Shown here: positions 1 to 64,000 of the stretch, in pieces
How positions within the stretch are numbered: the first letter of the stretch is position 1
Layout of the letters: the number at the start of each line of letters is the position of its first letter
Assembly: GCA_963799775.1 (NCBI GenBank)
Contig: CAWCYD010000003.1
Location: 1,856,001-1,920,000 of the forward strand
Reading direction: 5' to 3'
Source: an uncultured archaeon
GTDB taxonomy: Archaea; Thermoproteota; Nitrososphaeria; Nitrososphaerales; Gagatemarchaeaceae
Length of the DNA stretch: 64,000 nucleotides
Notes under the pieces: model-generated
The model's database searches: none
Told to the model about the DNA's origin: nothing
Seen by the model: only the letters and a program-made list of their open reading frames with translations
Translations under genes and position numbers: made by a program

Positions 1-3529
<3,529 letters not shown>

Positions 3530-3532
3530 CAA

Positions 3533-4435
3533 TCAGCCGTCGTTCTTCATCTTGGAAACCCAAAGATAGAGAGACCAGTAGCCCGCCCAGCTCCCGTACA
3601 GCTTGTTGACCTGTTCGGGCGTCCTGCCCTCAGGGCCGTAGACGCTCTTTATCGTCTCGACGAGAGGCCTGAGATTGATCGGCTGTAGCTTCCCCATCCT
3701 TCCCAGCCCGCGGAAGAGGATGAACTGGGACGACCACTCCCCGATTCCCCTCACCTTCTCCAACCTCTCCTTCGCCTTGTCGAACGGGGCGGACGTCAGG
3801 AACTCCTCATCGAGATCGTCGAGCATCGATATCAGCGAGACTAGGCGCTGGGCGATCCTCTGGTTCCTCGTAGCCTCGAGGAGCGCCTTTGCGCTCGCGC
3901 GCTCCAGTCGCGAGCGGTCTGGAAAGGCCCAATGCACCTTGCCATCGATCTCGATGCTGTCTCCGTACTTCTCCGTCAAGGACCGCTTTATCCTGAGGGC
4001 AATCGGCCTCTGCATCCTCTGGTTGATGAGCGCCCAGCATGCTATCTCGAGGAAGGAGGGGAACTTGACCTGGTGCAGGCCCCATGCCCTCTCGACGACG
4101 GGGTAGAACTTCGGGTCCTTCTCCTTTGCGACCGAGTAGAACGGACCCACGTCGTCCTTCAAGCTGAGGAAGAATGAGATGCGCTCTGCCGCCGAGTCGG
4201 CGACCTCTGATGGAATCGGCTCTGACGAGAGGAGCTCGTAGGCCGCCTCCTCGACATCTTTCCCCTTCTTCAGTCTCACCGCGATGGTCTGCCCCTCGAC
4301 CATTATCGCCTTCGTGACGGACCCGCCCTCCACCGCCTGCTCCCCGCTCATTGGCCCGAAGCCCTCGAGGAAGTCCAGCGACCTCCGAAAGTCGTATGGC
4401 TTCACAGCGTCGAGGGGCCCGGTAACCGAGTGCAA
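3533..4435 (-). CDS. AlkA-like HhH-GPD DNA-3-methyladenine glycosylase
   Basis: ALINQR, AFPD and LEKVRGIGEWSS helix-hairpin-helix; start placed at TTG 4435 to avoid overlap with the divergent gene. Confidence 0.8.
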   Translation of the reverse strand: MHSVTGPLDAVKPYDFRRSLDFLEGFGPMSGEQAVEGGSVTKAIMVEGQTIAVRLKKGKDVEEAAYELLSSEPIPSEVADSAAERISFFLSLKDDVGPFYSVAKEKDPKFYPVVERAWGLHQVKFPSFLEIACWALINQRMQRPIALRIKRSLTEKYGDSIEIDGKVHWAFPDRSRLERASAKALLEATRNQRIAQRLVSLISMLDDLDEEFLTSAPFDKAKERLEKVRGIGEWSSQFILFRGLGRMGKLQPINLRPLVETIKSVYGPEGRTPEQVNKLYGSWAGYWSLYLWVSKMKNDG

Positions 4436-4496
4436 AGCGGGAGCCAAGTTCCGCCGCAGAAGTATTAAAGTGCCGAAAGGCGAACTGGCCCTATCA

Positions 4497-5060
4497 ATGC
4501 CCAAGGCCCGGAAGCGGACCGTCGTCGCGATAGGCTCGACCAACCCTGCCAAGAGGAAGGGGACGAGCCTCGCCTTCTCGCGCGTATTCAAGAACGTCCA
4601 GCTGAAGACGGTCGACACCACGTCGCTGGTCAGGGCCCAGCCCATCAGCCTAGAGGAGACCGTCGAAGGGGCGCAGGAGCGGGCCATCTTCGCCCTGGAG
4701 TCTGCGAGGCCTGACTTTGGCGTGGGCGTGGAGGCGGGCCTCATGGAGCTCGGCAAGGGCTGGCCGGACCACTACCTCAACCTCCAGATTGCCGCGGTGG
4801 TCGACAAGGCGGGGGCCCTCTCCTTCGGCTGCTCCTCAGGGTTCCCCATCCCCGCGAGGTTCGTCGAGAACCTGAGAGAGAGGCGCGAAGAGCTGGAGCA
4901 ATACGCGCACGAGCTGACGGGGGCCAAGAAGATCCGCGAGGAGCACGGGATCGTCTACCACCTCACAGGGAAGCATCTCTCGCGCGTGGAGATGACGGAG
5001 CAGTGCGTCTCGATGGCCCTGGTCCCGTGGCAGAACGCGAAGGTCTACGGGCTGACATGA
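4497..5060 (+). CDS. yjjX: Inosine/xanthosine triphosphatase (YjjX family)
   Basis: IGSTNPAK, QPIS..ET..GA..RA, GVGVEAG, GIVYHLT..LSR. Confidence 0.85.
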   Translation: MPKARKRTVVAIGSTNPAKRKGTSLAFSRVFKNVQLKTVDTTSLVRAQPISLEETVEGAQERAIFALESARPDFGVGVEAGLMELGKGWPDHYLNLQIAAVVDKAGALSFGCSSGFPIPARFVENLRERREELEQYAHELTGAKKIREEHGIVYHLTGKHLSRVEMTEQCVSMALVPWQNAKVYGLT

Positions 5061-5112
5061 CGTTTTCCGGCTTTTGAGAGGACGGTCACCGCAAGCCCGA
5101 GAGAAGGAGAAA

Positions 5113-5412
5113 TCAGGTCTTGAGCTTCGACCGGTTCTCGGACCAAGTGTAACCGCAGTGCCTGCACCTGAATGTCTCATTATGAGTTACTTCCTTGGCG
5201 ACCACGGTCTCCTCGTCCGAATCGGCCATTTCCCCGAGTCCTTCAATCGGCAAGTCTCTAGGAAGTAAATCCGGGCCCAGGTCGTCCCTGACCAGCTCCT
5301 GCGCATTGTTGTTGACCGCGACGGGAACCTCCTTTGTCTCAACCTTGTCGGCGGTCCGTTCGACTTCGAAACGCTTCCCGCACTGGGGACACTTCATCAG
5401 GAGGGTCGGCAT
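5113..5412 (-). CDS. Small zinc-ribbon protein
   Basis: CPQC and CRHC pairs. Confidence 0.6.
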   Translation of the reverse strand: MPTLLMKCPQCGKRFEVERTADKVETKEVPVAVNNNAQELVRDDLGPDLLPRDLPIEGLGEMADSDEETVVAKEVTHNETFRCRHCGYTWSENRSKLKT

Positions 5413-5521
5413 GTCAGGAGAAATCGCGTTCGTATTTCTTAAACCATTGGTGGGGCGGATATCACCCGTCATGCAACGCGGTCAGAAATCGCCCGAAGAT
5501 GCAACAGCACCTGTTTTCCCG

Positions 5522-5537
5522 TGGAAGGGTTTATATC
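5522..5537 (+). promoter_or_regulatory. Putative rRNA operon promoter (BRE/TATA)
   Basis: TTTATAT at 5530-5536 after a purine-rich tract, ~210 bp upstream of 16S. Confidence 0.45.
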
Positions 5538-5700
5538 CCGACGCGGCTGGTCGTGTTAGTTTGCGCATAGCTTGGCGGCGTCTGCGTAGAGCGGACGGGC
5601 GGAGCCCATTGCCATGAAACGTACGACCTCCAGATGCGCGTACAAAACGTGGAGATCTAACCGAAATGTTAGATCTGACATGGGCTTTGCTCAACAGACT

Positions 5701-5719
5701 AATTCCGCAGTTATGCGAG
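5701..5719 (+). other. 16S pre-rRNA processing stem, 5' strand of BHB
   Basis: AATTCC-GCAG-TTA-TGCGAG pairs with CTCGCA-CTGC-AAA-GGAATT (7277-7295) as a 3-4-3 BHB. Confidence 0.9.
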
Positions 5720-5746
5720 AATATTATCTTGCTCCCGATATAATCG

Positions 5747-7244
<1,498 letters not shown>

Positions 7245-7276
7245 TAGTGTAAAAACATCGGGAGCCAAGAGATATT

Positions 7277-7295
7277 CTCGCACTGCAAAGGAATT
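7277..7295 (+). other. 16S pre-rRNA processing stem, 3' strand of BHB
   Basis: Complementary to 5701-5719 with reciprocal 3-nt bulges. Confidence 0.9.
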
Positions 7296-7434
7296 AAAGT
7301 CGGTAGAGCAAGGCCTATGTCAGAGGTATGCAGCATCACACGAAGGTGTGATGCGAAGGGCAAGCGGGGTAAGGACGGGCCACGGGCGCGCCGTAAAAAT
7401 TGCGGGCGCGCGACGAGGGCACCCCCGTGATGAA

Positions 7435-7483
7435 GCCGTGCATAGGGTTCGCGCAAGCATCCGCCGGGGATGTTAATCATTCG
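7435..7483 (+). other. 23S pre-rRNA processing stem, 5' strand of BHB (single copy, in ITS)
   Basis: GCCGTGCATAGGGTTC-GCGC-AAG-CATCCGCCGGGG pairs with CCCCGGCGGAG-GCGC-AAT-GAACCC..TATGCACGGC at 11447-11482. Confidence 0.9.
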
Positions 7484-9547
7484 ACACAACGACGCCAAAT
7501 GGTGAATGGCTTGGCTTGGGTGGCGAGGAAGGGCGTGGCAAGCCGCGATAGGCTCTGGGGAGACGCATGCAATCTACGATCCAGAGATACCCGAATGGAG
7601 TATAATCCGCCGCAGTTGCGCAAGCGCTGCGGCGCGCCGAAAGGCGCGCGAACGCTGGGGAAGGAAACATCTGAGTACCAGCAGGAAGAGAAATCAATTG
7701 AGATCCCGTTAGTAGCGGCGAGCGAAACCGGGTTAGCCCAAACCGAATCCCTGCATGAAAGTGCAGGGAGATGTAGTGTTCGCCTTCAGCGTATGCGACC
7801 CTGCGACCAGTAGCCGAAGTTGCCTGGAATGGCACACAACAGAAGGTTATAGTCCTGTAAGCGAGCTGGGAGCGAGGTCGTGCTGAGGGCAGAGTAGCTG
7901 GATTCGTCAATGTCTAGCGAAGACGGAGGAAAGCAGCCTCCAAGGCTAAACACTACCCAAGACCGATAGCGCAAAAGTACCGCGAGGGAAAGCTGAAAAG
8001 TACCCCGAAAGGGGTGTTAAAAGAGCCTGAAACAATTTGGCTACAGACGTGCATCGCATGAAAGAGGTATGAATCCAACGCGAGGGGCCGCAAGGCCTCT
8101 CAAGGGGGGTTAAGTGCCTCAGTGTGGTGCGTTCCGTCTAGAAACACGGGCCAGGGAGTTAACTGTCATGGCGAGCCTAAGGGTTCAAAGCCCGGAGGCG
8201 AAGGGAAACCGAATCTCCGTAACGCCGCAAGGCGCGTGGGAGGTGGTCTGAAAGGGCCTACAGTCATGGCGGTTTAGACTAGAAACCAAACGATCGTGTC
8301 CAGAACAAGATGAAGCCGGGCGAAAGCCTGGTCGAGGTCTGCAAGGGTCTTAACGTGCAATTTAGTCCCCTGATTCTGGACAAGGGGCCAAAAGCCTATC
8401 TAGCTTGGTGATTGCTAGTTCCAATCGAAGCGGATCCCAGTCCTGTCTCCGTCGATGTAGTTCACGCTGTAGAGCACCAACGAAAAGACAAGGATCCGAA
8501 AGGGTCCACCTTTTTCTTGAACTCCGAATGTGTGAACGCAGTAGACGCGGGGAGGCGGGTTTATGTGGGGTAAGCCTCATAACCGAGAGGGGTTTAACCC
8601 AGACTAGAGTTAAGGTCCCCAAATTTGGGCTAAGTGTCAAGCAAAAGGGAGTCTTTGACCGAAAACAGCAGGGAGGTAGGCTTAGAAGCAGCCACCCTTC
8701 AAAGAAAGCGTAACAGCTCACCTGCCGAGGTTGAGGGCCCCGAAAATGGACGGGGCTCAAGCCCAGTACCGATACTCTGGACTGCCACCTTGTGGGTGGT
8801 ATGTGGTAGATTGGCGTGGTGATTGGGTAGAAGCTGGGCCGTGAGGTCCAGTGGACCGATTTCCAGTGCAGATCCTGGTAGTAGTAGCAGCGTAGTCGGG
8901 TGAGAATCCTGATCGCCGAAAGGACACGGTTTTCCTGGCAATGCGTCATCAGCCAGGAGTTAGCCGATCCTAAGAACGAAACCAACGTATTCGTTCGAAC
9001 GAGGGAATGCGGTTAATATTCCGCAGCCTCGTGCATTCCGATGTCCCGCAAGGGACGATATCGCCTCTGACGCTTCCGGATACGGTTTGCAGAGTTTATC
9101 GCTCTGTTTAATCTATTGAGGAGGAGGGAGTGTCGTAATGACGAGAACTCCTCCGAGAAGAGAATAGCGGCCCGTTGGGGTCGTTTACTGGATTCCAGGA
9201 GACAGTGAAAACAGAGGAATGAGAGGGGTGCATGAGATCGTACCTAGAACCGACACAGGTGATCCTAGGTGAGAAGCCTAAGGCGTATCGGGGAACTGTA
9301 GGTAAGGGAACTCGGCAAATTAGCCACGTACGATAACTAGAAGTGGTGCCTGCTTTCTTAATGTGAAATTGGGATAGCAGGTTGCAATAACGAGGGGGTC
9401 CCGACTGTTTAATAAAAACACAGTAAACCGCAAGTCCGAAAGGATGTGTACGGTTTATGAATCCTGGCCAGTGCAGGTACCTTAAACCTGGGTTCAACTG
9501 GGCGAAGGGCCTGTTAACGCCGGGAGTAACTCTGACTCTCTTAAGGT

Positions 9548-9836
9548 GACCACAGAAAGTTGCCTTAGCAAAATCTGGCTATATGCTGGAAAGTCTGAGA
9601 ATGCCAGGCTAGCTCGAGGGCGCAAGCTCTCGGGCTGACAATGCCATGGCTGCAGATAATCAGCAGGAAAGGCCCTTGGTCGCAAGACCGAGGGAATCCT
9701 CAGAGACTATACGCCAGAGATCGCAATCTAGTTGCGATCAAGATATAGTCCGAACTATGCAGCGATGCATAGAGGCTCGCGAAGGATGAGCCCGCCTCGA
9801 CGCAAGTCGAGGTCAAAGGAAGGAAGTAACAGAGTG
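9548..9836 (+). mobile_element. Group I intron at 23S L1931, 289 nt, no ORF
   Basis: Interrupts TTAAGGT^AGCCAAATG; P ATGCTGGAAA 9583, Q AATCAGCAGG 9658, R TCAGAGACTATA 9700, S AAGATATAGTCC 9740; P1 TAAGGT/GCCTTA with U-G wobble; terminal G. Confidence 0.93.
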
Positions 9837-10397
9837 AGCCAAATGCCTTGTCGGGTGAGTTCCGACGTGCATGAATGGACCAACGAGGGCCCCGCTGTCC
9901 CTATCTACGACCCGGCGAACCTACGTAAGCTGGACGAACAGTCCAGCAACTTCCATCGGGGAGAGAAGTCCCTGTGGAGCTTTACTGCAGCTTGTTGCTG
10001 TGATTCGGTCTTAATCGCATAGTGTAAGGGGGAGCCGCCATGTCGTCGCCTTCGGGTGACGAATAGGCACCAATGTAACACCCCTCCCTTGAGACTGGAT
10101 CGCTAACTCCTACGGGAGGACACCGGCAGGTGGGCAGTTCGGCTGGGGCGGCACCCCCTTGAAAAGATATCGAGGGGGCCCAAAGGTCGGCTCAGATGGG
10201 TCAGAACTCCATCGTTGACGGCAAGGCGAAAAGCCGGCCTGACAGGAAACTTAAACGCAGAGTTTTCTGCCACGAAAGTGTGGCCTAGCGATCATTCAAT
10301 CCTCACTGTTGGGGGCTGGATGTGACAGAAAAGTTACCCCAGGGGTAACAGGCTCGTCGCGGGCGAGAGCTCCAATCGACCCCGCGGTTTGGTACCT

Positions 10398-11008
10398 TGA
10401 CCCGCAAGGGTTCGGGGCAAAATCACGGTAACGCGATTTGAAGCATCGGCTTATAACGGCGAACTCCTCCTCTCGGAATGGACCACTGAGGATTACCGAG
10501 AGAGGACAACGCCGTGGGAAGTCTACGGTAAAGCGAGCTTTGCGCTGTCTTGAGCAGACAGCGTGGCAACTAAAACAGCCAAGAAAGTTCGCTCCTAAGG
10601 GCACTTCTTCTGACTGATGGGACAAAGACAGAGTAGGATTCGAAAACGAATTAACATCTTCCGGCAGCAACCATGTTGCCGAAAGGCAACGCGGATGCAA
10701 CGGGCGCAACCAGGCTACTTGCCGTCCTGCCATAGGGCGGGCCGGTCTATGCCAGGTTGTGGTTTTTGTCCACAGGTAGAAGGACGATCAAACCGTATGA
10801 CCCCGTAACGACTGAGGCGCGCAAATATTGCGGCCAATGAGATGGCCAGGGCTGTCGCATGACTCATGACGTTCCGACGTCGTGGGACACAAATCATGCG
10901 GCCTCGAAAAGGTCCCGGCCATCATACGCCGACCCCCCTATCGGCCCGAAAGGGAGTGCGGGGGGTGAAGACATAGTCTGATCCGGAAAGAAATTTCCGA
11001 TAAGATTG
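10398..11008 (+). mobile_element. Group I intron at 23S L2500, 611 nt
   Basis: Interrupts GGTACCT^CGATGTCGGCTC; exon ends in U and intron ends in G; R-like GTAACGACTG, S-like GAAGACATAGTCTGA. Confidence 0.88.
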
Positions 11009-11062
11009 CGATGTCGGCTCTTCCCATCCTGGTCCTGCAGCAGGGGCCAAGGGTGGGGCTGC

Positions 11063-11116
<54 letters not shown>

Positions 11117-11241
11117 CCTCTACCTGATGGAAGCGGAGGAACACTGCGGGGAAGCGCTGCCCAGTACGAGAGGAACAGCGGCGCGTGGCCTCTGGCGTAC
11201 CGGTTGTCCGAGAGGGCACCGCCGGGCAGCTAAGCCATCGT

Positions 11242-11274
<33 letters not shown>

Positions 11275-11560
11275 ACTCCCAAGAAGAGTGTTCCATCAGC
11301 ACATCCTTTCTCCGCAAGGGGAGGGGAGAGCTGTGGAGAGCGGCGATAGAAGATCGCGTTGAAGGGGTGGGGGTGTACGCTGGAAGCCCGCAAGGGCGAC
11401 CAGTTCAGCCCGTCCACTACCTATAGCTCAACGTGTGAATGAAATGCCCCGGCGGAGGCGCAATGAACCCTTTATGCACGGCGAATGCCCTGCATTTTCA
11501 ACAAGCTAGCGAGAGCTTTCGCACGGAATAATAGGTGCCCCGGTTATTCCTGCATCGAAG

Positions 11561-12223
11561 TTGAAGGCAAAGACGAGCGCCTACGTAGTTGCCCAAGCTC
11601 TTGCCGTCGTCATCGTATTGGTGCTGATCTCCCTTCCCCTGGAGGCCCCGAATTCACATGAAGCTCCGACTTCCTCCACATCTAGCCAACAACTGACGTT
11701 AACTGCCTCCAGCTGCACTTCGACCTCTACCACGGTCGAGAGAGTGCTGCCGGTCAGTTCTGAAGCACAGCTGCTTTCTGTGGTAAACGCCACCTTCTCA
11801 GACCATCTCTTGCATTTCACTTTGAGGGACACCTTCGATGTCACTAATGACTTTGAGAACGGGGCGCAAATGGTCTGGGCCGGGAACACTGAGGGCTTTG
11901 GAGGAAATTACACTGGGCTGCGGTCCATCAACGAGGTCTACGAGGGATTCCTGGAGCCGACCACTGCTCTTTCGGTGATCAACGAGAGCTGGACTTTGGC
12001 GCCTATCGGGTCAGAATCGGTCGTGGTCTACTCGACTCTCGACTTCGAGGGGCACAACAACATTTGGGGAAGCTTTGACGCCCAAATCCTTGGAAGGGAC
12101 TACTATGTCGCCGCAAACGGATGGCAGATCTCCCAGGAGTCGTGGAACTTCACGAGGTTCGCCGTCCAGAACTCGCTCGAAGCTATGCCCTACGGCCCAG
12201 CTGGTGCCTCGTGTTACCAATGA
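11561..12223 (+). CDS. Membrane-anchored secreted protein, possible NTF2/SnoaL-like fold
   Basis: N-terminal hydrophobic anchor, S/T linker, VWAGNTEGFGGNY and WQISQESWNF shared with 21890-22534. Confidence 0.65.
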   Translation: MKAKTSAYVVAQALAVVIVLVLISLPLEAPNSHEAPTSSTSSQQLTLTASSCTSTSTTVERVLPVSSEAQLLSVVNATFSDHLLHFTLRDTFDVTNDFENGAQMVWAGNTEGFGGNYTGLRSINEVYEGFLEPTTALSVINESWTLAPIGSESVVVYSTLDFEGHNNIWGSFDAQILGRDYYVAANGWQISQESWNFTRFAVQNSLEAMPYGPAGASCYQ

Positions 12224-12381
12224 GTGTCACCGTACTAACTCGCAAGCGAATTGCCCCCCGGCGGAGGGGCGATGAATCCTATGATTCGCGAAACCCATCA
12301 TTTCTTCGCAATTCAGCGAAACGAGGGCATTTCAGGCGGTTACGTCAAGTCGTCTTCCCGTTCAATCATGGGCCGAGGAAT

Positions 12382-12933
12382 CTAAAGTTCATCTGCAGTT
12401 GACATAGCCCGATTGGTAGTCGTTTCTGTTGAATCTTGAGGATACAAGGGATAAGGGAAGTGTTCCACATCCTCCGTACTTACTACGGCAAAGTCGATCC
12501 TTAGCAATCTACCTTTGAATCCCAATTGTGTCGCAACAGGCGTGAGAACAGTGTCGCTAACCTGTAGTTCAGATTGTGAAGCGAGAGCAAATCTTAGCTT
12601 CAGTAATCTACCCTCTCCGGCGTTAAGGAAGACTGGCACGCTTCCTTCTGTTGGACTTCCTTCGGCTCTTGTAATCACATCTCCCACTAAAGGAACAGTT
12701 GCGGTGACCTTAGTTACCGATGTTCCTCGACCTCCTCTGTTCTTGGCATAGAACTCAAGGTAAACAGATCTTTGAATACGACCTGACGTGTCAGGCTTCT
12801 CTTCGTAGTACCCCCACTTTGGAGTAATGCGCAAGTCGGGCCTCTGCGATTGATGGCTATCATAGAGGGCATATAGCGAAATAACCAGAGCTGATATTGC
12901 TACAATCAACTCGGCAACAGAGATGATGTCCAT
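12382..12933 (-). CDS. Hypothetical membrane-anchored protein
   Basis: N-terminal TM helix; fills one inter-repeat interval. Confidence 0.6.
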   Translation of the reverse strand: MDIISVAELIVAISALVISLYALYDSHQSQRPDLRITPKWGYYEEKPDTSGRIQRSVYLEFYAKNRGGRGTSVTKVTATVPLVGDVITRAEGSPTEGSVPVFLNAGEGRLLKLRFALASQSELQVSDTVLTPVATQLGFKGRLLRIDFAVVSTEDVEHFPYPLYPQDSTETTTNRAMSTADEL

Positions 12934-13095
12934 AGCCGTGCGCCGGTTTGATTGAGTCAATTATCAGTTTCGTGTCGAGCGGGAGGCGCAATGAACCCAT
13001 ATGCATGGCAACAACTTGCCCATTTTATCGAGAGCTAGCGGAAGCTAGGACGTTCGGACAAATTCATTTATGGTTCGAGCCTTGCTTTCTCATCC

Positions 13096-14052
13096 ATGCG
13101 AGCGCGATTAAGCGAAATCGTCCTAGCTCTCGCGGGGGGCTTGTTCGGTCTCCTCCTTTACTTCATTTCTAGCGCCTTCCCTCGTCCAACGTTCGGCGGC
13201 GCCTCATTCTGGGGTTTCCCTCTAACATACGGGGTAACCGGCGGAACCTGCTTTGGTAACTGCTCTACCTTTACTCCCCAAGAGCCGGCTTTCGCGGCCG
13301 ACCTGGTTTTCTGGATTGCCGTGGGAGTTGTCACAGCCGAAGTTCTTGCTAGGAAGATACTGCCAAACAGAATGGATGAATCCTGGCCGTGGGCGAAAGA
13401 TCGAGAGACAATGGATGTCGAGTCCAAGTGGCCAGGAAAGGTGCTCTCGGTACTTCTTGTGGGCCTAATCATAGGAATGGCTTTCGCCTTCTTCGCAACG
13501 TCGACTGCAGGCGTCTTTGGTATGACCGCGACAGTCACCACGACGTCGACGGTGACAACTACGGCCCCTCCGGGTTCGAGCACCAGCGTTAACGCGCCCG
13601 ACGACGGGGTTGACCTCGAGGGATGTAGCCTGACCACCAAGACGTGCACTTTTCTGATACAGAATTTCGACCTGATGGACGGCTATGCCATTACACTAGG
13701 ACGGGACGGGATGTGTGTAACCGCGACCTACACATCGCCAACCTCTGTCAGTTCATTCGTCAACGAAGACGCGGGATGTACGACTCCTTCGAACTCGACT
13801 TACATCGCCAACAACGGCGCGACCACCGTAGTCACGGCGGTCTTCTCAGGGTGGTCACCAGGTGCAGGGTCGAACGAGCCGCCGACCGCCGGCCAATCCA
13901 TATGGGGATGCATCCTCTACACCTCAGGAGACGGATTTGGGTGTCTCGCGTTCACAGGGGTCTTCACTAATTCCGGCACCACATCTCAGGGCTATCTAAC
14001 GACAACTCAAGTGGTCACTTCGACCGTGACGGTCACAGCAACTTCTCCCTGA
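13096..14052 (+). CDS. Membrane protein with Thr/Cys-rich extracellular domain
   Basis: Three hydrophobic segments and Thr-rich tracts; fills one cassette. Confidence 0.65.
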   Translation: MRARLSEIVLALAGGLFGLLLYFISSAFPRPTFGGASFWGFPLTYGVTGGTCFGNCSTFTPQEPAFAADLVFWIAVGVVTAEVLARKILPNRMDESWPWAKDRETMDVESKWPGKVLSVLLVGLIIGMAFAFFATSTAGVFGMTATVTTTSTVTTTAPPGSSTSVNAPDDGVDLEGCSLTTKTCTFLIQNFDLMDGYAITLGRDGMCVTATYTSPTSVSSFVNEDAGCTTPSNSTYIANNGATTVVTAVFSGWSPGAGSNEPPTAGQSIWGCILYTSGDGFGCLAFTGVFTNSGTTSQGYLTTTQVVTSTVTVTATSP

Positions 14053-14624
14053 CTCGTCTCAAATGGAAGGATGCCAGGCGGAGGCGCAATGAACCTAGTA
14101 GCTAACAGAGAGGAGTCTGGACATACCAATCCTGATAATCCCAGTTTTCCTTTAGGACATACCACTTCCCGTTGTCTCCCTGATTAGTCCACTGCTGCTG
14201 GACATTGGCGGTCTCGTTGGTCGCACCGAAGATCTCCCTTGTGCCTACAAACACGTAGCTGAAAGTGGCATTGATTGTTGCTGTTCCGATGTTCTTCAAC
14301 ACAATATTCGAGACGGTCACAACGGATGGAGAAGAGCCGAAGTCTTGGAACTCCGAACCGTAGAGCCCACGAATGTAGAACCGTTCTTCAGGGTACCTGC
14401 GTAGTCCCCGTTGAGTACGAGGTAGTTGCAGATCTCTTCCCTTCCATAAAGTTTGAGCTGGATTTGCGCGGTGTTCAAGGACGAGTGCAACGAGACAACG
14501 GACGAGTTCGTGTAGAAATCCATCATGGCGTCAATGTTCTTGTCTTCGATTGCTTGCTCCCACTGATTGAGTTGGAGCTGCACTCGCGACTTGGCTTGAG
14601 AGGAGGACGCAGCCGACGAGTAAG

Positions 14625-15810
14625 CAGTATCTCCGAATGACATAGGGTCACCTCCGTCAGGTTGCCAATGGGATTAGGAATGTGAGGAGGAGGGAGACCT
14701 TGACCTCCAATGCGATGATATGCTCTTCATCGTCGCGTCCGTCCTCTCCATTGTCGTTGCGCTCTGAAGAGTTCAGGATGCACCATGCGTTGTATAGGCA
14801 TACTGCCACCGCGTAGTAGAGTAGCCTAACCGTGAAGCTCTTCGATTTCGTCCTCGGAAGGAAGATGTTGTGCTCTCTGTAGGCGGTCTCCACTCCCCAA
14901 CGGGTCTTGTAACGCTTCAGCAGGCGCTTCGGCCTGCACGACATGTTCGTGGCGAAGAGGTAGCTGATCTTCGTCTCCTCGTCGTCGACCCTGACGAGCT
15001 TGAACGGTCTGTCGCAAGGATAGGAGACAGATTGACCGTCCTTGAGGTCGATCCTCTTCGTCAGCCGGTTGGGCGTGAAATGGATTGCATACAGGTATCC
15101 GTTCTCCTGGAGCCAAGAGGGGAGCTCGAGCGATGAGAACCCTCCATCGAAGAGGAGATACCTAACCCTGATTCCCATGTTCCTTATCCGGTTGAGGGCG
15201 TCCTCGATGTAATCCAAGAGATACTCCCTGCTCTTGATGGGCGTCAGGACGATCGTGAGCCTCCTCCCATCGGCGAGGATGCTCGCGGTGAGGTACTGGT
15301 AAGCGTAGCAAGAGCCGGCCTTTGGCCTCGTCCCGTTGACCATGTCGGTCTCATTATCGCCATAAAACATCTGGTCGTGCCAATCAAACGCAATCGGGAC
15401 CGGTCTCTTCAGCAACCCCTTTCTCTTCAGCTCGCCTACCTGCTCCTCGAGGACGATGGAGACGACGCTCTGGAGCTCGTATCTCTCGATGCTCTTGAAG
15501 CGCATAAGCGCGGTGTCGGAGTTCGGTACCCCGGCTCCAAACTTATTGGAGACGTTGCTCATTCCTTCCGCGTAGGCATTGAGTACAGACGAGTTGACAA
15601 GGAGACGGATATAGTCCGCCTTCGTGTACAAGTAGCTGGGCTTCACCTCGAAGCACAGTAGCTGGGGCAGGCATCGCATCATGACGGTATCGAAGCCTCT
15701 GGCTAGATGATTGGAGATCATAGCTGAGGCTTCGGGGTGAAGACTCCCTACGCCCCAAAATCATAACTTGTTGAGCGACGGCTAAAATCCGCACTCATTC
15801 GGAGATACTG
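14625..15810 (-). mobile_element. ISH3-family (IS4 superfamily) insertion sequence, 1186 bp
   Basis: Perfect 16-bp terminal inverted repeat CAGTATCTCCGAATGA (14625-14640 / 15795-15810); TAAG target duplication (14621-14624 / 15811-15814). Confidence 0.92.
14657..15721 (-). CDS. DDE transposase (ISH3-like)
   Basis: IAFDWHDQMFYG, LLFDGGF, YKTRWGVETAYR. Confidence 0.92.
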   Translation of the reverse strand: MISNHLARGFDTVMMRCLPQLLCFEVKPSYLYTKADYIRLLVNSSVLNAYAEGMSNVSNKFGAGVPNSDTALMRFKSIERYELQSVVSIVLEEQVGELKRKGLLKRPVPIAFDWHDQMFYGDNETDMVNGTRPKAGSCYAYQYLTASILADGRRLTIVLTPIKSREYLLDYIEDALNRIRNMGIRVRYLLFDGGFSSLELPSWLQENGYLYAIHFTPNRLTKRIDLKDGQSVSYPCDRPFKLVRVDDEETKISYLFATNMSCRPKRLLKRYKTRWGVETAYREHNIFLPRTKSKSFTVRLLYYAVAVCLYNAWCILNSSERNDNGEDGRDDEEHIIALEVKVSLLLTFLIPLAT

Positions 15811-16271
15811 TAAGAGACGTAGATGGCTGACGCGAGTACAACTAGGACGATTACGAGTGCGACCCTCACTAGACACTTGAGGCCGACACCAGTTCTTGCA
15901 GGCTGCACCGGGTGTTGGTATCGCACAAATATTTACGAGTTGTGAGGACGGTCGCTTGCTCTCGCCCTTCACAATGGTTATCCGATGTCGTGGCTCGCTA
16001 GCTTCTCAGGTGGCTTGGGTTGGCATTGGCAGACGAACGCGGTTAACTTGGTGGCCGACTATTTTTTCTGGCTTGAGATGTCTGCCGCAGGACTTTTCTC
16101 TGTCATCCTTCTGCAACGCAAGAGAAATGTCGAACTCCACACACTGAACAGCTGAGAGCTACCTTGCGGGAGGCGCAATGAACCCCTATGTGCGGCGACT
16201 GCTTTTCTCCGGCTCGGCAAGACTCGACGTTCGGACAAAGGCATTTATCGAGCAACGTCATTCACAAAATC

Positions 16272-16553
16272 ATGAAGAGATGGCCGAAGACCGTGCTTGT
16301 CCTTGCCGCAGTAATCGGCCTCACATTTCTGGTTCTTCTTCTCCCTTTGCTGCCTTTCACTGAAGGCTTTGGGTGCGCGGGAGCGGTGATCATTGGGTGC
16401 GCCCCTGATCACGCATCGGCGAGCTTCTACCTCTTTGGGTCCGGATACCTGTCCACACCTCACGGCGCGAACTCCTATTACTCGTGGTGCACAGCGAATC
16501 CTGGAGGGGGCGGGTTCACGTGCCGCAACGGCGCGTTCCAGGTCCCCTGGTAG
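16272..16553 (+). CDS. Small Cys-containing exported protein
   Basis: Basic N-terminus, TM helix, four Cys. Confidence 0.55.
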   Translation: MKRWPKTVLVLAAVIGLTFLVLLLPLLPFTEGFGCAGAVIIGCAPDHASASFYLFGSGYLSTPHGANSYYSWCTANPGGGGFTCRNGAFQVPW

Positions 16554-16699
16554 CCAAACACGAGAAGTCCACAGCATGCGCCCGGCAGGCGCAATGAACC
16601 CTTATGCATGGCGAATGCCCTGCATTCTTGTCAAACCTAGCGGAAGCTGGAATGCTCGGACAAAACGATTAATGAGGCCAACCCATCCAAGCATTCAGT

Positions 16700-17283
16700 T
16701 TGGCACGTCAGAGGCCTGCCTTCAGTCCACCCATTGTCTTCGTGGCGGTGGTTGTAGCCGTAGTCTTGGCGATCGCTCTCGCTGACTTCGCTACCGGGCC
16801 TATGCCAGTCTCTTCTGGTTCGTCGGCTGCTCCCTCTATTGGCGGAACGAAGGAAACAACGACAGTGACAGTTACTGGTGGCCTTGGCACCGCAGCGGCC
16901 ACGGCGCTGAACGGCGCAACCTACTACATGGACAACGTGACGAGCATAATGTGGGCCGAAGACCCGGGCACCTTCCACTTCAACAACAGATCCATCACCT
17001 TCCATGGGGTAACGTTCCAGACGATCTGCACGGCACAGTTCAGCGACTGTCCGGCGTTCCTCCTCCCACTCCAGGGGTCACCTACGCCGTTGCATCGGGT
17101 GCCGGAATAACCTTGAACGTCACGTTCTCTGACCACATCAGCGAGATCATTTCAGGAGGTTTCCCATTAGTGCCTGTCCGCTTTTCCGCATACTCTCATC
17201 ATACAGACCCCCAGGCTGGAATCCTGATCGTCTATACCAGCTCCAACCCCGAATACAAATCCTACCTGCTTGTGTCAGTTTAA
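16700..17283 (+). pseudogene. Frameshifted secreted protein
   Basis: Overlapping ORFs 16700-17110 and 16951-17283 form one product with a shift near 17060. Confidence 0.55.
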
Positions 17284-17392
17284 CATCACAAACCCGCAAG
17301 CCTCCCCGCCGGAGGCGCAATGAACCCTGTGTGTGGCGACAAGCCTCTTAACCCGACAATCCTTTAATCGACGCCTTCGATAACAGAATTGC

Positions 17393-17713
17393 TTGCCCAG
17401 GCCGTTGAACCTGGTAAAATGGGCGCCGTTGTGTGCAAGCTCAGTTCAAGATCTGCCTGAGGGCGAACGCAACAAGAAGATCAAATCCATGAAATCGGTG
17501 CTGGAGGAACGCAAGGATGCGGGAGACCACGTTCCAAGAGGCCTCTGGCCGCGAGACAAGGCGTATGATGGGATCACGAACCTTTACAGGTATGAAATCG
17601 ACAGGGAGATGAGAGCGACCTACACCATCGGCAGAATAGACGGCAAGTGGGTGGTCACGGTGATCGAGGTCTTCTGGAACCACAAGAGCTACGAAAGAAG
17701 GTTTGGATACTGA
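17393..17713 (+). CDS. RelE-like small protein (possible toxin)
   Basis: 106 aa, basic, NLYRYEI..MRATYTI..VIEVF..H..Y pattern. Confidence 0.55.
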   Translation: MPRPLNLVKWAPLCASSVQDLPEGERNKKIKSMKSVLEERKDAGDHVPRGLWPRDKAYDGITNLYRYEIDREMRATYTIGRIDGKWVVTVIEVFWNHKSYERRFGY

Positions 17714-17719
17714 ACCTGG

Positions 17720-18010
17720 CTACTTGATTACTACCGACGAATCGAAGAGCGCCTTGAGCTTCGGGTTGTCGGCAGCCACCCATACAATCCTCCCATGTCT
17801 GTCGATGAAGACTTTGCCAGTCGTTACCAGGATCTCTAGCGCGTTCTCGAAGGCCGCAGTGGTCGTATCCGGGGGCAACACCTTGCGCAGTTCGGTCTTT
17901 GTCGGCGGTAGGTCAGACCCTTTTATCGTCCTCTCAATCAATATCAACAGCGAACGGTCGGAAGCCGCGGCGCGACCATCACGTTCCCGGGGCCGAGGAG
18001 TCAAGGTCAT
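17720..18010 (-). CDS. Small winged-helix-like protein
   Basis: TKTELRKVLP..ALEILV..GKV..GRIVW; convergent with the RelE-like gene. Confidence 0.5.
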   Translation of the reverse strand: MTLTPRPRERDGRAAASDRSLLILIERTIKGSDLPPTKTELRKVLPPDTTTAAFENALEILVTTGKVFIDRHGRIVWVAADNPKLKALFDSSVVIK

Positions 18011-18065
18011 AAGACGAGGCCTGAGATGTCATACGTTTTCATGTTATTAAACGTGGATACCATTG

Positions 18066-18157
18066 CGCTGGAAGCCTTTCGGGCGACCAGTTCAGCCCGT
18101 CCACTACCTATAGCTCAACGTGCGGATGAAATGCCCCGGCGGAGGCGCAACGAACCC
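18066..18157 (+). repeat. Long repeat copy (23S 3' end + BHB half)
   Basis: CGCTGGAAGCCTTTCGGGCGACCAGTTCAGCCCGTCCACTACCTATAGCTCAACGTG..GGCGCAACGAACCC. Confidence 0.95.
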
Positions 18158-18175
18158 AAGCAGGGCGAAACTATG

Positions 18176-18571
18176 TCAGTGAGCTTCTAGGATCGTCTGC
18201 TTGGCCCGTTCGTCGAAGGTCACAAGAAATCTTTCGAAGACGGCCCTTCTTCCGAGGAGACTGAGAGGCAGCCTGTGGCTCGCGGTGAACGCAACCTCAG
18301 CTTCAAACTCCTCGTTCCCTATCTTCAATCTGATTCTGTGGAGGTAGGCGTTTATCGTGCCGCCGATACCAGAAGGTCTGATCCGCTCGCCGCGGTCGAT
18401 GGTCAGTCCCAGGACTCTCCCAATCTGCCCGTCGAAGAGGCTTACGCTCGCGCCCGAGTCGACCAGCGCCTCCGAGGCCACCCACGGACCATCAGAGAGT
18501 CGCAACTCAAGTGGGATTATTGGAAAGTTGGAACCCCTAAAGGGCACGTATCCGAACTCGTATTTCGTCAA
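18176..18571 (-). CDS. Retropepsin-like (clan AA) aspartyl protease
   Basis: ALVDSGA, GIGG flap, LLGR. Confidence 0.85.
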   Translation of the reverse strand: MTKYEFGYVPFRGSNFPIIPLELRLSDGPWVASEALVDSGASVSLFDGQIGRVLGLTIDRGERIRPSGIGGTINAYLHRIRLKIGNEEFEAEVAFTASHRLPLSLLGRRAVFERFLVTFDERAKQTILEAH

Positions 18572-18792
18572 AGAATCAGGAGTTCTTCATCCTTCTTGGG
18601 GACGTAGAGCACCAGGGGCACTTGCTTTGGATGGATCCTCGTCGCTTTCTTGTGTGCCTCGCCGAAGCTCTTGCCATCAGCGACTATCTTCCTGTCAAAT
18701 ACGGCGATCCATCGCCCAGAGTGCTTCTCCGCCTCGGCGTGGTGCTTGACCAGCCATTCGTGCTCCTCCTTCAAGGAAGCCATGCTCGGCAA
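18568..18792 (-). CDS. DUF5678-like small protein
   Basis: GRWIAV..KIVADG; overlaps the aspartyl protease start. Confidence 0.75.
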   Translation of the reverse strand: MPSMASLKEEHEWLVKHHAEAEKHSGRWIAVFDRKIVADGKSFGEAHKKATRIHPKQVPLVLYVPKKDEELLIL

Positions 18793-18950
18793 CTAGATTC
18801 CACCAAGTAATATTACTTTTGAGGCCTCGGGGCAGGAGAATTTCGGCGACCCAACTCGGCCCACTGCCTTCAGCTGCATTTCATAGAAGCTAGCGAGAGC
18901 TTGAACCGTCATCCGAATGAGTTAGAAGACAGTCTCGTGTCGCTTTCTTC

Positions 18951-19637
18951 ATGATTTGCGCCCGAAGCAGAGCAGGGCTTAGCGCCACAGTCATAATTCT
19001 GGGCATCATAGCGATTCTCCTTGTCACTGCTATCGGCTTGTATGTTGCATACACGCCCGCCGAGCCTCCCGTCCCGAACATCCATACCAATTCGACAACT
19101 CCAACCCTTAGCACAACCACCAGCCTTCCTCTCACTACCACCAGCGATTCCGCCTTGTCATCAGGCAACAACTTTCCTTTGGCGGTGGGCGATTATGCTC
19201 GTTACACTGGAACTGCCTTGGAGCACCTGGACCGGAGCAAGACCAACGAGACCGTCATTGTCGAGGTCGTATCAATCAATGCCAGCGGCGTCGAGTGGAG
19301 ACAGATTACGAACACTTCAACGGTCTCCAATCAGGAGTCATACATCGTCCCTCTTGGAGCGTCACCCTTCCATTCTAACAGTTCCGGGATGACTTTCGTT
19401 CCTGTCAGCACTGAGAACATGGTCAGAGTCATCGGGTCGAGGGTCTACAATGTCACGGCAATGGTGTACGACGATGGGAATAACGGTTCTACGACCTTCT
19501 CTTACTACTATCGAACTTGGACGACCCTCATCCCGATCGAGACTAGCTCGCAGTCGGCCCTACCACTCGGCAACACGACCGATGACCTTTTCCTCACTGA
19601 GACGAACATCCCGTGGATGATCACTGTTCAACCATGA
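18951..19637 (+). CDS. Secreted S/T-rich surface protein
   Basis: RAG-LS followed by a hydrophobic stretch; N-glycosylation sequons. Confidence 0.65.
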   Translation: MICARSRAGLSATVIILGIIAILLVTAIGLYVAYTPAEPPVPNIHTNSTTPTLSTTTSLPLTTTSDSALSSGNNFPLAVGDYARYTGTALEHLDRSKTNETVIVEVVSINASGVEWRQITNTSTVSNQESYIVPLGASPFHSNSSGMTFVPVSTENMVRVIGSRVYNVTAMVYDDGNNGSTTFSYYYRTWTTLIPIETSSQSALPLGNTTDDLFLTETNIPWMITVQP

Positions 19638-19761
19638 GCCCGGCGGAGGCGCAATGAACCGCTACCGCGCACGGTCTCAACGAGTCAGCGAGAACCGGAC
19701 CTGACCACCGAACGAGGTAAGAACAGGCTGCTCTCACGCGGTTGCCAGCTTTAGGGCTGAT

Positions 19762-20535
19762 TTGGACTTGAACCTGAGAAGAAAAGAGAGCGCCTTCATT
19801 CTCGCGCAGGTGGTCATCACCCTCGCGGTCCTTGCGCTCGTTTCGATTCCAGCAGTCTCCAGGCTGTCTACGAACGACGGGTCTGTTGTCTTCTCGTCCG
19901 GGGTCTCGCCCGACGGCCTCCAGCTCGAGATGGCGCTGAACTCCACCGCGATGCGGGTGAACGGGTCGATCGGCGGCCACGTATCGGTCGTCAACACGCT
20001 CGGCACAGACGTCACCGTCGTCGTCCCAGAGCCCAGCCAGAAGATGTCGGACTGGAGCAGATACACCAACATCTGCCCGACTTCCAACTTTGAAGGCTAC
20101 GCGGTGTTCATCGGGCGCTATTCGGCGGACAACATCTCTCTGGCAGGAGAACCCTTGACGTTGGTCCCGCCCATGATCCTAAATTGCGTCATCCCTTACT
20201 ACGTCCCCGGTCCACTCACCTTCTCCCCTCACGGGGGTCCCTCGGGTCAGACCGTGGTCTACGCCCAGAGCCCCTCGAGCACCAAAGAAGATCGACTCCT
20301 TATCACCACGCTCTTCTGCAACACGACAGAGTCTGGCCCTCAGAGCTTTAGCTGCAGCTGGGCCTCTCCAGGGCTCGTCGGCTATTGGGAGGGCGGCCCT
20401 GGCTCGCCCGCCAACTTCGGCTTCACCTCTCCCGGCTTTGCGCGGTTCTTTCCCGGGGTCTACACGATCATGGCGTGGGATGTCTGGGATCAGTACGTCT
20501 TTGCGAGGGTCGTCGTGACGAGCGCTGTACGGTGA
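19762..20535 (+). CDS. Secreted surface protein (paralog of 20694-21353)
   Basis: GLQLEMALNST, GYW, PGVYTI.AWD.WDQ. Confidence 0.65.
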   Translation: MDLNLRRKESAFILAQVVITLAVLALVSIPAVSRLSTNDGSVVFSSGVSPDGLQLEMALNSTAMRVNGSIGGHVSVVNTLGTDVTVVVPEPSQKMSDWSRYTNICPTSNFEGYAVFIGRYSADNISLAGEPLTLVPPMILNCVIPYYVPGPLTFSPHGGPSGQTVVYAQSPSSTKEDRLLITTLFCNTTESGPQSFSCSWASPGLVGYWEGGPGSPANFGFTSPGFARFFPGVYTIMAWDVWDQYVFARVVVTSAVR

Positions 20536-20693
20536 TTGCGAATAGTCTGGCTCCAAGACTGACCGCAGCCTCGGCGGAGGCGCAATGAACCCATATGCAT
20601 GGCACATGCCCTGCAACTTTGTTTTGACAAGGCCCAGCGGAGACTGTAGCGTTCGGGCAAACCGATTTTAAGGACTCAGGACACATTCTCTAC

Positions 20694-21353
20694 ATGGCGT
20701 CGACGGCGGTCGCCGTTGTGGCATTTCTGATAATCGCAGCGGCCGCATCAGTGGTCTTCGCTGAAGATCCGAACAACCCTGGCTATGGAGGCATGCCAAC
20801 CTCCCTGGCTTTGACGGCCTCCTCAACTAACCGCGCGACCGGCTTGTCGCTTGAATTGGCATTGAATGCAACGACCGTGAAGAGCGGTCAGGCGGTGGAC
20901 ATTATGGCGAGCGAGACCAACACGCTACCAACGATGAACAACGTAACCGCGTCGAACCAATGGCCGGTCAAAGGCCTTGCTGTATTCGAGAGTCCATGCG
21001 GGACCGTCAACCATCCCTTCGGGATGGCTCTCTATCGCGGATACTACGGGAATGTCAGTTTGGCCAAACCGCTCCAACTCTACGCACCCGAGCCCGTTTA
21101 CCATTGCCCTATGATACTCTCGAAGATCACACAGTATTCCTTCTACCCGGAGAACTCCACCGCCCAGATTTGGGGAAGCTGCGTCCCAGGACCTTGTCAG
21201 ACTTTCGCCATGTTCGCGAGCCTCCCAGTGAAAGGATACTGGAATACAGGATTCCTCTCCGATCATACGGCGCTCATTCCTGGAGTCTATACTGTCGCTG
21301 CTGGAAACGAATGGGGGCAACTCGAGCTGCTCTATTTCGTGGTCCGGGCCTGA
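20694..21353 (+). CDS. Secreted surface protein (paralog of 19762-20535)
   Basis: GLSLELALNAT, GYW, PGVYTV.AGNEWGQ. Confidence 0.65.
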   Translation: MASTAVAVVAFLIIAAAASVVFAEDPNNPGYGGMPTSLALTASSTNRATGLSLELALNATTVKSGQAVDIMASETNTLPTMNNVTASNQWPVKGLAVFESPCGTVNHPFGMALYRGYYGNVSLAKPLQLYAPEPVYHCPMILSKITQYSFYPENSTAQIWGSCVPGPCQTFAMFASLPVKGYWNTGFLSDHTALIPGVYTVAAGNEWGQLELLYFVVRA

Positions 21354-21420
21354 ATTTCCGGGAGGCGCAGTGAACCTTATGCATGGTAACACGCCCACAT
21401 TTTGTCAAACCTAGCGGAGC

Positions 21421-21681
21421 TCACGGGTTGTCCGCATCAGGCTTGTCCTTGGCGTGCCGTGCGATCACTATCGCCCATCCCAAGAGTATCAATCCGACCA
21501 GCACACCGATTGCTGCGCCGCCGAGGTATTGGTAAGCAGACGTTGAGACTCCAGGACAGCTGCACGATATCGTTGTGCCTGGTGGCGCGGACAACCCCGC
21601 GCAGCACTCTCCCGGTCGCGGAAAAACAAATAGAATCAGAAGGGAGACGAACTCAACGAAGCCTCCCAGGCCCGCCAGCAC
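21421..21681 (-). CDS. Small two-TM Cys-rich membrane protein
   Basis: Two hydrophobic helices flanking a Cys-rich loop. Confidence 0.5.
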   Translation of the reverse strand: MLAGLGGFVEFVSLLILFVFPRPGECCAGLSAPPGTTISCSCPGVSTSAYQYLGGAAIGVLVGLILLGWAIVIARHAKDKPDADNP

Positions 21682-21889
21682 GACGACCTTGGAAAGCGAT
21701 TCTTCAATTCATCTTTCCTACAACTCGGTTTGTCGGATTCCCGATCGATACGCCTTGTGGAATTATCTCGGACGGAGGCGCAATGAACTCTATGTGCGGA
21801 ATTGCCCGCATTCTCATCGAGCTAGCGGGAGCTGGAGAACAATGCTCCGGAAGATGTAAGAGCGATTTCAGCAGCTCTGAAATGGCAGC

Positions 21890-22534
21890 ATGAAACCGGA
21901 AGATGACCGGAGGTCCCAATCAAGGGTTGCTCTTGTCATCGCTTCAATTGCTCTGCTCGTTGTATCGCTTTTTGCCGCGTTCGAGTACTCCGCAGCATCT
22001 TCGCTCGGCATGTCCGACCAGACCCTCGCGAGCAGCCTATCTCAGCTGCAGTCTGAGAACAAGAACCTGGCTTCAACGCTCTCTGGCTATTCGGTGGCCG
22101 CAAATTCATCGGTAGTCCAAGCAGTCGAGGTGCACATCTCCAAGTTGAGCCAGAGAAACGTCCAGGCCGCTCTTCTGGACTACGCGTCAAACTCTACGGT
22201 AATCTGGACTGGTACCACGCAGGGTTGGGGCGGGATATACAACAGCACATACAAGGACGTGGTGCTACGCGATTTCTTCGGTCTTCCTAGCATACTCAAC
22301 TTCACGATGCAGCTGCCATACGGGGTCCAGACGGGAGCGGCCGTCCCCGGGACCGCGATAGCACTCACGACCATCCGTTTCGGAGGCCTCAGTCGGTGCG
22401 TTGATGACTTCTCGGGCCTAATCCAGGCCTCTTACTCGCTCGTCAATCAGAAGGGCGTTTGGCTCATAACGCAGGAGGACTGGAACTTTACCAGCTTCAA
22501 TGTCACTTACCCTAGTGGAGAGGGCTTTTGCTGA
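21890..22534 (+). CDS. Membrane-anchored NTF2-like secreted protein
   Basis: VIWTGTTQGWGGIY, WLITQEDWNF. Confidence 0.65.
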   Translation: MKPEDDRRSQSRVALVIASIALLVVSLFAAFEYSAASSLGMSDQTLASSLSQLQSENKNLASTLSGYSVAANSSVVQAVEVHISKLSQRNVQAALLDYASNSTVIWTGTTQGWGGIYNSTYKDVVLRDFFGLPSILNFTMQLPYGVQTGAAVPGTAIALTTIRFGGLSRCVDDFSGLIQASYSLVNQKGVWLITQEDWNFTSFNVTYPSGEGFC

Positions 22535-22963
22535 GCCGGAGGCGCAATGAACCCTATACACGGCGAATGTCCTTCAGGTCCATCCAGTCGCTTTCAGGAA
22601 GTTTCATAAACGAGGCAGACATTGCCGAGTCCCATGGCGCTCGAAGAGCCACTGACCCAGGCTGAAAAGAAAAAACTTCACAGCATTCTGAGCGATCCGA
22701 AGGCCCTCGATGCGGTCATTGACAAGGCGCTGGAAGGCTGGAGTGGCCACAGAGTTTGGAAGAAGAAGACAAAGAACTCCTAGAGCTACTTACCTCGCTT
22801 GAGACCAGGCTGAAACGACGCGTGGTCAAGGCGCCCTTCAGGAGCCCAGAAACCTTATTCGAAGAACTTGAGGCCCTTGACGTGGTCATGGATCTGAAGA
22901 AGAGACTTCGTTCCTGACTACGCCCGGCGGAGGCGCAATGAACCTATGCATAACGACAATCAC

Positions 22964-23500
22964 CTAGGCTTGACTGGCTTCCATTTCCATCTGAATCTTG
23001 TTCCAAAGCATGCTCTCAGAGAGTTTGAATTCGAGACGTTCAGCCTGAAACATCAGAAGGATTTCCTCTTGCAGCCTGTTGGGCTTTGCCCTCTTAATCA
23101 CCTTCCTGCTGCTTTGCCGCAAGTAGCCGGCTCGATTCATTATCCTCGCTAGGAACAGACTCGCGAAGTGTATCTTGCCTGACTCCAGCCAGCGTACCTC
23201 AGGAATCCCGGACTGTTCAAAGGCGCCCTGGTTGTCGGTCAGGATGACGTAATTCTCAAATCCCTTCTGCTCAGAGATCTCTTTCGCCCGCCTCGCAGCA
23301 AGAATCTCCATTTGAGTGGATGCCGGGTTGCCTTTCTCGGTGACGGCGTTGATAGTGGAGCTCTCGATATATCCAAAGTCCTTGTCAGGTACCAGAACCA
23401 CGATTCTCCCTGTGAACTTATCAGTCACCTTGCTCGAAGTCAAGCCTTCCATTACCGCCGGGGACACTGAAGCGTCGCAGTAGACTTCGACGGCGCTCAT
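22964..23500 (-). CDS. RNase H-like fold protein
   Basis: VYCDAS..STQMEILA..VILTDN acidic triad. Confidence 0.6.
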   Translation of the reverse strand: MSAVEVYCDASVSPAVMEGLTSSKVTDKFTGRIVVLVPDKDFGYIESSTINAVTEKGNPASTQMEILAARRAKEISEQKGFENYVILTDNQGAFEQSGIPEVRWLESGKIHFASLFLARIMNRAGYLRQSSRKVIKRAKPNRLQEEILLMFQAERLEFKLSESMLWNKIQMEMEASQA

Positions 23501-23669
23501 CGAGAGGCGTTCCCGGCTGCGTCCTAATGATGTTTGAGGCGCAATGAACCCTGTGTATGGCGCAAGCCCTTCTACTTCATTTTAGAGAAAGCCTAGCGGA
23601 GCTCGCGCACTACGAGACCTATTCTATCAGGTTCAATAGGGAGCGCACACGTTTCATCCTTGAGGCGCT

Positions 23670-24897
23670 ATGAGGAGCGCAGTCGTCGCAGCGGTTGTCA
23701 TAGTCTTGGTCGCAGCGAGTCTGGGAGTTGGCTACCAACTCGGCAACCAAGCCCAACGCACCGAGACGCTAAACTCGACATCCACTCAGACTATCATCTC
23801 TATCAGCACCTCGACTTCGACGTCCACTCTGACCAGCACCTCTACCTCCTTCGTCAGCGTAGCTAGCGGTCAGCCCATTCCGGTCACGAGCGTCGAGACC
23901 GCGAACATAACCATCGGACAATCTCCTGATCCCTATGCCGAGTCAATCGCGGTCAATCCCAACACCAACAGAGTCTACGTCGTTGACGGGTCTACTCTGA
24001 CCGTCCTAGACGCGGCGTCGCACGCAGCGATCGCGAACGTCACGCTGCCAGCGAGCGGCACTGGAGGAATCGCCGTCGACAACCCCACAGGCATCGTGTT
24101 CGTCTCGGTCGAGTTCTTCAACGACGGGGCACCCGTAAAAGGGGAGGTCGCCGAGATCAATGGCTCCACGAACGCAATCGTGCGCGAGCTTCCGCTCGAC
24201 TCCCCCCTAGGCGCGCTCGCGTACGACCCATCCACCCACGTCCTTTACGGCTCCGCAGGGGGAAACCCGGGTTCCCGCAGGCCATAATGGCAGTCTCCTG
24301 GGCGTCGACGTCCAGACGGGCTCTATGGTGTCAAACGTGTCGCTTGGTTTCAGGGCCTTTAACCTGGCAGTCAATCCCATGACAAACATGGTGTATGCCG
24401 ACGGGTGCGACCAGTTTGGTCTTGCCTGCGACGCGGTCGTGTCAATGGTCAACGGGACGAGCCGTAGCCTGGTCACAACCGTTCACCTGAACTCGGCGTA
24501 CTCCACGACCATGACCGCGAACCCGGCGACGAACATAGTTTACGCTTCTGGAGCAAGGGAGCTCGTCGCCCTCAATGGGACCAACGGGGGCACGATCTTC
24601 AAGGTGGACCCTTACACTTGCGGCCCCTTCCTCGGCATGGCCGTAGTTCCTTCGGCGAACCAGGTCATCATGGTCCCGCAGAACTACGACTACCTGCTGG
24701 TGTACGACGGAACGTCCGGAGCCCTGCTCACCATGTATTCGCTCCCGAGCTTGCCGCAATCGGTTGCCTACAACCCCAGCACCAACGAATTCTACGTGAC
24801 GACCTCGGGGCATCTCCTGGCCTTCCCCGACCTGGACTTCGTGGGCGACGCGAACCCTTCACTGATTGGTTCGAATGACACATGCCTGCCGGTCTAG
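23670..24897 (+). pseudogene. YncE/YVTN-like beta-propeller surface protein, frameshifted near 24285
   Basis: Repeated AVNPxTNxVY units across two ORFs; signal anchor. Confidence 0.75.
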
Positions 24898-25062
24898 TCC
24901 CCGCATCCCCGCGAGAGGACGGCGTCGGTTTGCAACATGCATGCCCCGGCGGAGGCGCAATGAACCCCTATGCATGGCGACATGCCCGCATTTTTAGAAA
25001 CTGAGCGCGAGCCAGGACTCCTCCACACGCTTAATTACGTCTAATGTCCGCAATCGCCAGCC

Positions 25063-25302
25063 ATGGCCAGAGCAGAGCAGAAATACCTCATCGATCGGGA
25101 GACGTTGGAACACCTGCTCGCGATGCTCAGAGACGGAGTCGCCAAAGGCGCCAGCGACAAGGAAATCAGAGAGCAGACTCTAGAAATCCTCGACCCCTAC
25201 TATCGGGCCAAGGTCGATCGTGCCCTCAAAGAAGCGTCAGAAGGAAAGGTAAGGCGCTTCAAGAACGCGGAAGAGATGATTCGCGACCTTCACTCGCGCT
25301 GA
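25063..25302 (+). CDS. Putative antitoxin
   Basis: ALKEASEGKVRRF; directly upstream of a RelE gene. Confidence 0.7.
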   Translation: MARAEQKYLIDRETLEHLLAMLRDGVAKGASDKEIREQTLEILDPYYRAKVDRALKEASEGKVRRFKNAEEMIRDLHSR

Positions 25303-25308
25303 CGGCAC

Positions 25309-25569
25309 TTGCCCTGGTCGCCAGAGTATACTCCGACATTCAGACGAGACTACAAGAACCTAGATTCACAGAATCAGCGAAGGGTTGACGACGCAATCAG
25401 GGATATCGTCAACGCCGATGAGCCTAGGTCTCTCGGTCGCCCGAAACTTGGTAAGTGGGCGGGAGCGTTTGGTTATGATGTCGGCCGTTCCATCAGGATC
25501 CTCTACTCGGTCAATCAGCCATACCACCTCGTGGTATTCTTGCGGTGCGGCCGCCATGACATTTACTGA
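25309..25569 (+). CDS. RelE/ParE family toxin
   Basis: YTPTFRRDYKNL..RILY..G.HDIY. Confidence 0.85.
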   Translation: MPWSPEYTPTFRRDYKNLDSQNQRRVDDAIRDIVNADEPRSLGRPKLGKWAGAFGYDVGRSIRILYSVNQPYHLVVFLRCGRHDIY

Positions 25570-25574
25570 TTATT

Positions 25575-25650
25575 GGCGACCAGTTCAGCCCGTCCACTAC
25601 CTATAGCTCGACGTGTGGATGAAATGCCCCGGCGGAGGCGCAATGAAACC
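25575..25650 (+). repeat. Long repeat copy (23S 3' end + BHB half)
   Basis: Near-identical to 11395-11470. Confidence 0.95.
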
Positions 25651-25719
25651 ACCTGAGTGGCTCGATCTCTGGCGCTTCACCCGCGGTTCCTTCGCAGACG
25701 CTCAGCCTCGCTTGGTTCT

Positions 25720-26130
25720 TCAGCCTTCTGTCTCCATCAACACCGCTTCTTCCATCTCTTCGAGAAACAGCACCCGGACGCCCCGAGCTTTGAAGAACCG
25801 GCGGAAATCACCCTCCGCGGTTTCCTTTGGATGGCTTGCATACGCCACCGCGTGCTGCACCTTGAGATCGCGAACGTCCTCCGCCTTTCTTGCTCTCATG
25901 AGGTGCTCCACATCCCTTGTCCAGTCCTCTGCGGCTCCGGCCCGCTCCCTGCATGAAACTACCATCATGACCTTGCCCTTCACACCGGCGACCTCGGTGG
26001 CAGCCTTGTGACCGGGGTGCTTGAGCGGATGCGGCGCCTCGATTTCAGTCAGGCTGTATCCTTCTACGATCGTCAGGTAATCCTTGACGAGCTCCTCAAG
26101 ATAATCGCCGAGCTCCTCCGCCACAGGCAA
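25720..26130 (-). CDS. Hypothetical protein
   Basis: 136-aa ORF filling one cassette. Confidence 0.5.
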   Translation of the reverse strand: MPVAEELGDYLEELVKDYLTIVEGYSLTEIEAPHPLKHPGHKAATEVAGVKGKVMMVVSCRERAGAAEDWTRDVEHLMRARKAEDVRDLKVQHAVAYASHPKETAEGDFRRFFKARGVRVLFLEEMEEAVLMETEG

Positions 26131-26271
26131 CTGAAATCGACCGTGCCGACTTAGCTTTACCTACTCCGCGTGAACGCGCGGATGAGAATGCCCCGGCGGA
26201 GGCGGAACGAGCCCTCATGCATGGCGAAACACCCTTAGCAATGCGAGCCGGTTGCTGTCGTCTGAGATGGA

Positions 26272-27150
26272 GTGCGTCGAGTCCTAGCAATTGGAATCAT
26301 CTTGATTCTTCTCTGCGGTGCAGCTGGTTACATCGCTTTCCTGGAGCTTCAAACTTCTACTGCATCTAGTACGACAGCCGTCAGTAGCCTCACTAGTAAT
26401 TCCACAGCCCCTTCATCCTCCGAGTCCACAACTCCACAGAATGCAACACTGATCAGGGCCGTCGACTATCTCATCGACGGCTACAACCCTGACGTGGGGC
26501 TGATACCGGAAACTCCCGGCTCCTCCACCTACTGGCTCTACAGCGACAACTTTCTCGCTGCGCAAGCTCTGCTGCAGTACGGCAAGTCGAACAACACGGT
26601 GTTCGACATAGGGCAGAACATCTCGAAGACCCTGCAGAGGGATTCCGCGGGCATAGGCGCAGAGAACCAGTACGCGATGGCCCTCGGGGAAGGACCATGT
26701 CAATTCCACAGCGCCGTCGACTACAATGTGTCCTCATCAGGGGGCATCCAAATCAGGACGACCCTTAACAACGAGGCAGGGAATCTCTCTGCAAACCAGT
26801 ACGCAGACATCGCGTTCCTAACTGCAATCTGCCTTCATACAAACCAGCCCCAGGCGTTGGCGGAGTACGATGTCGGGCAGGGAATGTTCGATGGCATCGG
26901 GCTCAGGGACTTGCCCTACAACCAGTCGGAGCTCTACCAGACCTACAAACTGGCCCTCTACATCTACGCCAGCGATATCCTAAGCCAGCCAGTAAACCAG
27001 ACCGCCCTGGCCACGCTCATCAGGATGCAGGCCCCGAACGGAGGATTTTACACTGGATATGACCCAACCTATTCACCGGCAGGGACGCTCACAAACACGG
27101 AGACGACGAGCCTTGCCATCCTCGCTCTTTACAACTACTTGCAGAAGTGA
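26272..27150 (+). CDS. Secreted protein, unknown function
   Basis: Signal anchor and S/T linker; stop codon lies inside the repeat (GTGAAATG). Confidence 0.7.
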   Translation: MRRVLAIGIILILLCGAAGYIAFLELQTSTASSTTAVSSLTSNSTAPSSSESTTPQNATLIRAVDYLIDGYNPDVGLIPETPGSSTYWLYSDNFLAAQALLQYGKSNNTVFDIGQNISKTLQRDSAGIGAENQYAMALGEGPCQFHSAVDYNVSSSGGIQIRTTLNNEAGNLSANQYADIAFLTAICLHTNQPQALAEYDVGQGMFDGIGLRDLPYNQSELYQTYKLALYIYASDILSQPVNQTALATLIRMQAPNGGFYTGYDPTYSPAGTLTNTETTSLAILALYNYLQK

Positions 27151-27226
27151 AATGCCCCGGCGGAGGCGCAATTGACCCTGCGCAGGAAGCATCATCTTAA
27201 ATACACATACGTGCACATAATAATCA

Positions 27227-27463
27227 ATGGCCCACAAGACGATAACAATCTCAGACGACGCGTACGAGGCGCTCGCCAAATCAAAGAGAGAGAACGAGTC
27301 TTTCACCAAGGTCATACTGCGACTGACCTCTGACAAGAAAAAGGCCGCCAGGTTCTTGGAATATGTGATGAACTCTCCACCTGACGAGGAGCTCGCTCGA
27401 AGCGTCGAGAGGGCAATGGAGAAGACCCGGAAGGCGCGCCTCAAGCCCGCGAATCTGGGCTGA
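27227..27463 (+). CDS. vapB: VapB-family antitoxin (DUF217-like)
   Basis: KTITISDDAYEAL..K..NESFTKVI.RL. Confidence 0.85.
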   Translation: MAHKTITISDDAYEALAKSKRENESFTKVILRLTSDKKKAARFLEYVMNSPPDEELARSVERAMEKTRKARLKPANLG

Positions 27464-27470
27464 GCGACCT

Positions 27471-27866
27471 ATGGTGTGCCTAGACACTTCGGTGGTCGTC
27501 GCCATACTCCGAAAAGACCGAGCGGCGACTGAGAGGCTGAGGTCAGAGGTGGAAGGCGGGGGAACGTTCTCCACCACAGTGGTCACTCTGTGCGAGCTCT
27601 ACTCCGGCGCGTTTAGGGCCAGTGACCCGCAGAAAGAGGTGAAGAAAATACAAGAGTTGCTCACGAACCTGGAGGTCCTCGGGCTGGAAGAAGGTGCTGC
27701 GAGACGGTATGGGGAGCTGGTTAACGACGGGACTCTCAAGAGAGCGCCCATCGGAGACTTTGACCTGGTAATCGCCTCGATCGCCTTGGAGCAGGGAGAA
27801 AAACTGGTTACCCGCAATCTCAAGCATTTCAGCAGGGTCCCTGGACTGGTCACGGAGCAGTGGTGA
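27471..27866 (+). CDS. vapC: VapC PIN-domain toxin
   Basis: LDTS, DLVIASIA, LVTRNLKHF. Confidence 0.9.
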   Translation: MVCLDTSVVVAILRKDRAATERLRSEVEGGGTFSTTVVTLCELYSGAFRASDPQKEVKKIQELLTNLEVLGLEEGAARRYGELVNDGTLKRAPIGDFDLVIASIALEQGEKLVTRNLKHFSRVPGLVTEQW

Positions 27867-27900
27867 TCTCCGACTTCATCTTTCTTCGCGAGGGAGCGGC

Positions 27901-27998
27901 GAAGCCTTCGGGCCACCGGTTCAGCCCGTCCACTACCTATAGCTCAACGTGCGGATGAAATGCCCCGGCGGAGGCGCAATGAACCCTTCATGAACGGC
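27901..27998 (+). repeat. Long repeat copy (23S 3' end + BHB half)
   Basis: GAAGCCTTCGGGCCACCGGTTCAGCCCGTCCACTACC..GGCGCAATGAACCC. Confidence 0.95.
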
Positions 27999-28018
27999 AA
28001 AAACCTTTCAGCAAGAAT

Positions 28019-28618
28019 CTAGGGAACTAGGGTCTCCGTCGAGTTCACGGTAAGCTGAAGCGAAGTGTCCTCCACTGCATTCGGGATTGCTATGATTAGC
28101 GACATGCCGGCACGAGACCACGTGGTCGTTGGCTGCGAGTTGATGTAGACCTCAAAGCCGGGTTGTGGGAACAAACCTTCTGTCCCCCCCGAGACCGTAA
28201 GGTTACGACCCTGTGCGGCAACTGCGGAACTGATTGTGAAATTCACTGTCCAGACGTTCGAGTATGAGATGATGTGCCCCACCCCTCCGCCGCACATCGT
28301 CCCGCAAGCCGTTGGCGTGTCTGTGTAGGAATAGAAATAGGAACAGGTCGAACCGCTGAGGGGAAGGGTTGGGTTGAAGCTGACTTCAATGGATTCATTG
28401 GTCCCGCCGCTGACGCTGACCAGAGTCTGCAGGGAGTCCTGCGAAGGCGGCGGATTCGACACGACGCAGCCGTAATCAACGACACTCTTGCTTGGGGGTG
28501 GAACTGAAGGGCCAGCGGGCGACACGAACAGAGGAAAGATCACAAGGTCGAGGGCAAGAACAGACGCTATCGCAAGGGCGAGGATTGCGGCGTAACCGAG
28601 AGTGTTTCGACTTGGCAA
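28019..28618 (-). CDS. Secreted surface protein
   Basis: N-terminal anchor; S/T/Cys-rich. Confidence 0.6.
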   Translation of the reverse strand: MPSRNTLGYAAILALAIASVLALDLVIFPLFVSPAGPSVPPPSKSVVDYGCVVSNPPPSQDSLQTLVSVSGGTNESIEVSFNPTLPLSGSTCSYFYSYTDTPTACGTMCGGGVGHIISYSNVWTVNFTISSAVAAQGRNLTVSGGTEGLFPQPGFEVYINSQPTTTWSRAGMSLIIAIPNAVEDTSLQLTVNSTETLVP

Positions 28619-28800
28619 AGGCCCAAGACGCTACGGGTAAACTGCACCGGCGCGGTAAATAGCTTTGTCCGAACGTCACCGCAATGAACCCAAATGCACG
28701 GCGAATGCCCTGCGTACTTTCATTTTAGCAGAGCCTAGCGGAGGCTGGAACGTTCGGACAAATCCTTAATCGAAACCTTACGCTTGCGGACTACTGAACG

Positions 28801-29542
28801 GTGCAATTGAGGAGCGCATTTGTGGTAGCAATCGTCCTGATCCTAGTCGCTGCCAGCTTGGGCGCGGGCTACGCTGTCGGCAATTCGACCAAGGGCATAG
28901 AGACTGAAACCTCGACGGTAGTCTCCACCGCCACGCTAACAAAGGTGTCGACATCCACTGCAACGACAACGGTCAGCAGCGTATCGACGCAATCTTTCAC
29001 ACAGACCATCCCCTCGGACTGTCTCGTCAGCAATGTGTCGGGCTACTCGTTCGGCACCATCGCCATTGGGACAACCTCTCCCGCGATAGTCTGCGTCCAG
29101 CTCTATGAATTCAACGCCACCTCGACGGCCGTCCTGGACCCGGCCAGTCTCATCACCATCTATGGCGACGAGATTTCCAACGCCACTTCGAACTTCACAA
29201 TCACAGCAAGCGCCAGTAACATCGACCTGGGAGGTGCCTGCGTACTCGAATGAAGGAATCATTGTGGAATTCCACATTACGGCCAAACCAGGAATCAGCG
29301 GCACGTACTGGTTCCAGATACAACACGCGTGGTACCTTGAGGGTGCCGGAGCGACAGAAGCGGGCCCGAACGGCGTGCTGGTGGCCGGAACGGGCCAGCC
29401 AGACTATGTGCCTTCCACCTCCACCATATTGCCCTTGGAAGTAGGCTGCACCTCGCCGTTCAACGTACCCGGAGTAGGATCCAGCATCTGCGCAAGCGTC
29501 CTGTATTACCGAATCACCGACGTGACAAACTCAACGCAGTAG
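28801..29542 (+). pseudogene. Secreted surface protein, frameshifted near 29235
   Basis: Two overlapping ORFs; N-terminus resembles that of 23670 (RSA.V.A.V..LVAASLG.GY). Confidence 0.6.
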
Positions 29543-30054
29543 GCTAGGCGGAGGCGCAATGAACCCAATGTGGGGCTGTCGAGCAGAACGAGACGCGTTT
29601 CTCCTTTTATATCGCCGGCCGCTGTTGTATCTGGCATGGAAGTGACGCAGAAGGAGTTGGAAAAGGCGATGAAGGAAATCGACAAGAAACTAGCTCTTCC
29701 AGACGAGAAGTTCGAAAAGTACGCGAGTGACCTTCTTGAGCGCGCGGTCAAGGGACTACGAAGAAGCCGCTAAGCTGTATCAGTTCCTCTCCAGACTAGA
29801 GCACGTTCAGGTGAGAAGAGCCTTGCAGGCTTCTAGGCTCGCGCCTGACGAACTGGGGAACGAACTCGTCGTCCTCGCTGCGATTATGGAAATCAGAGAC
29901 CGCATAGGAGAGCCAACGTAGCGACCAGTTCTAGTGCGCTACCTGTAGCTCAACGTGTGAGTGAAATGCCCCGGCGGAGGCGCAATGAACCCTGTGTATG
30001 GCGAACGTCACGATCTTGAACTCCTGCAAAGAGATGGATTCCCGCAGGACTTTC

Positions 30055-31185
30055 TCAAGGAACTTGTTCCAGAAAGCTGTTGTTGTTCTCTCCAATCATG
30101 ACCCGGCCTCCATCCTGATAGGGAACGACTATGAGGTTGGTGGCTGATTCCCCTGTGTAGCCAAACGTGTAGAGCGACGGATACGACTCAAGCTGGTTCG
30201 CTGAATCCATGTAGAGCAATGCCAGAGTCGAGTTCATCTCGAGGAACCTAGTCGTTTGTCCGCAACAGTACGCTGCCCAAACCAGATCAGAGTCATACGA
30301 TTCGATATTCCCTATCTGTTGACCCCACGGCCAGAGCGTAGGTTTCACGACTATTGATGCAGACGTGACGTTTCGGATTGGGATGTGGACAATGCCGAAT
30401 GTGTCGTTGTTAGCCGCAAACGTTCCGTTGCCGAACGGGTTGTCAGACATCCTGATCTCTATCCCGGCATTGTAGACGTCGACTGAAGTGGTGAGCCGCA
30501 CATCCAGTGGGAGCGAGTAGTTTGACGTAGAGCCAAGGAACGAACCGAAGGCATAAGTTGTCTTTCCGTTCAATTCTCCATTCCGACCGTTTCCGTACGA
30601 ATCCAGAGTGACGTTCGCATTACTCCCGGTCTCGTTGAAGATGAGGCCATCGAAGTCCCTGACCTCTTGTGTAGTTGTATTCGCGAAGGGCACCACGTTT
30701 TGCGCCCAGAACAACTCGCTCCCATGGGCCGTGGTAACGACCACGTTCACGTTCATTTGGAGGCTTGCGCATTGCGTACACGCCAATACCGAGTAGGTTG
30801 GAGCTATGGAGTAGTCCCAATTTGTAGAAGCTGAGAGCGCGCTGATATCGGCCTGCCCAACGACCTCTGTTGTGTTTATGGAATACGATTGTAGCGACCC
30901 TGAATAGTTGTAGACGCCATACGAGGCTATCCCAATGGGGGATGCTTCGGTCGGGCGATTGAGAAGGTATTCAAATTGTGAGCTGTCTAGAAATTGTCCC
31001 CAATCGAAAGCCTGGGAAGACCCGGTGGCAGTCGTCGGAGACGACGTAGAACTGGTCGGAGTTACAGCAGTCCTGGTCAACATACTTGATTCGAGAGAGA
31101 CGCCGATAAGAAGAGCAATCAAGCCTGCTACGACGGTAACCATGACCGCCGACCGAGAGACAGCGTGTCTTCGCTTCAAGATCAT
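30055..31185 (-). CDS. Thermopsin-like (A5) protease
   Basis: PIGIASYG, ASLQMNV, FWAQNV, FGYTGES; signal anchor. Confidence 0.75.
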   Translation of the reverse strand: MILKRRHAVSRSAVMVTVVAGLIALLIGVSLESSMLTRTAVTPTSSTSSPTTATGSSQAFDWGQFLDSSQFEYLLNRPTEASPIGIASYGVYNYSGSLQSYSINTTEVVGQADISALSASTNWDYSIAPTYSVLACTQCASLQMNVNVVVTTAHGSELFWAQNVVPFANTTTQEVRDFDGLIFNETGSNANVTLDSYGNGRNGELNGKTTYAFGSFLGSTSNYSLPLDVRLTTSVDVYNAGIEIRMSDNPFGNGTFAANNDTFGIVHIPIRNVTSASIVVKPTLWPWGQQIGNIESYDSDLVWAAYCCGQTTRFLEMNSTLALLYMDSANQLESYPSLYTFGYTGESATNLIVVPYQDGGRVMIGENNNSFLEQVP

Positions 31186-31304
31186 TATTGCAGGCCCAGG
31201 GACCAAGGCGAAGCCAGCATTTTAATCGAGAGTCTATGGATTACTGGGCCCCGGTGGAGGCGCAATGAACCCCATGCGCGGCAACTAAATCCCCAAATGC
31301 TAGG

Positions 31305-31739
31305 TTGATTCTTCGCTGGCTTGTGGAGTCTCTACGCTACCCCTCGGTATCCGATGTGGTCGAGGTGAACAGGAGGGTCACAAAACTAACAGAAGATGAA
31401 CATCACATCGACGAGTATGATAGAGAGCGATTATCCAAGTTACTCGACGAGGTTCAGAACATCGGCAACTCCATCAGAAACCCGAGGCAGAGGATCATAG
31501 CCAAGTCGTCTTACCTGCTCTACTGCATTGCCGCTCGACAATTCTTTCACGAAGGAAACAAGAGAACAGCGTACACCGTCACCATGACGTTCTTGATTCT
31601 GAACGGCTACTCCATGCCTTCTAGAGATCCCAAGCGAGAAAAGATGCTCGACCTGATAGCCATGGGCCACCCAAGCATAACATTATTAGAGTTGGAGAAG
31701 CTAATGAGAAAACTGGTAACCAAGAGGGAGAACCCATGA
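31305..31739 (+). CDS. Fic/Doc family protein
   Basis: QFFHEGNKRTA..FLILNG. Confidence 0.85.
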   Translation: MILRWLVESLRYPSVSDVVEVNRRVTKLTEDEHHIDEYDRERLSKLLDEVQNIGNSIRNPRQRIIAKSSYLLYCIAARQFFHEGNKRTAYTVTMTFLILNGYSMPSRDPKREKMLDLIAMGHPSITLLELEKLMRKLVTKRENP

Positions 31740-31868
31740 GCAAGACAAGCCAAGAGATCAAGGTACCCAGGACTGACACTGAATTTGTCCGCCTAGCCAA
31801 GCAAGTAATCGCAAAAGAGAGGGACTATCTCATCTACATCGGCTCTGAGAAGCGCTAGCGACCAACGA

Positions 31869-32159
31869 GTGCCTGTCAGCGACATACAACCCTGGGGATT
31901 TACTCTGGCGTTGATTCGGGAAAAATGCGACTGGAAGGGGTGCAGTAACAAGGCATATCGCGAAGTAGACTATTTCACCAACAAGCCTCTCAGACAGAAG
32001 GTTGCTGACAACTTACGAACTTTGAGCGAAGACGAGGCTTCCAGTTACGTCCAAGAGCTGTTCAAAAAGAGAGGAATGTCGTGGTCTTTCCTGTGCAGGA
32101 AACACTTCAGGCAGGAGAGAGATGCCAATCGCATCATCATTTGGTCCACGATTTCTTAG
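31869..32159 (+). CDS. Hypothetical Cys/His protein
   Basis: CDWKGC..LCRKHF. Confidence 0.45.
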   Translation: MPVSDIQPWGFTLALIREKCDWKGCSNKAYREVDYFTNKPLRQKVADNLRTLSEDEASSYVQELFKKRGMSWSFLCRKHFRQERDANRIIIWSTIS

Positions 32160-32308
32160 CGAGAAGAGACTACTTCTGTCAAGAGCCCGAAAACGCACTT
32201 CGCACATAGGCGCGCCAAGCGTGGACCCATAATGCACGGCGATTGCCCCGCATTCTCAAAACGCACGCACCGGCGGAGGCGCAATGAACCCTTTGTGCAC
32301 GGCGAAGC

Positions 32309-32702
32309 CTAGTAGTCCTCGACTTTCAGCTCAGGTATTCCGGAAAAATGCTTGCGGTTTCGGGTGAGCAGCGGCTGGTTGTTCTCAACGGCAATCCCTG
32401 CGAGCATCGCGTCCTCCGGGTCTATCTTGTTCCCCTCCCTCACTCTCTGCGCGTAGATTGTCCCAGCCCTTACCGCAGACTGGGGGTCGAGCGGAAGCTG
32501 AGCGAGAGACCTGAGGACATCGAGAGACCTTCTCCCTCTCCTCAGACGACCTTACGCTGAGGCCGACCCCGACATAGAGCTCGAATATCGAAGGCGCTCC
32601 CACGAGGACAGGGGCGTTCGCGCCGGTGAGCTCCTCCGCCTTCCGAAGGGCGCCGGCGTCATTCCGCATCACGTCAACAAGAAACGTAGTGTCGACCAGC
32701 AA
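32309..32702 (-). pseudogene. vapC: VapC PIN toxin, frameshifted near 32525
   Basis: VDTTFLVD in one frame; DAMLAGIA..LLTRNRKHF in another. Confidence 0.8.
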
Positions 32703-32706
32703 GCGC

Positions 32707-32940
32707 TCAGCCCAGCCCTTCTGTGGTACGCTTGAGGCGCCTCGAGCTTTCTTCTCTTAGATTTCTCATACGCTCCTCCACTTGGTCTGCCTGAGGGGGA
32801 GACAAGATCCCTGCCAGATCCAGCACTCCCTTGCTCCGCGTCATCCGTTCGATGACCTCGGTGAAGCTCTCTCCCGGCTTCTTCAGGGCCTTGAGCCTTT
32901 GGTATGCTTCGTCGGAGATCGCGATATTCTTGGTCCCCAT
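32707..32940 (-). CDS. vapB: VapB-family antitoxin
   Basis: KNIAISDEAYQRLK..K.PGESFTEVI. Confidence 0.85.
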   Translation of the reverse strand: MGTKNIAISDEAYQRLKALKKPGESFTEVIERMTRSKGVLDLAGILSPPQADQVEERMRNLREESSRRLKRTTEGLG

Positions 32941-33125
32941 ATTCTGTGTGTGTCTGTGTGTGGGAGCTAATAACGATTGCTGCCGAGAATCTGCGGCGAA
33001 GTCACCTATGTCGCGCCCGTCCACCACCTATAGCCCAGCGTGTCAATGAAGTGCTCCGGCGGAGGCGCAATGAACCCTGTGTATGGCGACTAGTCTGCAA
33101 GTTCTCCGGCAGCTGCGCGCCTTGT

Positions 33126-33524
33126 TCACTCGAACACGCGCTTTATCCCAGCGATTCTGTCGAAATCTTTGTCGTTTGAGTAGACCTCGGCGATCTTCTC
33201 TCTTCTCATGACGGCGAGAGTGAGAGCGTCAACGAAGTCCATGCTCATCTTTTCCGCCTCGGCAGAGGCCCTGGGATAGTCCCTCCATCTGTTGCTCACC
33301 TTCTTCATCTTGTTGTAGGAGTTTACGGCCGCGAGGAAGACGCCAGCCCCCTTCTTCCTGTCGTTGTACTCGAGCCAATCGACGACCTCCTGAATTACAG
33401 CTAGGCTCGTCATCGCCTCTTCGCCCTCCTCCACCCTCTTCAGGATGGCTCTGGACGTCTCAAAGTCTCGCTTGGGGCTCCCAATCAGCGTGTTGAGAAA
33501 CACGTTGGCATCGACGAACCTCAA
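33126..33524 (-). CDS. vapC: VapC PIN toxin
   Basis: FVDANVF, DFVDAL, YSNDKDFD. Confidence 0.9.
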   Translation of the reverse strand: MRFVDANVFLNTLIGSPKRDFETSRAILKRVEEGEEAMTSLAVIQEVVDWLEYNDRKKGAGVFLAAVNSYNKMKKVSNRWRDYPRASAEAEKMSMDFVDALTLAVMRREKIAEVYSNDKDFDRIAGIKRVFE

Positions 33525-33790
33525 CCCGAACCCCTCTCGAGCTTCCTCTTCATCCTGCTGGCTGCGGCTCTGACGATCTCCTTGTCGAGAGGCTGTCCCA
33601 TGGTCATCCCGGAAGCCAGCCTGCTGATCTTCTCCGTGGGGTTGGCTATCGTTCCCGCGGCTGAAATCACGAGCCTCCCATCCTTCAAATCAACTGTCAC
33701 GTAATCTCCTTCTTCAACACCGAGCGCCTCTCTCATCTCCGCCGGAATCGTCACCTTGCCCTTTTGGAGCACCTTGACTTGAGCACCCAA
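33521..33790 (-). CDS. AbrB/MazE-type antitoxin
   Basis: KGKVTIPAEMREALGVEEGD. Confidence 0.85.
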   Translation of the reverse strand: MGAQVKVLQKGKVTIPAEMREALGVEEGDYVTVDLKDGRLVISAAGTIANPTEKISRLASGMTMGQPLDKEIVRAAASRMKRKLERGSG

Positions 33791-33957
33791 CGAGGTTCAC
33801 CTTCTGAAGGTAACCCAATGATTTATTGTTTGTGCTTTGCTTCTGGAGGCTTCGGCGCCCAGTTCAGCTCATGCGCTACCTATAGCTCAACGTGTGAGTG
33901 AAATGCCCCGGCGGAGGCGCATTTTGCTCTTAAATAAGAGGCCAACATCAAACGGCC

Positions 33958-34221
33958 GTGTCAAAGGTGGCCGAGAAGATTCCTGGCTGGGTGGAGAGGC
34001 TACTCATCCCCAAGTTGGAATCCAAGGTCCGCAGCATTGTAAGCGAGGAGGTCGGGCACCTTGAGAAGGTGCTGGATGCGCGTTTCGACGGCGTTCAATC
34101 CGAGATAAGACGCGTCGACGAGAAGATCGGCTCGCTTGAGAAGCGCTTCCCCGAAGTGCAGGAAATTGCGGAAATCAAGGCAAGGCTCAGCCAGGTCGAA
34201 AGCAAAGTCTCTTCTCGATAG
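33958..34221 (+). CDS. Small coiled-coil protein
   Basis: Heptad-like pattern; fills one cassette. Confidence 0.55.
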   Translation: MSKVAEKIPGWVERLLIPKLESKVRSIVSEEVGHLEKVLDARFDGVQSEIRRVDEKIGSLEKRFPEVQEIAEIKARLSQVESKVSSR

Positions 34222-34760
34222 GGCCTTCAGAACGCAGTCATTCTCCAAGCCAAACGGGTCCGGCGGAGGCGCAATTCCTCTCACGAAAAAGTGACGAATG
34301 ACGGCTTTGGATTTTCAGGCACGATACCCGGCCCAGGATGCCCCCGTGATGGGCGCTTTTTAGTCAGTTCTTCGATTGAGGATTCGAACGCTGACCGGCT
34401 TGGTCGAGATTCGAATAGTTGACGAGACTGGGACTGTCGTCCTGACCCTAGCATGGCGAAGGCGCTCTACGGCGGTCTGCTACCAGTTCCCGGATTCGAG
34501 GATTGCCAAGGCAAGCCTTAAAGAACTTGGCCGCCAATTGGGGGTCGACGAGGATACATGGAAAGCACTGGGGATCTGAGGGTCGCAAAGAAGATAGCGA
34601 CCGGCTCGGCAGTCGTCATAAGGGAGTACGTTGACGAGATGAGGAAGCAAGGAAGGATCAGCGGGGAGCTGTCGATCGTCGTAAGAGAAGGCAAGAAGGA
34701 ACGACGGTTGCCGTATCCACCCGTCTCCTAAAGCGGTCCTGCGGGGGGCCCGTCGAATCT

Positions 34761-34856
34761 GGGGTGTACGCTCGAAGCTTCGGCGACCAGCTCAGCCCGT
34801 CCTCTACCTATAGCTCGACGTGCGGATGAAATGCCCCGGCGGAGGCGCAACGAGCC
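34761..34856 (+). repeat. Repeat copy with the longest 23S-derived 5' part
   Basis: Begins GGGGTGTACGCT, matching 23S from ~11370. Confidence 0.93.
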
Positions 34857-35652
34857 TAATCATGGAACTGAAATCCCACCGCGTCCCATTCTAGGCTTCG
34901 CATAACGATCTGGCCGATTCCATCGAAGAAGAACCATAACACAAGAACCCTTGCATACAACTGTTGAAATCAGCGGGTCGTCAGCCTCCAAAGAGCCCAT
35001 TACCGGCGGCTGCTCTCGATATCAAGGCAATCTCCGAGCGCAACTTCTTGGACGAGGAATCCAGCTGGCGCATGACAGATTTTCACATATGGCCGGGCGA
35101 GCACTGCCCGGTGTTAAGACGGCAAGCTGACATGGGGCTCGCGATCAGGACTACGGACGACGACCTTGAGGAGTTACGGACTTCCGAAACATCTCGCCGA
35201 TCTGTAGGTCAGGAAGAAGCGATTGGCGATCCGACCATTCGCCTGAAACGGGGCCCTAATGACCGAGCTACCTGATGACTCCAGCTTCCTGCAAGATTCG
35301 TCTCATCCTTGCCTCCATCGAGAACGTTACTTCTTCGGCAGTTCTTGTCCCAAGGTAGAACTCCTCATGCCATTCGATCTGAAGCGTCCTACCCGGCCCC
35401 AGGGGAACGACCCTGGCGTATCGGACGGAGCCCTTCAAGCGATCGTCAGAGATGCCCTCGCTTCCTGTCAGTCTAGCCGCCCGTGGGCCATTGGTACACT
35501 TGATGGATATACGACTATTCTCAGGACTTTCGCTCTTCTTCATGCAAAGCCGAGGTAGTGAAGACATTTCTCGAAGAATTGGAGCTCGGCGGAGGCGCAA
35601 TGAACCCACATGCACAGCAAAGCCTCAATCAGAGGCAGCGAAGGAACTCTTC

Positions 35653-35841
35653 CTAGGAGATGTCGCAGTCCTTCAGGATGACGCTCAGCAACCCGACACG
35701 GATCTCTTTCGCCGGCACGGTCACGTAGACCCTTCCGTTCGTCAGCGTCACGTGGCTACCCTTCTGCCTGACGGCGCGGAAGCCGAACTCGTTGCAGAGG
35801 ATCTTGATGAGGTCTCTTCCTTCTACAGGTCTGAGCCTCAA
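35653..35841 (-). CDS. hicA: HicA toxin
   Basis: GFRAVRQKGSHV..VTVP..EI..GLL..IL. Confidence 0.85.
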   Translation of the reverse strand: MRLRPVEGRDLIKILCNEFGFRAVRQKGSHVTLTNGRVYVTVPAKEIRVGLLSVILKDCDIS

Positions 35842-35842
35842 G

Positions 35843-36034
35843 TCACGCTACGGCTTCTATCGCCTTTTCCTTCAGGGCCGAAAGGTGAAGCTCGAGGGCC
35901 GCCTCGAAGTTGCGCTTGGCCTCGGCCAATGTCTTCCCGACGCTGTAGACGCCGAGCGCCGAGCAAGCGATGGCGTACGAACCGTCCTTCTCCTTGATGA
36001 TTCGGGTCCGGACGTCCCTGAGCTTGATCGACAT
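35843..36034 (-). CDS. hicB: HicB antitoxin
   Basis: DGSY..LGVYSVGKTLAEAKRNFEAALELHL. Confidence 0.85.
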   Translation of the reverse strand: MSIKLRDVRTRIIKEKDGSYAIACSALGVYSVGKTLAEAKRNFEAALELHLSALKEKAIEAVA

Positions 36035-36209
36035 CGTCCTGGAATGACCGGTCGAGCCGCCCATAAGCTTTCCTTCCCGACCAGTTCAGCCCGTCCACTA
36101 CCTATCGTCCAAGGTGCGAGTGAAATGCCCCGGCGAACCCTAGCGGAGTTTGACGTTCGGACAAAGGTATATGTTGCGCAAGGCCGGTTCACCCAACCGG
36201 TGTTCCCAC

Positions 36210-37061
36210 ATGCCGAAGAGAGGTCTCGGAGCTCAGGTCGCCGTCTTCATCGTCATAGCGGTCTGCGTGGTCGCAGCCATCGGGGTAGTATCGCTTATGC
36301 AGTCAGGGGCGACTTCCGGATCCACGACCTCTAGCAACGATGCAACCAAGGCGACGTTCCTGTACCGCACGATGCCCAAGGAATTCGCAGTCGGCGGCTA
36401 CATGTTCTACATGGAATACAACGGCACCTACCTCGTCACCACTTTCAACGGGACGGCAACCGCAAACACAGGCTTCAACCTCGAGCTGAGGGTCTCGAAC
36501 GGGCTCTCCAATCAGACAATCGTGTTCGGATGGGCTCCTCCCGCCCCCTCGCCCGGCGTGCTTCCAACCCCCGATAGTGCGACCCTCTTCGGCGGCGGGC
36601 TACAGTTGAACTGGTTCAGCAACAGCACGGGAACCTATCTCCGGGCGTCCTTGAGCCAGGCTACATCCACCGTTACGGCTCCGGGCTCCACGACGACCTC
36701 GTTCACGCTGTCGACAGGGCCATCTGATACTATAACGACTGTTACGGGATATCCGACCTCCTCATCCCCGTCGGCAGGTTCGAGCTCTCAACAAGGCGGG
36801 ACGCAGACGGTGACCGCTACGGTGACCACGAAAGTCGGCTCCCCGGGGGGGACGACGACGGTGACCGAATGCAGCAGCACCAACACCAGCACAGTGACTA
36901 CCACATTGATCGAGTCGTCCACTACCCAAGCCGTAGCCACTGTGACGACGACCGCAACTCTTACGTCAACAAGCTACGGTTCAACGGCGACCGCAACAGG
37001 CTGCCAAGCGACTGTCACGACAGAAACAGTCACACAGACGACCTCCGGCCTCGGTTCGTGA
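36210..37061 (+). CDS. Thr-rich surface protein
   Basis: MPKRG-LG followed by a hydrophobic helix; Thr-rich C-terminus. Confidence 0.7.
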   Translation: MPKRGLGAQVAVFIVIAVCVVAAIGVVSLMQSGATSGSTTSSNDATKATFLYRTMPKEFAVGGYMFYMEYNGTYLVTTFNGTATANTGFNLELRVSNGLSNQTIVFGWAPPAPSPGVLPTPDSATLFGGGLQLNWFSNSTGTYLRASLSQATSTVTAPGSTTTSFTLSTGPSDTITTVTGYPTSSSPSAGSSSQQGGTQTVTATVTTKVGSPGGTTTVTECSSTNTSTVTTTLIESSTTQAVATVTTTATLTSTSYGSTATATGCQATVTTETVTQTTSGLGS

Positions 37062-37210
37062 CCCGCCAGCGCGTGAAATGCCCCGGCGGAGGCGCGATGA
37101 ACCCTAGGTATGGTGACAACGTCCTCCCTCGTGCGCTTTCTCGGCTCGCCCCGAAAGCAGCAAGCCAACAGAGAGCGCGCAAGCTTCATCTGGCTCTCGG
37201 ATGGCGCAGT

Positions 37211-38194
37211 CTAGAACCAGCCGACGCGCTTGAAATACAACACCATCAGGACGGCGGGGACGACCATCGCTAGGAATATGAGCGCCATTGACGTGTAAGG
37301 CCCGATGAACCCCGTCGGCCCTGTCACAGAGCCTCCAGGAAGGGGCACGTTCATTCCATAGATGGAGCTTATCACGGTCGCTGGAATTGTGAGGGTAAAG
37401 ATGATTGTCAGGATCGCGAGCACGGTGTTCGTTCGGTTGCTGCTGGTGACGAAGTCGGTGTCCTTGTATATCTCTACCATCTCCTTCATCTCTTCAATCG
37501 TCGCGGAGACCCTCCCGATCTTGTGGCGGATGTCGCTGAAGTAGATCGAAAGGTCTTCCGTGCTGAACTTCTGCGCCTTGACCACGTCGGGCAGATACAA
37601 TTGCAGGGGATACACGACCCTTCTTAGGATAGCAATCTGGCGGCGGGCGTCGTTTATCTCGCTGGCCGACGATTTCACCTCGTCGAAGACGATGGCCGCG
37701 ACATTGTCAAGACTGGCCTGCACGTCGTCCAAAATCGAGAAGAGGCTGTCGATTGACCTGTCGATTATCAGGTACGCCAGGTAGGCTGAGGACTGCATGA
37801 GCGAGTCCCGCTCCTTTTCGTCGTCTCTGCACGAATGGAAGAGAGCCGAGACTGTCTCGAAGCTGGACGGATGGATGGTCACCAGGAAATCCTTCCCCAG
37901 GAACATCGAGACCTGCCTGGAGACGATTTGTTGGCCTGCCTGGTCAGGGAATTGGAAGGAGATGAAGAGGTGATCTCCGTGGTCTTCCACCTTCGTCAGC
38001 GGTCTCGTCGACAGACAGTTTTCTAGGTCTAAGGGGTGAAAATGATAGACACGCGCGAGCATCGCCGTCTCGGTTGAGGTAGGGTCAAGGATGTCCATCC
38101 AAGTCATCCTCCCGTTGTCGACGGACGCGACCTTTCCGTTTTCGATGTCGCTTCCCGCTCCCGGTCCGGGGGAAGGGCTTGTCATAGGATTCAT
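37211..38194 (-). CDS. corA: CorA-family Mg2+/Co2+ transporter
   Basis: FHPLDLE, YGMNV motif, two C-terminal TM helices. Confidence 0.92.
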   Translation of the reverse strand: MNPMTSPSPGPGAGSDIENGKVASVDNGRMTWMDILDPTSTETAMLARVYHFHPLDLENCLSTRPLTKVEDHGDHLFISFQFPDQAGQQIVSRQVSMFLGKDFLVTIHPSSFETVSALFHSCRDDEKERDSLMQSSAYLAYLIIDRSIDSLFSILDDVQASLDNVAAIVFDEVKSSASEINDARRQIAILRRVVYPLQLYLPDVVKAQKFSTEDLSIYFSDIRHKIGRVSATIEEMKEMVEIYKDTDFVTSSNRTNTVLAILTIIFTLTIPATVISSIYGMNVPLPGGSVTGPTGFIGPYTSMALIFLAMVVPAVLMVLYFKRVGWF

Positions 38195-38346
38195 TGGCCA
38201 CCCTTCGGTATAATTGGCTTGTGAGTGAAGCTCCCGGCGGAGGCGCAATGAACCCTATGCCCGGCGATTGCCCGCAATTTCACGACAGACTCCCGGTTGT
38301 TTGTTTTATATCGAGATGGGGGAGCTAATACCGGCCTCTCACTTCC

Positions 38347-38622
38347 TTGCCCACTCAGTACACCAAGCATGCACTCTTCAGAATGAAGGTCAGGCGTGTG
38401 AGCAAGAGAATGGTCGGAAAGACAATCAGGCAGCCCGAATCAAGATACCAAGACCTAGAATCGGGCACGACGGTCGCGGTGAGGAAGTTTGCTCAAAGAT
38501 ACCTGGTGGTGTTCTTCACCGAAGGGAAAGACACACGGATAGTGACAGTCTACCACGCGTCAGACGTTGGCAGCCTTATTAGTAGGAAACAGCGAAGAGG
38601 AGCTTGGGTCGAAAAGAAATGA
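38347..38622 (+). CDS. DUF4258-like putative toxin
   Basis: YTKHALFRM..R..IVTVY. Confidence 0.7.
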   Translation: MPTQYTKHALFRMKVRRVSKRMVGKTIRQPESRYQDLESGTTVAVRKFAQRYLVVFFTEGKDTRIVTVYHASDVGSLISRKQRRGAWVEKK

Positions 38623-38813
38623 AGCTCGACTACGATGCAGAAGATGACGTCCTCTATTTTCACTTTAGGGACGGCCCAGCAGAAAGCGTGAAAGAGGTCG
38701 AGGATAACGTGATGGTCGAGCTGGATGATGACGGAGAGGTAATGGGGATCGAGGTCTGGGGCGCCAAAAAGAAGGGAGTCCTCAGACAGCTGACCAATGC
38801 CGTTTCACACTGA
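38619..38813 (+). CDS. DUF2283-like putative antitoxin
   Basis: YDAEDDVLY..GEVMGIEV. Confidence 0.8.
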   Translation: MKLDYDAEDDVLYFHFRDGPAESVKEVEDNVMVELDDDGEVMGIEVWGAKKKGVLRQLTNAVSH

Positions 38814-38978
38814 CTGTTGGGAACCAATCGGGATTCGGCGGCCAGTTCATCCCGTCCACTACCTATAGCTCAACGTGCGAATGAAATGCCCCGGAAGGCG
38901 CAATGAACCCTGTGCATGGCGAAGTCCCTGCATTTCTTCACAAACCCAGCGAAGCTGCTGGATAGCCAAACACCCTGC

Positions 38979-39458
38979 TCAAAGTATTCCATGAGCCGGT
39001 GTTTCAGGAGAAGGCGATGCCTGTTCAAGAATCGCCTTGAGGCGGAGCAGCGATTTCGCGGCCGCCCCACGCATCGACCGCGTCAACAGCGGCGTTGCGA
39101 CATTGGCCAGGGCGCCCGGTTCGCCCCAATTACGCAGCGTCATCCTTGTCCCCTTATCGCCATCCACGCTCTCCCAAGCGTAGGTCGTCACCCACCGCGT
39201 CCTCCCTTCCGGCGTCTGCATCACAAGGCGCTCGCCTGGGACGAACTCGGTGAAATCGTAAGCGTAGACGAGATTCCTTCCCAAGAATCGTGCGCGGAAC
39301 TCAACGCGCGATCCCATCCGCACAGGAGGCGGCGTCTTTAGCTCCGCCGACTTGATGTTCGTCTGCCACGAAGGCACATTCAGCGGGTCGGCGGCGTAGG
39401 CAGCGACCATGCCGCGAGGACGACTAATCACGATCTCACTGAGCACATCTACAACCAT
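38979..39458 (-). CDS. SRPBCC family protein
   Basis: I.RP...V..YAADP.N.P.W. Confidence 0.8.
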   Translation of the reverse strand: MVVDVLSEIVISRPRGMVAAYAADPLNVPSWQTNIKSAELKTPPPVRMGSRVEFRARFLGRNLVYAYDFTEFVPGERLVMQTPEGRTRWVTTYAWESVDGDKGTRMTLRNWGEPGALANVATPLLTRSMRGAAAKSLLRLKAILEQASPSPETPAHGIL

Positions 39459-39460
39459 GC

Positions 39461-39925
39461 TCACTTCGCCGTCTTCTGGCCCATGCCTTCTGAGCGCTTG
39501 TCCTTCTCGCCCGCGAGGATGCCCGTAAGGTTTCCGACGTAGAAGGCCCAGCCCTTGGAGTGCTGGTCCACCTCCGAACCCGGTCCTCCTTTGAACCCGC
39601 TGTGGACGAGCTTCAGCTCCGTGCCCGTGCCTCTCGGGGTGAGAGTCCACGTCACGAGCGTCTCCCCTTCGGGGAGGCTGAAGGTGTAGGCCACCTTGCG
39701 GCCGGGAACAAGCTCGCGGAAAACCCCTTCGCGGAGATGTTCCTCATCGTCGCGCCTCTCGAGCGCTTCGAACCAGAAGCGGATCTTACCACCGACGCGA
39801 ACGTCAGCCTCGACCCTCGACGGGAACCAGCGTTCCAGCATCCGCGCATCGGTGAGAGCCTGATAGACTCGCTCGGGCGGAGCGGATAGCACTCTTGTCA
39901 ACTCTACGCTGTTCTCGGATGCCAT
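39461..39925 (-). CDS. SRPBCC/AHSA1 domain protein
   Basis: APPERVYQALTD..L.RWF, GTELKLVH, GW. Confidence 0.85.
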   Translation of the reverse strand: MASENSVELTRVLSAPPERVYQALTDARMLERWFPSRVEADVRVGGKIRFWFEALERRDDEEHLREGVFRELVPGRKVAYTFSLPEGETLVTWTLTPRGTGTELKLVHSGFKGGPGSEVDQHSKGWAFYVGNLTGILAGEKDKRSEGMGQKTAK

Positions 39926-39931
39926 CAGCTG

Positions 39932-40276
39932 TCACCTGTCCGACCCTTCTGCCAGCAGCTCCTCGAGGGCGTCGAAGCCCTCCGTCCAAAACGCTCGGTA
40001 GCGGGCCATCCAAACACTCGCTTCGAGCATAGGCTTCGCCACAAGGCGCACATGCACCTCGCGCCCAGTCCTCTGCCGAGACACGAGCCCGGCTCGCTCA
40101 AGGACGTTCACATGCTTTGTTACGGCCGGGATCGAAACGTCGAACGGGTCCGCCAGCACGCTCATCGTCGCCTCGCTCTGCCGAAGTCGTTCTAGGATTG
40201 CCCTGCGCGTGGGGTCGGAAAGCGCTGCGAAACACGCATCGAGACGCCGAGATTGCTGAACCATCTGGTTATGCAT
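39932..40276 (-). CDS. ArsR-family transcriptional regulator
   Basis: FAALSDPTRRAIL..KH..VLERAGLV. Confidence 0.9.
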   Translation of the reverse strand: MHNQMVQQSRRLDACFAALSDPTRRAILERLRQSEATMSVLADPFDVSIPAVTKHVNVLERAGLVSRQRTGREVHVRLVAKPMLEASVWMARYRAFWTEGFDALEELLAEGSDR

Positions 40277-40427
40277 AGTCTTGTCCGATACTTAACCATT
40301 AGGTTTGCAATTGAGAACGCCAACATGTGAGTGAAACGCCGGCGGAGGCGCAATGAACCCCGAGAAGGGCAAGCAGGCAGCAAGGCTTTAAATGACCGCT
40401 TTCCCATTCATCAAATGGGAATAACTC

Positions 40428-40667
40428 TTGGAGACTGTGGTCGATGAGCGGGGAAGGGTTCTCATCCCTCAAGAACTGAGGGAAGAGGCGGGTCTTGAAG
40501 AGGGCACGGTCGTAACGGTGGAGAAGGGCAAGGGGAAGACAATCCATATCGCTCCTTTGAAGCGAGGCACGCGTCTCGCGTGGAAGGACCTCGACGGCAT
40601 CAAACCGCACAGGACGGGCAAGCCCGAATGGCCGACGCCAGAAGAGATCAAGAGCATCTGGGAATAG
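40428..40667 (+). CDS. AbrB/MazE-type antitoxin
   Basis: VDERGRVLIPQELRE..GL..G. Confidence 0.85.
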   Translation: METVVDERGRVLIPQELREEAGLEEGTVVTVEKGKGKTIHIAPLKRGTRLAWKDLDGIKPHRTGKPEWPTPEEIKSIWE

Positions 40668-41065
40668 ACACCAACGTCTTGGTCGCGTACCTCGACGCCG
40701 GGCATCCCTCGCACAAAGAGACCGCGTTCCTGGCCAAGAGAGGAGTGGCCCTCAACCCCACGGTGATACATGAGGCCTATCACACCCTTGTGTTCAAGAT
40801 GAAATGGGCCGCGGAGGAAGCCTCAAGCACGCTCATCGCCGCTTGTACGGACGAGGACAACATCTTCATCAATCAAACCCTCAGGACGGTCCGCGCAGGA
40901 TTGAAGGTCGGGGCCGAGCACCTTGAGCTTGGTGGGAGGGATGCGTTGATTCTCGGAAACCTTCTTGTTGGAAAGGTCGGCGAACTCGTCACATACGACA
41001 AGGAACTTCTCGCACTCGGAAGGGTCAGGTTCGGCAGGTCTGCCATCTCGATCCGGCGACCCTAG
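40628..41065 (+). CDS. vapC: PIN-domain toxin
   Basis: IDTNVL, RDALI, LVTYD. Confidence 0.85.
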   Translation: MADARRDQEHLGIDTNVLVAYLDAGHPSHKETAFLAKRGVALNPTVIHEAYHTLVFKMKWAAEEASSTLIAACTDEDNIFINQTLRTVRAGLKVGAEHLELGGRDALILGNLLVGKVGELVTYDKELLALGRVRFGRSAISIRRP

Positions 41066-41071
41066 GCGCGA

Positions 41072-41150
41072 AGTTCAGCCCGTCCACTACCTATAGCTCA
41101 GCATGTGAGTGAAATGCCCCGGCGGAGGCGCAATGAACCCTATACTCGGC
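41072..41150 (+). repeat. Long repeat copy (23S 3' end + BHB half)
   Basis: AGTTCAGCCCGTCCACTACCTATAGCTCA..GGCGCAATGAACCC. Confidence 0.95.
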
Positions 41151-41230
41151 AGTTGCCCGCATCTTCTTGAGAGCTAGCGAAACTTGCGTTCGGACAAATC
41201 CTTAACAGAACGGAGAAGGGTTTGACATCG

Positions 41231-41767
41231 ATGAAAGCGACTACCGTCGCCCTGGCGGTCTTCGTAGTCTTGACCGCAGTCTTCGCGTCTTTGACTGTCA
41301 ACGAATACTCTCAGAACTCCTCATTCAGTTCAACCAGGTCGATGACGACTAGCACCGTGACAACCACAGTCACGAGCACGATTCTGACTTCGGGAAACGC
41401 TGGCGCCAGCACGACCACCTCCTGCACTGCGACGGGCGGAATCGGATGCCCTCACTTCATGAACAACAATTGGACGATCTCTGTGAGCTACACGGGTCCT
41501 TGGGGTGTTACCTATCAGGGCTGGCTGGGAGACCAGACCTCTGGTCAGCTCGTCGTCTCTGGAAGCTTCTATGGAAATACAACGGCCAGTAAGACGATCA
41601 ACGTTTCTGGAACGACTGACTACGGCATCACTGTATGCGCGGAGGCTCAGAAGCTGGACTCGTCGACGTCTACCCTGACTGTCAGTATCCTGCCTCCGAA
41701 TGTATCGAATGAGACTTCGGCGGCTTACGGGACGGCGAGAACCTGCATCGCCGATGTGATAATGTAG
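41231..41767 (+). CDS. Secreted Thr-rich surface protein
   Basis: Signal anchor, Thr-rich linker, Cys pairs. Confidence 0.65.
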   Translation: MKATTVALAVFVVLTAVFASLTVNEYSQNSSFSSTRSMTTSTVTTTVTSTILTSGNAGASTTTSCTATGGIGCPHFMNNNWTISVSYTGPWGVTYQGWLGDQTSGQLVVSGSFYGNTTASKTINVSGTTDYGITVCAEAQKLDSSTSTLTVSILPPNVSNETSAAYGTARTCIADVIM

Positions 41768-41861
41768 CTAGCCACTTGTTTGAACTCGTCCACTACCTAT
41801 ACCTCAACGTGCGAGTGAAATGCCCGGGCGGAGGCGCAATGAACCCTTATGCATGGCGACA

Positions 41862-42800
41862 ATGCCCTTGCATATTTCGCGATTGACAAGAAACGCGGGG
41901 AAAGACTGGGCCACTCGCGTCTATCAGACGAACGCCAGTATCTATCAATCAATCCTCGAGGCGGGCCTGAAGACAGCACCCGGCGAAGTCAAAGGAATGG
42001 CGAAGCTGTTCAAGCGTAACGGCGTCGCAGACGGAAGTAACATCCTGGATGTTGCTTGCGGAATAGGGAGACATTCGGTCTACTTGGCGAAGGCCGGCTA
42101 CAAAGTGACTGGAGTCGATCCATCCTTGACGTTTCTCGCGCGTGCAGGAGAGCTAGCCAAAGAGGAAGGAGTCTCTGAACGCGCACACTTCTACCGCGGC
42201 AAGTTCTCGAATCTCCTGCAGGTTCTGTCCCGATCAGGTCCCAAGAAATTCAGGGGGATCGTCTTGATGGACTATTCGGTCGGGGTTACGGGGCGCGAGG
42301 AAGACGATCTAAAGCTCTTCAAGGATTTGACCGTAGTCGCAACGAAGGGCGCAGTCCTAATCGTGGAGATATTCGACAGAGACTGGTTCACGAAGCATGC
42401 TGGCTCTTCATTGACAGAGGAGTTCCCTGACAATTTGGTTCGTACCTGGAAGAGACTCTCCGCTCCGGGAAGTCCGGTCTTGGAGGCGGATTGGGCCTTC
42501 TACAGGAAAAGAGCTGGTCAAACCCCGAAACATCTTTTCACGACGAAAGTGCGCACGCGTCATTATTCTGTGGCGGAGCTCAGACGGATGGTGGGAAAAG
42601 CTGGCTGGAAATACTCGGCATGCTATGGTAGCCTTGACGACCTTCATGCATTCACGGAGAACGACTTCAAAGCATTCTTGGTATTGACTCTTGATTTCTT
42701 GCAGTCGCCCCCCCGGCTGAGGCGCAACGAACCCCTCATGCACGGCGAGACTTTTTCCTCAAAGAAATCCATAATGCCATCCGCATGGGTAAATTATTAA
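41862..42800 (+). CDS. Class I SAM-dependent methyltransferase
   Basis: ILDVACGIGRHS..VTGVD; the frame runs through the next repeat; start uncertain. Confidence 0.85.
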   Translation: MPLHISRLTRNAGKDWATRVYQTNASIYQSILEAGLKTAPGEVKGMAKLFKRNGVADGSNILDVACGIGRHSVYLAKAGYKVTGVDPSLTFLARAGELAKEEGVSERAHFYRGKFSNLLQVLSRSGPKKFRGIVLMDYSVGVTGREEDDLKLFKDLTVVATKGAVLIVEIFDRDWFTKHAGSSLTEEFPDNLVRTWKRLSAPGSPVLEADWAFYRKRAGQTPKHLFTTKVRTRHYSVAELRRMVGKAGWKYSACYGSLDDLHAFTENDFKAFLVLTLDFLQSPPRLRRNEPLMHGETFSSKKSIMPSAWVNY

Positions 42801-42824
42801 ATACGAGGGTCAGTTTTTGAAATC

Positions 42825-43070
42825 ATGGGTTTGGAAGTAGCAGAGGTAGACGAAAGGTATAGGATCACGATTCCGAAAGAGATCAGGACCACGTTCAAGG
42901 TGGTCAAGGGTCAAAGGTTCTTCATCGTCCGCTACGGAGACGACCTTCTGCTGAAGCCCATACCCTCCGACCCTGCGGAGAAGCTCGACCGCCTCGTGGG
43001 CGATTTTGAATTTGGAAGAGAGTCCCGGAGAAGAGCCGAGAAATGGCTTCTGAAGCAGGACAGAAAGTAG
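42825..43070 (+). CDS. AbrB/MazE-type antitoxin
   Basis: VDERYRITIPKEIR. Confidence 0.85.
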   Translation: MGLEVAEVDERYRITIPKEIRTTFKVVKGQRFFIVRYGDDLLLKPIPSDPAEKLDRLVGDFEFGRESRRRAEKWLLKQDRK

Positions 43071-43453
43071 CCGTAGAATCCGACTTCCTCTTCGGGCTGA
43101 GAAAATCAGACGTGAGGCACGCCAATGTCGTCGCCGCTCTCGAGAAGCACAAGGAAGGAAGCCTCGTCATCATCGTGCTCCCGTCCGCGGTGCTTGAAGC
43201 GCGGGCCGTCTTGTATTCCAGGGGCGTGAAGAGCAAGGACGTGGAAGACGCATTCTCGCTGATGGCGGCCCTCTTGGCTGAGTACGGCGTCGCCGGGTCC
43301 ACAGGCCTGAGCCTCAGCGACGTCGTCGTCGCAGAAAGGATGCGGGGCGACATGCCGAGCCTGACCTTCTTCGATTCACTCCACGCGGCGACCTCCAAAA
43401 GGCTCGGGATGACCCTGCTCTCGAGCGAGGGTCCTACGAGCGACTGGGACTAG
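43043..43453 (+). CDS. vapC: PIN-domain toxin
   Basis: VESDFL, LTFFDSLHAA. Confidence 0.8.
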   Translation: MASEAGQKVAVESDFLFGLRKSDVRHANVVAALEKHKEGSLVIIVLPSAVLEARAVLYSRGVKSKDVEDAFSLMAALLAEYGVAGSTGLSLSDVVVAERMRGDMPSLTFFDSLHAATSKRLGMTLLSSEGPTSDWD

Positions 43454-43580
43454 CTGTCATAGACCTGGACAAGCTGAAGAAATAGCGACGCCACCGGCGG
43501 GAGGCGCAAGGAACCCTAACATGAGTTCAGCTTATATAGCTTTATATACTCTATATATCTAATACAGAACTGAAATAGAT

Positions 43581-44099
43581 ATGTCCACTACATTGACATC
43601 ACAAACCTATCCGACTACCATCCTCGCATCAATCCAACCATCGATGCTCGGCCAAGTTACTAAGCAGCTGACGAGCGTCCAAGGAATCACCTTCTTTGCA
43701 CCAACGACCGGCAGGTTCGACCTAGCCATTGAGCTGAAGGCTATGGCGCCGAACCAAGTCCAGGAAGTTGTTGACAAGATCCGATCCATGAACGGAGTGA
43801 CAGCGACAAGGACCTATACCCCAATGGCAGGCAGCGCAACCAGCAAGACCGTTCAGGCATCTGACTCTCTTGCGTTAGTCCTGTTGCAAGTCAACCAGCA
43901 GGCGCAGAAGGTTCTCCAATCGCTGAAGCAGGATTCGCACGTCCGCAACGCGTATGCGGTATCTGGCGAATTCGACGTCCTCGCAACTGTCTTCGGGAAG
44001 AACACCGACGAAGTCTTCTCGACGGTGACGAAGATCGGCGAAATCGACGGCGTTCGGACATCCGAGACGCTTGTTGCCTACAGGCCCACCTGGGCCTAG
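43581..44099 (+). CDS. Tandem Lrp/AsnC ligand-binding domain protein
   Basis: TGRFDL..GV.AT.T and SGEFDV..IDGV.TSET repeats. Confidence 0.8.
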   Translation: MSTTLTSQTYPTTILASIQPSMLGQVTKQLTSVQGITFFAPTTGRFDLAIELKAMAPNQVQEVVDKIRSMNGVTATRTYTPMAGSATSKTVQASDSLALVLLQVNQQAQKVLQSLKQDSHVRNAYAVSGEFDVLATVFGKNTDEVFSTVTKIGEIDGVRTSETLVAYRPTWA

Positions 44100-44407
44100 G
44101 CGACTGTTTTTCTTTACAAGACTAAACCTGTCATTCTACCGCTGCTGAGCGAGGGCCACCCCCTTTCTCCAGTCCTCTGCTCGAGCAGGCCTCTTCCAAA
44201 GTCGTCCGTCGATTTCTCAATGGGGAATCACCCGCAGCTCGATGTCTGAATGGGAATGCCCCGGCGGAGGCACAACGGACCCTATGCATGGCGATTGCCC
44301 GCATTTTCAGCGACTCAGCGGGAACTGGAACTATCGACCGAACTGCGTAAGAAGGGCGAGAGCTGCGTTGAAAATACCACGAACACACATGGCCAAAGCA
44401 GGTTGAG

Positions 44408-44677
44408 GTGTCCTTGAAGGTCGAGGGATTCCTAAGGCTGACTGGGTTCGTCGAATTGCTAGTCGGGGTGCTCCTTTTAGAGTACGGAAATGCCCTCTTG
44501 ACAGTTCATCAGTGCCCTGCGGTGCCGCGCTATTGTGGTCCCCTCCCCGATCCCGGTCTTTACAACACCGTCGGCTTGGTACTTGTCGTCTTAGGGTTAA
44601 TCCAGATTGCAGCTAGCTTCTACATAGCCCGTACTCATTCACCGACACAGCACGCGGTGGCAAACCCGCCTATCTAG
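44408..44677 (+). CDS. Small two-TM membrane protein
   Basis: Two hydrophobic helices with a Cys pair between them. Confidence 0.5.
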   Translation: MSLKVEGFLRLTGFVELLVGVLLLEYGNALLTVHQCPAVPRYCGPLPDPGLYNTVGLVLVVLGLIQIAASFYIARTHSPTQHAVANPPI

Positions 44678-44778
44678 CCACGTACTTGGAAATATCCCCC
44701 AGCGGAGGCGCAACGAACCCTCATGCGTGGCCAGAACCGCCCTATTGCAATCGGACTGTTGTCAGGGTCGCGAGACCG

Positions 44779-45336
44779 TCAGTAGACCATGAGCCCTTTT
44801 TCTTCGAGCATCACGTGCAGGTTGTTCACGGACCTGTAGACGTCGGCCTCCCTCTTCGCTCCAGTGCAGACGAGCTTCCCAGAGGCGAAGAGGAGTATCA
44901 CGGTCTTGGGGTCGGCCATCCTGTGTATCAGGCCGGGGAACTGCTCGGGTTCGTACATTGACTTCGGCAGCGTCCTGGCCGCCTCCTCTAGGTGGACCTT
45001 CCCGCCGAGGTTCGCCGATGCGACCATGTTCTGTATCGTTATCTCCGCCTCGTTCTTGATGGAGATGCCGCCCTTCTTCAGCCTCCTGACGACCTCGTGC
45101 ACGGCCTCCCTTGACTGCTTCTCAGACTTCGCGCCGGTGCAGACCATCTTCCCCGAGCTGAAGATCAGGGTGGCCGTCTTCGGGCTTTTCAGTCTGAAGA
45201 CCAGCCCAGGGAACTGGTCGGGGTGGTACTCCACGTCGACGAACTTCTTGGTTATCTCGTTCAGGTCGACCCTCTGGTTTATCGAGGCAGAAGCGACGAC
45301 GTTCTCGATGCTGATTATCGCCTTTGTTTGGGGCAT
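44779..45336 (-). CDS. tbp: TATA-box binding protein
   Basis: Two repeats of NxVAS..YxPxQFPGL..LxFxSGKxVCTGAK. Confidence 0.97.
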   Translation of the reverse strand: MPQTKAIISIENVVASASINQRVDLNEITKKFVDVEYHPDQFPGLVFRLKSPKTATLIFSSGKMVCTGAKSEKQSREAVHEVVRRLKKGGISIKNEAEITIQNMVASANLGGKVHLEEAARTLPKSMYEPEQFPGLIHRMADPKTVILLFASGKLVCTGAKREADVYRSVNNLHVMLEEKGLMVY

Positions 45337-45765
45337 GCGCAGACGCGCAAGGCTCGGCACTATATATAGTATATATATCGAGCCTGGACGGTCTCGATGA
45401 CCTGTCGGTTTCATCTCTTGGGGCGGGAAAAGGCATAACTACGGCGTCCTCGTCTGGCTTCCGAGGTTGTCAGACAGCGCGTCAGAAGAAGAGAACCTGA
45501 GGAAGCTATACGACCAGGCGCGCGTGCAAGGAAACAAGAAGAAGAAAAAGGAATACAAGGAAAAGCTCGCCGAACTGAACCGACGCAAAAAGTCAGAGCA
45601 GCGAGAGAGCAACAGATCGAAAGGCTAGGTTTCCTGCGATAGCGGCGCCAAGAGATGCCCCAGGCGGAGGCGCGATGAATCCCTACGCCCGGTAGCTCCG
45701 CATCAACGATTCTTGCGGCCTTATAAGGCGCCGCGCCTACAGCCAGCTCGAAGGCCACACCATAC

Positions 45766-45993
45766 TTGAGGAAAGCGTTCGTCCTGGTAAACAGCGACGT
45801 AGGCTCGGAGACGGAGCTGCAGTCAGAACTGAAGAGGCTCGAAGGCGTCACCGCAGTCTATCAGGTCTACGGACTTTTCGATCTGATCGTCGAAGTGGAA
45901 GCCGAGTCCGACCGGAAGCTCAAGGAGATCGTCTTCTCGAAGATTCGTCCGCTCAAATACGTGAAGTCCACGATCACGCTCGCCGCCGTCTGA
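45766..45993 (+). CDS. Lrp/AsnC ligand-binding domain protein
   Basis: AFVLVN..VYGLFDLI..VKST.TL. Confidence 0.85.
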   Translation: MRKAFVLVNSDVGSETELQSELKRLEGVTAVYQVYGLFDLIVEVEAESDRKLKEIVFSKIRPLKYVKSTITLAAV

Positions 45994-46249
45994 CGCAGAC
46001 GGCGACACCGCAGCCGATGGGAAGGTTTGAGAAGCGGCGCATCTGCCCGAGAGCGTCGGAGAGAGATGCCGAAGAAGAGGGCGAAGCGGAAAGAGGCCGA
46101 GATAGTCGACTCCTTCGAGAGCTGGCTCGAGAAGCAGCCCGCGAAACCAGCCCTGGCGAAGCACGGCTTCATAGCCGATGCGAAGATCGAAGGAAGCCCG
46201 TGAGGCGCAATGAACCCTTATGCGCGGCCGAACCAGGAGCATCCCCTCG

Positions 46250-46762
46250 TTGATTCGGGACGTCAGGCCCTCCGACTTTAGGGACATCGCCTCTACCTAC
46301 TCCGGTTTCTTCCTTGAGGCTGAAGAGGACCCTTCATTCGGGCTCATCCTCTACAAGAAAAAGCCAAGCCTAGCGAAGAACCGCAAGTGGTTCGACAATT
46401 CGCTCAAGAGTCTCAGGAAAGGAGACTTGGTGTTTCTCGTCGCAGTCAGGAACGCACGGGTCGTGGGGTGGTGCGAGGTCCGCAGGGTTTCTCCCGGGAC
46501 GGAGATGGACCACCGGGGAGTCCTTGGAATCTGCGTGAAGAAGGAGTTCAGGGGGATGGGCCTGGGGAGGCGATTGATGGAGGCCGCCCTCAACAAGTCC
46601 AAGGGGAAGTTCGAGATAGTGGAACTTGACGTGTTCTCGGTGAACAAGAGGGCGATCAAGCTCTACAAGGAGTTCGGCTTCAAGGAGCTCGGATCGCGAC
46701 GCGCTACCGTGAAGAGGCAAGGAAAATACTACGACATCTTGATCATGGATCTCAGGCCGTAG
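46250..46762 (+). CDS. GNAT acetyltransferase
   Basis: FRGMGLGRRLM, N.RAIKLYKEFGF. Confidence 0.88.
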   Translation: MIRDVRPSDFRDIASTYSGFFLEAEEDPSFGLILYKKKPSLAKNRKWFDNSLKSLRKGDLVFLVAVRNARVVGWCEVRRVSPGTEMDHRGVLGICVKKEFRGMGLGRRLMEAALNKSKGKFEIVELDVFSVNKRAIKLYKEFGFKELGSRRATVKRQGKYYDILIMDLRP

Positions 46763-46790
46763 GCGCCCCGGCGTAGGCGCGATGAGCCCC

Positions 46791-47207
46791 TCATGCTTGG
46801 CTCAGTCCGGCAACTTCCTTGGTCGTCCAGACCGTCACCTTGTGCGCACGCTTGAGGTCTTTGTCATCGCTCCAAATCCCATCACATCTCGCGCTCATGC
46901 AGGCCGCCACGAAAGGGACGTCACCCGCATCTATCGAAGGCATCACCGCCTCGGCGTCCTTCATCTTCGAGGCTACCTTGGCCGCGGGAATCACCTCCAC
47001 TTTGACCAGGAGAGCGTCAAGGACGGAGCCGATCTCTTTCTCAGTGAGCCCTGACTTGCTGGCGACCACATCCAGGTGCTTCTTGGTCTCTTCGATCTCA
47101 TATTCGGGGACGACGAACTCGTGCGCAGACCGAAGAAGCATCCCCCTGACGACCGAGTCTTTGATCAGAGCTTTGAGTATGACGTTGGTGTCGACGACAA
47201 GCCTCAA
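46791..47207 (-). CDS. vapC: PIN-domain toxin
   Basis: [21 protein letters not shown]. Confidence 0.88.
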
Positions 47208-47449
47208 TCAGTCGTCGCTCGTCCCGCTCTCTTTCCATACCTGGCGACGAGCCCAGCGTTGATCGTCCTTCCTAGTTCCAATGCGTCCTTCTCGGTCAGC
47301 TTGCTCCTCTTGGCGACCTCGTCCATAAGCTCAAGCTTCTTCGCATACTCCCACATGGCCTGTCTGGCGACCTCGCTCCATTTTATCTCTGGATGGCTCC
47401 GCATTATCTTCCTGAGCTCTTCCGGGACAGCTAGGGTGACGTTGGCCAT
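47204..47449 (-). CDS. Ribbon-helix-helix antitoxin
   Basis: [23 protein letters not shown]. Confidence 0.8.
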
Positions 47450-47744
47450 TGTCTGATGCCTATGTGCAATATGTGCATTCACATACTAATAAGGCTCTCG
47501 CGGCGACTTCGACCAGTTCACCCTGGTGCCTTACCCATTGCCGCTCGACTACCGATTGTTGAATCCCCCGGCGGAGGCACATTGGACCCTATGCAGGGCC
47601 AGAATGCTGACGCGTCGTTCTTGGTCGCCCGCGCCGGCTTGAGCAGCTTCGGATGTGGCCGTCGCTATCGCAAGAAATCCGTTCGGGGACCCTAAAGGCA
47701 GCGAATCGGCGGCTTAAATAGCGACACAAGGCTGGACCTACCCG

Positions 47745-48116
47745 ATGCGGACGCAAGCGCAAGAGGAGACGGAGGCAGAGGATTGGGCGCAGACCGAGGA
47801 ACGCCGCAGAAGGATTTACGAGGAGCTGTGGCACGCCGACGAGGAGCGGGTCAGAAGGCAGCGTGAGAGAGACCCCTACAATAATCGCCGAAGAGAGGAA
47901 AACGACGACCGTCGCAATCCGTTCGACCTAGGCGCCGTCAAAGAGATTCCAAGGGCAACCCAGGTCTTGGGCGTCAGGGTCGGCGCAACCGAGGTCGAGA
48001 TCAAGGCAGCTTACAAGAGGATGGCCATGGTGTGGCACCCGGACAGACCGGGGGGATCGGCAGAGAAGATGAAAGACCTCAACGAAGCGAAAGAGATCCT
48101 GCTGCAGGGGCTTTGA
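47745..48116 (+). CDS. J-domain protein
   Basis: [22 protein letters not shown]. Confidence 0.8.
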
Positions 48117-48209
48117 GCCTGTCCGAAACAAAGTGAATGTGACCGGGTTGTCGCGCGGTCTGTCGTCCATCGTGCGGATGAAATGCCGCCCGAGGCGCAA
48201 TGAACCCTT

Positions 48210-49485
48210 ATGCATAGGAAGTGTCTCACGATGCCCGAAGGCTATTCAGTCGTGTCACTTGGTGATTACTCGGTTGGACGTTGGCTTACCGAGAAATTGG
48301 GGAAATTCGGTCTCGATTCTCCAGAAGCGTCGTGGGCGCATCTACACATTTCCAACAAATTACGAAGACAGGCTTCACAATCCCCTGCAGGAAGTCTTCA
48401 CCTCCAGGGCCAATTCTACGAGTCCATCATTTACGAATATGTCAGGAAGCTCAGTCTTACCAGCAATTCCATTCTTTCAGTAGTAGCACGATCAAACGAC
48501 GCCCCAAAGGACGAGCGCACGCGCGAATGGAGGCGAGGTCAAGATGGTTTGTTTTACGACTCCAATGGGAGTCCGATTGTCCGAGGGGATGGTCAGGATC
48601 TCGCGGAATTTGACATTCTGGTTATTGGCCATCGCAATGTCTTCGTCCTACTGGAATGCACTACAAGCAGAAAGAGGATACTTAATCCTGATTTTGGCGA
48701 GAAGATAGCCTACAAACGAAGGCTCATCAATTACTTGTTCAGCCCAGAAAGATTAGAGTTTGTGCTAGTAACCCCTTTCAATCTAGCTGCTGAGGAAACA
48801 ATTCAAGCTTTGATGCGCCAACCTTCCAATTACCTTGCCAAGTCGGCCACAGCGAAATCATCCGGTTCGCGAGATGAGTTTCTCAAGAGTCACGAGCAAC
48901 GAATTCCTTATTCTAAGAAACTGAGGTCGTGGACATTCCTCTCTTCACGTGCCTTGGACTACGCTAAAGTCGTTGAACGCGAACGACAAGACCTGATTCG
49001 TGCACCCGGCTCTGGCACCTCTGTCGACGCAGTTGTGGCTGATCCAAGCCGGTCGCCGATAGTGAAGAATGTCATACTCGGTGTGCTAGACCGTCAGGCG
49101 ACAAAGTTTCTTTTGGAAAGCATGGAGGTGATTGTCGAAGGACATCGGCTAAGAAACGAAGACTTCGAGCACGAATACACACGCGCATCACTAGGGCTCA
49201 GTTTTCCCAATCTGGAGACCTGGATTGTACCTGAATGTTCGCGACATGCAAAATAGCCTAAAAATGGGACTGGGATCTCTATCTAGGTTCGAATTCGAAA
49301 GAAATATCGGCTATCGCGGAGGACTTCTCAATATTCTCGAAGGCCCGCTGCCGCATCTAGATGCCCGCACAACGAAAGTCTTACTAGACTTCTATACGAG
49401 GCAGTCAGTTGTCGGGCTAAAGAAGAAGTCAGAGTACGAAAGGCCGAAGTTAAGTGCGCGAGACTTCTCAGCCGAGGCGCAATGA
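48210..49485 (+). pseudogene. PD-(D/E)XK nuclease-like protein, probably frameshifted near 49230
   Basis: G.FYE..AEFDIL..LLECT; the second ORF ends inside a repeat. Confidence 0.55.
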
Positions 49486-49586
49486 ACCCTTACGCATGGC
49501 GAGACTAGATCTTAGCAAGCCTACTCGAGCCTCCGGCCCCCCAAAGTATTTATCGACCGAAGTATGAATATCATACCGACAGGCAA

Positions 49587-49867
49587 TTGGAAGAACCGGA
49601 GATCGCCGTGGTAGGGACCAAGGGGCAGTTCGTGATCCCCCAGGACTTGAGGCGGCGCCTCGCGATCACGCCGAAGACGAAGCTCGCGATATACCGGAGG
49701 GGAGACAAGCTGGTGGTCGCGAAGCTGAAGGCTGCCCGACAGCCGGGGAGGAGCTGGACGAGTTTTTCGCCGAGATAGACGAGGGGAGCAAGAGAGCGGC
49801 GAGCGAGCAAGAGATACTCAAAGAGATACAGGCGTACAGGAAGGAGAAGAGACCGAGAGGTAACTGA
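49587..49867 (+). pseudogene. AbrB antitoxin, frameshifted near 49740
   Basis: VGTKGQFVIPQDLR; C-terminus continues in another frame. Confidence 0.7.
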
Positions 49868-49869
49868 CG

Positions 49870-50271
49870 CTGACCCGTGTCGTCATCGACACGAACGTCC
49901 TCGTCTCGGCGGTGTTAGGCCACGGCAAGCCGCGCCGCCTCCTGAGGCTCCACACGGCAGTCGCGTCCAAGGAGATGCTCGCAGAGCTCGCCGACGTCCT
50001 CGAGAGGGAGAAGTTCGCGCTGACACCCGCGCAGATCACCAGGTTACTGACCATCTACGCCCGCAGGTCTGAAGTAGTCGACCTGGACCGACGCGTCAAT
50101 GCAGTCGACGCAGACCCTGACGACGACATCGTGCTGGGCACCGCGGTCAACGGCGGGGCGACACTCATCGTGACAGGGGACAGGCACCTACTCGAGATGC
50201 GAGAGTTTGAAGGCGTCCGGATCATCCCCGTGGATTCCGCGCTCAAGACCTCGTCTGCGGAACGAGCCTAG
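49870..50271 (+). CDS. PIN-domain toxin
   Basis: RVVIDTNVLVSA, DPDDD, IVTGDRHLL; start uncertain. Confidence 0.88.
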   Translation: MTRVVIDTNVLVSAVLGHGKPRRLLRLHTAVASKEMLAELADVLEREKFALTPAQITRLLTIYARRSEVVDLDRRVNAVDADPDDDIVLGTAVNGGATLIVTGDRHLLEMREFEGVRIIPVDSALKTSSAERA

Positions 50272-50366
50272 TGACGCATCCATCGAGTGCAGTCGAACGC
50301 CTAGGCGGAGGCGCAACGCTTTTTCTGCTATCGCATTTATAGGAAGGATTCACTTGATTTTGTATC

Positions 50367-50915
50367 ATGAGCTTCTTGCAAGGCCTGAGTGTTGCTTGCA
50401 AAAAATCCTCATCCGAGTGCAGGAAAATCTCCGAGGAGACAATGTTCTTCATCGATCGAGGTACTAGGGACTCAGAGGTATACGGGTCCGAGTCAGAGGC
50501 AACCTTCAAGGCGATTCTATACAACAGACTTAGGGGTCTTTGCACGCGTCCGAACGAACTGGCGTTGGAGCCCCTTAGAGTCTACGAGAACGTGGATTTA
50601 GCGTATTGCAAAGGGGGTTTGACTTGGAGAGAAGATCAATCAGAGGTTCACCTAATCGAAGTAAAGGAAGTTGCGAAGCAAGAACGCAAGGACGCGCTGT
50701 ACGCTCACAACATAAAAGCGCTCATCGATGACATCGAAAGCCTTCAGGACGCCAAGAAGCGTTTCCGGAACTCGGTCCTCATTTCGATTGCCGCTTGCGT
50801 CGATCACGACTCGAAGGCATATTTGTCGAATCTTCCCAAGCTGGAGAAAGAACTACCTTCAGAGCTTAAACGACGAGGAGCGAACCTCACGGGAATAAAT
50901 TTCATCGTCTGTTGA
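50367..50915 (+). CDS. PD-(D/E)XK nuclease-like protein
   Basis: SEA..VDL..LIEVK. Confidence 0.55.
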   Translation: MSFLQGLSVACKKSSSECRKISEETMFFIDRGTRDSEVYGSESEATFKAILYNRLRGLCTRPNELALEPLRVYENVDLAYCKGGLTWREDQSEVHLIEVKEVAKQERKDALYAHNIKALIDDIESLQDAKKRFRNSVLISIAACVDHDSKAYLSNLPKLEKELPSELKRRGANLTGINFIVC

Positions 50916-51041
50916 TTCTGAGCTTGGTGTTTCAGGCGGAGGCACAATGAAACCCCATGCCCTTTACCGCCGCCCGGCATTTGGTGCTCACCCGGTAATT
51001 CTTATTTACCGGGCGCTCGACCACTCTCCCGGTATATCGTC

Positions 51042-51281
51042 TTGACCAACGAAGGAAAGGTCGCGAAGAAGTACGCTCTTTATCCGCCAAAGGGTCTCAT
51101 GGCGCAGCTCGGCCTGAAGGAGGGACAGAAGGTCAGGTACGAGGTAGAGGGCGGGAAGCTCGTCGTGGAATTGTTGCCGGATCCGATTGACCTGGCGCTG
51201 AGCTCGAAGAAGTGGGCCAGAACGAGCGCACGAGAGCTGGAGATGCTTTCAGAGAGGGAGCAATCAGAACTCGATGCCTGA
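51042..51281 (+). CDS. AbrB-type antitoxin
   Basis: LYPPK..LGLKEGQKV..VEGGKLVV. Confidence 0.8.
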   Translation: MTNEGKVAKKYALYPPKGLMAQLGLKEGQKVRYEVEGGKLVVELLPDPIDLALSSKKWARTSARELEMLSEREQSELDA

Positions 51282-51750
51282 CGTATTGCTAGACACCTCG
51301 TTCCTGCTTCCCACCCTTGGGCTCGATGTCAGGGAAATCACTACATCCGACCTAGAATCGATTCGGGCCGCGTCCAAGAAAACCAAGTTCCACTGCTCCT
51401 ACGTTAGCTTCGTCGAGATTCTGGGACTGGTCGGGAAGGAATCGAGGAAGGTAGACGACAAGACCGTCCGCGCTGGCATCAACAGCCTTCTTGGCTCCGG
51501 CCTCTATGAATGGAGCAACCCTTCTCCCGGGGCGGTACAACTCGCGCTCGAGTTGCGGACGAAAGGGCACAAAGATAACATCGACAATATCCTGTTCGCG
51601 ACGGCCTCCTCCTCCAAGATGCTCTTTCTATCGCTCGATGAGGAGCTGAAGAGGTTCCTTGCAAAGAACGGGTACGACACCGGCCTGATGGTGAAAGTGG
51701 ATGAGTTAGCGGCCAGGGTCGGCGTGCCTTGGCGAGCCGGTCAGAAGTAG
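51274..51750 (+). CDS. vapC: PIN-domain toxin
   Basis: LLDTSFLL, D.ID.ILFATA, LSLD. Confidence 0.85.
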   Translation: MPDVLLDTSFLLPTLGLDVREITTSDLESIRAASKKTKFHCSYVSFVEILGLVGKESRKVDDKTVRAGINSLLGSGLYEWSNPSPGAVQLALELRTKGHKDNIDNILFATASSSKMLFLSLDEELKRFLAKNGYDTGLMVKVDELAARVGVPWRAGQK

Positions 51751-51872
51751 GACGGGACGTCCCAAGGTAGTGAAACGCCTAGGCGGAGGCGCAAGAAGAC
51801 ACTTCTTCGAAGGCGGGTGTCGGTCGATTGGTTTAAGGTCGGGCCGCACCCTCCGATCTGGCGCTCCATCCC

Positions 51873-52763
51873 GTGATGCTGACCATTACGTCGACCAGGA
51901 AGCTCAACTCGGGCACGGAGATACCCGCGCTCGGGCTCGGCGTGTTCCAGGCGCCGCCCGGCAGGGTCACCCAGGAGGCCGTGAAGTTCGCCCTGAAGAC
52001 GGGCTACCGGCACATCGACACGGCGAGGGTCTACGGGAACGAAGAGGACGTCGGCCGGGGGATCAGAGACAGCGGGGTGCCGCGCGAGCAGGTCTTCGTC
52101 ACCACGAAGCTCTGGAACGCCGACCAGGGCTACGACTCTGCCCTGTCCGCCTGCGAGGCGAGCCTGCGCCGGCTCGGGTTCAGCTACATCGACCTCTACC
52201 TGATTCACTGGCCGGTCCCGGGGCTCAGGGGCGAGTCCTGGAGGGCGCTCGTGGAGCTCCAGCGACGAGGCTCGTGCCGGGCCATAGGCGTGAGCAACTA
52301 CACGGTCAGGCACCTCGAAGAGCTATCCGACAGCTCGGATGTCACCCCCGCCGTCAACCAGGTCGAGTTCAACCCGTTCCTCTACCAGAAAGAGCTGCTC
52401 CGCTTCTGCAGCAGCAGGGGGATACAGCTCGAGGCCTACAGTCCACTGACCCGCGGGCACAAACTCGACCACCCCGTGGTCCTCGACGTCGCCAAGAGGC
52501 ACTCCAAGAGCCCCGCGCAGGTCATGATCCGGTGGGGCCTGCAGCACGAGCTCGTCGTGATACCAAAGTCGACCCGCCCCGAGAGGATAGAGGAGAACAG
52601 CCGGGTCTTTGACTTTGACCTCTCGCCGGCCGACATGACCAGTCTCGACTCTCTCAGCGAGGACCTGCACACGGTCTGGGACACCCACGGACGAACCCTA
52701 GGAACGCAGGGAGGCATGAGTGAAATGCCCAGGCGGAGGCGCAATGAACCTTATGCATGGTGA
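51873..52763 (+). CDS. Aldo/keto reductase
   Basis: GYRHIDTA.YGNE, DLYLIHWP, IGVSN, IPKS; C-terminus runs through a repeat. Confidence 0.93.
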   Translation: MMLTITSTRKLNSGTEIPALGLGVFQAPPGRVTQEAVKFALKTGYRHIDTARVYGNEEDVGRGIRDSGVPREQVFVTTKLWNADQGYDSALSACEASLRRLGFSYIDLYLIHWPVPGLRGESWRALVELQRRGSCRAIGVSNYTVRHLEELSDSSDVTPAVNQVEFNPFLYQKELLRFCSSRGIQLEAYSPLTRGHKLDHPVVLDVAKRHSKSPAQVMIRWGLQHELVVIPKSTRPERIEENSRVFDFDLSPADMTSLDSLSEDLHTVWDTHGRTLGTQGGMSEMPRRRRNEPYAW

Positions 52764-53454
52764 ATTCTGTACTGCTCTTATCCTTAAAGAACTAAAAGTG
52801 TCAGATGGGGACACTCGCCACATCGTGGACTCATCAAATCCGGCTGGAAGGATTGTCGACGACGCCTATAACCGGAAGAGAAGATCGGTTATTGCGAATA
52901 CCAAGGTTCTAGTCTTCGGACCGGGTCCAGGGAACGAAAATCCCGGATTTCTCGAACGAGAAGCAATAAAGGATACGCTAAAACAAGCAGGCTGCAGGGC
53001 TGATTACCCTGAATCAATTCTAATTGGGGGTAACGCAGTATTCGGTGAGAGCATACTAATCGGCGATTACAATCTTGTCTTCATTTTGTTGATGGGTCTA
53101 GGCTCATAGCATAGAATTCTCGCATTTCGTCCAGAGAGAGTTTGTAGCACAAAAGGTTAGATTGTTCCAAGAAAAGAAGTACAAGATGACCGAAAGTTTC
53201 CTTAACGAAGTGCTCGAGCCATTCTGCGCATTGTACAGACAATGCTATTATTTTGATGATCGGAATTCGTTAATCTCAGCTGCCAAACAGTGCTTCGAAG
53301 AATACGTCTCATTCGTAGTAATTATCGGTCTCCGTCCCTACTAACATCGCCGGGGAACTCAGTGGTTCACTGATCAAGTCAATAAATTTAAATATCAAGG
53401 CGAGTCCAAAATTGCATCTCCGCTGATTGAAATTTGGAAGTAAGTAACGAAGGC

Positions 53455-54894
53455 ATGGACTTCATAGAAGCCGAAAAAATCGCCGCAGTGATGCGGATGG
53501 CCAAACCCAACGTCACCGTAATAGGTGTCGGCGGGGCCGGAAGCAACATTGTCTCCTGGCTGAAAGAACGAGGGATCTCCGGAGGCAAACTCATCGCTGC
53601 TAACACAGACGCAGCACACTTGAGCATCACCAAGGCGGATCGCAGGATTCTCATGGGTGAGAAGCTCACGCACGGCCAGGGCGCCGGAGGGTACCCTCAG
53701 CGCGGTGCGGAAGCCACAAGGGAGTCAATCGGCGACTTTCAGAAGGAAACACAAAACAGCAACATCATCTTCCTTTGCGCAGGCCTCGGAGGAGGCACTG
53801 GAACGGGCGCAATCGAAGTCCTCTCCAAGGAACTAGCAAGGCAGGGCCGCCTAGTCATCGGTGTCGTGACTTTGCCGTTCTCGTCCGAGGCGTACAGGTA
53901 TGATAACGCGAAGAACGCTCTGAAGGTACTCCGCCAGTACTGTGACACCGTAGTAGCCATTGAGAACACCAAACTGTTCAAGGTTGTCGAAAACTTCCCT
54001 GAGCAAAACGATGGCAAAACCAAGTCGGAGGTTCCCAAGTTCAACTCCGAAGAGGCAAATCTTAGAATCAAGGCGCTGAACGACAAAACTAGGCGAGAAA
54101 TAATAGGAATATTATACGTCAATGGACCCACGTTTCACACTGAGATTGCGAAACGCGTTGGGCTCAAGCCAAACGAACTATCCTATCATCTCGGGTTGTT
54201 AGTTGATGCTGGATATCTACGACATGTTTACTCAGATAAGCGGATTGGGAAATCATTCTCGACATACTCCGTGACCGAATTAGCCATCGGGTTCTTGGAT
54301 TTCATTGGTGCCAAGGCAGAATTAGATTTTGCAATGAAAGCGCAACAGCCCTCCGTTCGCGACGAGCCTGATTCTCGTAGGACACACGCATTAGAAGTGC
54401 GGACGTTTGCGGTTGCAAACGAGTTGGCAGGTCAGTTCATCAAGGGGTTGACAGAGACCATAACCACGGCCAGTCTCATCAACATCGACTACGCGGACCT
54501 TAGGGCGATATGCGAGCGCAAGGGCCTAGCAAGTATCGGTGTTGGAGAGGGGAAGAGCTCCGACAGGGTCGAGGTCGCGATCAGGCGCGCTATCGCAGGA
54601 CAGCTGCTGGACATCAAGGACGTCACCAAGTCACAAGGGGTGCTGGTCCACGTGACAGGTAGCTCGGACCTAACACTGGAGGAGGTCACGAAGGCCGGCG
54701 AACTTGTAACCAAGTCGTTACCTCCGAACGTCAGGATTGTCTGGGGCGCACGCGTAGACCCGTCTCTGGAAGGCCGTGTCAAGTGCATGGTCATGCTCAC
54801 CGGCGTCGAGAGCGCTCTCCTCGCACAGCAAGAATACAACTTCTCGTTCGGCCCAATGAAGAGCGAAGCCAAATCAGGATGGCGGAAAAACTAG
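53455..54894 (+). CDS. ftsZ: FtsZ homolog with an internal winged-helix insertion
   Basis: GVGGAGSN, GAGG, GLGGGTGTG, INIDYADL, IVWGA; ~130-aa ArsR-like insert. Confidence 0.9.
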   Translation: MDFIEAEKIAAVMRMAKPNVTVIGVGGAGSNIVSWLKERGISGGKLIAANTDAAHLSITKADRRILMGEKLTHGQGAGGYPQRGAEATRESIGDFQKETQNSNIIFLCAGLGGGTGTGAIEVLSKELARQGRLVIGVVTLPFSSEAYRYDNAKNALKVLRQYCDTVVAIENTKLFKVVENFPEQNDGKTKSEVPKFNSEEANLRIKALNDKTRREIIGILYVNGPTFHTEIAKRVGLKPNELSYHLGLLVDAGYLRHVYSDKRIGKSFSTYSVTELAIGFLDFIGAKAELDFAMKAQQPSVRDEPDSRRTHALEVRTFAVANELAGQFIKGLTETITTASLINIDYADLRAICERKGLASIGVGEGKSSDRVEVAIRRAIAGQLLDIKDVTKSQGVLVHVTGSSDLTLEEVTKAGELVTKSLPPNVRIVWGARVDPSLEGRVKCMVMLTGVESALLAQQEYNFSFGPMKSEAKSGWRKN

Positions 54895-55078
54895 ACATGA
54901 CGGCGAACCATCTTCTCGTGATTGGCCACAACCTCTTCCGGCGACCAAAGCTCAACGTGCGAGTGAAATGCCCCGGCGGAGGCGCAATGAATCCTTTATC
55001 CATTGCAAACATCCTATTCATTAGGTGATTTGGTAATTCATCATTGTTATAAGGAATCAGAAGGGGAAAGCCCCTTCC

Positions 55079-55918
55079 TTGAGGTACCTGATGGTGCTAA
55101 GTTTACACCATGACCACTGGAACGAACCTAGAGGTGAAGCTCATTATACTATCCGAATGCTGAAGAGCGGACTTTCGCGTACGAACTTGGTTGAAAATAC
55201 CCCCACACTTTTCGTGCAAAGAAATTGGGACACGAACGCAGTAGAGGGTTGTTGGGAAGGTAAGGTTCACGATTTTCTTTTCAAGAAAGATGAAAAGGGC
55301 AGGGTCGCAGTGTGGTTTAGTTACGACTTGGACAGACAAGTTTCTCTTCCTGCAGAATACGCAAACTTCCCTGTCGGTTGGCATTGTATCGAGAATATCC
55401 CAGCACAACGGCACAAGTTCGACCCGCCTTTCGTAAGCGACTTGATTGACACTAATGATTGGCAGATATTCGAGACACATGTTTCATGGCTGCTGAAGTT
55501 ACTTGGAGTCCACAACCTATACGCATTTGACAGAGAGAATCAGCCTGGAAGGCCCGACGGGTTCTTCAAGTTAGGGCGTTCAGCCATCATTTACGACGCC
55601 ACGCTCAATGGTGACTTCGTCTCGGCAAAGAAGGACCAAGTCAACAATTACTGCAATCAATTCAAGGCAGGATACCTCGACTATGATGGTGGGACAGTAG
55701 ACGTTCGAGAATGTGAAAAGCAAGTCTGGATAGTGACCAAAGGCACTACCCATATCCTAAGGCGAGTTGATGACATCACGATTAAAGAAGTCAATGTTCA
55801 AGATCTTCTAGACCTCAATGAAAAACGAATATTGGAAAATCTTCATGAAGACCAATTGAGCTACGAACTTCGAAATTTGGGTCGTGTTGAGAGAACCGCC
55901 TACGCTCATCATATCTAG
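55079..55918 (+). CDS. Putative restriction-endonuclease-like protein
   Basis: FE..LL..LG..GRPDG..IYDA; AT-rich. Confidence 0.55.
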   Translation: MRYLMVLSLHHDHWNEPRGEAHYTIRMLKSGLSRTNLVENTPTLFVQRNWDTNAVEGCWEGKVHDFLFKKDEKGRVAVWFSYDLDRQVSLPAEYANFPVGWHCIENIPAQRHKFDPPFVSDLIDTNDWQIFETHVSWLLKLLGVHNLYAFDRENQPGRPDGFFKLGRSAIIYDATLNGDFVSAKKDQVNNYCNQFKAGYLDYDGGTVDVRECEKQVWIVTKGTTHILRRVDDITIKEVNVQDLLDLNEKRILENLHEDQLSYELRNLGRVERTAYAHHI

Positions 55919-56399
55919 CTCCACATGTCATTTGAATCCTCAACGGGAGTCGCAATGAACCCTAGTCTAGCTTGGACGCTTTGACAGTCACAATCAGTAG
56001 ATACTTCATTTTAATCCCAAAGGCAGTCGGCCTTTAAACGACGACGAAGTCCCGCTTGTTAGACGGCACCCTGACCTCTTTGGCGCAGGTAGCTTTGACC
56101 TCTATGTCTGGACCGCTCCCGACCAGACTAGGGGTGATTCCTTTAGGTGCGAGAGTCCAATTACTGTCAATCTGGACGATTTGTTGCGCTACAATAGCTT
56201 GAAGGACGCGGCTCAAGATGTTTCCTCGCAATCGGATATTGAGGAGACCAAGTCTCCACATCTCGTGGTGTAATGCATCTCATTGAGAATCTCGGCGGCT
56301 CTCGCAGCAGCCTCCGTGACCATTTTGTGGTCCAAGTTCATCTGGACATATCTCCCCAATCACCGAATGCCAATCGCCCTCGTCACACCAAGCCAGACC

Positions 56400-56708
56400 T
56401 CAGAACTGGAACTTGATGTAATCATAGTCCTCTGCTAGTTCGTCGAAGCCTGCGTCGTACTCGGAAACGAAGGCTACCTTGAACTGCTTCGCAAGATGGT
56501 CTAGTATCCCCTCAACATTGTTGTCGCCGTACCTGGCGAATTGCGTGTACCCGTTCGAAGCCCGCTGCGCCCAGATGCGGTTTTTGCCGTTGGTCAAGCA
56601 CGCGCTGCTGGGCGTCGTGAATTCCACCATCTCCTCACGAACTTCCCCTTTCATCCCCTTGATTTTGTCAAAGGGAATCGGTTGATCAGGCAGGTAGTAT
56701 GTGCTCAT
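56400..56708 (-). CDS. Hypothetical protein
   Basis: ORF with host-like codon use. Confidence 0.45.
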   Translation of the reverse strand: MSTYYLPDQPIPFDKIKGMKGEVREEMVEFTTPSSACLTNGKNRIWAQRASNGYTQFARYGDNNVEGILDHLAKQFKVAFVSEYDAGFDELAEDYDYIKFQF

Positions 56709-56791
56709 CGTGGTGGTCGACAAGAAGTCGTGAAGCCGGTATTTATACTCTAAGCTATACTGAGAGCTGATACAGTATCGTAATCTTTAGA

Positions 56792-57070
56792 TTGATAGTA
56801 CGGGGGCTTACCAAAGTTGCCGCTGACGGAGTCGGAGGCCAAGGTTGCCTTCTAGCATTAATCGAGAAGGATGCAATTCCGATAATGTCACTTCCAGAGT
56901 CGGCGCAAATGGGTGGGAACGCCGTTTACAATTCCATCAGAAGGCTCTTGGAGAAGGAGCTCGTCACGGAGCGCAGGGAACAGAAACCGCCCCGCAAGCG
57001 TTTGATTGGGCTGACTGAAAACGGCAGGAAGGTGGGTGAACTGTTACGTCAGATTGAAAGGCAGCTCTGA
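56792..57070 (+). CDS. Winged-helix DNA-binding protein
   Basis: VYNSIRRLLEKELV..LTENG. Confidence 0.6.
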   Translation: MIVRGLTKVAADGVGGQGCLLALIEKDAIPIMSLPESAQMGGNAVYNSIRRLLEKELVTERREQKPPRKRLIGLTENGRKVGELLRQIERQL

Positions 57071-57104
57071 GCAAGGCGGCATTTCCGAGGAGCCCGGCCG
57101 TCCG

Positions 57105-57665
57105 CTAGATCGGATGAAAATAGCGACGATGAAGAAACGAGTGCCGTCCGTTGTAGTGGGTTGGTAGCTCCTTGCCAGAAATTCCTGGGGGGAGCGGACT
57201 TCCTCTCTCATATGTCACTATGAAGTCCTTGACGCTTGCGACAGGGCCGGCTATCGCCGCATCCGTTATTCTGACAACCTCTCTTTGACTAGGACCACGG
57301 CTCAGGCTGTAAGTGAGCTTGTAGAAGAAGAGCGAGTCTAGCACTTGCTTTTTGCTATTCGAAATCACGCTGCTCGAGCACAACCAAGAATAGGGCCGAG
57401 CGCCATCTTCCGTCTTGATGTTCACGTAGACTTCGCTGGGAAAGCTGAGAATGAGATCGTATCCCGGACCCGATTTCCGGTTTAGGAGATTCGGATGATT
57501 TGTCAGCAGGAAATCTATTACCAGTTTTTCCAGGATGTCGGAAATCGAGCGCTTGGAGAGCGGAATCTCGTTCCTCCCCACGGTCGATTGAACCTGCTGC
57601 TCGTCAAGGAATTGGGGAACTCCGTGAAATGCCCTCGCAAGCATTTCTCTATCGGATTTCGGCAA
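57105..57665 (-). CDS. Putative type II restriction endonuclease-like protein
   Basis: SDILE..YDLI..VNIK; adjacent to an MTase fragment. Confidence 0.5.
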
Positions 57666-57686
57666 TCACGAGTACTTCGATTTTCT

Positions 57687-57974
57687 ATGGTTAAAGGCTT
57701 CTTTCCAGATGGCTTTGGGTTCATCCCTTACGAGACAATCAACAGCAGGAGCGAGAGGCCCCATCCGGCGACCTTCCCCATTCGCTTGCCCGAGATGTGC
57801 ATCAAGCTCCACGGCATCCGCGAAGACCTCGTCGTGCTAGACCCCTTCCTGGGAATCGGAACGACCGCACTGGCCTCTCTCAGGCTTGGTGTGTCGTGTA
57901 TAGGGTTCGAGATTGATCAGAGGTATATGGACGAAGGAATAGCCAGGTTGTCGTCTGCATTAGAGGCATACTGA
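57687..57974 (+). pseudogene. C-terminal fragment of an N6/N4 DNA methyltransferase
   Basis: [23 protein letters not shown]; no N-terminal catalytic motif. Confidence 0.75.
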
Positions 57975-58080
57975 TCGGCCCGTTTAAGGCGGCGGGCGCG
58001 ATTTGCCTCCCTGTCTTACTGAAATACCATTTTTTGATCCGTGAACTTGAAAAAACCGTTATATTCAAGGCCAAGGGACA

Positions 58081-59946
58081 ATGCAGGCGAATTTGTCCCA
58101 AGCACTTATGATTCCCAACAAGGTTCCCAAGCTGGACTTACTTTCTGCCAAGTTTGAAGAATGGGGAAACATCTCAGATCCAGTAAAGAGGTCCAAAGCT
58201 GTTACCGAGTTCTATATGGCTAAGATTCTCGAACCCACTTACTATGGATCCAATGGCGTGCTCACTGACGGCGCAAATGATGGCGGACTCGACGCTTATC
58301 TAGAGATCGATGCAGAGAAGAAAATAATTCTTGTGCAGTGTGTCTGGCTTGACCAAGGTGGCTCATCACTTTCCAAGAAAGACGGAAGAAAATTGCTCCA
58401 CTTCTACGAAGATTACCTATCCAAGAACGAAATTGCGGGTCTGAAGGAAGATGTCGCACAATTTGTTCGGAAATACAATTCGATTTTGAAAGGCTACGAA
58501 TTAGAATTCAGATATGTGACCAATGGCGTTGTCCAAAAGGCTGACGCGTCTGCGTATCCAGCAGCCTTGCAAGTGATAGGTCCAACAATGCTCGATATCG
58601 AACTTTACTGCGCATTCGCGGAAGTCGAACCAGTCAAGAACACCATAGAATTTCGACTTGACGATAAGAAATATTTCGAATGGACGATTCGTACCGATCC
58701 GAATCAGAAGGTGAACGTACTTCAATGCATGGTGAGTGGATTGGATCTCGCTCAAGCGTATCGGATCCACAAAGACAAACTTCTCATGAGGAATCTCCGA
58801 TTTCTTTTGGGAGGAAAAATAAACGAAAGGATTTACGAGACCGCAGAGAAACCTGAGGAGTCCTCCAAGTTTTATCTTTATCATAATGGTATTAGCGTGA
58901 CTTGCGATAAGTACGAGTTTGTGAATAGAGAAGAAGGCGTCGCCGTGAAACTTACTAACGCCCAAATTGTCAATGGGGGACAGTCGACTGCTACTCTTTC
59001 TAAGATCCCTGACGCCATTCTTGACACGATTAGACTGCCGTGCAAAATCTCTCAGACAACCGACACAGGACTTGAACAGTCAATAGCAGAATCAAATAAT
59101 ACACAGAATTCCATAAAACCACTGGATCTAATCGCAAACTCAGACTCGCTCGTTTTTCTTCAAAACTTTGCGGCTGGTATGATTACTCCTCCTATATTTT
59201 TGAAGCGCAAATCGGGCAAAGAGGACTGGAAAAATGTGAAGATGGGAGAAGGTCTGAAAAAGCCCCCATCACTGCGAACTATTCACTATAAAGACGCTGC
59301 ACAAGGATTCTTTGCCTTCTCGGGACATCCCGTGAAAGCCTATGGCGCTCCCACGCCCTATATCACCCCCAATTCGAACGGAATATACCTCAGTATGGTT
59401 AGATACCCTGATCCCAAATTAATGATCGCCGCGGGGCTTCTCACCAAGTACGAAAACGAAGTTGATACGGTCGTTCCAAAATTCACAAAGTACTGGTCTA
59501 CATGGGCTGTGGCTGCATTCGGCCACATTTACAATTATGAGATGACAAACAACAAAACAAAGAAACAGGCGCTTTCAAAAATACTTTCTGAGAAGGGGCC
59601 CGAAACTTGGAAACACCCAATCCGGGGAGAACTCATCAAGCTGTTCGAAGAAATATTTCCGAAGTATTATCCAAAACTACAATTTGGAGAAGACTATCTC
59701 ATGCAAGGATTCTTCAAAGGACAGCAAGAAGTCTTCGATATCGATAAGGTTCGCGGCATCGCGCCGACGGATATCTTGAGTTACATTGGTGTGGGAAAAT
59801 CCGATTTGAAATTGAGCGAGCTCAAGAACGCTCAAAAAATTTCGTTTACTCGATACGATGTCGACTTCGCTGTATTCGCCGCCGCAATGCACAAGGAATT
59901 GGCAGCGGATTCCTCGATACTCAATAGAATTATTGCTTCATTCTGA
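58081..59946 (+). CDS. AIPR family protein
   Basis: DGGLD, NLR..L, FYLYHNGIS, QIVNGGQS, NTQN.I. Confidence 0.88.
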   Translation: MQANLSQALMIPNKVPKLDLLSAKFEEWGNISDPVKRSKAVTEFYMAKILEPTYYGSNGVLTDGANDGGLDAYLEIDAEKKIILVQCVWLDQGGSSLSKKDGRKLLHFYEDYLSKNEIAGLKEDVAQFVRKYNSILKGYELEFRYVTNGVVQKADASAYPAALQVIGPTMLDIELYCAFAEVEPVKNTIEFRLDDKKYFEWTIRTDPNQKVNVLQCMVSGLDLAQAYRIHKDKLLMRNLRFLLGGKINERIYETAEKPEESSKFYLYHNGISVTCDKYEFVNREEGVAVKLTNAQIVNGGQSTATLSKIPDAILDTIRLPCKISQTTDTGLEQSIAESNNTQNSIKPLDLIANSDSLVFLQNFAAGMITPPIFLKRKSGKEDWKNVKMGEGLKKPPSLRTIHYKDAAQGFFAFSGHPVKAYGAPTPYITPNSNGIYLSMVRYPDPKLMIAAGLLTKYENEVDTVVPKFTKYWSTWAVAAFGHIYNYEMTNNKTKKQALSKILSEKGPETWKHPIRGELIKLFEEIFPKYYPKLQFGEDYLMQGFFKGQQEVFDIDKVRGIAPTDILSYIGVGKSDLKLSELKNAQKISFTRYDVDFAVFAAAMHKELAADSSILNRIIASF

Positions 59947-60297
59947 CCAACTGGACAGCGGCGGACCCAAGACTACGGAAAGCAACGCCTGAATGCGTTA
60001 TCGGAAACATGGGCGCTAATATGCACAGTCACTCTATTTCGATTATGTTTAATGTCTACACCACAGCAATATCGCCAATTTACGATTTTCTTTGCATCGA
60101 AGATTAGCGTTCATTATAAGAGATTACGAGAATTTGATGAATATAATCACCACACTCATTAAAGATGAAGAGGAGACTCGAGTGATGCTTCCTCTGTGTG
60201 AGGCGAATAGGGACCTGGTGACGCGGCCGGATGTTTACGTATTCAACGTCACTTTCACAGTGGGGGCGCTGATGTTCATTGACAAGGCGCCATAATC

Positions 60298-60792
60298 TTG
60301 TCTGAAGAGGAACAGCGAAGGGACAGAGAGCTTGAGAATCTGCTGGGCCAGTTTCTCGTATCAGCCTTTCAATCTGATAAGCTGGCCGAAATGATCTCCG
60401 AGAGGCTCCTTTTCTCAAGAGCAAGGGAGATGAGGATCATCCTTCCACGGAGAGATACGGCTCGCCAGCCAATGCTCCTCACAGTGCATATCGAGCCATA
60501 TCTCGGTTCACTTCACAGGAAAGAGGAACGCTCTGAATCGATAAAGGCGATGTGCGTGCTCGAGAGCCCTTCCTTACAAATGATGCCAACAGCTGCAAGG
60601 CAGACAATTCAAGATATGGTGGAAGGAACCATGCGTTGGTGGATGCAGCAGGGGACACTCAAAGGCCTGAGGCTGGAGGGCTGGCAGGTAAAAGTCTCCA
60701 TCCTCGATAGGAAAGACTTCAGGAAGATATCTCAAGTATACGGCCTCCTTGGTAATCTAGAAGCGAATAGAGAAGGCGAGATAACAAGATAA
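60298..60792 (+). CDS. Hypothetical protein
   Basis: 164-aa ORF. Confidence 0.4.
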   Translation: MSEEEQRRDRELENLLGQFLVSAFQSDKLAEMISERLLFSRAREMRIILPRRDTARQPMLLTVHIEPYLGSLHRKEERSESIKAMCVLESPSLQMMPTAARQTIQDMVEGTMRWWMQQGTLKGLRLEGWQVKVSILDRKDFRKISQVYGLLGNLEANREGEITR

Positions 60793-60824
60793 ACCTCGTG
60801 TGGTGCTGTCGGGCCGCTGAGATC

Positions 60825-62694
60825 CTAAACTTCCAGTCTCGATCGGAAGTACTCTTCCGTCGCCTTGTCCAGGAAGCACACGTAGCATCCCTTCATCCCC
60901 CGCGTTAGCAGGACCCGATATGTGTTCTTCACGTTCCGAAGGAACTGCTCCCTGTCCCTCTTGACGACGCTGTCGTACGACTGGCTGGGGTCGCCCACCC
61001 AGGCCTTGCTCCGGGCGTCCCACGTCAGGTCTCTCCCGAAGATCACACCCACATAGTCGAACTCGAACCCCTGTATCGTGTAGATGCAGCCTATCTGCTC
61101 GACTCCCTTCGGGTCGTAGGCCCATAGGTTGCTTCGTGGTATCCCCGGCGCCAATCTTCCCGACTCGGCCTTGGCGTTCCATGGCCGACGATAGTCCCCG
61201 ATGACGACATCATCCACGAGCGTGCCGTCACTGTTCGGATCGGACCAAGGCCAGCAGAACCCAGCGACCATCCTGGCAGAGTTCGGACTCTCAGAGTTCT
61301 TGCGCTCTATCTCTCTGTGGAGCTCCTGCGGGCTGCCAAATATTTTGAACTCCATGTTGTCCTCTTTCGTATGGATGCGGTTGGCGGTCTCCCGTATCCC
61401 TAGCACGTCGTCGACCCAGTTGAGGTAGCCGTCGGAGCCGCCGCACCTGAACTGCGTCTTCAGCTCGAACTCGAACACCTCATCAGTGAACTCTCTTGCC
61501 GCTTCTCTGATCAACTCCGTGCTACCTATCTCCTCGGGTCTGACAACCTGGTGGTCGTCGATGAAGAAGATCGTCACCTTGGAAGCCCGTAAAAGTTCTT
61601 GGATCTGCGGGACGTCTGACCTCGCGTCTCTTCTCGTGTACCTGCTGTTGCTGGTCCTGCGTATCCTGTGGGCCTCGTCGCAGACGAGCACGCCTATCTG
61701 GTTCTCTCCGTAGCCCGAGAAGCTGTTGAAGTACTTGAAGAGAGGCGAGGCCCGCTGCCCGACGACCCTGCGCAGCGTGGTCGTGAACGAAGCCGACCCG
61801 GTGGCATGGTAGACCGATATCTTCTTCGAGAGCAGCTCGGCTATCACGTTAAGGGCGATGGCGGACTTTCCCGTCCCTGGGCCGCCCCTGACGATTATCA
61901 CCGACTTTTTGCCCAGCTTCGCGCTCTTCTTTGCCCTGTCCAGGATGGTGTTGTAAGCGGCAATCTGCTCCTCCAGCAGATTGAAGACGTGCCGGCCCTC
62001 TATCATGTTCCGCGCATGCGCCAGCAATTTCTTCGACGGCGCAATCCTGCTGGAGGAAAACCTGTCAAGGATCAGCTTCCCGCCTCCTCCCGCTAGTCGG
62101 GACTTCAGGTAGTCCGCGAGGCTTGCAAGGTCCATCCTTCGCGAATAATGGATACTCGGAGAGTATCTTCGCGAACCGCTCGTCAAAGAGCACGGCGTCG
62201 CTCCGAGGGTAGTTGTGGCAATAGCATGCCGAGGAGAGGCCGAGCGGCGGGGTCTCCTCGAAGGCCTCGACGAAGTCCTTCAGGTACATGTGATATCCTC
62301 CCACCTGATAGGAGGGGTGCGCCTCCATGCGGTTGGCCCCTCCCACGAACGTGACCACGTTGTTCTCGACGTCGCACTCCTCCGCCTTCGACCACTGCTT
62401 CAGCTCCATCAGGACGACGTTCTCCCCGCCCTTGGGCCCCTTGCCGAATAGCATGCAGTCTATCCTCTGATTGGAGTAGGGGAGCTCGTATTCCACCACT
62501 ATCATGTCTTGCTTGAGCGACGCGTATTCCACGGCGTTCTTCATGAACTGGAGCGAGTTTGTCCAGGATTGCACCTCGCGGGGGTTCGCCATCCTGTAGT
62601 AGTAGGTCTCGTAGGCCTTCTGGAGTTTGTCCGGCATCTCGTTCTTGAGCACATCCTCGTTGAACTGCTCGACCGTGCCGGTGTAGAGCTTCAC
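60825..62694 (-). pseudogene. DUF2075 (Schlafen group 3-like) nuclease-helicase, frameshifted near 62130
   Basis: N-terminal RID..ELKQW; GGPGTGKS, CDEAHR, QFRC, IYTIQGFE, YRVLLTRG. Confidence 0.85.
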
Positions 62695-63153
62695 GCCCTG
62701 TGTCCGTTGGGCTTTCTATTTATCGTTGGGACCTTGCCTCTCACGGATCGAGGCGCGCCTCCGGGCGACCGCGAGGAGAGTGAGCGCTTCAAGGAGGTCT
62801 TTCCTCTCACCTGGCGAGAGGTCTCGGAACTCGTGCGGCCTTCTGACGTTGCGTAGCTGCGAAAGCCTGACGTCGAAGAAGTACGCCTCACCGCCGATAT
62901 TGACCACGGGGAGTCTTCTGGGGGACACCATGGCCTATGGTGCCCCGATTGATAACCACCCACCTCAGATGGAGACGAGTCTTCCACTCATGAGCCAGGT
63001 GTAAGCGCTGTGCGATTGTGGGTCTGACAACTCTCGTTCGCGTGACGTCTCTGGGGAGCTCTAAGAGATGGGTTTCGAGTCAAGAGCAGCTGGGAGCGGG
63101 CTGAAGGTATCATTCGACCCTGCTCAGAGCGATGAACTTGTCACATCCTACAC

Positions 63154-63714
63154 TCAATGCAAGTCTCGGGAAAAGACGATCGAGTCCTTCTTGCCCCACA
63201 GGTTCTTCATGTAACCAGACTCCCTGAATCTGTTCTTCAGATGGAATCGGCGTGCTATCTCATTGTCGTAGTCGCTATCGCTCATGATCTTCCTGAACCC
63301 ACTCTTTGTTGCGTCCTGAACGGCTCTTGTGAGAAGTGCCGACCCAAGTCCGTTCTTACGGTATCCCCCTTCAACGAAGACATCATCAATGTGCAGAATA
63401 CTCCAAAGTGTTCCGCAAATTAGGTAACCCACTATTCTACCGTTTGCGGTTGCGACCAACACGGTCTTTTCCCTGATGCGTAGTCTGATGTGTTCGGCTC
63501 CCAGTTTGAGGTTTTTTGACCACCATTCAGGCCATGATTCTTCGCTTAGTTCCAAAATGCGTCTGAAGTCGTTTGAATGTGCACGCCTTATGCCGATTTT
63601 CTCCGCGTTCACGTTCTGCTCGCGCAACTCCCGGTATAATTGCAATCTCCTTCTAATCGAACCCTGGATATAAACGGCCTGATTCTGGTGAAGTTGAAAG
63701 GCAAACTCCAACAC
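63154..63714 (-). CDS. GNAT acetyltransferase (true start probably downstream)
   Basis: YRKNGLGSALL, N..ARRFH.KN.F. Confidence 0.75.
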   Translation of the reverse strand: MLEFAFQLHQNQAVYIQGSIRRRLQLYRELREQNVNAEKIGIRRAHSNDFRRILELSEESWPEWWSKNLKLGAEHIRLRIREKTVLVATANGRIVGYLICGTLWSILHIDDVFVEGGYRKNGLGSALLTRAVQDATKSGFRKIMSDSDYDNEIARRFHLKNRFRESGYMKNLWGKKDSIVFSRDLH

Positions 63715-64000
63715 GACCCGTTATTATTAGGGGGCCAGCGAATGATCGCGGGGGCGTCAGGTTTGGCATCTATCGACATAGTAGCAATAGCTACAGTCGC
63801 ATCAGATTTTGCAATATTGGGGTCTCTGCTCTTTCTGGCATACCAAATAATACAGCAACGGACAGAAACACGTTATCAACATACCAGGGCGCTAGAAGAG
63901 AAGCGGCGAGAATCCTATGAACGCCTGATGGTTCTCTTCTCCGACACCAGCAAATTCCTGATTGGCCATCCCGAAATTGACAAGTTTGTTCCCCCGTCGA

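Follow-up and report, generated by a model that had tools for sequence, protein, structure and literature searches.

Sedentary chromosomal integrons (IntI/attI/attC) are reported to occur in Archaea too (bioRxiv 10.1101/2022.02.06.479319). Tandem integrations are known in Thaumarchaeota (PMC6563490), and in yeast WHO elements cluster at FBA1 (PMC7282813). Here we describe a cassette array located at positions 11417..55964 (+ strand) of a 64,000-nt stretch of DNA from a soil archaeon, hereafter the window, in which 51-54 same-strand repeat copies delimit ~50 cassettes. We found no description of such an array in the literature searched, and it looks like an undescribed way to collect accessory genes.

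Results

The window contains the sole rRNA operon of its genome (G000; G001-G021 are the other genomes compared). The 16S rRNA gene at 5747..7244 (+; Rfam RF01959, 1474 bits) is present in one copy genome-wide according to blastn, and the 23S rRNA gene at 7478..11442 (+; RF02540, 2416 bits) harbours a group I intron at 9517-9772 (+; RF00028, 77.5 bits). The 23S leader (7435..7487, +) provides the 5' strand of the processing stem, complementary to the core of the repeat and the bases flanking it; cofolding of the trailer (11433-11482) with this leader gave -68.1 kcal/mol with pairing over ~50 nt, and the genome has a single true 5' half of the stem. The best hit of the repeat profile (76.1 bits) is the native copy at 11417..11504 (+), which runs from the last ~25 nt of the 23S gene through the 3' strand of the processing stem to a hairpin/T-run box, its core at 11448-11470 lying just beyond the mature 23S end. 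The first-pass annotation of the window had taken the first copy for the real 23S 3' end and trailer, and the 23S end at 11442, inside this copy, bears it out. At the native junctions of six species GATGAAATGCCCCGGCGGAGGCGCAATGAACCCT is identical; the junctions are the same up to ...GAACCCT and diverge directly beyond, so that the conserved repeat core is the genus-invariant part of the native site.

A profile trained on 208 copies from seven genomes detected 51 copies in the window at E<=0.01 and 54 at E<=1. They occupy positions 11417 to 55964, lie on the + strand throughout, with none on the minus strand, and are spaced from 386 to 2230 nt (median 782 nt), in agreement with the ~54 direct + strand repeats, 0.3-2.2 kb apart, counted in the first-pass annotation. 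The 15-nt core GAGGCGCAATGAACC has 42 matches in the window at <=2 mismatches, again all on the + strand, where shuffles lead one to expect 0.17. The final copy of the window, identified by the profile search at 55916..55964 (+), is degenerate, and the next one follows 1.2 kb past the window end (G000:C3:1921243). Profile scores of the array copies reveal no gradient of repeat quality with distance from the 23S end, and insertion therefore need not take place at the first position.

The repeat consists of a near-invariant core of 22-25 nt, CCGGCGGAGGCGCAATGAACCC, which is the 3' strand of the 23S processing stem and, on direct reading of the sequence, non-palindromic. Per-column conservation of >=80% is confined to positions -7..+17 around the core (208 copies, seven genomes), and in 111/208 copies the core continues as ATGCATGGCGA, extending into the outer helix. 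About half of the copies are almost core alone; many share 50-150 nt with the native site. A tail of 30-77 nt of true 23S sequence is kept in ~10 array copies as judged by blastn, or in 13 members of repeat family D3 including the native one. An example of this long form is the copy at 18104..18176 (+), with ~65 nt of 23S tail, and others, assigned by the same blastn search and to the same family, lie at 25597, 27933, 29937, 33025, 33868, 34804, 36098, 38860, 41087, 41793, and 54944 (all +). Hence the earlier description of the repeats as rRNA-derived holds for the trailer/processing-stem strand, which is conserved, whereas mature 23S sequence is found in only ~10-13 copies. A full right arm is exemplified by the copy at 12982..13095 (+), where the core is followed by a hairpin/T-run, a second hairpin and a GTTCGGACAAA..TTTAT box ~25 nt ahead of the ATG at 13096. 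This box, present in 19/208 copies, is a putative BRE/TATA-like promoter for a leaderless cassette gene.

A cassette, measured from one core to the next, has a median length of ~0.8 kb and holds a single gene or a small operon. By a heuristic count, which corrects the first-pass annotation, the longest ORF is on the + strand in ~31/49 intervals and on the opposite strand in ~18/49. The cargo comprises PIN/VapB/MazE toxin-antitoxin genes, Fic, thermopsin, GNAT, CorA, regulators, secreted proteins and many ORFans, including S/T-rich ones with signal peptides, and ORF families are tiny (<=7 members among 1235 ORFs of eight arrays). On the + strand we identified a PIN-domain toxin (27471..27866; PF01850, E=6e-18), an aldo/keto reductase (51873..52763) common to G011, G017, and G018, an FtsZ/tubulin-family protein with an inserted winged-HTH (53434..54894; domain hits), and a DnaJ-domain protein (47574..48206; domain hit), whose cassette recurs in G011, G017, and G018 in differing contexts, the right homology boundary falling within the core. 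Cassettes on the minus strand encode a thermopsin-family secreted protease (30055..31206; PF05317, E=2e-36), a CorA Mg2+ transporter (37211..38248; PF01544, E=1e-51), a small operon of two SRPBCC proteins and an ArsR-type HTH regulator (38979..40276; domain hits), and a TATA-binding-protein paralogue (44779..45414; PF00352, E=9e-60) with 90.5% identity to a cassette of G017. Also on the minus strand, a two-gene toxin-antitoxin cassette (33126..33790; PIN and MazE/AbrB-type by domain hits) has core-to-core homologues at other array positions in G007 and G014, and cassette 4 contains a DDE transposase, that is, an IS (14657..15721; PF01609, E=1.5e-7).

In all five same-genus relatives whose fetched region includes the rRNA the array likewise begins at the 3' end of the 23S gene and follows the rRNA strand, with 40, 63, 19, 12, and 11 copies and a syntenic upstream flank; the 40-copy array belongs to G007, a single-contig genome. 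Repeat matches occur in 21/22 genomes of the genus, and no array was present in the three genomes that represent other families within the order. DNA homologues of 19/49 window cassettes were detected in the arrays of six relatives, in non-collinear order. Among the inter-genome HSPs (>=78% identity, >=250 nt, n=39), four run from core to core, starting at -5..-8 and ending at +14..+28 in both genomes, and eight further ones have one end at an equal core offset in both. Copy pairs similar on the left only diverge at +16..+19 in 40/46 cases and those similar on the right only at -5..-7 in 3/3, a mapping of crossovers whose resolution is limited to the invariant core and in which common 23S-tail ancestry alone accounts for part of the likeness among left-similar pairs.

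Genome-wide, our first profile gave 73 hits, 49 of them in the window array and the other 24 in small same-strand mini-arrays. In G000 mini-arrays lie directly downstream of two paralogous integrases (loci A and B) and differ exactly by between-core cassettes. By eye, locus A is preceded by a tRNA-like sequence and no adjacent tRNA was recognised at locus B; neither locus received a tRNA call from ARAGORN or Rfam. Integrases of this family adjoin tool-called tRNA genes in G007, G014, and G017; we infer that tRNA-integrated elements are vehicles of the cassettes. The expectation that copies be confined downstream of the 23S gene was thus wrong in detail, because mini-arrays sit on tRNA-integrated elements and elsewhere.

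None of the five PF00589 hits of the genome falls into the window, which upholds the first-pass statement that it lacks a tyrosine recombinase, and none was found inside the arrays of six genomes (fetched regions of roughly 300 kb in sum). G007 has only one tyrosine recombinase, of a tRNA-linked type, and G018 only one, of a different type. Serine recombinase, IS110 DEDD, SSV-type integrase, and Cas1 were each detected in one to four of the five genomes searched, never in all five, and the search for reverse transcriptases gave no hit; a co-occurring recombinase, suggested earlier as a check, was not recovered, as none of the searched classes tracks the arrays. With 55.5 bits the best integron-integrase score stayed far below the cut-off of 265. 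Nor is there an enrichment of RYYYAAC..GTTRRRY pairs (4 hits, corresponding to two loci each scored on both strands, versus 5.9 expected), so the reported lack of attC motifs stands. By membership the array fails as an integron, being without IntI, attC motifs and an in-array recombinase of the searched classes. Excised circles, a further proposed check, did not appear either: 0/80 core-bearing metagenome contigs have terminal overlaps.

Discussion

The array is real and not an artefact. We see an even chance that it is a chromosomal cassette array resembling a sedentary integron but assembled from other parts, with a putative enzyme acting in trans to exchange DNA within the core. Docking would take place at the DNA that encodes the 3' strand of the processing stem of the 23S pre-rRNA; the native copy is invariant across the genus because of rRNA processing and would therefore offer a stable address. 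Cassettes would often come with a trailer-like terminator and a promoter box of their own, some also with a left arm resembling the 23S tail; they would be gained, lost and reshuffled as DNA is broken and rejoined within the core only. Exchange would be enzyme-directed at the core, which may be a target of site-specific recombination or a stretch of short homology beside a targeted break. The catalyst, not encoded in the array, presumably acts in trans and would most likely come from mobile elements, on which mini-arrays of these cassettes are also present. Many copies have long tail and trailer arms, which would be needless in a purely site-specific mechanism; this counts against the explanation, as do the lack of a recombinase of the searched classes that tracks the arrays, the non-palindromic core, the limited resolution of the crossover mapping, the even repeat quality along the array and the lack of circles. 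The gene-capture platform at the rRNA 3' end/trailer that the first-pass annotation had suggested is supported, and the comparisons it named turned out favourably: gene order is not fixed, the shared 19/49 cassettes being shuffled core to core, the same architecture in 5/5 relatives including a single-contig genome speaks against a chimeric assembly, and the repeat is clustered and strand-uniform, with 49/73 hits in one array, rather than scattered like a REP/MITE.

A rather unlikely alternative is homing as in WHO elements, where a predicted PD-(D/E)XK endonuclease borne by a mobile element would cut the 23S trailer core and the break would be repaired by copying a donor cassette flanked with tail, core and trailer homology; each event would shift the older copy downstream, and cassettes lacking the nuclease would hitch-hike. 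The variable 23S-tail and trailer arms would then act as homology arms, and WHO elements offer a precedent, as the 3' end of FBA1 is replaced in each of their homing events (PMC7282813). As a lead only, we note a genus-restricted family, predicted from a structural model to be PD-(D/E)XK nucleases, that is present in 11/41 genomes, all of this genus (0/19 outside it). Its motifs are EEI..GPDSL..YFEFKWW, and Pfam and NCBIfam give no hit for it. The C-terminal domain as modelled (pLDDT 88) matches almost solely PD-(D/E)XK-type nucleases at probabilities up to 0.98 (AdnAB, MGME1, Cas4-family, Hjc, XisH, restriction enzymes), but the Foldseek E-values are weak throughout (>=3e-3, none <=0.001) and no TM-score exceeds 0.51. 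In G007 the candidate gene and the 23S gene are convergent, with ~65 nt between the end of the former and the core at the working 23S end; in G014, G015, and G021 a copy lies within the array, antisense to the repeats; and 16 nt separate the end of one G000 copy from a tRNA-Ala 3' end. The genes of G007 and G014 each share a 5.5-kb cassette with a P-loop ATPase (HerA/VirB4-like in G014) and, in G007, with a weakly HTH-like gene. However, the family was not found in 5/13 array-rich genomes (G001, G003, G009, G011, G017), the window array has neither copy nor remnant of it, and the core is intact on both sides of every cassette, so that a homing nuclease would go on cutting ~50 sites unless its site exceeds the core.

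Ordinary homologous recombination by a RadA-type swap-in, with the duplicated rRNA tail and trailer as portable homology and the selected native copy as the source of gene conversions that keep the core uniform, would dispense with a dedicated enzyme, in keeping with the finding that no recombinase of the searched classes co-occurs with the arrays. The 50-150 nt that many copies have in common with the native site fit as well, and a core that is the sole genus-invariant part of that site is expected under repeated conversion. We nevertheless regard this as unlikely, since breakpoints cluster at the edges of the 22-25 nt core instead of being spread along longer arms, the nearly core-only half of the copies offers very short homology for an efficient process, and free recombination between direct repeats should collapse the array, whereas 11-63 copies persist in six species. 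It is quite improbable that successive integrase-bearing plasmids or viruses piled up at the 23S end and decayed by deletion to one-gene remnants. The stable-RNA gene end duplicated at each boundary, as by tRNA-targeting elements, the plasmid-like 5.5-kb insert between cores in G007 and G014, and the known thaumarchaeal tandem integrations speak for such a pile-up; the arrays of six genomes, roughly 300 kb, are nevertheless free of integrase genes, the median unit is just 782 nt, species share intact core-to-core units instead of random remnants, and the main text of the survey of thaumarchaeal integrated elements uses 'rRNA' 0 times (PMC6563490). A function at the RNA level, in which the sole 23S leader of read-through transcripts would pair with any downstream core and create alternative bulge-helix-bulge sites for the splicing endonuclease, and hence for cassette processing or expression, would suit a repeat that is exactly the stem 3' strand, reaches the outer helix in 111/208 copies and lies on the rRNA strand throughout. 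With a single 5' half in the genome and the longest ORF opposed in ~18/49 intervals it is very improbable, and it cannot account for interspecies DNA reshuffling or for mini-arrays far from the rRNA. The probability of an assembly artefact or a dispersed REP/MITE-type repeat is close to negligible: assemblers can be misled by repeats and 24/73 copies lie outside the array, but these form same-strand mini-arrays, no minus-strand copies exist in the window and 5/5 relatives, one of them assembled in a single contig, have the same architecture.

Compared with described systems, the native copy corresponds to the 3' strand of an archaeal pre-rRNA processing stem with bulge-helix-bulge (PMC7714728, PMC7038931), but an ordinary stem lacks the ~50 extra 3' strands that here stand without 5' partner between protein genes; the available text of these studies, as examples of the processing literature, makes no mention of multiplied stem strands. 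With sedentary integrons the locus shares a long one-directional array of small, mostly one-gene cassettes bounded by recombination-site-like repeats, cargo rich in toxin-antitoxin genes and ORFans, cassettes common to relatives in differing order, and one 'first' site fixed at a chromosomal anchor. Unlike integrons, it has no IntI, attC inverted-repeat motifs or adjoining recombinase, its genes lie on both strands, some cassettes have their own promoter-like box, and its site is a 22-25 nt copy of an rRNA processing-stem strand, non-palindromic and in this also unlike classical tyrosine-recombinase core sites. Integrase-mediated tandem accretion at tRNA/tmRNA 3' ends, described for Thaumarchaeota (PMC6563490), similarly hits a stable-RNA gene at its 3' end, with one direct repeat of the gene end produced per insertion and older insertions pushed downstream. 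Here, in contrast, the target is an rRNA trailer, ~50 successive ~0.8-kb units are without integrases, and no gene end needs restoring because the exchange point lies past the mature RNA. From WHO elements, as described in the accessible text (PMC7282813), the array differs in that every WHO unit encodes an endonuclease or its pseudogene, while here almost none does and in the window array none; moreover, the repeated piece is mostly non-coding trailer, and the WHO proteins are intein-like whereas the candidate here is a predicted PD-(D/E)XK nuclease. Like WHO elements at FBA1, however, the cassettes cluster downstream of one essential gene whose 3' end is repeatedly duplicated, with no need for an integrase and, in G007, with a predicted nuclease gene beside the target (PMC7282813).

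A repeat array extends from the 23S rRNA 3' end

The source genome (G000, 2.47 Mb in three contigs, the window being C3:1856001-1920000) has a sole rRNA operon, with the 16S rRNA gene at 5747-7244 and the 23S rRNA gene at 7478-11442 of the window, and its G+C content of 59% fits the 54-62% given for Gagatemarchaeaceae in PMC10640624. A group I catalytic intron lies within the 23S gene (9517-9772; Rfam RF00028, 77.5 bits), and the Rfam scan of the window yielded no family beyond the rRNAs and this intron.

The first-pass annotation had described about 54 direct repeats, all on the + strand, running from the 23S 3' end. A 15-nt core string matched the window at 42 sites with ≤2 mismatches, every one on the + strand, compared with 0.17 expected, and a profile built from 208 copies gave 54 matches at E≤1 and 51 at E≤0.01, again all on the + strand and none outside 11417-55964. 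Number, strand and span of the repeats are thus confirmed. The copies start at 11417, 12235, 12982, 14063, 16162, 16586, 17304, 18104, 19605, 20568, 21356, 21760, 22537, 22923, 23536, 24938, 25597, 26173, 27146, 27933, 28680, 29546, 29937, 31236, 32265, 33025, 33868, 34257, 34446 (weak), 34804, 35578, 36098, 37069, 38215, 38860, 40313, 41087, 41793, 42711, 43488, 44224, 44686, 45652, 46202, 46763, 47560, 48159, 49447, 50282 (weak), 50933, 51768 (weak), 52714, 54944 and 55916, with a start-to-start spacing of 386-2230 nt (median 782 nt). The sequence of the native copy (11417-11504) bears out that the first repeat is the true 23S 3' end with its trailer. Scatter over both strands of the REP or MITE type, named at the outset as an alternative, was not found: 49 of the 73 copies in the genome lie in one array, and the remaining ones fall into nine small same-strand groups or singles.

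The core contains an in-frame ATG (..AAATGCCCCGGCGGAGGCGC.. reads MPRRRR..), seen at 41820-42800 of the window and in the arrays of relatives, and several listed ORFs of the source genome and of three relatives (G011, G017 and G018) begin at this ATG or read through it. Coincidence is one possible reason; the repeat might also provide start codons.

The repeat derives from the pre-23S processing stem

The trailer at 11433-11482 is complementary to the 23S leader at 7435-7487, and cofolding of the two resulted in one long interrupted helix of -68.1 kcal/mol. Only at the native copy do leader and trailer enclose the mature rRNA in a long helix, as in archaeal rRNA processing stems; this helix is the pre-23S processing stem. 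In archaea the pre-23S processing stem bears a bulge-helix-bulge site; the minimum free energy structure of the native stem has small internal loops and bulges in the middle of the core and no clean 3-4-3 bulge-helix-bulge motif.

Among the 208 copies, from seven genomes, conservation of at least 80% is confined to CCGGCGGAGGCGCAATGAACCC, positions -7 to +17 around the core string. To the left of this segment tGAAAtGCCCC is kept at 50-70%, and to the right 111 copies have a continuation like TATGCATGGCGA; rarer trailer modules are a second hairpin (13 copies) and a GTTCGGACAAA..TTTAT box (19 copies). By blastn, about ten array copies have 30-77 nt of true 23S sequence ahead of the core, and family D3 of the repeat comprises 13 copies including the native one. 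Six species have the same native-junction sequence through ...GATGAAATGCCCCGGCGGAGGCGCAATGAACCCT and differ directly after it, which makes the conserved repeat core equal to the part of the native site that is invariant in the genus. A further 5' half of the stem was not found in the source genome, where only the true 23S leader fits, and RNA circularisation of individual cassettes was rejected on these grounds.

Related arrays occupy the same site in relatives

The 126-nt native site was matched in 25 of 41 genomes (the source genome and 40 relatives), including 21 of the 22 same-genus genomes, and many of these have at least 21 matches each. We fetched array regions from six relatives, five of which include rRNA, and in all five the array begins at the 23S 3' end on the rRNA strand. 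These arrays comprise 40 copies over 59 kb in G007, a single-contig genome, 63 copies over 88 kb in G014, and 19, 12 and 11 copies in G018, G011 and G017, respectively; the 16S rRNAs of the five are 94-98% identical to that of the source genome. A chimeric assembly stitched through the repeat, which the first-pass annotation had considered, does not agree with this recurrence, the single-contig genome included. Three complete genomes representing other families of this order showed no trailer-derived repeats in the 20 kb past the 23S gene. Database contigs bearing the core are recorded as Nitrososphaerales/Thaumarchaeota MAGs, 'Candidatus Gagatemarchaeum' among them, and viral contigs gave no match to the exact core.

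The upstream flank is syntenic in relatives, with pyruvate:ferredoxin oxidoreductase and NTPase genes. In the window the TPP-binding subunit of the former (1454-3529, + strand) carries an intein with a LAGLIDADG domain; alignments to G007 and G014 skip 1515-2611, and the intein seems to be absent from both. G018 has a second array of eight copies far from its rRNA operon (G018:C3:362900-372400), which is headed by a 163-nt 23S 3' fragment and contains one cassette matching the first cassette of the window at 71% DNA identity; no recombinase-like gene was found upstream of it.

Cassettes appear to be exchanged at the core

Only 19 of 49 intervals of the source genome have a DNA homologue of at least 150 nt in the fetched arrays of the six relatives, and the shared cassettes are not collinear, with cassettes c8, c16, c26, c30, c42 and c46 corresponding to c8, c26, c16, c46, c42 and c30 of G007. 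The fixed gene order that would have spoken against a cassette array was accordingly not seen; the arrays consist of discrete units whose order and content differ between relatives, as in integrons.

We next consider the ends of homology. In a set of 39 inter-genome HSPs (≥78% identity, ≥250 nt), four are bounded alike in both genomes, from 5-8 nt ahead of one core to 14-28 nt inside the following one; three of these are G007/G014 pairs and one is a G011/G018 pair. Eight further HSPs have one end at an equal core offset in both genomes, and the remaining ones end within cassettes or beside cores missed by the profile. Repeat pairs that are similar on the left only diverge at +16 to +19 in 40 of 46 cases, and those similar on the right only diverge at -5 to -7 in all three. 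In the DnaJ cassette at 47.6-48.2 kb, which was checked by hand, homology with G011 and G018 crosses the 23S-tail-like arm and stops in the first bases of the core. Judging from these HSP ends and divergence points, exchange appears to fall inside the invariant core or at its borders, the exchange point being no finer than the core because the core does not vary.

Terminal overlaps of at least 20 nt, as expected of excised circles, were found in none of 80 core-bearing metagenome contigs, a weak test since assemblers trim overlaps. One DNA read run covered 24% of the words, as short contigs, and its repeat joints, with sides of 21-70 nt, may come from relatives or from cross-alignment of repeats; these joints do not serve as evidence of excision.

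The cargo is diverse and shares no common family

We scanned 50 array ORFs of the window against Pfam. Matches comprise three PIN toxins, VapB-type and MazE-type antitoxins, Fic/DOC, thermopsin, CorA, two SRPBCC proteins with an ArsR regulator, a methyltransferase, AsnC, a TATA-binding-protein (TBP) paralogue, GNAT, a DnaJ-domain protein, an aldo/keto reductase, an FtsZ-like protein with an inserted HTH and one IS transposase; the other scanned ORFs matched no Pfam family. Many of the latter open with a membrane anchor followed by Ser/Thr-rich stretches and are probably surface proteins. The ORFs at 48210-49256 and 55079-55918 are nuclease-like by eye, without Pfam support. In the FtsZ/tubulin-family cassette (53434-54894, + strand) a winged HTH (residues 217-263) is placed between the GTPase and C-terminal domains, and the TBP paralogue (44779-45414, - strand) is complete, forming a mobile cassette that is 90.5% identical to one of G017. 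Just beyond the array, an AIPR (abortive-infection-type) protein and a Schlafen-group-3-like helicase (58081-62186) look like a defence islet.

Clustering of 1235 ORFs from eight arrays gave a largest family of seven members and none that occurs in all arrays. Array G+C is 0.49-0.59, slightly below the 0.59 of the genome. By a heuristic count about 31 of 49 intervals have their longest ORF on the + strand, and a putative promoter, a BRE/TATA-like box after the core, is present in 19 of 208 copies; the integron scheme, in which cassettes lack promoters, share one orientation and follow a common promoter, was not found.

Copies outside the array include some on probable tRNA-linked elements

The expectation that copies would be confined downstream of the 23S gene did not hold. 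With the first profile 24 of the 73 matches in the source genome lie outside the array, always in same-strand groups separating single genes: on contig C3 at 122.6-126.2 kb, 373 kb, 1355-1362 kb, 1387.7 kb, 1608-1619 kb (8 copies), 1767-1769 kb, 1843 kb and 1921.2 kb, and on C2 at 172 kb, beside a 77-nt 23S-tail fragment. Two of the groups are located directly downstream of paralogous tyrosine integrases (69% identical) in integrated elements at G000:C3:120630-129130 and C3:1384430-1390660. Common to both elements are the integrase, which has a zinc ribbon at its C-terminus, a DnaJ-TM protein and a 2.9-kb right module starting at a core; they differ exactly by cassettes between repeat cores.

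The integrase gene of C3:120630-129130 follows a tRNA-like sequence, an intron-bearing tRNA by eye only; ARAGORN and Rfam called no tRNA at either locus, and repeats of tRNA tails that would mark an attR were not found for the tRNA-adjacent elements. More distant members of this integrase family, here called IntA-type, adjoin tool-called tRNA genes in G007, G014 and G017. Ten of the 22 same-genus genomes carry this integrase family, as do members of four other taxonomic families without arrays; it was not found in G018. Since it sits at tRNA genes, is patchy and occurs in array-less families, it is a conventional tRNA-targeting element integrase, and we rejected it as the array enzyme. The two loci are plausibly ordinary tRNA-targeting mobile elements that carry mini-arrays and serve as vehicles. 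ARAGORN called only 18 tRNA genes in the 2.47-Mb genome, several with odd anticodon loops, and many of its tRNAs probably carry non-canonical introns.

None of the recombinase classes searched tracks the arrays

As stated in the first-pass annotation, the window contains no tyrosine recombinase: PF00589 had no match in it, five matches elsewhere in the genome and none in the arrays of five relatives. None of these five recombinases reaches the cut-off for an integron integrase (best TIGR02249 score 55.5 bits, cut-off 265) or for XerA (151 bits for the XerA-like gene, cut-off 220). G007 and G018 have a single tyrosine recombinase (PF00589) each, of the tRNA-linked type in the former and of another type in the latter, so that no conserved host Xer recombinase was found with the arrays. 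The core, as read from its sequence, has no inverted-arm symmetry and thus does not resemble the dif-like sites of IMEX or pdif modules. The repeats also lack attC hairpin motifs, as had been noted: RYYYAAC ... GTTRRRY pairs numbered four at two loci (each counted on both strands) versus 5.9 expected in shuffles, and only one of the loci is near a repeat. With no IntI-grade integrase and no enrichment of attC motifs, integron membership fails on both defining parts, IntI and attC.

The suggested genome-wide search for a co-occurring integrase, XerA or reverse transcriptase came out negative in that none of them tracks the arrays. Serine recombinases, IS110, SSV-type integrases and Cas1 were rejected for the same reason. 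A 407-aa ORF upstream of 16S (3533-4756, - strand) has no Pfam match, and by eye its C-terminus resembles an HhH DNA glycosylase.

A predicted PD-(D/E)XK family is a candidate

The first large interval of G007 and G014, 5.5 kb in size, contains a P-loop ATPase (HerA/VirB4-like in G014), in G007 also a gene with weak winged-helix matches, and in both genomes a protein of 376-433 aa without Pfam or NCBIfam match. Conserved motifs of this family are EEI, GPDSL and YFEFKWW. Its C-terminal domain was modelled with a pLDDT of 88.1, and the best Foldseek matches were the AdnAB nuclease domain, MGME1, Cas4-family proteins, archaeal Hjc, XisH and restriction enzymes (probabilities up to 0.98, E-values of 3e-3 or weaker, TM-scores ≤0.51). 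Motifs and model point to a PD-(D/E)XK nuclease fold. A whole-protein fold search gave weak, mixed matches, the domain-only model being clearer, and a profile search of PDB sequences gave none; the N-terminal region is beta-rich.

The predicted nuclease family occurs in 11 of 41 genomes, all of this genus, and a search of 5.8 billion protein clusters returned only five other relatives. Its genes include G000:C3:1738869-1740053, G000:C3:1846813-1848528 and, in two fetched stretches, L019:617-1747 and L026:4356-5657; they sit at element ends beside tRNA-Ala and 23S rRNA 3' ends. The G007 gene is convergent with 23S and terminates about 65 nt away from the core of the working 23S end; in G014, G015 and G021 a copy lies within the array, antisense to the repeats. 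One copy of the source genome ends 16 nt from the tRNA-Ala 3' end and another is located 14 kb upstream of 16S, near two cores. WHO elements (homing elements at yeast FBA1) have beside the target gene an endonuclease gene whose product cleaves the empty site; the putative nuclease gene at the 23S end of G007 would be in such a place, and none was found in the array of the window.

Discussion

We give about an even chance to an integron-like platform that would exchange core-bounded cassettes and be targeted in trans by an enzyme. The docking site would be the invariant processing-stem DNA beside 23S, which the cell cannot alter, since maturation of its 23S rRNA depends on it. Cassettes would be core-to-core units from a genus-wide pool that travel on mobile elements, and a trans-acting enzyme would aim breakage and rejoining at the core. 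The most concrete variant, nuclease-initiated and homology-assisted homing of the WHO type, would account for the tail and trailer arms kept by many cassettes, but 5 of 13 array-rich genomes yielded no copy of the predicted nuclease, which is also absent from the array of the window, and we consider this variant unlikely.

Plain homologous recombination fits the lack of an enzyme, yet the sharp core boundaries and the persistence of about 50 direct repeats misfit it, making it a rather poor prospect. The repetition of an RNA gene 3' end, here the 23S end with its trailer, at each boundary is what island accretion leaves behind; the arrays, however, hold neither an integrase per unit nor a recurrent protein family, and integrase-driven accretion fails because of the missing integrases and the unit size, so a decayed pile-up of integrase elements is improbable. 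A role at the RNA level fits worse than the platform and is very improbable, and an artefact or REP, which likewise fits worse, is barely credible.

Returning to the platform reading, the locus might tentatively be regarded as an archaeal gene-capture system unrelated to integrons, with docking at a processing stem and a non-integrase enzyme acting in trans, possibly the putative PD-(D/E)XK family. The literature searched, in its main texts, held no description of rRNA-trailer cassette arrays, Table S2 of PMC6563490, on integration targets, being a place that could bear on rRNA targets; the accessible text of the Gagatemarchaeaceae paper (PMC10640624) has no occurrence of integrons, cassettes or 23S. 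If the mechanism is confirmed, it would constitute an rRNA-anchored route of horizontal gene acquisition in widespread soil archaea (non-ammonia-oxidising Nitrososphaerales), would explain part of the accessory genome of that lineage, and would suggest a new enzyme that targets DNA at a defined address of 22-25 nt.

In its behaviour the locus is of a known kind, a gene-cassette array. Integrons, the classic case of a platform dedicated to gene capture, rely on IntI and folded attC sites. Like them, the locus gathers dozens of small swappable cassettes at one address, with content differing between sister species; unlike them, it does so without IntI or folded attC sites.

Follow-up and report, generated by a model that had tools for sequence, protein, structure and literature searches.

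Behind the rRNA operon of an uncultured archaeon stands a long series of short repeats, each resembling one arm of a pre-rRNA processing stem, and the question raised by this locus is whether the variation among them reflects pairing as RNA, as the original prediction held, or the movement of the DNA that lies between them. To the following reading of the window (the whole 64,000-nucleotide stretch analysed) we assign a probability of roughly 70%: the array is the product of DNA cassette exchange at a core within the 23S rRNA tail, and the variants among its copies are inherited stems, cassette lineages and decay rather than the outcome of per-copy selection on RNA. The features on which the argument turns are these:

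5747..7244, +, 16S rRNA gene (Rfam RF01959, 1474 bits)
7435..7471, +, 5' arm of the 23S processing stem, GCCGTGCATA GGGTTC GCGC AAGCA TCCGCCGGGG (sequence; cofold)
7478..11442, +, 23S rRNA gene (Rfam RF02540, 2417 bits; sole match in genome)
9517-9772, group I intron inside the 23S rRNA gene (Rfam RF00028)
11433..11500, +, resident tail: 23S 3' end, 3' arm and small hairpin with a T run
11447..11470, +, 24-nt core: inner-helix 3' strand, 4-bp central helix, AAT bulge (11462-11464) and GAACCC
11435..55963, +, cassette array with 54 same-strand tail copies; cassettes of 391-2243 bp

The rRNA tail and its copies

Archaeal pre-rRNA bulge-helix-bulge stems are cut by the splicing endonuclease. The resident tail, whose 3' arm reads CCCCGGCGGA G GCGC AAT GAACCC TT TATGCACGGC, forms just such a canonical motif with the 5' arm: 3-nt bulges on opposite strands, AAG and AAT, flank a 4-bp GCGC helix, with helices of 10 and 16 bp on the outer flanks. 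The array copies, in contrast, represent the 3' arm only, and the canonical motif is formed by the resident copy alone. The 5' arm is single-copy, the 21-mer at 7445-7465 being unique genome-wide even with up to four mismatches; a second 5' arm is absent from the genome on the same terms (one occurrence, as against 57 3' cores).

All the repeats are spare 23S rRNA tails, for which the resident tail is the template. Each comprises up to ~70 nt of 23S 3' end, the bulge-helix-bulge 3' arm and a short trailer hairpin; the copies match both the 23S end and the trailer, and the target 23S gene is left intact. Searching with nhmmer finds 54 copies in the window, at 11435-55963 and all on the + strand, and 29 more elsewhere in the genome, where clusters of copies are likewise uniform in strand. 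A 10-mer with at most one mismatch gives 18 matches where 2.04 are expected, and a 24-mer with at most three mismatches gives 10 where 0 are expected. Arm length varies among copies, consistent with decay: in many the arms are unrecognisable and ~24 nt are kept, as in the core-only copies at 14073, 19639 and 29544. Core conservation is 65-99% over 257 copies. The copies behind the resident tail, with one inserted element, are listed below (E-values from nhmmer).

12256..12295, +, repeat copy, bulge GAT, GAATCC, E 3.6e-05
12975..13018, +, repeat copy, E 2.3e-10
14073..14095, +, repeat copy, core only, E 6e-04
14612..15816, -, IS element (DDE transposase) inserted within a cassette
16165..16206, +, repeat copy, E 6.8e-09
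16585..16622, +, repeat copy, E 1.9e-10
17304..17346, +, repeat copy, TGTGTGTGGC, E 6.3e-10
18123..18177, +, repeat copy, bulge AAC, 23S-end homology back to 18066, E 2.6e-10
19639..19660, +, repeat copy, core only, E 1.9e-04
20568..20613, +, repeat copy, E 3.9e-12
21361..21396, +, repeat copy, bulge AGT, E 9.4e-06
21762..21799, +, repeat copy, GAACTC, E 3.4e-05
22535..22575, +, repeat copy, E 9.6e-10
22923..22960, +, repeat copy, E 7.5e-08
23536..23572, +, repeat copy, left end of cassette recurring at C3:1355718-1357150, E 2.9e-07
24940..24986, +, repeat copy, E 1.4e-13
25615..25661, +, repeat copy, E 1.4e-09
26186..26234, +, repeat copy, AAC, GAGCCC, E 4e-10
27146..27182, +, repeat copy, E 3.3e-07
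27951..28009, +, repeat copy, 23S-end homology from 27910, E 2.3e-14
28680..28712, +, repeat copy, E 3e-05
29544..29570, +, repeat copy, core only, E 3.7e-05
29957..30006, +, repeat copy, TGTGTATGGC, E 1.5e-14
31248..31289, +, repeat copy, E 1e-08
32222..32249, +, weak partial copy, E 2.2
32265..32307, +, repeat copy, E 1.7e-10
33043..33097, +, repeat copy, TGTGTATGGC, E 7e-13
33894..33921, +, repeat copy, left arm only, E 1.7e-04
34260..34275, +, weak partial copy, E 0.42
34823..34856, +, repeat copy, AAC, 23S-end homology from 34761, E 2.4e-06
35585..35625, +, repeat copy, E 6.8e-09
36117..36136, +, weak partial copy, E 1.5
37070..37120, +, repeat copy, GAT, E 7.3e-12
38222..38273, +, repeat copy, E 3.1e-11
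38877..38930, +, repeat copy, resident-tail homology 38837-38956, E 7.5e-11
40327..40360, +, repeat copy, E 6e-06
41105..41158, +, repeat copy, E 3.7e-13
41811..41864, +, repeat copy, E 1.2e-15
42711..42756, +, repeat copy, AAC, E 7.6e-09
43499..43518, +, weak copy, AAG, E 0.91
44254..44301, +, repeat copy, GGCAC, AAC, GGACCC, E 1.7e-10
44690..44738, +, repeat copy, AAC, E 2e-09
45659..45697, +, repeat copy, GAT, E 2.2e-04
46202..46232, +, repeat copy, TATGCGCGGC, E 3.8e-07
46765..46801, +, repeat copy, GAT, E 9.4e-04
47559..47605, +, repeat copy, GGCAC, E 4.5e-06
48174..48225, +, repeat copy, E 1.7e-09
49459..49506, +, repeat copy, E 1.3e-09
50292..50317, +, weak copy, E 0.19
50933..50960, +, repeat copy, GGCAC, E 0.0096
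51769..51794, +, weak copy, E 0.032
52717..52769, +, repeat copy, E 1.4e-13
54959..55015, +, repeat copy, E 2.2e-12
55940..55963, +, weak copy, last in window, next copy beyond it at C3:1921245, E 0.25

Cassettes and their exchange

About 50 small cassettes are stacked directly behind the single 23S rRNA gene, each bounded by a tail copy; six genomes together yield 239 cassettes with a median of 855 bp. What lies between the copies shows no relationship from one cassette to the next and encodes diverse proteins, an accessory and mostly unknown cargo (a Pfam family for 12 of 31 ORFs) whose families include two PIN proteins, GNAT, CorA and thermopsin. The host is a soil archaeon, and its relatives are of Nitrososphaerota type. 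Of 22 genomes from the same genus 19 have a 14-nt core, as do 33 of 36 from the same family, and a genome may hold as many as 73 copies. The array layout recurs in five further genomes, including a single-contig chromosome; four relatives, those with fetched DNA extending far behind the 23S gene, have same-strand arrays of 13, 36, 56 and 59 copies there. Some cassettes recur at other positions, in different genomes or in different arrays within one genome, in shuffled order and with core-to-core lengths that agree (857 vs 858 bp, for example, or 1051 vs 1047 bp). The genome also has secondary arrays, located away from the rRNA gene. A literature search found no published description of such 23S-tail cassette arrays.

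Near-identical cassette pairs (at least 90% identity) locate the exchange inside the 24-nt core in 8 of 8 cases. Median arm identities for these pairs are 0.51 (left-X), 0.85 (left-Y), 0.83 (right-X) and 0.51 (right-Y), with 0.49 for random pairs; the right arm of the left repeat and the left arm of the right repeat accompany their cassette, and the exchange point therefore lies within the core, CCCCGGCGGAGGCGC-AAT-GAACCC, a 24-nt zone that centres on the bulge. Joints in the low-depth metagenome contigs, the only public runs, connect one repeat to another and have short sides, a pattern that repeats alone would give; these contigs showed neither a circular cassette nor an excision event.

Cassettes would, on the reading that we favor, move as DNA via recombination at the core, most likely site-specific and carried out by a putative recombinase acting in trans. 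A cassette landing beside the 23S gene would supply the working outer portion of the 3' arm, and the pool of cassettes would retain rRNA-like tails for that reason; invariance of the core would follow from two needs, that of the resident copy still to form the processing motif and that of exchange itself.

The array itself offers little by way of an enzyme: no recombinase gene is found in its 44 kb, the genome's five PF00589 matches all lie outside the window, and no serine recombinase (PF00239) was found in the genome, which is 81.67% complete. A zinc-ribbon tyrosine recombinase does adjoin some copies. In the integrase-DnaJ-core module the left arm is conserved and the right arms differ in two genomes; secondary arrays begin at a core with a non-rRNA-like left arm, adjoining this module. 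Relatives of the zinc-ribbon integrase at E <=1e-60 were found in only 8 of 41 family genomes, and among 59 loci of this integrase in public genomes only 3 have a repeat close by, so it is not the general enzyme. Zinc-ribbon recombinases score 20.9 and 23.4 bits on TIGR02249 (integron integrase, cut-off 265) and 44-68 bits on NF040815 (XerA, cut-off 220), for which the best match in the genome, at 151 bits, is C3:9034-9903, far from any array.

The same array could also be maintained with no dedicated recombinase, RadA homologous recombination between tails gaining, losing and shuffling cassettes in the manner of an "additive" flexible genomic island. We take this alternative seriously and judge it unlikely. 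The array lacks an integrase, and the candidate is missing from most array-bearing genomes searched; no longer stretch than the 24-nt core, moreover, is shared identically by nearly all copies, so that homology-driven crossovers would also resolve in the core. However, the ~24 nt that many copies retain are very short for homologous recombination and normal for a site-specific enzyme, and the secondary arrays' start at a core beside the integrase-DnaJ module likewise argues for the latter. So does the 3-nt spacing at the center, indel-free in 50 of 54 copies (13-nt core matched with at most four substitutions and no indel). Against the favored reading stands the 23S-end-like left arm of cassettes, for which exchange always within the core would not account.

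Variation among the copies and RNA pairing

Might the tail copies nonetheless be read as RNA? They could be dual-use, serving at the DNA level as the exchange sites of an archaeal gene-capture platform at the 23S gene and also, in read-through transcripts from the rRNA promoter, as half processing sites pairing with the single 5' arm. We regard such dual use as quite improbable. Were it true, RNA could be cut or circularised at the borders of cassettes by the splicing endonuclease and ligase, and captured genes would have their expression tied to rRNA processing.

The original prediction proposed that variation mostly preserves RNA pairing around a free 3-nt bulge. The variants that it listed are all present: bulges AAC (18149, 34849, 42726, 44712), GAT (37096, 45674, 46781), AGT (21369) and AAG (43508); GCAC helices (44270, 47577, 50942); and flanks GAGCCC, GGACCC, GAATCC and GAACTC, together with TATGCATGGC, TGTGTATGGC, TGTGTGTGGC and TATGCGCGGC. 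The constancy of bulge length also stands, given the 50 of 54 copies free of indels, but its supposed freedom of sequence does not. The resident base is kept in 43-49 of 53 copies at each bulge position, and over 257 copies these positions are 87-96% conserved, similar to the adjacent helices. Nor are the changes largely A>G or C>T with pairing preserved: scored against the resident copy and its 5' arm, just 99 of 258 substitution cells are of this pair-keeping kind, the remainder being 53 G>A or T>C and 106 transversions, and 159 of the 258 break pairs. When A>G/C>T is compared with G>A/T>C site by site, median transition rates are 6.5% at A/C sites and 4.5% at G/T sites (Mann-Whitney one-sided p 0.23; p 0.31 once site 11479, whose C>T alone provides 23 of the 99 pair-keeping cells, is removed).

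Present selection on the copies to pair as RNA with GGGTTC and GCCGTGCATA, as half bulge-helix-bulge sites in array transcripts, is accordingly very unlikely. It can draw on the outer helix of this genome, which when set against its own 5' arm has 67 G.U and 20 A.C, on A>G and C>T being the commonest single substitution classes, and on the TGTGTATGGC variant, which combines two or three wobble-compatible changes. Longest ORFs also run in the rRNA-operon direction in 165 of 239 cassettes, so read-through transcripts are conceivable. Yet in four relatives, each compared with its own 5' arm, the asymmetry is reversed (G.U/A.C of 8/23, 7/28, 9/37 and 2/8), and their working copies have A.C mismatches, in G007, G014 and G021 in the very copy beside the 23S gene. 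The pairing partner, moreover, is a single 5' arm 4 to 48 kb upstream of the copies. Self-folding was not seen either, with z from -1.86 to +0.66 (-1.9 to +0.7 rounded) in single-stranded DNA folds of 8/8 copies; the small trailer hairpin is the only fold that recurs among these eight. Per-copy selection for pairing is not supported, given the single 5' arm, the mostly pair-breaking changes and the reversed asymmetry in relatives. Wobble-type transitions do still modestly outnumber pair-breaking ones in this genome (99 vs 53 cells; in the core helices 54 vs 12 here and 105 vs 36 in relatives), and some RNA-level constraint on the cassette pool is therefore possible.

What, then, is the source of the variants? 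Four relatives have GCCATGCATA in their 5' arm in place of the GCCGTGCATA of this genome, and TATGCATGGC is perfectly complementary to GCCATGCATA. Among the variants of the 23S end, GGATGA and GGGTGA correspond to what G007, G014 and G021 carry as resident sequence, matched in these genomes by TCATCC in the 5' end. At a C/T site, C is commoner in the two genomes with a 5'-arm G there (27 C/32 T vs 10 C/82 T, counts that rest on non-independent copies). Six genomes have one and the same core sequence in their resident copy. Because the variants match relatives' rRNA stems, the copies are rRNA-tail sequences from a genus-wide cassette pool. Of the two settings proposed for selection on RNA structure, the present and donor rRNA operons, the donor operons are supported for the commonest variants and the present is not. 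The variation is best described as a three-part mix of rRNA-stem states inherited from other genus members, a few cassette lineages amplified in this genome (e.g. TGTGTATGGC) and decaying arms. It is a record of DNA exchange and common descent, and nothing indicates that the copies themselves pair as RNA.

That the repeats are inert remnants of tandem duplications of the rRNA-operon end, or an assembly artefact, with no role in gene mobility, is scarcely credible: decay to variable arm length would fit, but the layout in five other genomes (one on a single contig), the unrelated protein-coding DNA between copies and the recurrence of individual cassettes elsewhere in other genomes with the same borders all argue against it.

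Relation to integrons and tycheposon islands

Integrons (IntI, attI and attC cassette arrays) have been reported in Archaea too (bioRxiv 10.1101/2022.02.06.479319). As portrayed in the accessible part of that report, they are likewise long one-directional arrays of small, mostly single-gene cassettes, site-bounded and shuffled among relatives, with largely unknown cargo, toxin-antitoxin-type PIN genes and many arrays that have no integrase alongside (cf. CALINs). Discrete, site-bounded cassettes shuffled between relatives are found here as well. On the other hand, the site here is a copy of an rRNA-gene tail that does not fold on itself rather than an attC hairpin, and attC-like imperfect inverted repeats were not seen in folds of 8 copies. 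The platform is the end of the 23S gene, not an attI beside intI; no IntI-type integrase was found adjoining the array, with no PF00589 match within the window, and the only nearby recombinase family reaches 20.9 bits against the 265-bit integron-integrase cut-off. Finally, ~31% of longest ORFs are reversed here.

A second comparison is with the Prochlorococcus islands shaped by tycheposons, integrative elements that accrete tandemly at the 3' ends of tRNA and tmRNA genes (bioRxiv 10.1101/2020.12.28.424599). There, too, as the accessible part of the paper has it, elements attach at the 3' part of a stable-RNA gene and leave that gene whole, newcomers displace older units outward and partial gene copies are scattered in the island; the direct repeats of the present array are similarly the 3' part of an intact RNA gene. 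The units differ, those described here being ~0.4-2 kb with no integrase or replication module, and no PF00589 or PF00239 match in the array would furnish each with an integrase of its own. The target differs as well, namely the 23S rRNA processing arm (the word "rRNA" is absent from the accessible text of 10.1101/2020.12.28.424599), as does the scale: here ~50 units occupy one site, with secondary arrays elsewhere.

Repeat copies of the 23S processing arm

A large and apparently undescribed cassette array, anchored on the processing arm of the 23S rRNA, underlies the repeat variation that the original prediction had read as mostly preserving RNA pairing. The repeat is real (18 matches to a 10-mer with one mismatch as against 2.04 expected, and 10 matches to a 24-mer with up to three mismatches as against none expected), and all of the variants and coordinates that had been named for it are present. 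It is made up of the terminal bases of the 23S gene, the 3' arm of the processing stem and a short trailer hairpin carrying a T run. The 23S gene is single in the genome (2.47 Mb, 81.67% complete), and its operon is laid out as follows.

5747-7244: 16S rRNA gene
7435-7471: 5' arm of the 23S processing stem, GCCGTGCATA GGGTTC GCGC AAGCA TCCGCCGGGG
7478-11442: 23S rRNA gene, containing a group I intron
9517-9772: group I intron inside the 23S gene (Rfam RF00028, 77.5 bits)
11447-11482: 3' arm of the 23S processing stem, CCCCGGCGGA G GCGC AAT GAACCC TT TATGCACGGC

Together the two arms form a canonical bulge-helix-bulge motif, with an AAG bulge, a 4-bp GCGC helix and an AAT bulge, and the long flanking helices are supported by cofolding. 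Allowing up to four mismatches still leaves the 21-nt 5' arm a unique sequence in the genome, whereas the 3' core has 57 matches. A profile search recovers 54 copies between 11435 and 55963, every one on the + strand, at spacings of 366-2242 bases. Over 257 copies, conservation is highest in the 24-nt core around the AAT bulge (11447-11470 in the resident copy) and falls off on both sides; the bulge bases themselves are 87-96% conserved, a stretch that is somewhat inflated by anchoring on the 13-nt core. That the bulge keeps its length of 3 nt is confirmed, inasmuch as the 13-nt core fits 50 of the 54 copies without an indel. The bulge is not, however, free to vary in sequence: its substitution rate (23/201 sites in this genome, 40/477 in relatives) is near that of the paired core positions (142/1340 and 298/3180, respectively).

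The outer 3' arm, TATGCACGGC, is also able to pair with the downstream trailer GCCCTGCAT (11473-11500, and in several copies), giving a small hairpin with a T run behind it, possibly a terminator that competes with the processing stem.

Pairing and the source of the wobble-like variants

To score pairing, the 53 non-resident copies were aligned to the resident copy, that is, the working 23S tail and 3' arm at 11433-11500, with only those copies at least 60% identical in a given helix counted for that helix. Only 99 of the 258 substitution cells at paired positions keep the pair (A>G or C>T), the remainder being 53 opposite transitions and 106 transversions. Helix by helix, the pairs kept and broken are 22/47, 17/30, 0/7, 11/7, 46/48 and 3/20, and site 11479 alone furnishes 23 of the 99 pair-keeping cells. 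Nor are wobble-type changes significantly more frequent across sites, with medians of 6.5% for these and 4.5% for pair-breaking changes (one-sided p = 0.23, or 0.31 with site 11479 removed). The proposed comparison with unpaired positions yields 17 wobble-type against 27 other transitions there, but these positions were rejected as a clean mutation control because the trailer is poorly homologous and rich in transversions. The asymmetry within the core helix was likewise set aside as evidence for pairing, being confounded with position: C is found towards the edges, which decay, and G in the centre, which is invariant.

The decisive control on this question comes from the related genomes (G-numbers), in which the outer helix of every copy was scored against the 5' arm of its own genome.

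Outer-helix mismatch cells against the host's own 5' arm
This genome: G.U 67, A.C 20
G007: G.U 8, A.C 23
G014: G.U 7, A.C 28
G021: G.U 9, A.C 37
G001: G.U 2, A.C 8
G017: G.U 7, A.C 4

Leaving out the C/T site brings the figures for this genome to 38 G.U and 20 A.C. In G007, G014 and G021, even the working copies adjoining the 23S gene have A.C mismatches. Taken with the counts of the relatives, this argues that the direction of the asymmetry is set by which few variants happen to be common in a lineage. Selection on each copy to pair as RNA is thus not supported; the variation that had been described is real in detail, and the generalization drawn from it fails.

The alternative offered alongside it, that the variants reflect donor rRNA operons, is supported in that the commonest of them match the rRNA stems of relatives. 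The 5' arm carries GCCATGCATA in four relatives and GCCGTGCAT(A/T) in this genome and G017; TATGCATGGC, the cassette variant seen most often here, complements the 5' arm of those four relatives exactly, and gives G.U only against the 5' arm of this genome. Similarly, GGATGA and GGGTGA, two variants of the 23S end, occur as the resident state in G007, G014 and G021, and in these genomes TCATCC near the start of the 23S (its 5' end) matches them. At the C/T site, C is more frequent among the copies of the two G-type hosts (27 C to 32 T) than among those of the others (10 C to 82 T), counts in which the copies are not independent. These sequence matches support the view that the variant states would have been inherited from the rRNA stems of the gene pool. 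Wobble-like repeat variation can, then, arise from shared ancestry and the host's own stem sequence, and does not, taken alone, demonstrate that each copy is under selection, a lesson of method.

Cassettes, spread and the point of exchange

The array occupies 44 kb of this genome, and the arrays of relatives cover tens of kb more. The DNA between neighbouring copies is unlike from cassette to cassette, and encodes thermopsin, CorA, a methyltransferase, a GNAT protein, an Lrp/AsnC regulator, an aldo/keto reductase, two PIN proteins, an SRPBCC protein, an IS transposase and a TBP paralogue; 19 of the 31 ORFs scanned have no Pfam family. Among 239 cassettes in six genomes (median length 855 bp), the longest ORF runs in the same direction as the rRNA operon in 165 and in the opposite direction in 74.

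Several cassettes and neighbouring genes merit separate description. An FtsZ/tubulin-type protein (53434-54894) has a winged-helix HTH inserted between its GTPase and C-terminal domains, with FtsZ-like paralogues elsewhere on the contig (C3) at C3:995346-996366 (82-90% identical DNA) and C3:558565-559536. The TATA-binding protein paralogue (44779-45414, - strand; PF00352, E 9e-60) is complete, with a 90%-identical copy in the G017 array. The IS element (14612-15816), which encodes a DDE transposase, has been inserted into one of the cassettes; elsewhere the genome has four further copies of it at 99.6-100% identity and a fifth at 82%. Immediately beyond the last repeats, at 58081-62186, are defence-type genes for an AIPR protein of the abortive-infection type and a Schlafen-group-3-like helicase; with a further tail copy beyond them at C3:1921245, the variable island extends past the window. 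Upstream, a pyruvate:ferredoxin oxidoreductase beta-type subunit gene (1454-3529) contains an intein with a LAGLIDADG domain.

The 14-nt core is found in 19/22 genomes of the same genus and 33/36 of the same family, at most 73 times in one genome; among 24 genomes from other families of the order, 5 show one or two matches and the others none. The relatives G007, G017, G014 and G021 have arrays of 36, 13, 59 and 56 copies, respectively, directly behind the 23S gene and on the same strand. Same-family G030 has one partial copy 9.4 kb downstream of the 23S gene, and in other families no tail repeats were seen behind it within 20 kb (G054), 4.3 kb (G042) or 20 kb (G050).

The same cassettes turn up at unrelated positions, both in different genomes and in different arrays of one genome, with near-equal core-to-core lengths. 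Eight cassette pairs reach at least 90% identity, and in every one of them the repeat arms that face the cassette move along with it, with a median identity of 0.85 for the left repeat's right arm and 0.83 for the right repeat's left arm. The arms facing away have medians of 0.51 and 0.51, the background level (0.49 for random repeat pairs), which places the exchange inside the 24-nt core, around the AAT bulge. Exchange at this point has the first cassette supplying the outer part of the working 3' arm, and consistent with this, the outer helices of relatives' resident copies differ and are imperfect. Each landing cassette would then replace the outer part of the processing stem, such that the 23S flank would vary between close relatives. 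Among the public runs listed none was of RNA, and the DNA runs bear on excision in neither direction: in these three (low-depth soil-metagenome contigs from one study), 15/15 joints are repeat-to-repeat with sides of 20-35 nt, and repeats from many organisms would give the same joints.

The array works like an integron, although the tests for an integrase and for attC failed here, no attC-like self-folding of the repeats having been seen. In the way its units are stacked it recalls integrative elements at the ends of tRNA genes, as in the tycheposon-shaped islands (bioRxiv 10.1101/2020.12.28.424599), from which it differs in target, in unit size and in having no integrase in each unit. The window contains no tRNA gene that could serve as an anchor; a tRNA-Val is found ~1 kb ahead of a secondary array. 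In the literature searched, we found no published description of arrays built on 23S tails. A Thaumarchaeota mobilome paper (PMC6563490) has no occurrence of "rRNA" in its main text, and the main text of a Gagatemarchaeaceae genomics paper (PMC10640624) has none of 23S, integrase, cassette, mobile or repeat; the aloposons of PMC8813620 target tRNA sites and have no bearing on 23S-tail arrays. Were an rRNA processing arm to act as the docking site of dozens of mobile one-gene cassettes, this would constitute a gene-capture system distinct from integrons and tRNA-linked islands; the motif itself occurs throughout a family of abundant acid-soil archaea.

Candidate recombinases

Site-specific exchange by a recombinase acting in trans is the most likely mechanism, its main rival being homology-driven exchange at the invariant core. 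The window contains no tyrosine recombinase gene, and a search of the genome (81.67% complete) gave no serine recombinase. Elsewhere in the genome are two paralogous tyrosine recombinases, 69% identical, with a C-terminal zinc ribbon, which fall far below XerA and integron-integrase cut-offs. Behind each of these genes lies a DnaJ-domain gene, and behind that a core copy heading a small array. The same layout is seen at two further loci of this family, L037 and L041, and in the genome G020, with the core ~610-650 nt past the integrase gene; between L037 and L041, the left arm of the core is conserved and the right arm differs. As the enzyme of the array, this family was set aside on partial support, the repeat being near only 3/59 of its public loci and a close homologue present in only 8/41 genomes of the archaeal family.

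Compared with full-length homologues such as P0006, both zinc-ribbon integrase genes (L009:5763-7098 and L010:4429-5777) are interrupted at one shared point (KRKDI / DLMTKL), where each splits into two overlapping frames; a one-base difference generates the ATG with which the catalytic part begins. That paralogues this divergent share the break suggests a split gene or frameshift, as opposed to a sequencing error. Several of the integrase matches in relatives have in-frame TGA codons. Directly upstream of the L009 integrase start, at L009:5635-5755, is a tRNA-like sequence with a clear T arm (Rfam tRNA 22.5 bits, below threshold; no ARAGORN call), which may be an intron-bearing tRNA gene and that element's own integration site.

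Follow-up and report, generated by a model that had tools for sequence, protein, structure and literature searches.

A gene-cassette array anchored at the 23S rRNA gene of an acid-soil archaeon, with repeats that probably keep older 23S ends

Results

The window analysed here, a 64,000-nucleotide stretch of an archaeal genome (G000), carries on its + strand a 16S rRNA gene (5747..7244; Rfam RF01959, 1474 bits) and a 23S rRNA gene (7478..11442; RF02540, 2417 bits) with a group I intron inside it (9517-9772, +; RF00028, 77.5 bits). By BLAST these are the only 16S and the only 23S gene in the assembly (3 contigs, completeness 81.7%), and there is no second rRNA operon that could carry a UUCG variant of the 23S end. 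The terminal hairpin of the resident 23S, read directly, is GCCC-GCAA-GGGC at 11386..11397 (+), as originally predicted. A segment of the 16S-23S spacer (7434..7480, +) cofolds with the sequence around the 23S end (11421-11500) at -71.6 kcal/mol and with continuous pairing, giving the 5' strand of a pre-23S processing helix. The 3' strand of this helix is, in the resident copy, the 25-nt core CCCCGGCGGAGGCGCAATGAACCCT, which lies directly past the 23S end (11446..11472, +) and is the first repeat, site 0, of a long array. Two complementary flanks pairing around an rRNA were found for the resident copy only, with a putative bulge-helix-bulge geometry as judged by eye.

The long copies of the 23S end downstream are the boundary repeats of an array of cassettes whose anchor is the 3' end of this single gene. 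The array occupies 11446..55962 (+) and holds about 45-47 cassettes. Counted as far as about 66 kb, beyond the window end, there are 43 core sites by profile HMM (E<=0.01), all on the + strand, and 48 by pattern at up to 3 mismatches; at least 36 direct copies of the core are in register. At 41 window sites the core shows 0-2 mismatches between flanks that have diverged; the conserved block, measured over 205 internal sites from 8 arrays, spans positions -8 to +18 counted from the start of the core. A boundary may continue on its left side into a copy of the 23S 3' tail (0 to about 100 nt) and on its right side, in some cases, into a copy of the trailer. The intervals between sites measure 0.4-2.9 kb and mostly hold one ORF each, with 43 array ORFs on the + and 27 on the - strand. 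Cargo consists mostly of unknown proteins; toxin-antitoxin pairs, a TBP paralogue, an FtsZ-like gene, a CorA transporter and a thermopsin protease are also present, and one cassette is filled by a VapB-VapC (PIN) pair (27227..27866, +; PF02697 4e-17, PF01850 6e-18). Cassette GC is 55.1% against 58.8% for the genome (sd 4.0, 1-kb windows), about one standard deviation lower. Folding of 41 sites from -45 to +77 with RNA energy parameters and mononucleotide shuffles showed no hairpins at the cores (mean z +0.26, z < -2 in 1 of 41; mean z -0.15 for mid-cassette controls).

All six loop positions of the original prediction carry the letters it gave: GCCTTTCGGGC at 18074-18084, TTCGGCG at 18842-18848 and 38834-38840, GCCTTCGGGC at 27904-27913 and GCTTCGGC at 33849-33856 and 34777-34784. 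As a word, GCTTCGGC is not significant, occurring 5 times against 3.58 expected (at least 5 in 25 of 100 shuffles); the copies are significant because their flanks match the 23S end. A BLAST query made of the last 200 nt of the 23S gene and 100 nt of trailer matched 18066-18169 (E=2e-31), 27910-28001 (E=2e-32), 33854-33921 (E=5e-21), 34761-34856 (E=6e-26) and 38837-38956 (E=8e-31). In a MAFFT alignment the TTCG of 18074, 27904, 33849 and 34777, and partly that of 38834, occupies the column of the resident GCAA loop, and a sixth copy reaching this column lies outside the window (contig C2, 173560-173647, minus strand). None of the six copies long enough to include the loop has GCAA, which bears out the claim that the long copies do not duplicate the allele that the resident gene now has.

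The 23S 3' end (30-100 nt) is present in 12 copies. All boundary repeats located by BLAST and MAFFT in the window are on the + strand. The long repeat at 18066..18157 has a 23S tail from CGCTGGAAGCC and the loop GCC-UUUCG-GGC; the long one at 27900..27986 has GCC-UUCG-GGC, and the longest in the window (34761..34857, about 100 nt of 23S tail) has GC-UUCG-GC. Of two more long repeats, that at 25575..25650 has a tail that starts just 3' of the loop and that at 38834..38910 begins inside it (AUUCGGCG). The long repeat at 33849..33931 (MAFFT) carries a UUCG loop and a core truncated after GGAGGCGCA, the copy at 36078..36135 has a partly deleted core and a cargo-tail junction common to the related genome G011, and 18842..18915 (MAFFT) is a genuine, strongly diverged copy of 23S end and trailer that lacks the core. 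Medium-length tails are found at 29921..29992 and 33015..33077 (both BLAST), further tails at 41072..41140 and 41787..41846, and a short one at 54949..54994 (BLAST).

Isolated imported rRNA ends, as the original prediction had it, are thus not what these copies are: the array to which they belong is found through the genus and family. At up to 2 mismatches the core occurs in 20 of 22 other genomes of the same genus and in both genomes examined from two other genera of the family; genomes of other families gave single 2-mismatch matches in 4 of 16, and a control pattern gave 0-1 matches per strand in every genome. When up to one mismatch is allowed, 79 of the 97 genomes of the family have it, and 9 of the 10 genera. 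In all eight genomes whose 23S 3' flank was examined, a same-strand array begins directly 3' of the 23S gene. Between or within arrays we found 119 matches of at least 200 nt, whose homology ends -2 to -17 and +16 to +30 from a core. The members of seven cassette pairs, at about 90-97% identity, have different neighbours; two of these pairs vary in the 5' part of the core, and identity with the downstream cassette sets in near ACCCT. Two neighbouring cassettes are ordered X-Y far inside the G007 array and Y-X, as the first two, in a G009 stretch whose 23S junction lies just outside. Duplicates within arrays comprise cargo and tail as one unit. Homologues in the other seven arrays exist for 13 of the 47 host cassettes, the remaining 34 being unique to G000, and for none of the first nine cassettes beside the 23S gene. 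Cassettes are therefore shared with breakpoints inside the core, which shows that an rRNA processing signal doubles as a recombination site, and the locus is an array of discrete, mostly single-ORF cassettes moving as units. Cassettes, usually of one gene, would be gained, lost and reshuffled by recombination inside the core, and new or re-inserted ones may enter beside the 23S gene. All genomes used here were assembled from metagenomes, where repeats may lead to assembly errors, and contigs built from short reads of the same soil end at every site; these points count against our reading as a whole. That a mobile cassette array lies behind the 23S gene we hold with high confidence.

The original prediction left two origins for the tails, the 23S ends of related species or an ancestral allele. 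UUCG does occur in real 23S genes of relatives: the resident loops of ten same-genus genomes are UUCG in six, CUCG in one and GCAA in three, and a second genus has GC-UUCG-GC in five genomes. The closest residents by this stretch, those of G011, G018 and G017 (95, 94 and 92% identity), have GCC-UUCG-GGC. Import of other species' 23S ends together with a downstream gene, the conserved rRNA end serving as anchor for homologous recombination, would account for this UUCG form and draws on several further observations. The 37 nt around the hairpin of the C2 copy recur exactly in the resident 23S of four genomes of another genus. Four G000 tails share GTGCGGATG, found in the G004 resident, where the residents of G000, G011 and G017 have GTGTGAATG; this fits a donor allele outside our sample better than a direct ancestor. 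The same soil runs yielded a contig whose 23S end is of the UUCG, GACTAG type (loose end at 11388), and a G018 unit of tail, core and cassette resembles the G011 23S end with its first cassette (83% by BLAST, 93% in the cassette interior). However, past the hairpin the C2 and 34761 copies are of the host-genus type ACTACCTATRGCTCRACGTG, not of the other-genus type ACTAACTATACCCCAACGC, two-sided homologous replacement would swap the end but add no copies, and cassette GC deviates too little from the genome to speak for a foreign source. At their other diagnostic positions, 20 of 22 tails across arrays match the host clade, the host's own resident 23S being among the best matches. We consider import of 23S ends from other species unlikely.

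With UUCG in the majority among relatives and with tails that match the host clade, older alleles of the same lineage are the favoured half of the original alternative, and foreign species the less favoured one. Both G021 tails are of a type private to G021, the G018 tails have the GACTAG variant of their clade, and an ectopic G018 array begins with a 203-nt 23S fragment that is 97.5% identical to its own gene and 93% to those of G011 and G000. On balance we think that the tails are older in-lineage 23S alleles, with perhaps some import from close relatives alongside. They would descend from 23S genes of the host's own clade, be free of rRNA selection and so have kept earlier allele states: the G000 tails would retain the UUCG hairpin still used by the closest relatives, and the working gene would since have switched to a GCAA hairpin that is one base pair longer. 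One G018 tail (array coordinate 15657) of G011 rather than G018 type, and a tail-to-resident identity that does not fall smoothly with distance from the 23S gene, count against this reading. Simple core-by-core recombination does not account for how a 23S tail comes to be copied into an internal site.

As for the enzyme, no tyrosine or serine recombinase gene and no PF00589 gene lies within the window, no integrase gene adjoins the 23S array, and none of the about 47 cassette units carries one, which speaks against the proposed system as a whole. Our first candidate, put forward tentatively, is a Xer-like tyrosine recombinase with a C-terminal zinc ribbon. It is encoded elsewhere by two paralogues of 69% identity. 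Behind each of them stands a DnaJ-domain gene, and the two lie in similar elements that carry variable cassettes with core boundaries in their middle. In 4 of 5 homologues of at least 70% identity (G000, G020, G011, G017) a same-strand core site follows about 600 nt 3' of the integrase, so that four genomes share one fixed arrangement in which the integrase and DnaJ-domain genes precede a core site. Such an integrase may act in trans on the 23S array. The best model for the recombinases was archaeal XerA (46 and 68 bits, cut-off 220); the integron integrase model TIGR02249 gave 23.4 and 20.9 bits against a cut-off of 265. No integrase homologue (E<=1e-20) was found in G018 (87% complete) or in G009, both of which have arrays.

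Alternatively, a solo Cas1-fold integrase might insert whole genes at the repeat beside the 23S "leader". Duplication of the target would then yield the repeated core and a displaced leader-side cut the copy of the 23S tail, each tail being a dated snapshot of the resident 23S end. The host genome and its family do encode proteins with a Cas1 domain (630-985 aa, family-restricted; PF01867 4.7e-7), none of them in the 23S array; homologues occur in 11 of 24 family genomes and in none of 16 genomes of other families. Their E, H and D are invariant with an H-to-D spacing of 13, which is also that of Cas1, and an AlphaFold model (pLDDT 80.7) matched best Cas1 4n06 (E=1e-9) and the casposase 6opm (E=9e-9). 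At 4 of 11 loci of one clade, the Cas1-like gene is followed on the same strand by a core site no more than 130 nt to its 3' side, and one further locus ends at a tRNA 3' fragment. A conserved block fixed at about 25 nt, sites without hairpins, cargo on either strand, tails specific to the host clade and 23S-adjacent cassettes unique to G000 would all suit such an insertion. On the other hand, G007 (a single contig, 95% complete) has a 37-site array and no Cas1-like homologue at E<=1e-10, and the same holds for G018 and G009. Searches found no Cas2, the one PolB, at 450 kb, is remote from the Cas1-like genes (PF00136 matched only at C3:450-454 kb; PF03175 gave no match in a search whose PF03175 control was also blank), three Cas1-like loci examined had no convincing terminal inverted repeats, and 10 of 17 loci had no core site in the fetched flanks. 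Within-array duplicates of cargo and tail are also explained by core-by-core recombination, and any cassette cargo would appear as a gene with a site directly behind it. Insertion by a Cas1-fold enzyme appears improbable to us.

An RNA-level role, with the repeats as bulge-helix-bulge halves directing cleavage or circularisation of a read-through transcript and the array as by-product, could be read from the identity of the core with the processing helix 3' strand and from a mapped recombination junction near ATGAACCC that coincides, by eye, with a 3-nt AAU bulge beside a 4-bp GCGC helix. Yet complementary 5'-strand copies are absent from the 8 arrays, bar one opposite-strand match among 15 in G011, so that internal sites could pair solely with the one spacer strand, which lies 4 to 48 kb upstream; many of the cargo genes are on the opposite strand, no reverse transcriptase was found, and we give this role very little credence. 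A passive origin, in which the 23S trailer was duplicated segmentally and so left repeats between genes while the cassettes did not move, is just as improbable. Segmental copying does occur (ectopic arrays with 23S fragments as large as the one in G018), but the G000-only cassettes, the recurrence of the others in different order and position, and a core so well kept between diverging flanks all speak against such an origin.

Discussion

Taken together, our results probably describe a mobile cassette array with tails from older in-lineage 23S alleles and a Xer-like candidate enzyme. If true, this would be an archaeal cassette-capture system without integron parts, contributing 40 to 60 or more cassette genes per genome through a family of abundant acid-soil archaea, with the 25-nt core as a concrete, testable target sequence and two candidate enzymes. 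Should the tails indeed be older alleles, then the decayed copies are a rare internal record of an rRNA hairpin change in one lineage, from UUCG to GCAA with a stem of 2, 3 and then 4 bp. It is tempting to go further and speculate, with rather low confidence, that the locus represents a third gene-capture platform beside integrons and CRISPR, where the processing-helix strand behind the 23S gene is the attachment site and whole genes are inserted with target duplication either by a solo Cas1-fold integrase or by a Xer-like one with a DnaJ partner. If so, the array would also record successive 23S-end alleles of the host, in the order GC-UUCG-GC (34777), GCC-UUCG-GGC (27904), GCC-UUUCG-GGC (18074) and finally GCCC-GCAA-GGGC of the working gene.

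Literature searches found no description of this 23S-anchored cassette system, and it shares features with several known ones. Like casposons and CRISPR it has a fixed-length repeat beside a leader-like conserved sequence, beside which the newest units may lie, and its genomes also encode solo Cas1-fold proteins, in some cases with a core site right behind the gene. We rejected a CRISPR array, in which constant repeats with Cas1 and Cas2 enclose short spacers of tens of nt: the "spacers" here are whole genes, in ORF-bearing intervals of 0.4-2.9 kb, and no Cas2 was found. Adjacent PolB and terminal inverted repeats were not found either, and arrays exist also in genomes without a Cas1-like gene. 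The tandem integrative elements at tRNA 3' ends resemble the array in having direct repeats derived from a stable-RNA gene's 3' end (here the 12 copies of 30-100 nt) and in their tandem accretion at one target. They differ in that each encodes its own integrase, the units here are 0.4-2.9 kb with an integrase in none of about 47, the target is an rRNA gene plus trailer, and the conserved part lies outside the mature RNA.

Chromosomal integrons, with IntI, attI and attC arrays, have been reported also in archaeal genomes (Sci Adv 2022, PMC9668308). An integron was likewise rejected here, with an integrase below the model cut-off (23 bits against 265 for integron integrases), no attC-type hairpins and cargo on both strands. 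Where attC sites, as imperfect inverted repeats, fold into single-stranded hairpins, the sites of this system have a linear core of 25 nt. No integrase adjoins the main array, whose anchor is the 3' end of a 23S rRNA gene with its processing helix and whose cargo (43 ORFs on +, 27 on -) is not co-oriented as it is in integrons, where promoterless cassettes are read from a single promoter. What it has in common with integrons is a long one-directional array of mostly single-ORF cassettes of largely unknown function that includes toxin-antitoxin pairs, cassettes common to several genomes in differing order, a probable re-insertion at the anchor-proximal position and, at secondary loci, a tyrosine recombinase gene followed by a site.

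UUCG-loop copies and their repeat family

The window holds one archaeal rRNA operon, in which Rfam places a 16S gene at 5747-7244 and a 23S gene at 7478-11442 that is interrupted by a group I intron (9517-9772, + strand; RF00028, 77.5 bits). The terminal hairpin of this resident (working) 23S gene, read directly from the sequence, is GCCC-GCAA-GGGC (11386-11397). The original prediction held that longer copies of the 23S end carry a UUCG loop at this place, and its letters are present at all six positions that it named. BLAST with the 23S end plus trailer supported the long copies as real 23S-end copies (E 5e-21 to 2e-32); their TTCG words align to the column of the resident GCAA loop and none of the six loop-reaching copies, five within the window and one on contig C2 of the same genome, has GCAA. 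The significance of the copies comes from their flanks and not from the 8-nt word GCTTCGGC, which has none by itself (5 occurrences vs 3.6 expected). No second rRNA operon was found, the assembly having by BLAST a single 16S and a single 23S gene. Short-read contigs from soil of the same study (runs X1 and X2) part from the window at 11388, within the hairpin, and continue with UUCG and a 23S end of the GACTAG type; the soil therefore also harbours a related strain with the other loop.

The UUCG-loop copies are the longest members of a single repeat family. About 50 copies of its 17-nt core GGAGGCGCAATGAACCC, spaced 0.4-2.9 kb apart, stand on the + strand between 11454 and 55946. Of the 62 core sites that a profile HMM detected genome-wide, 43 belong to the array behind the 23S gene (all +) and the other 19 form about eight small clusters; site counts vary with the mismatch threshold. 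Past the window end come two more core sites, at about 1.3 and 2.0 kb (65258 and 66016 in the window frame). The block conserved across eight arrays (205 internal sites) reads CCCCGGCGGAGGCGCAATGAACCCT. Leftwards from the core, resemblance to the 23S tail reaches over 0 to about 100 nt, and to its right a trailer copy continues at many sites (repeat families D8-D10). Each interval is filled by one and sometimes two ORFs, 43 on the + and 27 on the - strand, and cassette GC is 55.1% vs 58.8% for the genome. A dyad symmetry over the core was considered and rejected: two imperfect palindromes with an 11, 6, 11-nt layout (7/11 positions each) were seen by eye and a script gave weaker versions only. 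An Rfam scan of the window and 9 further loci of the genome gave no additional RNA family except one tRNA.

The core is an rRNA processing signal. From 11433 to about 11483, core included, the 3' flank of the 23S gene forms a duplex with the 16S-23S spacer at 7434-7480 (dimer -71.6 kcal/mol), and a putative bulge-helix-bulge can be drawn by eye, with a GGGUUC/GAACCC helix, an AAU bulge, a 4-bp GCGC/GCGC helix and an AAG bulge. The internal sites are 3' strands only, and opposite-strand core copies were absent from the eight arrays except for 1 among 15 in G011, a genome of the same genus.

The repeat is present in Nitrososphaerales records, including ‘Candidatus Gagatemarchaeum’. With up to 2 mismatches the core was found in 20 of the 22 other genomes of the genus, in up to about 80 copies, and in other families of the order as single 2-mismatch hits in 4/16 genomes, while a reversed control pattern had 0-1 hits per strand in each genome. 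At a limit of 1 mismatch the core occurs in 79/97 genomes and 9/10 genera of the family. A same-strand array stands directly behind the 23S gene in all eight genomes for which the 23S 3' flank was fetched, with 10 to 58 sites in the fetched stretches. All these genomes are metagenome-assembled, their repeats are prone to assembly error, and as relatives they are non-independent samples. The exact core 20-mer had 0 matches among IMG/VR viral contigs.

Loop history and origin of the tails

A UUCG loop is found in real 23S genes of relatives, as the original prediction expected, and the three closest relatives by the compared stretch (95, 94 and 92% identity) all have it; by parsimony, GCAA is therefore the derived state in G000, the source genome of the window. 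Within the genus the resident hairpin is GCC-UUCG-GGC in G011, G018, G017 and G004, a different UUCG variant in G021 and in G001, CUCG in G014 and GCAA in G000, G007 and G009. UUCG also occurs in most other families of the order, and GC-UUCG-GC in 5 genomes of a second genus of the family.

We read the tails, the 23S-end copies left of the core sites, as probable remnants of the same lineage's 23S ends that would have been frozen after leaving the gene, because at their other diagnostic positions they agree with the host clade. For 20 of 22 tails the best matches include the resident 23S of the host itself; a private sequence of G021 recurs in both G021 tails, and G018 tails have the GACTAG variant of G018 and G017. 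In the G014 tails the form is TTACTATAG, as in the residents of G009 and G001 and partly in that of G007, unlike in the G014 resident itself, whose CTACCTATAG is apparently derived. At the place where the G000, G011 and G017 residents read GTGTGAATG, four G000 tails have GTGCGGATG in common, and one G018 tail is G011-like, so that some exchange among close relatives is possible. Of the foreign or older ends originally proposed, older ends of the same lineage are favoured, as the tails follow the host clade, but purely vertical descent is countered by the GTGCGGATG tails and the G011-like G018 tail. Import of the C2 copy from another genus, considered on an exact shared 37-mer, was rejected: the rest of the C2 tail is of host-genus type, and the 37-mer is therefore no evidence of import.

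G018 has a second array of 8 sites 160 kb away (L189:4896-14400; G018:C3:362896-372400) that begins with a 203-nt fragment of the G018 23S, 97.5% identical to the G018 gene and 93% to those of G011 and G000. The helix of this fragment, CUAG/CCAG, is intermediate between the CUGG/CCAG and CUAG/CUAG of living relatives.

Cassette mobility and cargo

Comparison of array sequences indicates that the cassettes are mobile units. BLAST of the eight arrays against one another gave 119 matches of 200 nt or more, whose edges cluster at core positions -2 to -17 and +16 to +30, and seven cassette pairs about 90-97% identical had different neighbours. In 2 of the 7 pairs the 5' part of the core varies at several positions and identity of the downstream cassette begins near ACCCT, which puts the point of exchange within the core's 3' part. 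The cassettes common to G007 and G014 are collinear, and rearrangements are seen among G000, G011 and G018. A pair of neighbouring cassettes stands as X-Y deep inside the G007 array and as Y-X at the head of the G009 stretch, whose 23S junction is just outside the fetched DNA. Homologues in the other seven arrays exist for 13 of 47 G000 cassettes and for none of the nine nearest the 23S gene; the cassettes that G000 has in common with its closest relatives, at 84-91% identity, are far from it. Insertion of cassettes beside the 23S gene would fit this arrangement, short of proof. Short Logan contigs of two soil DNA runs gave neither excision nor circles among 15 of the 19 joints, the sides of which are up to 35 letters, end in repeat sites and may stem from co-occurring strains. 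The public reads listed included no RNA run.

A Pfam scan covered 40 ORFs of the window, 34 of them in the array, of which 19 are without a Pfam family. Cargo with a family includes one VapB-PIN pair and a second VapB-type antitoxin, a thermopsin protease, a CorA transporter, a methyltransferase, an SRPBCC protein and an aldo-keto reductase. One cassette carries a full TATA-binding-protein paralogue (44779-45414, - strand; PF00352, 9e-60) and another an FtsZ/tubulin-family protein (53434-54894, + strand) whose GTPase and C-terminal domains are separated by an inserted winged-helix HTH. A DDE transposase within one of the larger intervals (14657-15721, - strand; PF01609) probably represents an insertion sequence that entered a cassette. 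Just beyond the dense part of the array is a gene for an AIPR (abortive-infection-type) protein (58081-59946, + strand), and the beta subunit of a 2-oxoacid:ferredoxin oxidoreductase (1454-3529, + strand) contains an intein with a LAGLIDADG homing-endonuclease domain (PF14528, 2e-14; PF14890, 1e-7).

Candidate enzymes and replication context

No tyrosine or serine recombinase was found in the window, and no reverse transcriptase or serine recombinase in G000 (81.7% complete). Two kinds of candidate emerged outside the array. The first is a pair of tyrosine recombinases, 69% identical, with a C-terminal zinc ribbon and each followed by a DnaJ-domain gene (L001:4636-6570; L002:4428-6351). They are Xer-like, with XerA as nearest solved relative, and score far under the XerA and integron-integrase model cut-offs. 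The two integrase-DnaJ elements are similar, about 8 kb long, and their middle consists of core-bounded variable cassettes; the L001 module starts right after an intron-bearing tRNA-like gene (L001:4636-4751), read by eye and without an ARAGORN or Rfam call. For 4 of 5 homologues of at least 70% identity, from four genomes, the integrase gene is followed about 600 nt downstream by a same-strand core site.

The second candidate is a group of Cas1-domain proteins of 630-985 aa (typically 820-930) that is confined to the family (G000 genes at C3:1829545-1831428, 1761963-1764713 and 1731878-1733718; family loci L172-L188). Glu, His and Asp are invariant, with a Cas1-like spacing, cysteine clusters are conserved and some copies are broken by stop codons. 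A confident model of one such protein (pLDDT 80.7) gave Cas1 and casposase as best structural matches. In one clade a core site lies within 130 nt 3' of the gene at 4 of 11 loci, and one further locus has a tRNA 3' fragment at its end. Neither Cas2 nor an adjacent PolB was found, and around three of the loci no convincing terminal inverted repeats were seen. The closed genome G007 has a large array and no Cas1-like homologue, and G018 and G009 were without either candidate at the thresholds used. Core adjacency alone cannot name the enzyme, because any cargo gene with a trailing site looks alike.

Use of the core by the host Xer as a chromosome dif site was rejected on the position of the array near the GC-skew maximum. 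An Orc1/Cdc6 gene is about 66 kb away from the G000 operon and array, and the cumulative GC-skew maximum at 1.79 Mb is close by, so that operon and array probably lie near a replication origin; the opposite extremum is at 0.52 Mb. G007 has the same neighbourhood, with a Cdc6 gene about 50 kb from its 23S end.

Mechanism and comparison with known systems

The account with the best support is an integron-like platform that uses the conserved sequence just behind the 23S gene for attachment. Cassettes would recombine core by core, re-enter beside the 23S gene once excised and be lost through deletion between cores. Internal tails could arise by target duplication at insertion, copying the resident of that moment, or could be cassette-borne arms once formed beside the gene; because the tails are clade-specific, continuing creation in place is favoured. 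Literature term searches returned no description of archaeal cassettes behind a 23S gene, and term look-ups within the text of PMC6563490, PMC10640624 and PMC9668308 gave nothing on them. The supplementary tables of PMC9668308, the archaeal integron paper, list archaeal genomes with attC clusters, and members of the family might be among them.

The working mode is like that of an integron, but the array has neither IntI nor hairpin attC, its cargo is not co-oriented, and the membership tests run did not place it among integrons. Elements that target tRNA genes similarly copy the 3' end of a stable-RNA gene, whereas the units of the 23S array carry no integrase. CRISPR arrays and casposons share with it a fixed repeat next to a leader; the units of the 23S array, in contrast, are whole genes.

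Follow-up and report, generated by a model that had tools for sequence, protein, structure and literature searches.

FtsZ is among the best-studied cytoskeletal proteins, and its signatures are the GGGTGTG motif and the T7 synergy loop NxDxxD. Canonical archaeal FtsZ, represented by M. jannaschii FtsZ (2vap/1fsz) and by L002, the ordinary FtsZ of the host studied here (G000:C3:995k), combines a GTPase domain, the core helix H7, the T7 loop, and a C-terminal domain and is encoded at a core locus, and division in this archaeal order is thought to depend on Cdv/ESCRT rather than on FtsZ. Permissive insertion sites have been published for E. coli FtsZ, and engineered sandwich fusions as well as the FtsZ-monobody complex carry a folded domain of ~10-27 kDa at or on the FtsZ surface with FtsZ not destroyed. 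Bacillus plasmids and phages have TubZ-TubR-tubC type III partition systems (TubZRC). These pair a filament formed by a tubulin-family GTPase with a winged-helix DNA binder, TubR, that binds tubC via its winged helix-turn-helix (wHTH) and recruits TubZ (PMC9178275, excerpt). Integron cassettes and CALINs, including archaeal integrons, are one-strand arrays of short accessory cassettes with a recombination-site-like repeat and no adjoining integrase (Ghaly et al., 2022; PMC9668308).

Analysis of a 64-kb window (the whole stretch of DNA considered here) from a soil Nitrososphaerales-type archaeon revealed a gene in a cassette array that shares features with these systems (Table 1). Its product is an FtsZ with an in-frame winged helix in the H6-H7 loop, in which the GTP-binding loops, H7, T7 loop, and C-terminal domain are intact. 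The chimera has the same domains as canonical archaeal FtsZ, which lacks the 131-132 aa wHTH in the H6-H7 loop and occupies a core locus in contrast to the accessory cassette of the chimera. TubR is a protein of its own, an adaptor binding to the tail of TubZ, whereas the chimera carries its wHTH on the GTPase chain itself, inside a core loop; TubZRC also relies on a TubZ GTPase and iterated tubC, while the chimera is a true FtsZ (Tubulin_2 scored 16.5 bits, below the cut-off of 27) in an archaeal host, and no tandem, iterated, or centromere-like repeats were found in 52000-56500. The chimera is not a member of TubZRC and, by analogy, may work like it. The sandwich fusions and the monobody are laboratory constructs or binders, whereas the chimera is natural and covalent, and no natural FtsZ whose globular core harbors an inserted folded domain was found described in the portions of the literature covered, despite the attention that FtsZ has received.

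Table 1. Features of the chimeric ftsZ-wHTH gene and its cassette (positions in the window; residue numbers in the 479-aa form).
Feature	Position	Strand	Details
Upstream boundary repeat	52718..52748	+	Array core GGCGGAGGCGCAA at 52732 and right arm TGAACCTTATGCATGG
ORF-A	52744..53109	+	121 aa, starts at an ATG inside the repeat; no family match; doubtful gene
Candidate archaeal promoter	53381..53395	+	The AT-rich sequence AATAAATTTAAATAT resembles a TATA box and lies 39-53 nt upstream of the TTG; identified by eye
Chimeric ftsZ-wHTH gene	53434..54894	+	486 aa from TTG 53434 or 479 aa from ATG 53455; stop codon included
FtsZ N part	53434..53985	+	GTPase domain through helix H6; 89.6% DNA identity to L002
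Insert	53986..54411	+	142 codons without homology to L002; N-linker, complete ArsR/HTH_20-type winged helix, C-linker
wHTH core	54082..54222	+	P0001 residues 210-256, including recognition helix KPNELSYHLGLLVDAGYL; from Pfam and the ArsR-family structure alignment
FtsZ C part	54412..54894	+	Core helix H7, T7 loop NIDYAD, C-terminal domain, tail; 81.7% DNA identity to L002
Downstream boundary repeat	54961..54991	+	Partial 23S-3'-end-like left arm (GGCGACCAAAGCTCAACGTGCGAGTGAAAT) and core at 54975

A sequence-only reading of the same DNA had described an FtsZ with all motifs intact that was interrupted before FAVANEL by about 130 aa of more AT-rich sequence, with an ArsR-like winged helix in frame and no intein termini, and that was carried as a cassette. 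Each of these points was upheld by the analyses described below, and its positions were correct, except that the alternative upstream TTG start, which aligns with the ATG start of L002, had been missed. Its two functional alternatives, a DNA-binding tubulin-family fusion and a tolerated in-frame insertion, are both compatible with the results. Pfam searches of the 479-aa form (P0001, whose residue numbers are used throughout) matched the Tubulin/FtsZ GTPase domain (PF00091; residues 19-178, E 8.7e-39, 134.2 bits against a cut-off of 33) and FtsZ_C (PF12327; residues 357-452, E 6e-25, 87.8 bits against a cut-off of 27). The NCBIfam equivalog TIGR00065 (ftsZ) fell just short of its cut-off (292.3 versus 295.2 bits), with the match in two stretches split by the insert. 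The translation contained GGAGSN, GLGGGTGTG (residues 110-118), and NIDYAD (residues 343-348), the latter two in nearly invariant columns of a 122-sequence alignment.

Comparison with the host FtsZ paralogs places the extra segment after ...KLFKVVENFP and before FAVANEL...; it amounts to a net gain of 131-132 aa (a 132-aa gap between L002 residues 192 and 193), while at the DNA level 427 nt of the chimera (53985-54411) stand in place of 34 nt of L002. The winged helix was identified by HTH_20 (32.2 bits over residues 210-253, cut-off 27) and HTH_24 (28.2 bits against 21.9), with HTH_5 (ArsR) just below its cut-off (21.3 versus 22 bits), NCBIfam HTH_metalloreg below its own (33.1 versus 55 bits), and a PADLOC match to Csa3 that reflects the wHTH. 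Residues 22-80 of the insert aligned to residues 3-63 of the ArsR-family PDB chains 3f6o and 2p4w (E 0.02-0.2), and the recognition-helix pattern H-L-x-x-L-x-x-(A/S)-G was kept in this alignment. Canonical ArsR/SmtB sensing of metals or metalloids uses a cysteine-based site, and as the insert has zero cysteines it is not a canonical thiolate metal sensor. A complex prediction with two copies of chimera residues 195-305 scored 0.44, and a single control scored 0.52, values that speak neither for nor against dimerization. The insert is open solely in the FtsZ reading frame with 4-9 stops in each of the five other frames, and the open frame is therefore not due to chance. Its GC content was 0.44-0.47 against 0.56-0.61 in the FtsZ parts and its GC3 was 0.50 against 0.66 and 0.72, a composition compatible with recent arrival. 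An intein was ruled out, as no intein family occurred among the Pfam matches of the chimera at E<=1 and the junction residues (the insert starts ...PEQNDG and ends ...LEVRT/FAVANEL) are not intein-like; the true FtsZ inteins in P0045 and P0087 are located in the G-box region, elsewhere than the insert.

The sequence-only reading had proposed a structure prediction and a search for homologs of the same architecture. AlphaFold2 (AF2) with the 122-sequence alignment modeled the FtsZ body confidently (pLDDT 96-99; mean over the protein 83.7) with H7 at residues 305-337, and the insert as a separate excursion of six helices with low confidence (pLDDT 38-65), compared with a pLDDT of 44.7 when a 4-sequence alignment was used. 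Five small wHTH relatives, misplaced across FtsZ columns, had been left out of the alignment and the insert was folded without homologs. The 50 best listed Foldseek matches of the model were all FtsZ, the best being M. jannaschii FtsZ 2vap (E 7.5e-38, TM 0.89 on the target). The sequence-only reading was to be refuted if no homolog shared the fusion and the protein was not expressed, and the first half of this condition was observed: a second protein carrying the chimera's insert occurred neither in a set of 5.8 billion proteins nor among 150 representatives or in 60 related genomes, and the ESM Atlas gave no usable match. A candidate for a second insert-bearing FtsZ, in G011, was a frameshifted ortholog of the L004-type paralog without the insert.

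Other proteins have joined a wHTH to FtsZ independently, in their case N-terminally. Three such FtsZ proteins exist (P0059, P0064, and P0191), each a singleton cluster, and their N-terminal wHTHs are homologous to one another (E 1.6e-9 and 6.6e-7). They pair FtsZ with an ArsR/TrmB/MarR-class wHTH like the chimera but as a terminal add-on, and BLAST of the insert against FtsZ N-extensions detected no relation (best E 0.54, to P0015). P0191 and the chimera (58% identity) are both members of one thaumarchaeal FtsZ group. A conserved wHTH-ftsZ gene pair behind P0191 was considered and rejected: the 12 loci of free-standing wHTHs closest to that of P0191 all lacked ftsZ within 1.5 kb.

Besides the chimera, the host genome has three FtsZ-like genes and one tubulin-family gene that is more distant. 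The chimera's closest paralog is L002 (87% amino acid identity), and the chimera is, from the sequence divergence, an old paralog or xenolog of that gene in the same orthogroup that split at about genus depth. Pairwise dS and dN matrices over the FtsZ parts placed it at dS 0.53-0.74 and dN 0.064-0.089 from five congeneric orthologs, compared to dS 0.16-0.42 and dN 0.009-0.042 among L002 and the same five. The NG86 dN/dS between the chimera and L002 was 0.13 overall (0.12 in the N part and 0.13 in the C part), and arithmetic on the pairwise figures gave roughly 0.13-0.2 for the chimera's own branch. Of the 80 FtsZ columns that at least 85% of 121 homologs conserve, the chimera kept 77. Across 76 close homologs, 165 columns are conserved; the chimera showed 17 deviations at these, 8 of them at the junctions (positions 170-183 and 317-319), where H6 and the start of H7 are locally remodeled; this clustering looks like accommodation of the insert. 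The extra FtsZ gene is real and selectively maintained, as indicated by the dN/dS of 0.13, the 77/80 conserved columns, the confident FtsZ fold, and the independent wHTH-FtsZ fusions elsewhere. Since the insert-bearing protein is a singleton, the insertion itself could be much younger than the gene.

An assembly artefact, in which FtsZ reads would have been erroneously connected to a wHTH gene and then to FtsZ again, is very improbable. A run search listed three soil-metagenome DNA runs of one study and no RNA run. Over 53300-55000, contigs from these runs covered the downstream repeat at high depth and some portions of the FtsZ flanks, where they mostly differed in a manner that points to relatives; they left 53927-54439 uncovered, which together with the metagenome-type assembly (81.67% complete) would allow for such an error. 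However, both junctions are in frame, the insert is open in the FtsZ frame only, and the contig is 2.06 Mb long. The two FtsZ flanks are moreover one allele, unlike every other FtsZ copy of the genome (dS 0.46-0.83 to the nearest), so they do not represent collapsed L002 reads. In run X1, a contig of 250 nt also matched 53404-53653 with 0 differences, although X1 may be the source sample and hence not independent.

Behind the 23S rRNA gene lies a long array of short accessory cassettes, all on one strand, the largest of which is filled by the chimera. The array is anchored on the 23S rRNA 3' end and has 45 copies of a repeat that consists of the 23S rRNA 3' end and the 3' strand of its processing helix; two copies of this repeat flank the chimera. 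The upstream copy can pair in silico with the 23S 5' flank at -58.9 kcal/mol. The array abuts defense-type genes and contains toxin-antitoxin genes, an HTH_20 protein, an AsnC-type protein, and many genes of no known family; neither Pfam nor PADLOC had a family match for ORF-A, for a 60-aa ORF, or for a 279-aa ORF in the next cassette. Upstream of the chimera, the intergenic region 53110-53433 has a GC content of 0.41. In integrons the repeat is an attC hairpin recombined by IntI, whereas four repeat units of this array, tested in eight folds as single-strand DNA, did no better than shuffles (z -0.81 to +2.40), and attC-like folding was rejected. No integrase adjoins the array; all 5 PF00589 matches in the genome are located outside the window. 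Tyrosine recombinases that are encoded at other places in the genome, paired with a DnaJ-domain gene, are the candidate recombinases. A role of the repeat as a general supplier of start codons (GGAGG...ATG) was also rejected, with an ATG in 32/45 repeats, a median ORF of 19 aa, and only 4 ORFs reaching at least 60 aa. The location of the chimera means that arrays of this family, anchored on the 23S rRNA gene, shuffle paralogs of core cell-biology genes (FtsZ, TBP) and not only small accessory genes.

The most likely function of the chimera, on which our confidence is evenly balanced, would be that of a polymerizing FtsZ displaying a DNA-binding domain. The protein would still bind GTP and assemble head-to-tail, alone or mixed with the host FtsZ, and the wHTH would project from the side or top corner of each subunit. 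We propose that filaments with such a domain on each subunit would be multivalent DNA binders or DNA-anchored, making the chimera a one-chain analogue of a TubZ filament with its winged-helix adaptor TubR. The H6-H7 loop takes part in antiparallel protofilament contacts (PMC12216130, excerpt), and because of this role in lateral contacts the insert probably alters bundling too; the loop is also in contact with H10 of the next filament subunit (PMC4832351, excerpt), and assembly could therefore be impaired instead. Further points against this function are the uniqueness of the fusion in the searches made, the deviating GC3 and low-confidence model of the insert, the lack of centromere-like repeats in the cassette, the TIGR00065 score just under its cut-off, and the singleton status of the three N-terminal fusions. 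An unlikely but still appreciable explanation is that the chimera works, or worked, as one more FtsZ paralog in which a small regulator gene came to lie, in frame, within a permissive loop at the surface, with no function of its own, possibly recently and on its way to loss. This is consistent with the uniqueness of the fusion across the protein set, representatives, and related genomes searched, with an array of accessory DNA rich in genes of no known family, and with an insert GC3 that resembles the surrounding low-GC cassette DNA (0.44-0.49) and not the FtsZ parts, and a bound 10-kDa protein is tolerated at the insertion site of FtsZ (PMC10333351, excerpt). However, the insert keeps a complete wHTH with its recognition-helix pattern and has no stop in 142 codons, the junction substitutions look like accommodation, and FtsZ has acquired a wHTH independently in other proteins.

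Interference with the host cytoskeleton would turn the same position of the domain to a different use: a bulky domain at the H6-H7 corner would block the top or lateral face, and the chimera, entering host FtsZ polymers through a T7 face that is intact, would cap these polymers or unbundle them, with the mobile cassette serving addiction, defense, or competition. The conserved T7 loop and C-terminal domain, the close similarity to the host FtsZ, and the toxin-antitoxin and neighboring defense-type genes point in this direction, but a pure capper would need neither the GTP-pocket residues, which are all kept, nor a well-formed DNA-binding domain, and Pfam and PADLOC recognized no antidote partner gene in the cassette; we regard this role as rather improbable. 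Even less probable is a transcription factor in which the wHTH is the output on an operator and GTP-dependent self-association of the FtsZ body sets valency or occupancy. The insert does resemble autoregulatory small ArsR-type and Csa3-type regulators, and the HTH_20 and AsnC-type proteins provide other small regulators in the array, yet no palindromic operator stood out upstream of the chimera, where the search yielded nothing beyond short repeat pairs at the level of chance, and the strong purifying selection over the whole 345-codon FtsZ body, including the polymerization faces, exceeds the needs of a sensor. A polymerizing FtsZ with a displayed DNA-binding domain would, if the chimera assembles, be the first tubulin-family filament with a built-in DNA-binding module, and the H6-H7 loop would be a natural permissive site for internal tagging. 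A bolder and rather doubtful extension of this reading is that the FtsZ paralogs of this archaeal order act on DNA and that the chimera is a single-polypeptide DNA-positioning machine, a GTP-driven filament in which every subunit would grip DNA via its wHTH, passed among genomes as a mobile cassette of the 23S-anchored array, with the N-terminal wHTH-FtsZ fusions as other solutions to the same task. The chimera also bears on the role of the multiple FtsZ paralogs in Nitrososphaerales-type archaea.

On the 479-aa form of the chimeric protein, Pfam searches recognised a Tubulin/FtsZ GTPase domain (residues 19-178, E 8.7e-39), a winged helix of the HTH_20 family (residues 210-253, 32.2 bits against a cut-off of 27), and FtsZ_C (residues 357-452, E 6e-25), with HTH_24 above and HTH_5/ArsR slightly below their cut-offs in the same winged-helix region. 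The NCBIfam ftsZ equivalog matched in two separate stretches, its 292.3 bits falling just short of the 295.2 cut-off. Alignment with L002, an ordinary FtsZ paralog of the host, located the insert between L002 residues 192 and 193, after helix H6 (…KLFKVVENFP) and ahead of core helix H7 (FAVANEL…), where 34 nt of L002 are replaced by 427 nt (53985-54411) for a net gain of 131 codons. The aligned start codons were TTG in the chimera and ATG in L002. GC content dropped to 0.44-0.47 in the insert, and its GC3 of 0.50 was below that of the FtsZ parts on either side (0.66 and 0.72) and that of L002 (0.715). The insert was open in the FtsZ frame only (4-9 stops in each of the remaining five frames) and no intein family of Pfam matched the chimera. 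Because of the domain order, insert position, GC drop, open frame, and absent intein, the sequence-only reading of this gene as an FtsZ with an in-frame, AT-richer, ArsR-like winged helix inside its core, and not an intein, was correct. Classical metal sensors of this type use a thiolate (cysteine) motif; the insert is without any cysteine and therefore does not represent such a sensor.

The structure prediction proposed in the same reading was run with AlphaFold2 on a 122-sequence alignment and gave a mean pLDDT of 83.7. The FtsZ parts (residues 1-180 and ~310-460) reached 96-99 with H7 unbroken (residues 305-337), and the insert (residues 181-309) formed a separate six-helix excursion of low confidence (pLDDT 38-65). 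All 50 of the Foldseek matches listed were FtsZ, the best among them being M. jannaschii 2vap (E 7.5e-38, TM 0.89 on target). Insert residues 22-80 aligned with residues 3-63 of the solved ArsR-family structures 3f6o and 2p4w (E 0.02-0.03), including the recognition helix, and judging from this alignment the insert resembles a complete small regulator flanked on each side by ~20 linker residues.

The window holds archaeal 16S and 23S rRNA, TATA-binding protein, and thermopsin genes, and the nearest FtsZ relatives are labelled Nitrososphaera, Thaumarchaeota, or Nitrososphaerales in their sources. The host genome (three contigs, 2.47 Mb, 81.67% complete) carries five genes of the tubulin family. 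Besides the chimera, these are three FtsZ-like genes (348-351 aa) and a more distant one of 351 aa. The closest paralog of the chimera is L002 (G000:C3:995k) with 87% amino acid identity, and DNA identity between the two was 89.6% before and 81.7% after the insert. Nei-Gojobori estimates for the pair gave a dN/dS of 0.13 (dS 0.63, dN 0.082), with 0.12 for the N part and 0.13 for the C part, these selection figures applying to the FtsZ parts of the chimera only. Five L002 orthologs from congeneric genomes have open frames of 351-360 aa, all without the insert. The chimera lies at dS 0.53-0.74 and dN 0.064-0.089 from them, compared with dS 0.16-0.42 and dN 0.009-0.042 among L002 and these orthologs, and dS to the next paralog was ~1.4-1.6. 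This comparison places the chimera in the L002 orthogroup, as a branch that probably diverged no later than the radiation of the species sampled. Arithmetic from the pairwise figures gave a dN/dS of ~0.13-0.2 on its own branch, pointing to a faster-evolving protein that is yet under clear purifying selection. The catalytic and nucleotide-binding motifs were unaltered and the chimera kept 77 of the 80 columns conserved in ≥85% of 121 FtsZ homologs, control sequences deviating at 0-4 of these columns. It deviated at 17 of the 165 columns conserved in 76 close homologs, eight of them directly at the insert junctions (positions 170-183 and 317-319). In the congener G011, an ortholog of another FtsZ paralog type, L004, was broken by a frameshift close to residue 268 (locus L054, G011:C5:626500-633500, positions 3007-4129); either pseudogenisation or faulty assembly could account for this.

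The homologs of the same architecture that had been suggested as a check were not recovered. Residues 180-330 retrieved the chimera alone (1 of 427 candidates) among proteins of 263-839 aa in a 5.8-billion set, and the insert alone, searched against proteins of 78-249 aa, had zero matches. Sixty related genomes yielded 26 non-self matches, all ≤42% identical and within open frames of ≤357 aa. Of the best 150 of 18,501 representative matches, the query alone had an insertion here, and of the best 120 of 1,642 close matches it alone had HTH domains; an ESM Atlas search gave no usable match. The chimera is a real, so far unique internal-domain variant of FtsZ.

A scan of 25 long FtsZ homologs identified an N-terminal winged helix in P0059 and P0064. 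The homolog P0191 (58% identity to the query, from a 360-kb contig) is extended at its N-terminus by 129 aa, which are homologous to the P0064 extension (E 1.6e-9), and each of the three proteins is a singleton cluster. BLAST similarity was absent between the window insert and 15 N-terminal extensions (best E 0.54). The P0191-type winged helix is common as a free-standing protein (87 of 301 genomes of the order, including the unpublished G275 and G286), with ftsZ within 1.5 kb at none of the 12 closest loci. These N-terminal winged helix-FtsZ fusions are sporadic and independent, constituting neither a conserved family nor an operon. Other architectures included a 235-aa N-terminal extension in a Nitrososphaerales MAG protein (P0004), inteins in the G-box region (P0045 and P0087), tandem double FtsZ of 744-840 aa (P0002, P0005, and P0006), a D-aminoacyl-tRNA-deacylase-FtsZ fusion (P0035), and a 1278-aa FtsZ-AAA ATPase fusion (P0016).

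The surface loop between H6 and H7 that holds the insert helps antiparallel protofilaments contact each other, according to passages of PMC12216130. It also contributes, along with H7 and the C-terminal domain, to the site bound by a ~10-kDa monobody that decorated protofilaments and left GTPase activity largely unaffected, as stated in parts of PMC10333351. An embedded domain of 12-15 kDa, tethered here by long linkers, is therefore plausibly compatible with head-to-tail assembly and would plausibly alter lateral association at the same time. The most economical reading would be a polymerising FtsZ displaying one DNA-binding domain per subunit, and this proposed function is plausible. TubZ filaments are brought to DNA through a winged-helix adaptor, TubR (passages of PMC9178275), and the chimera is predicted to be functionally close to them as a DNA-linked filament. 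It is not a member of this system, however: it has a genuine FtsZ as its GTPase, carries the adaptor fused into the same chain, and lacks centromere-like iterons in its cassette.

Sites that accept insertions have been published for E. coli FtsZ. In this archaeal order, cell division is not known to depend on FtsZ. A passenger insertion tolerated by the protein is an unlikely but serious alternative to the display of a DNA-binding domain. Improbable to a greater degree is a poison that caps or unbundles host FtsZ. We give little credence to a regulator using FtsZ as a GTP-dependent oligomerisation module. An assembly artefact is very unlikely.

Carriage of the gene as a cassette was borne out by two enclosing repeats of an array behind the 23S rRNA gene. 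The array is specific to the lineage, and the chimera it carries is an old paralog maintained by selection. The repeat core GGCGGAGGCGCAA (≤2 mismatches) occurred in 45 plus-strand copies from 11451 to 54975, with one minus-strand copy elsewhere in the window and a degenerate copy near 55938; an 18-nt version had 41 matches versus 0.51 expected. Repeat spacing was 352-2243 nt (median 840.5), the FtsZ cassette being the largest. Cassette genes were unrelated and on both strands (PIN/VapB/MazE, CorA, GNAT, TBP, AsnC, thermopsin, FtsZ, and many without known family), the TBP cassette being a second case of a core cell-biology paralog in the array. The left arm of the repeat is a copy of the 23S 3' end, and the core and right arm together make up the 3' strand of its processing helix, which is formed by the 5' and 3' flanks of the 23S gene (7435-7487 and 11433-11482). 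These flanks pair over 45 bp (-71.6 kcal/mol), with the core on the bulged centre. All cassette boundaries copy this 3' strand, and in a read-through transcript any of them could base-pair with the one 5' strand; in silico, the FtsZ-flanking copies did so at -58.9 and -56.0 kcal/mol. The repeats may have a role at the RNA level.

Positions of the chimeric gene, array elements, and neighbouring features (window coordinates unless a locus is named)
Feature	Position	Strand	Remarks
Chimeric ftsZ-wHTH ORF	53434 (TTG) or 53455 (ATG) to 54894	+	486 or 479 aa
Repeat copies flanking chimera	52718-52748 and 54961-54991		upstream and downstream cassette boundaries
23S rRNA gene	7478-11442		array begins 4 nt beyond its end
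Group I intron	9517-9772	+	within 23S rRNA gene; Rfam RF00028, 77.5 bits
TATA-binding protein gene	44779-45414	-	full gene as array cassette; PF00352, E 9.1e-60
DnaJ-domain ORF	47745-48116		inside array
DDE transposase	14657-15721	-	PF01609; inside array, ~2 kb repeat interval 14077-16166
AIPR/AbiU-like protein	58081-59946	+	defence-type; just beyond array
Schlafen-group-3-type helicase	60825-62186	-	defence-type; beyond array; matches PADLOC Nhi, AbiO, PDC-S41 models
Pyruvate:ferredoxin oxidoreductase beta-type subunit	1454-3529	+	split by intein with LAGLIDADG domain
Recombinase module L032 (G000:C3:118000-128500)	2905-7470		recombinase, DnaJ-domain gene, 1-2 genes, array repeat
Recombinase module L033 (G000:C3:1382000-1390000)	2722-5700		paralog of L032 module, same layout

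The repeat folded in no attC-like manner and the 64-kb window held no recombinase gene; the array therefore functions like an integron or tandem-accretion platform, yet is not an integron by definition. Archaeal integrons of the attC type are described in passages of Ghaly et al. 2022 (PMC9668308), 'rRNA' has no occurrence in the main text of Krupovic et al. 2019, and keyword searches of the literature did not find this array type. Of 36 further genomes of the family, 31 carried the repeat (≤68 copies each), as did none of 24 genomes from other families of the order; in the complete, one-contig genome G007, 34 of 37 copies lay directly downstream of the 23S gene on the same strand. Smaller repeat clusters occurred elsewhere in the host genome, two of them adjoining a pair of paralogous modules (L032 and L033), each composed of a tyrosine recombinase that bears a C-terminal zinc ribbon and, after it, a DnaJ-domain gene. 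The recombinases of these modules are candidates for acting on the array. Their family was found in 12 of the 36 family genomes (E≤1e-20), with more distant matches in six of the 24 others, and in G020 a 70% identical recombinase lay ~600 nt from a repeat.
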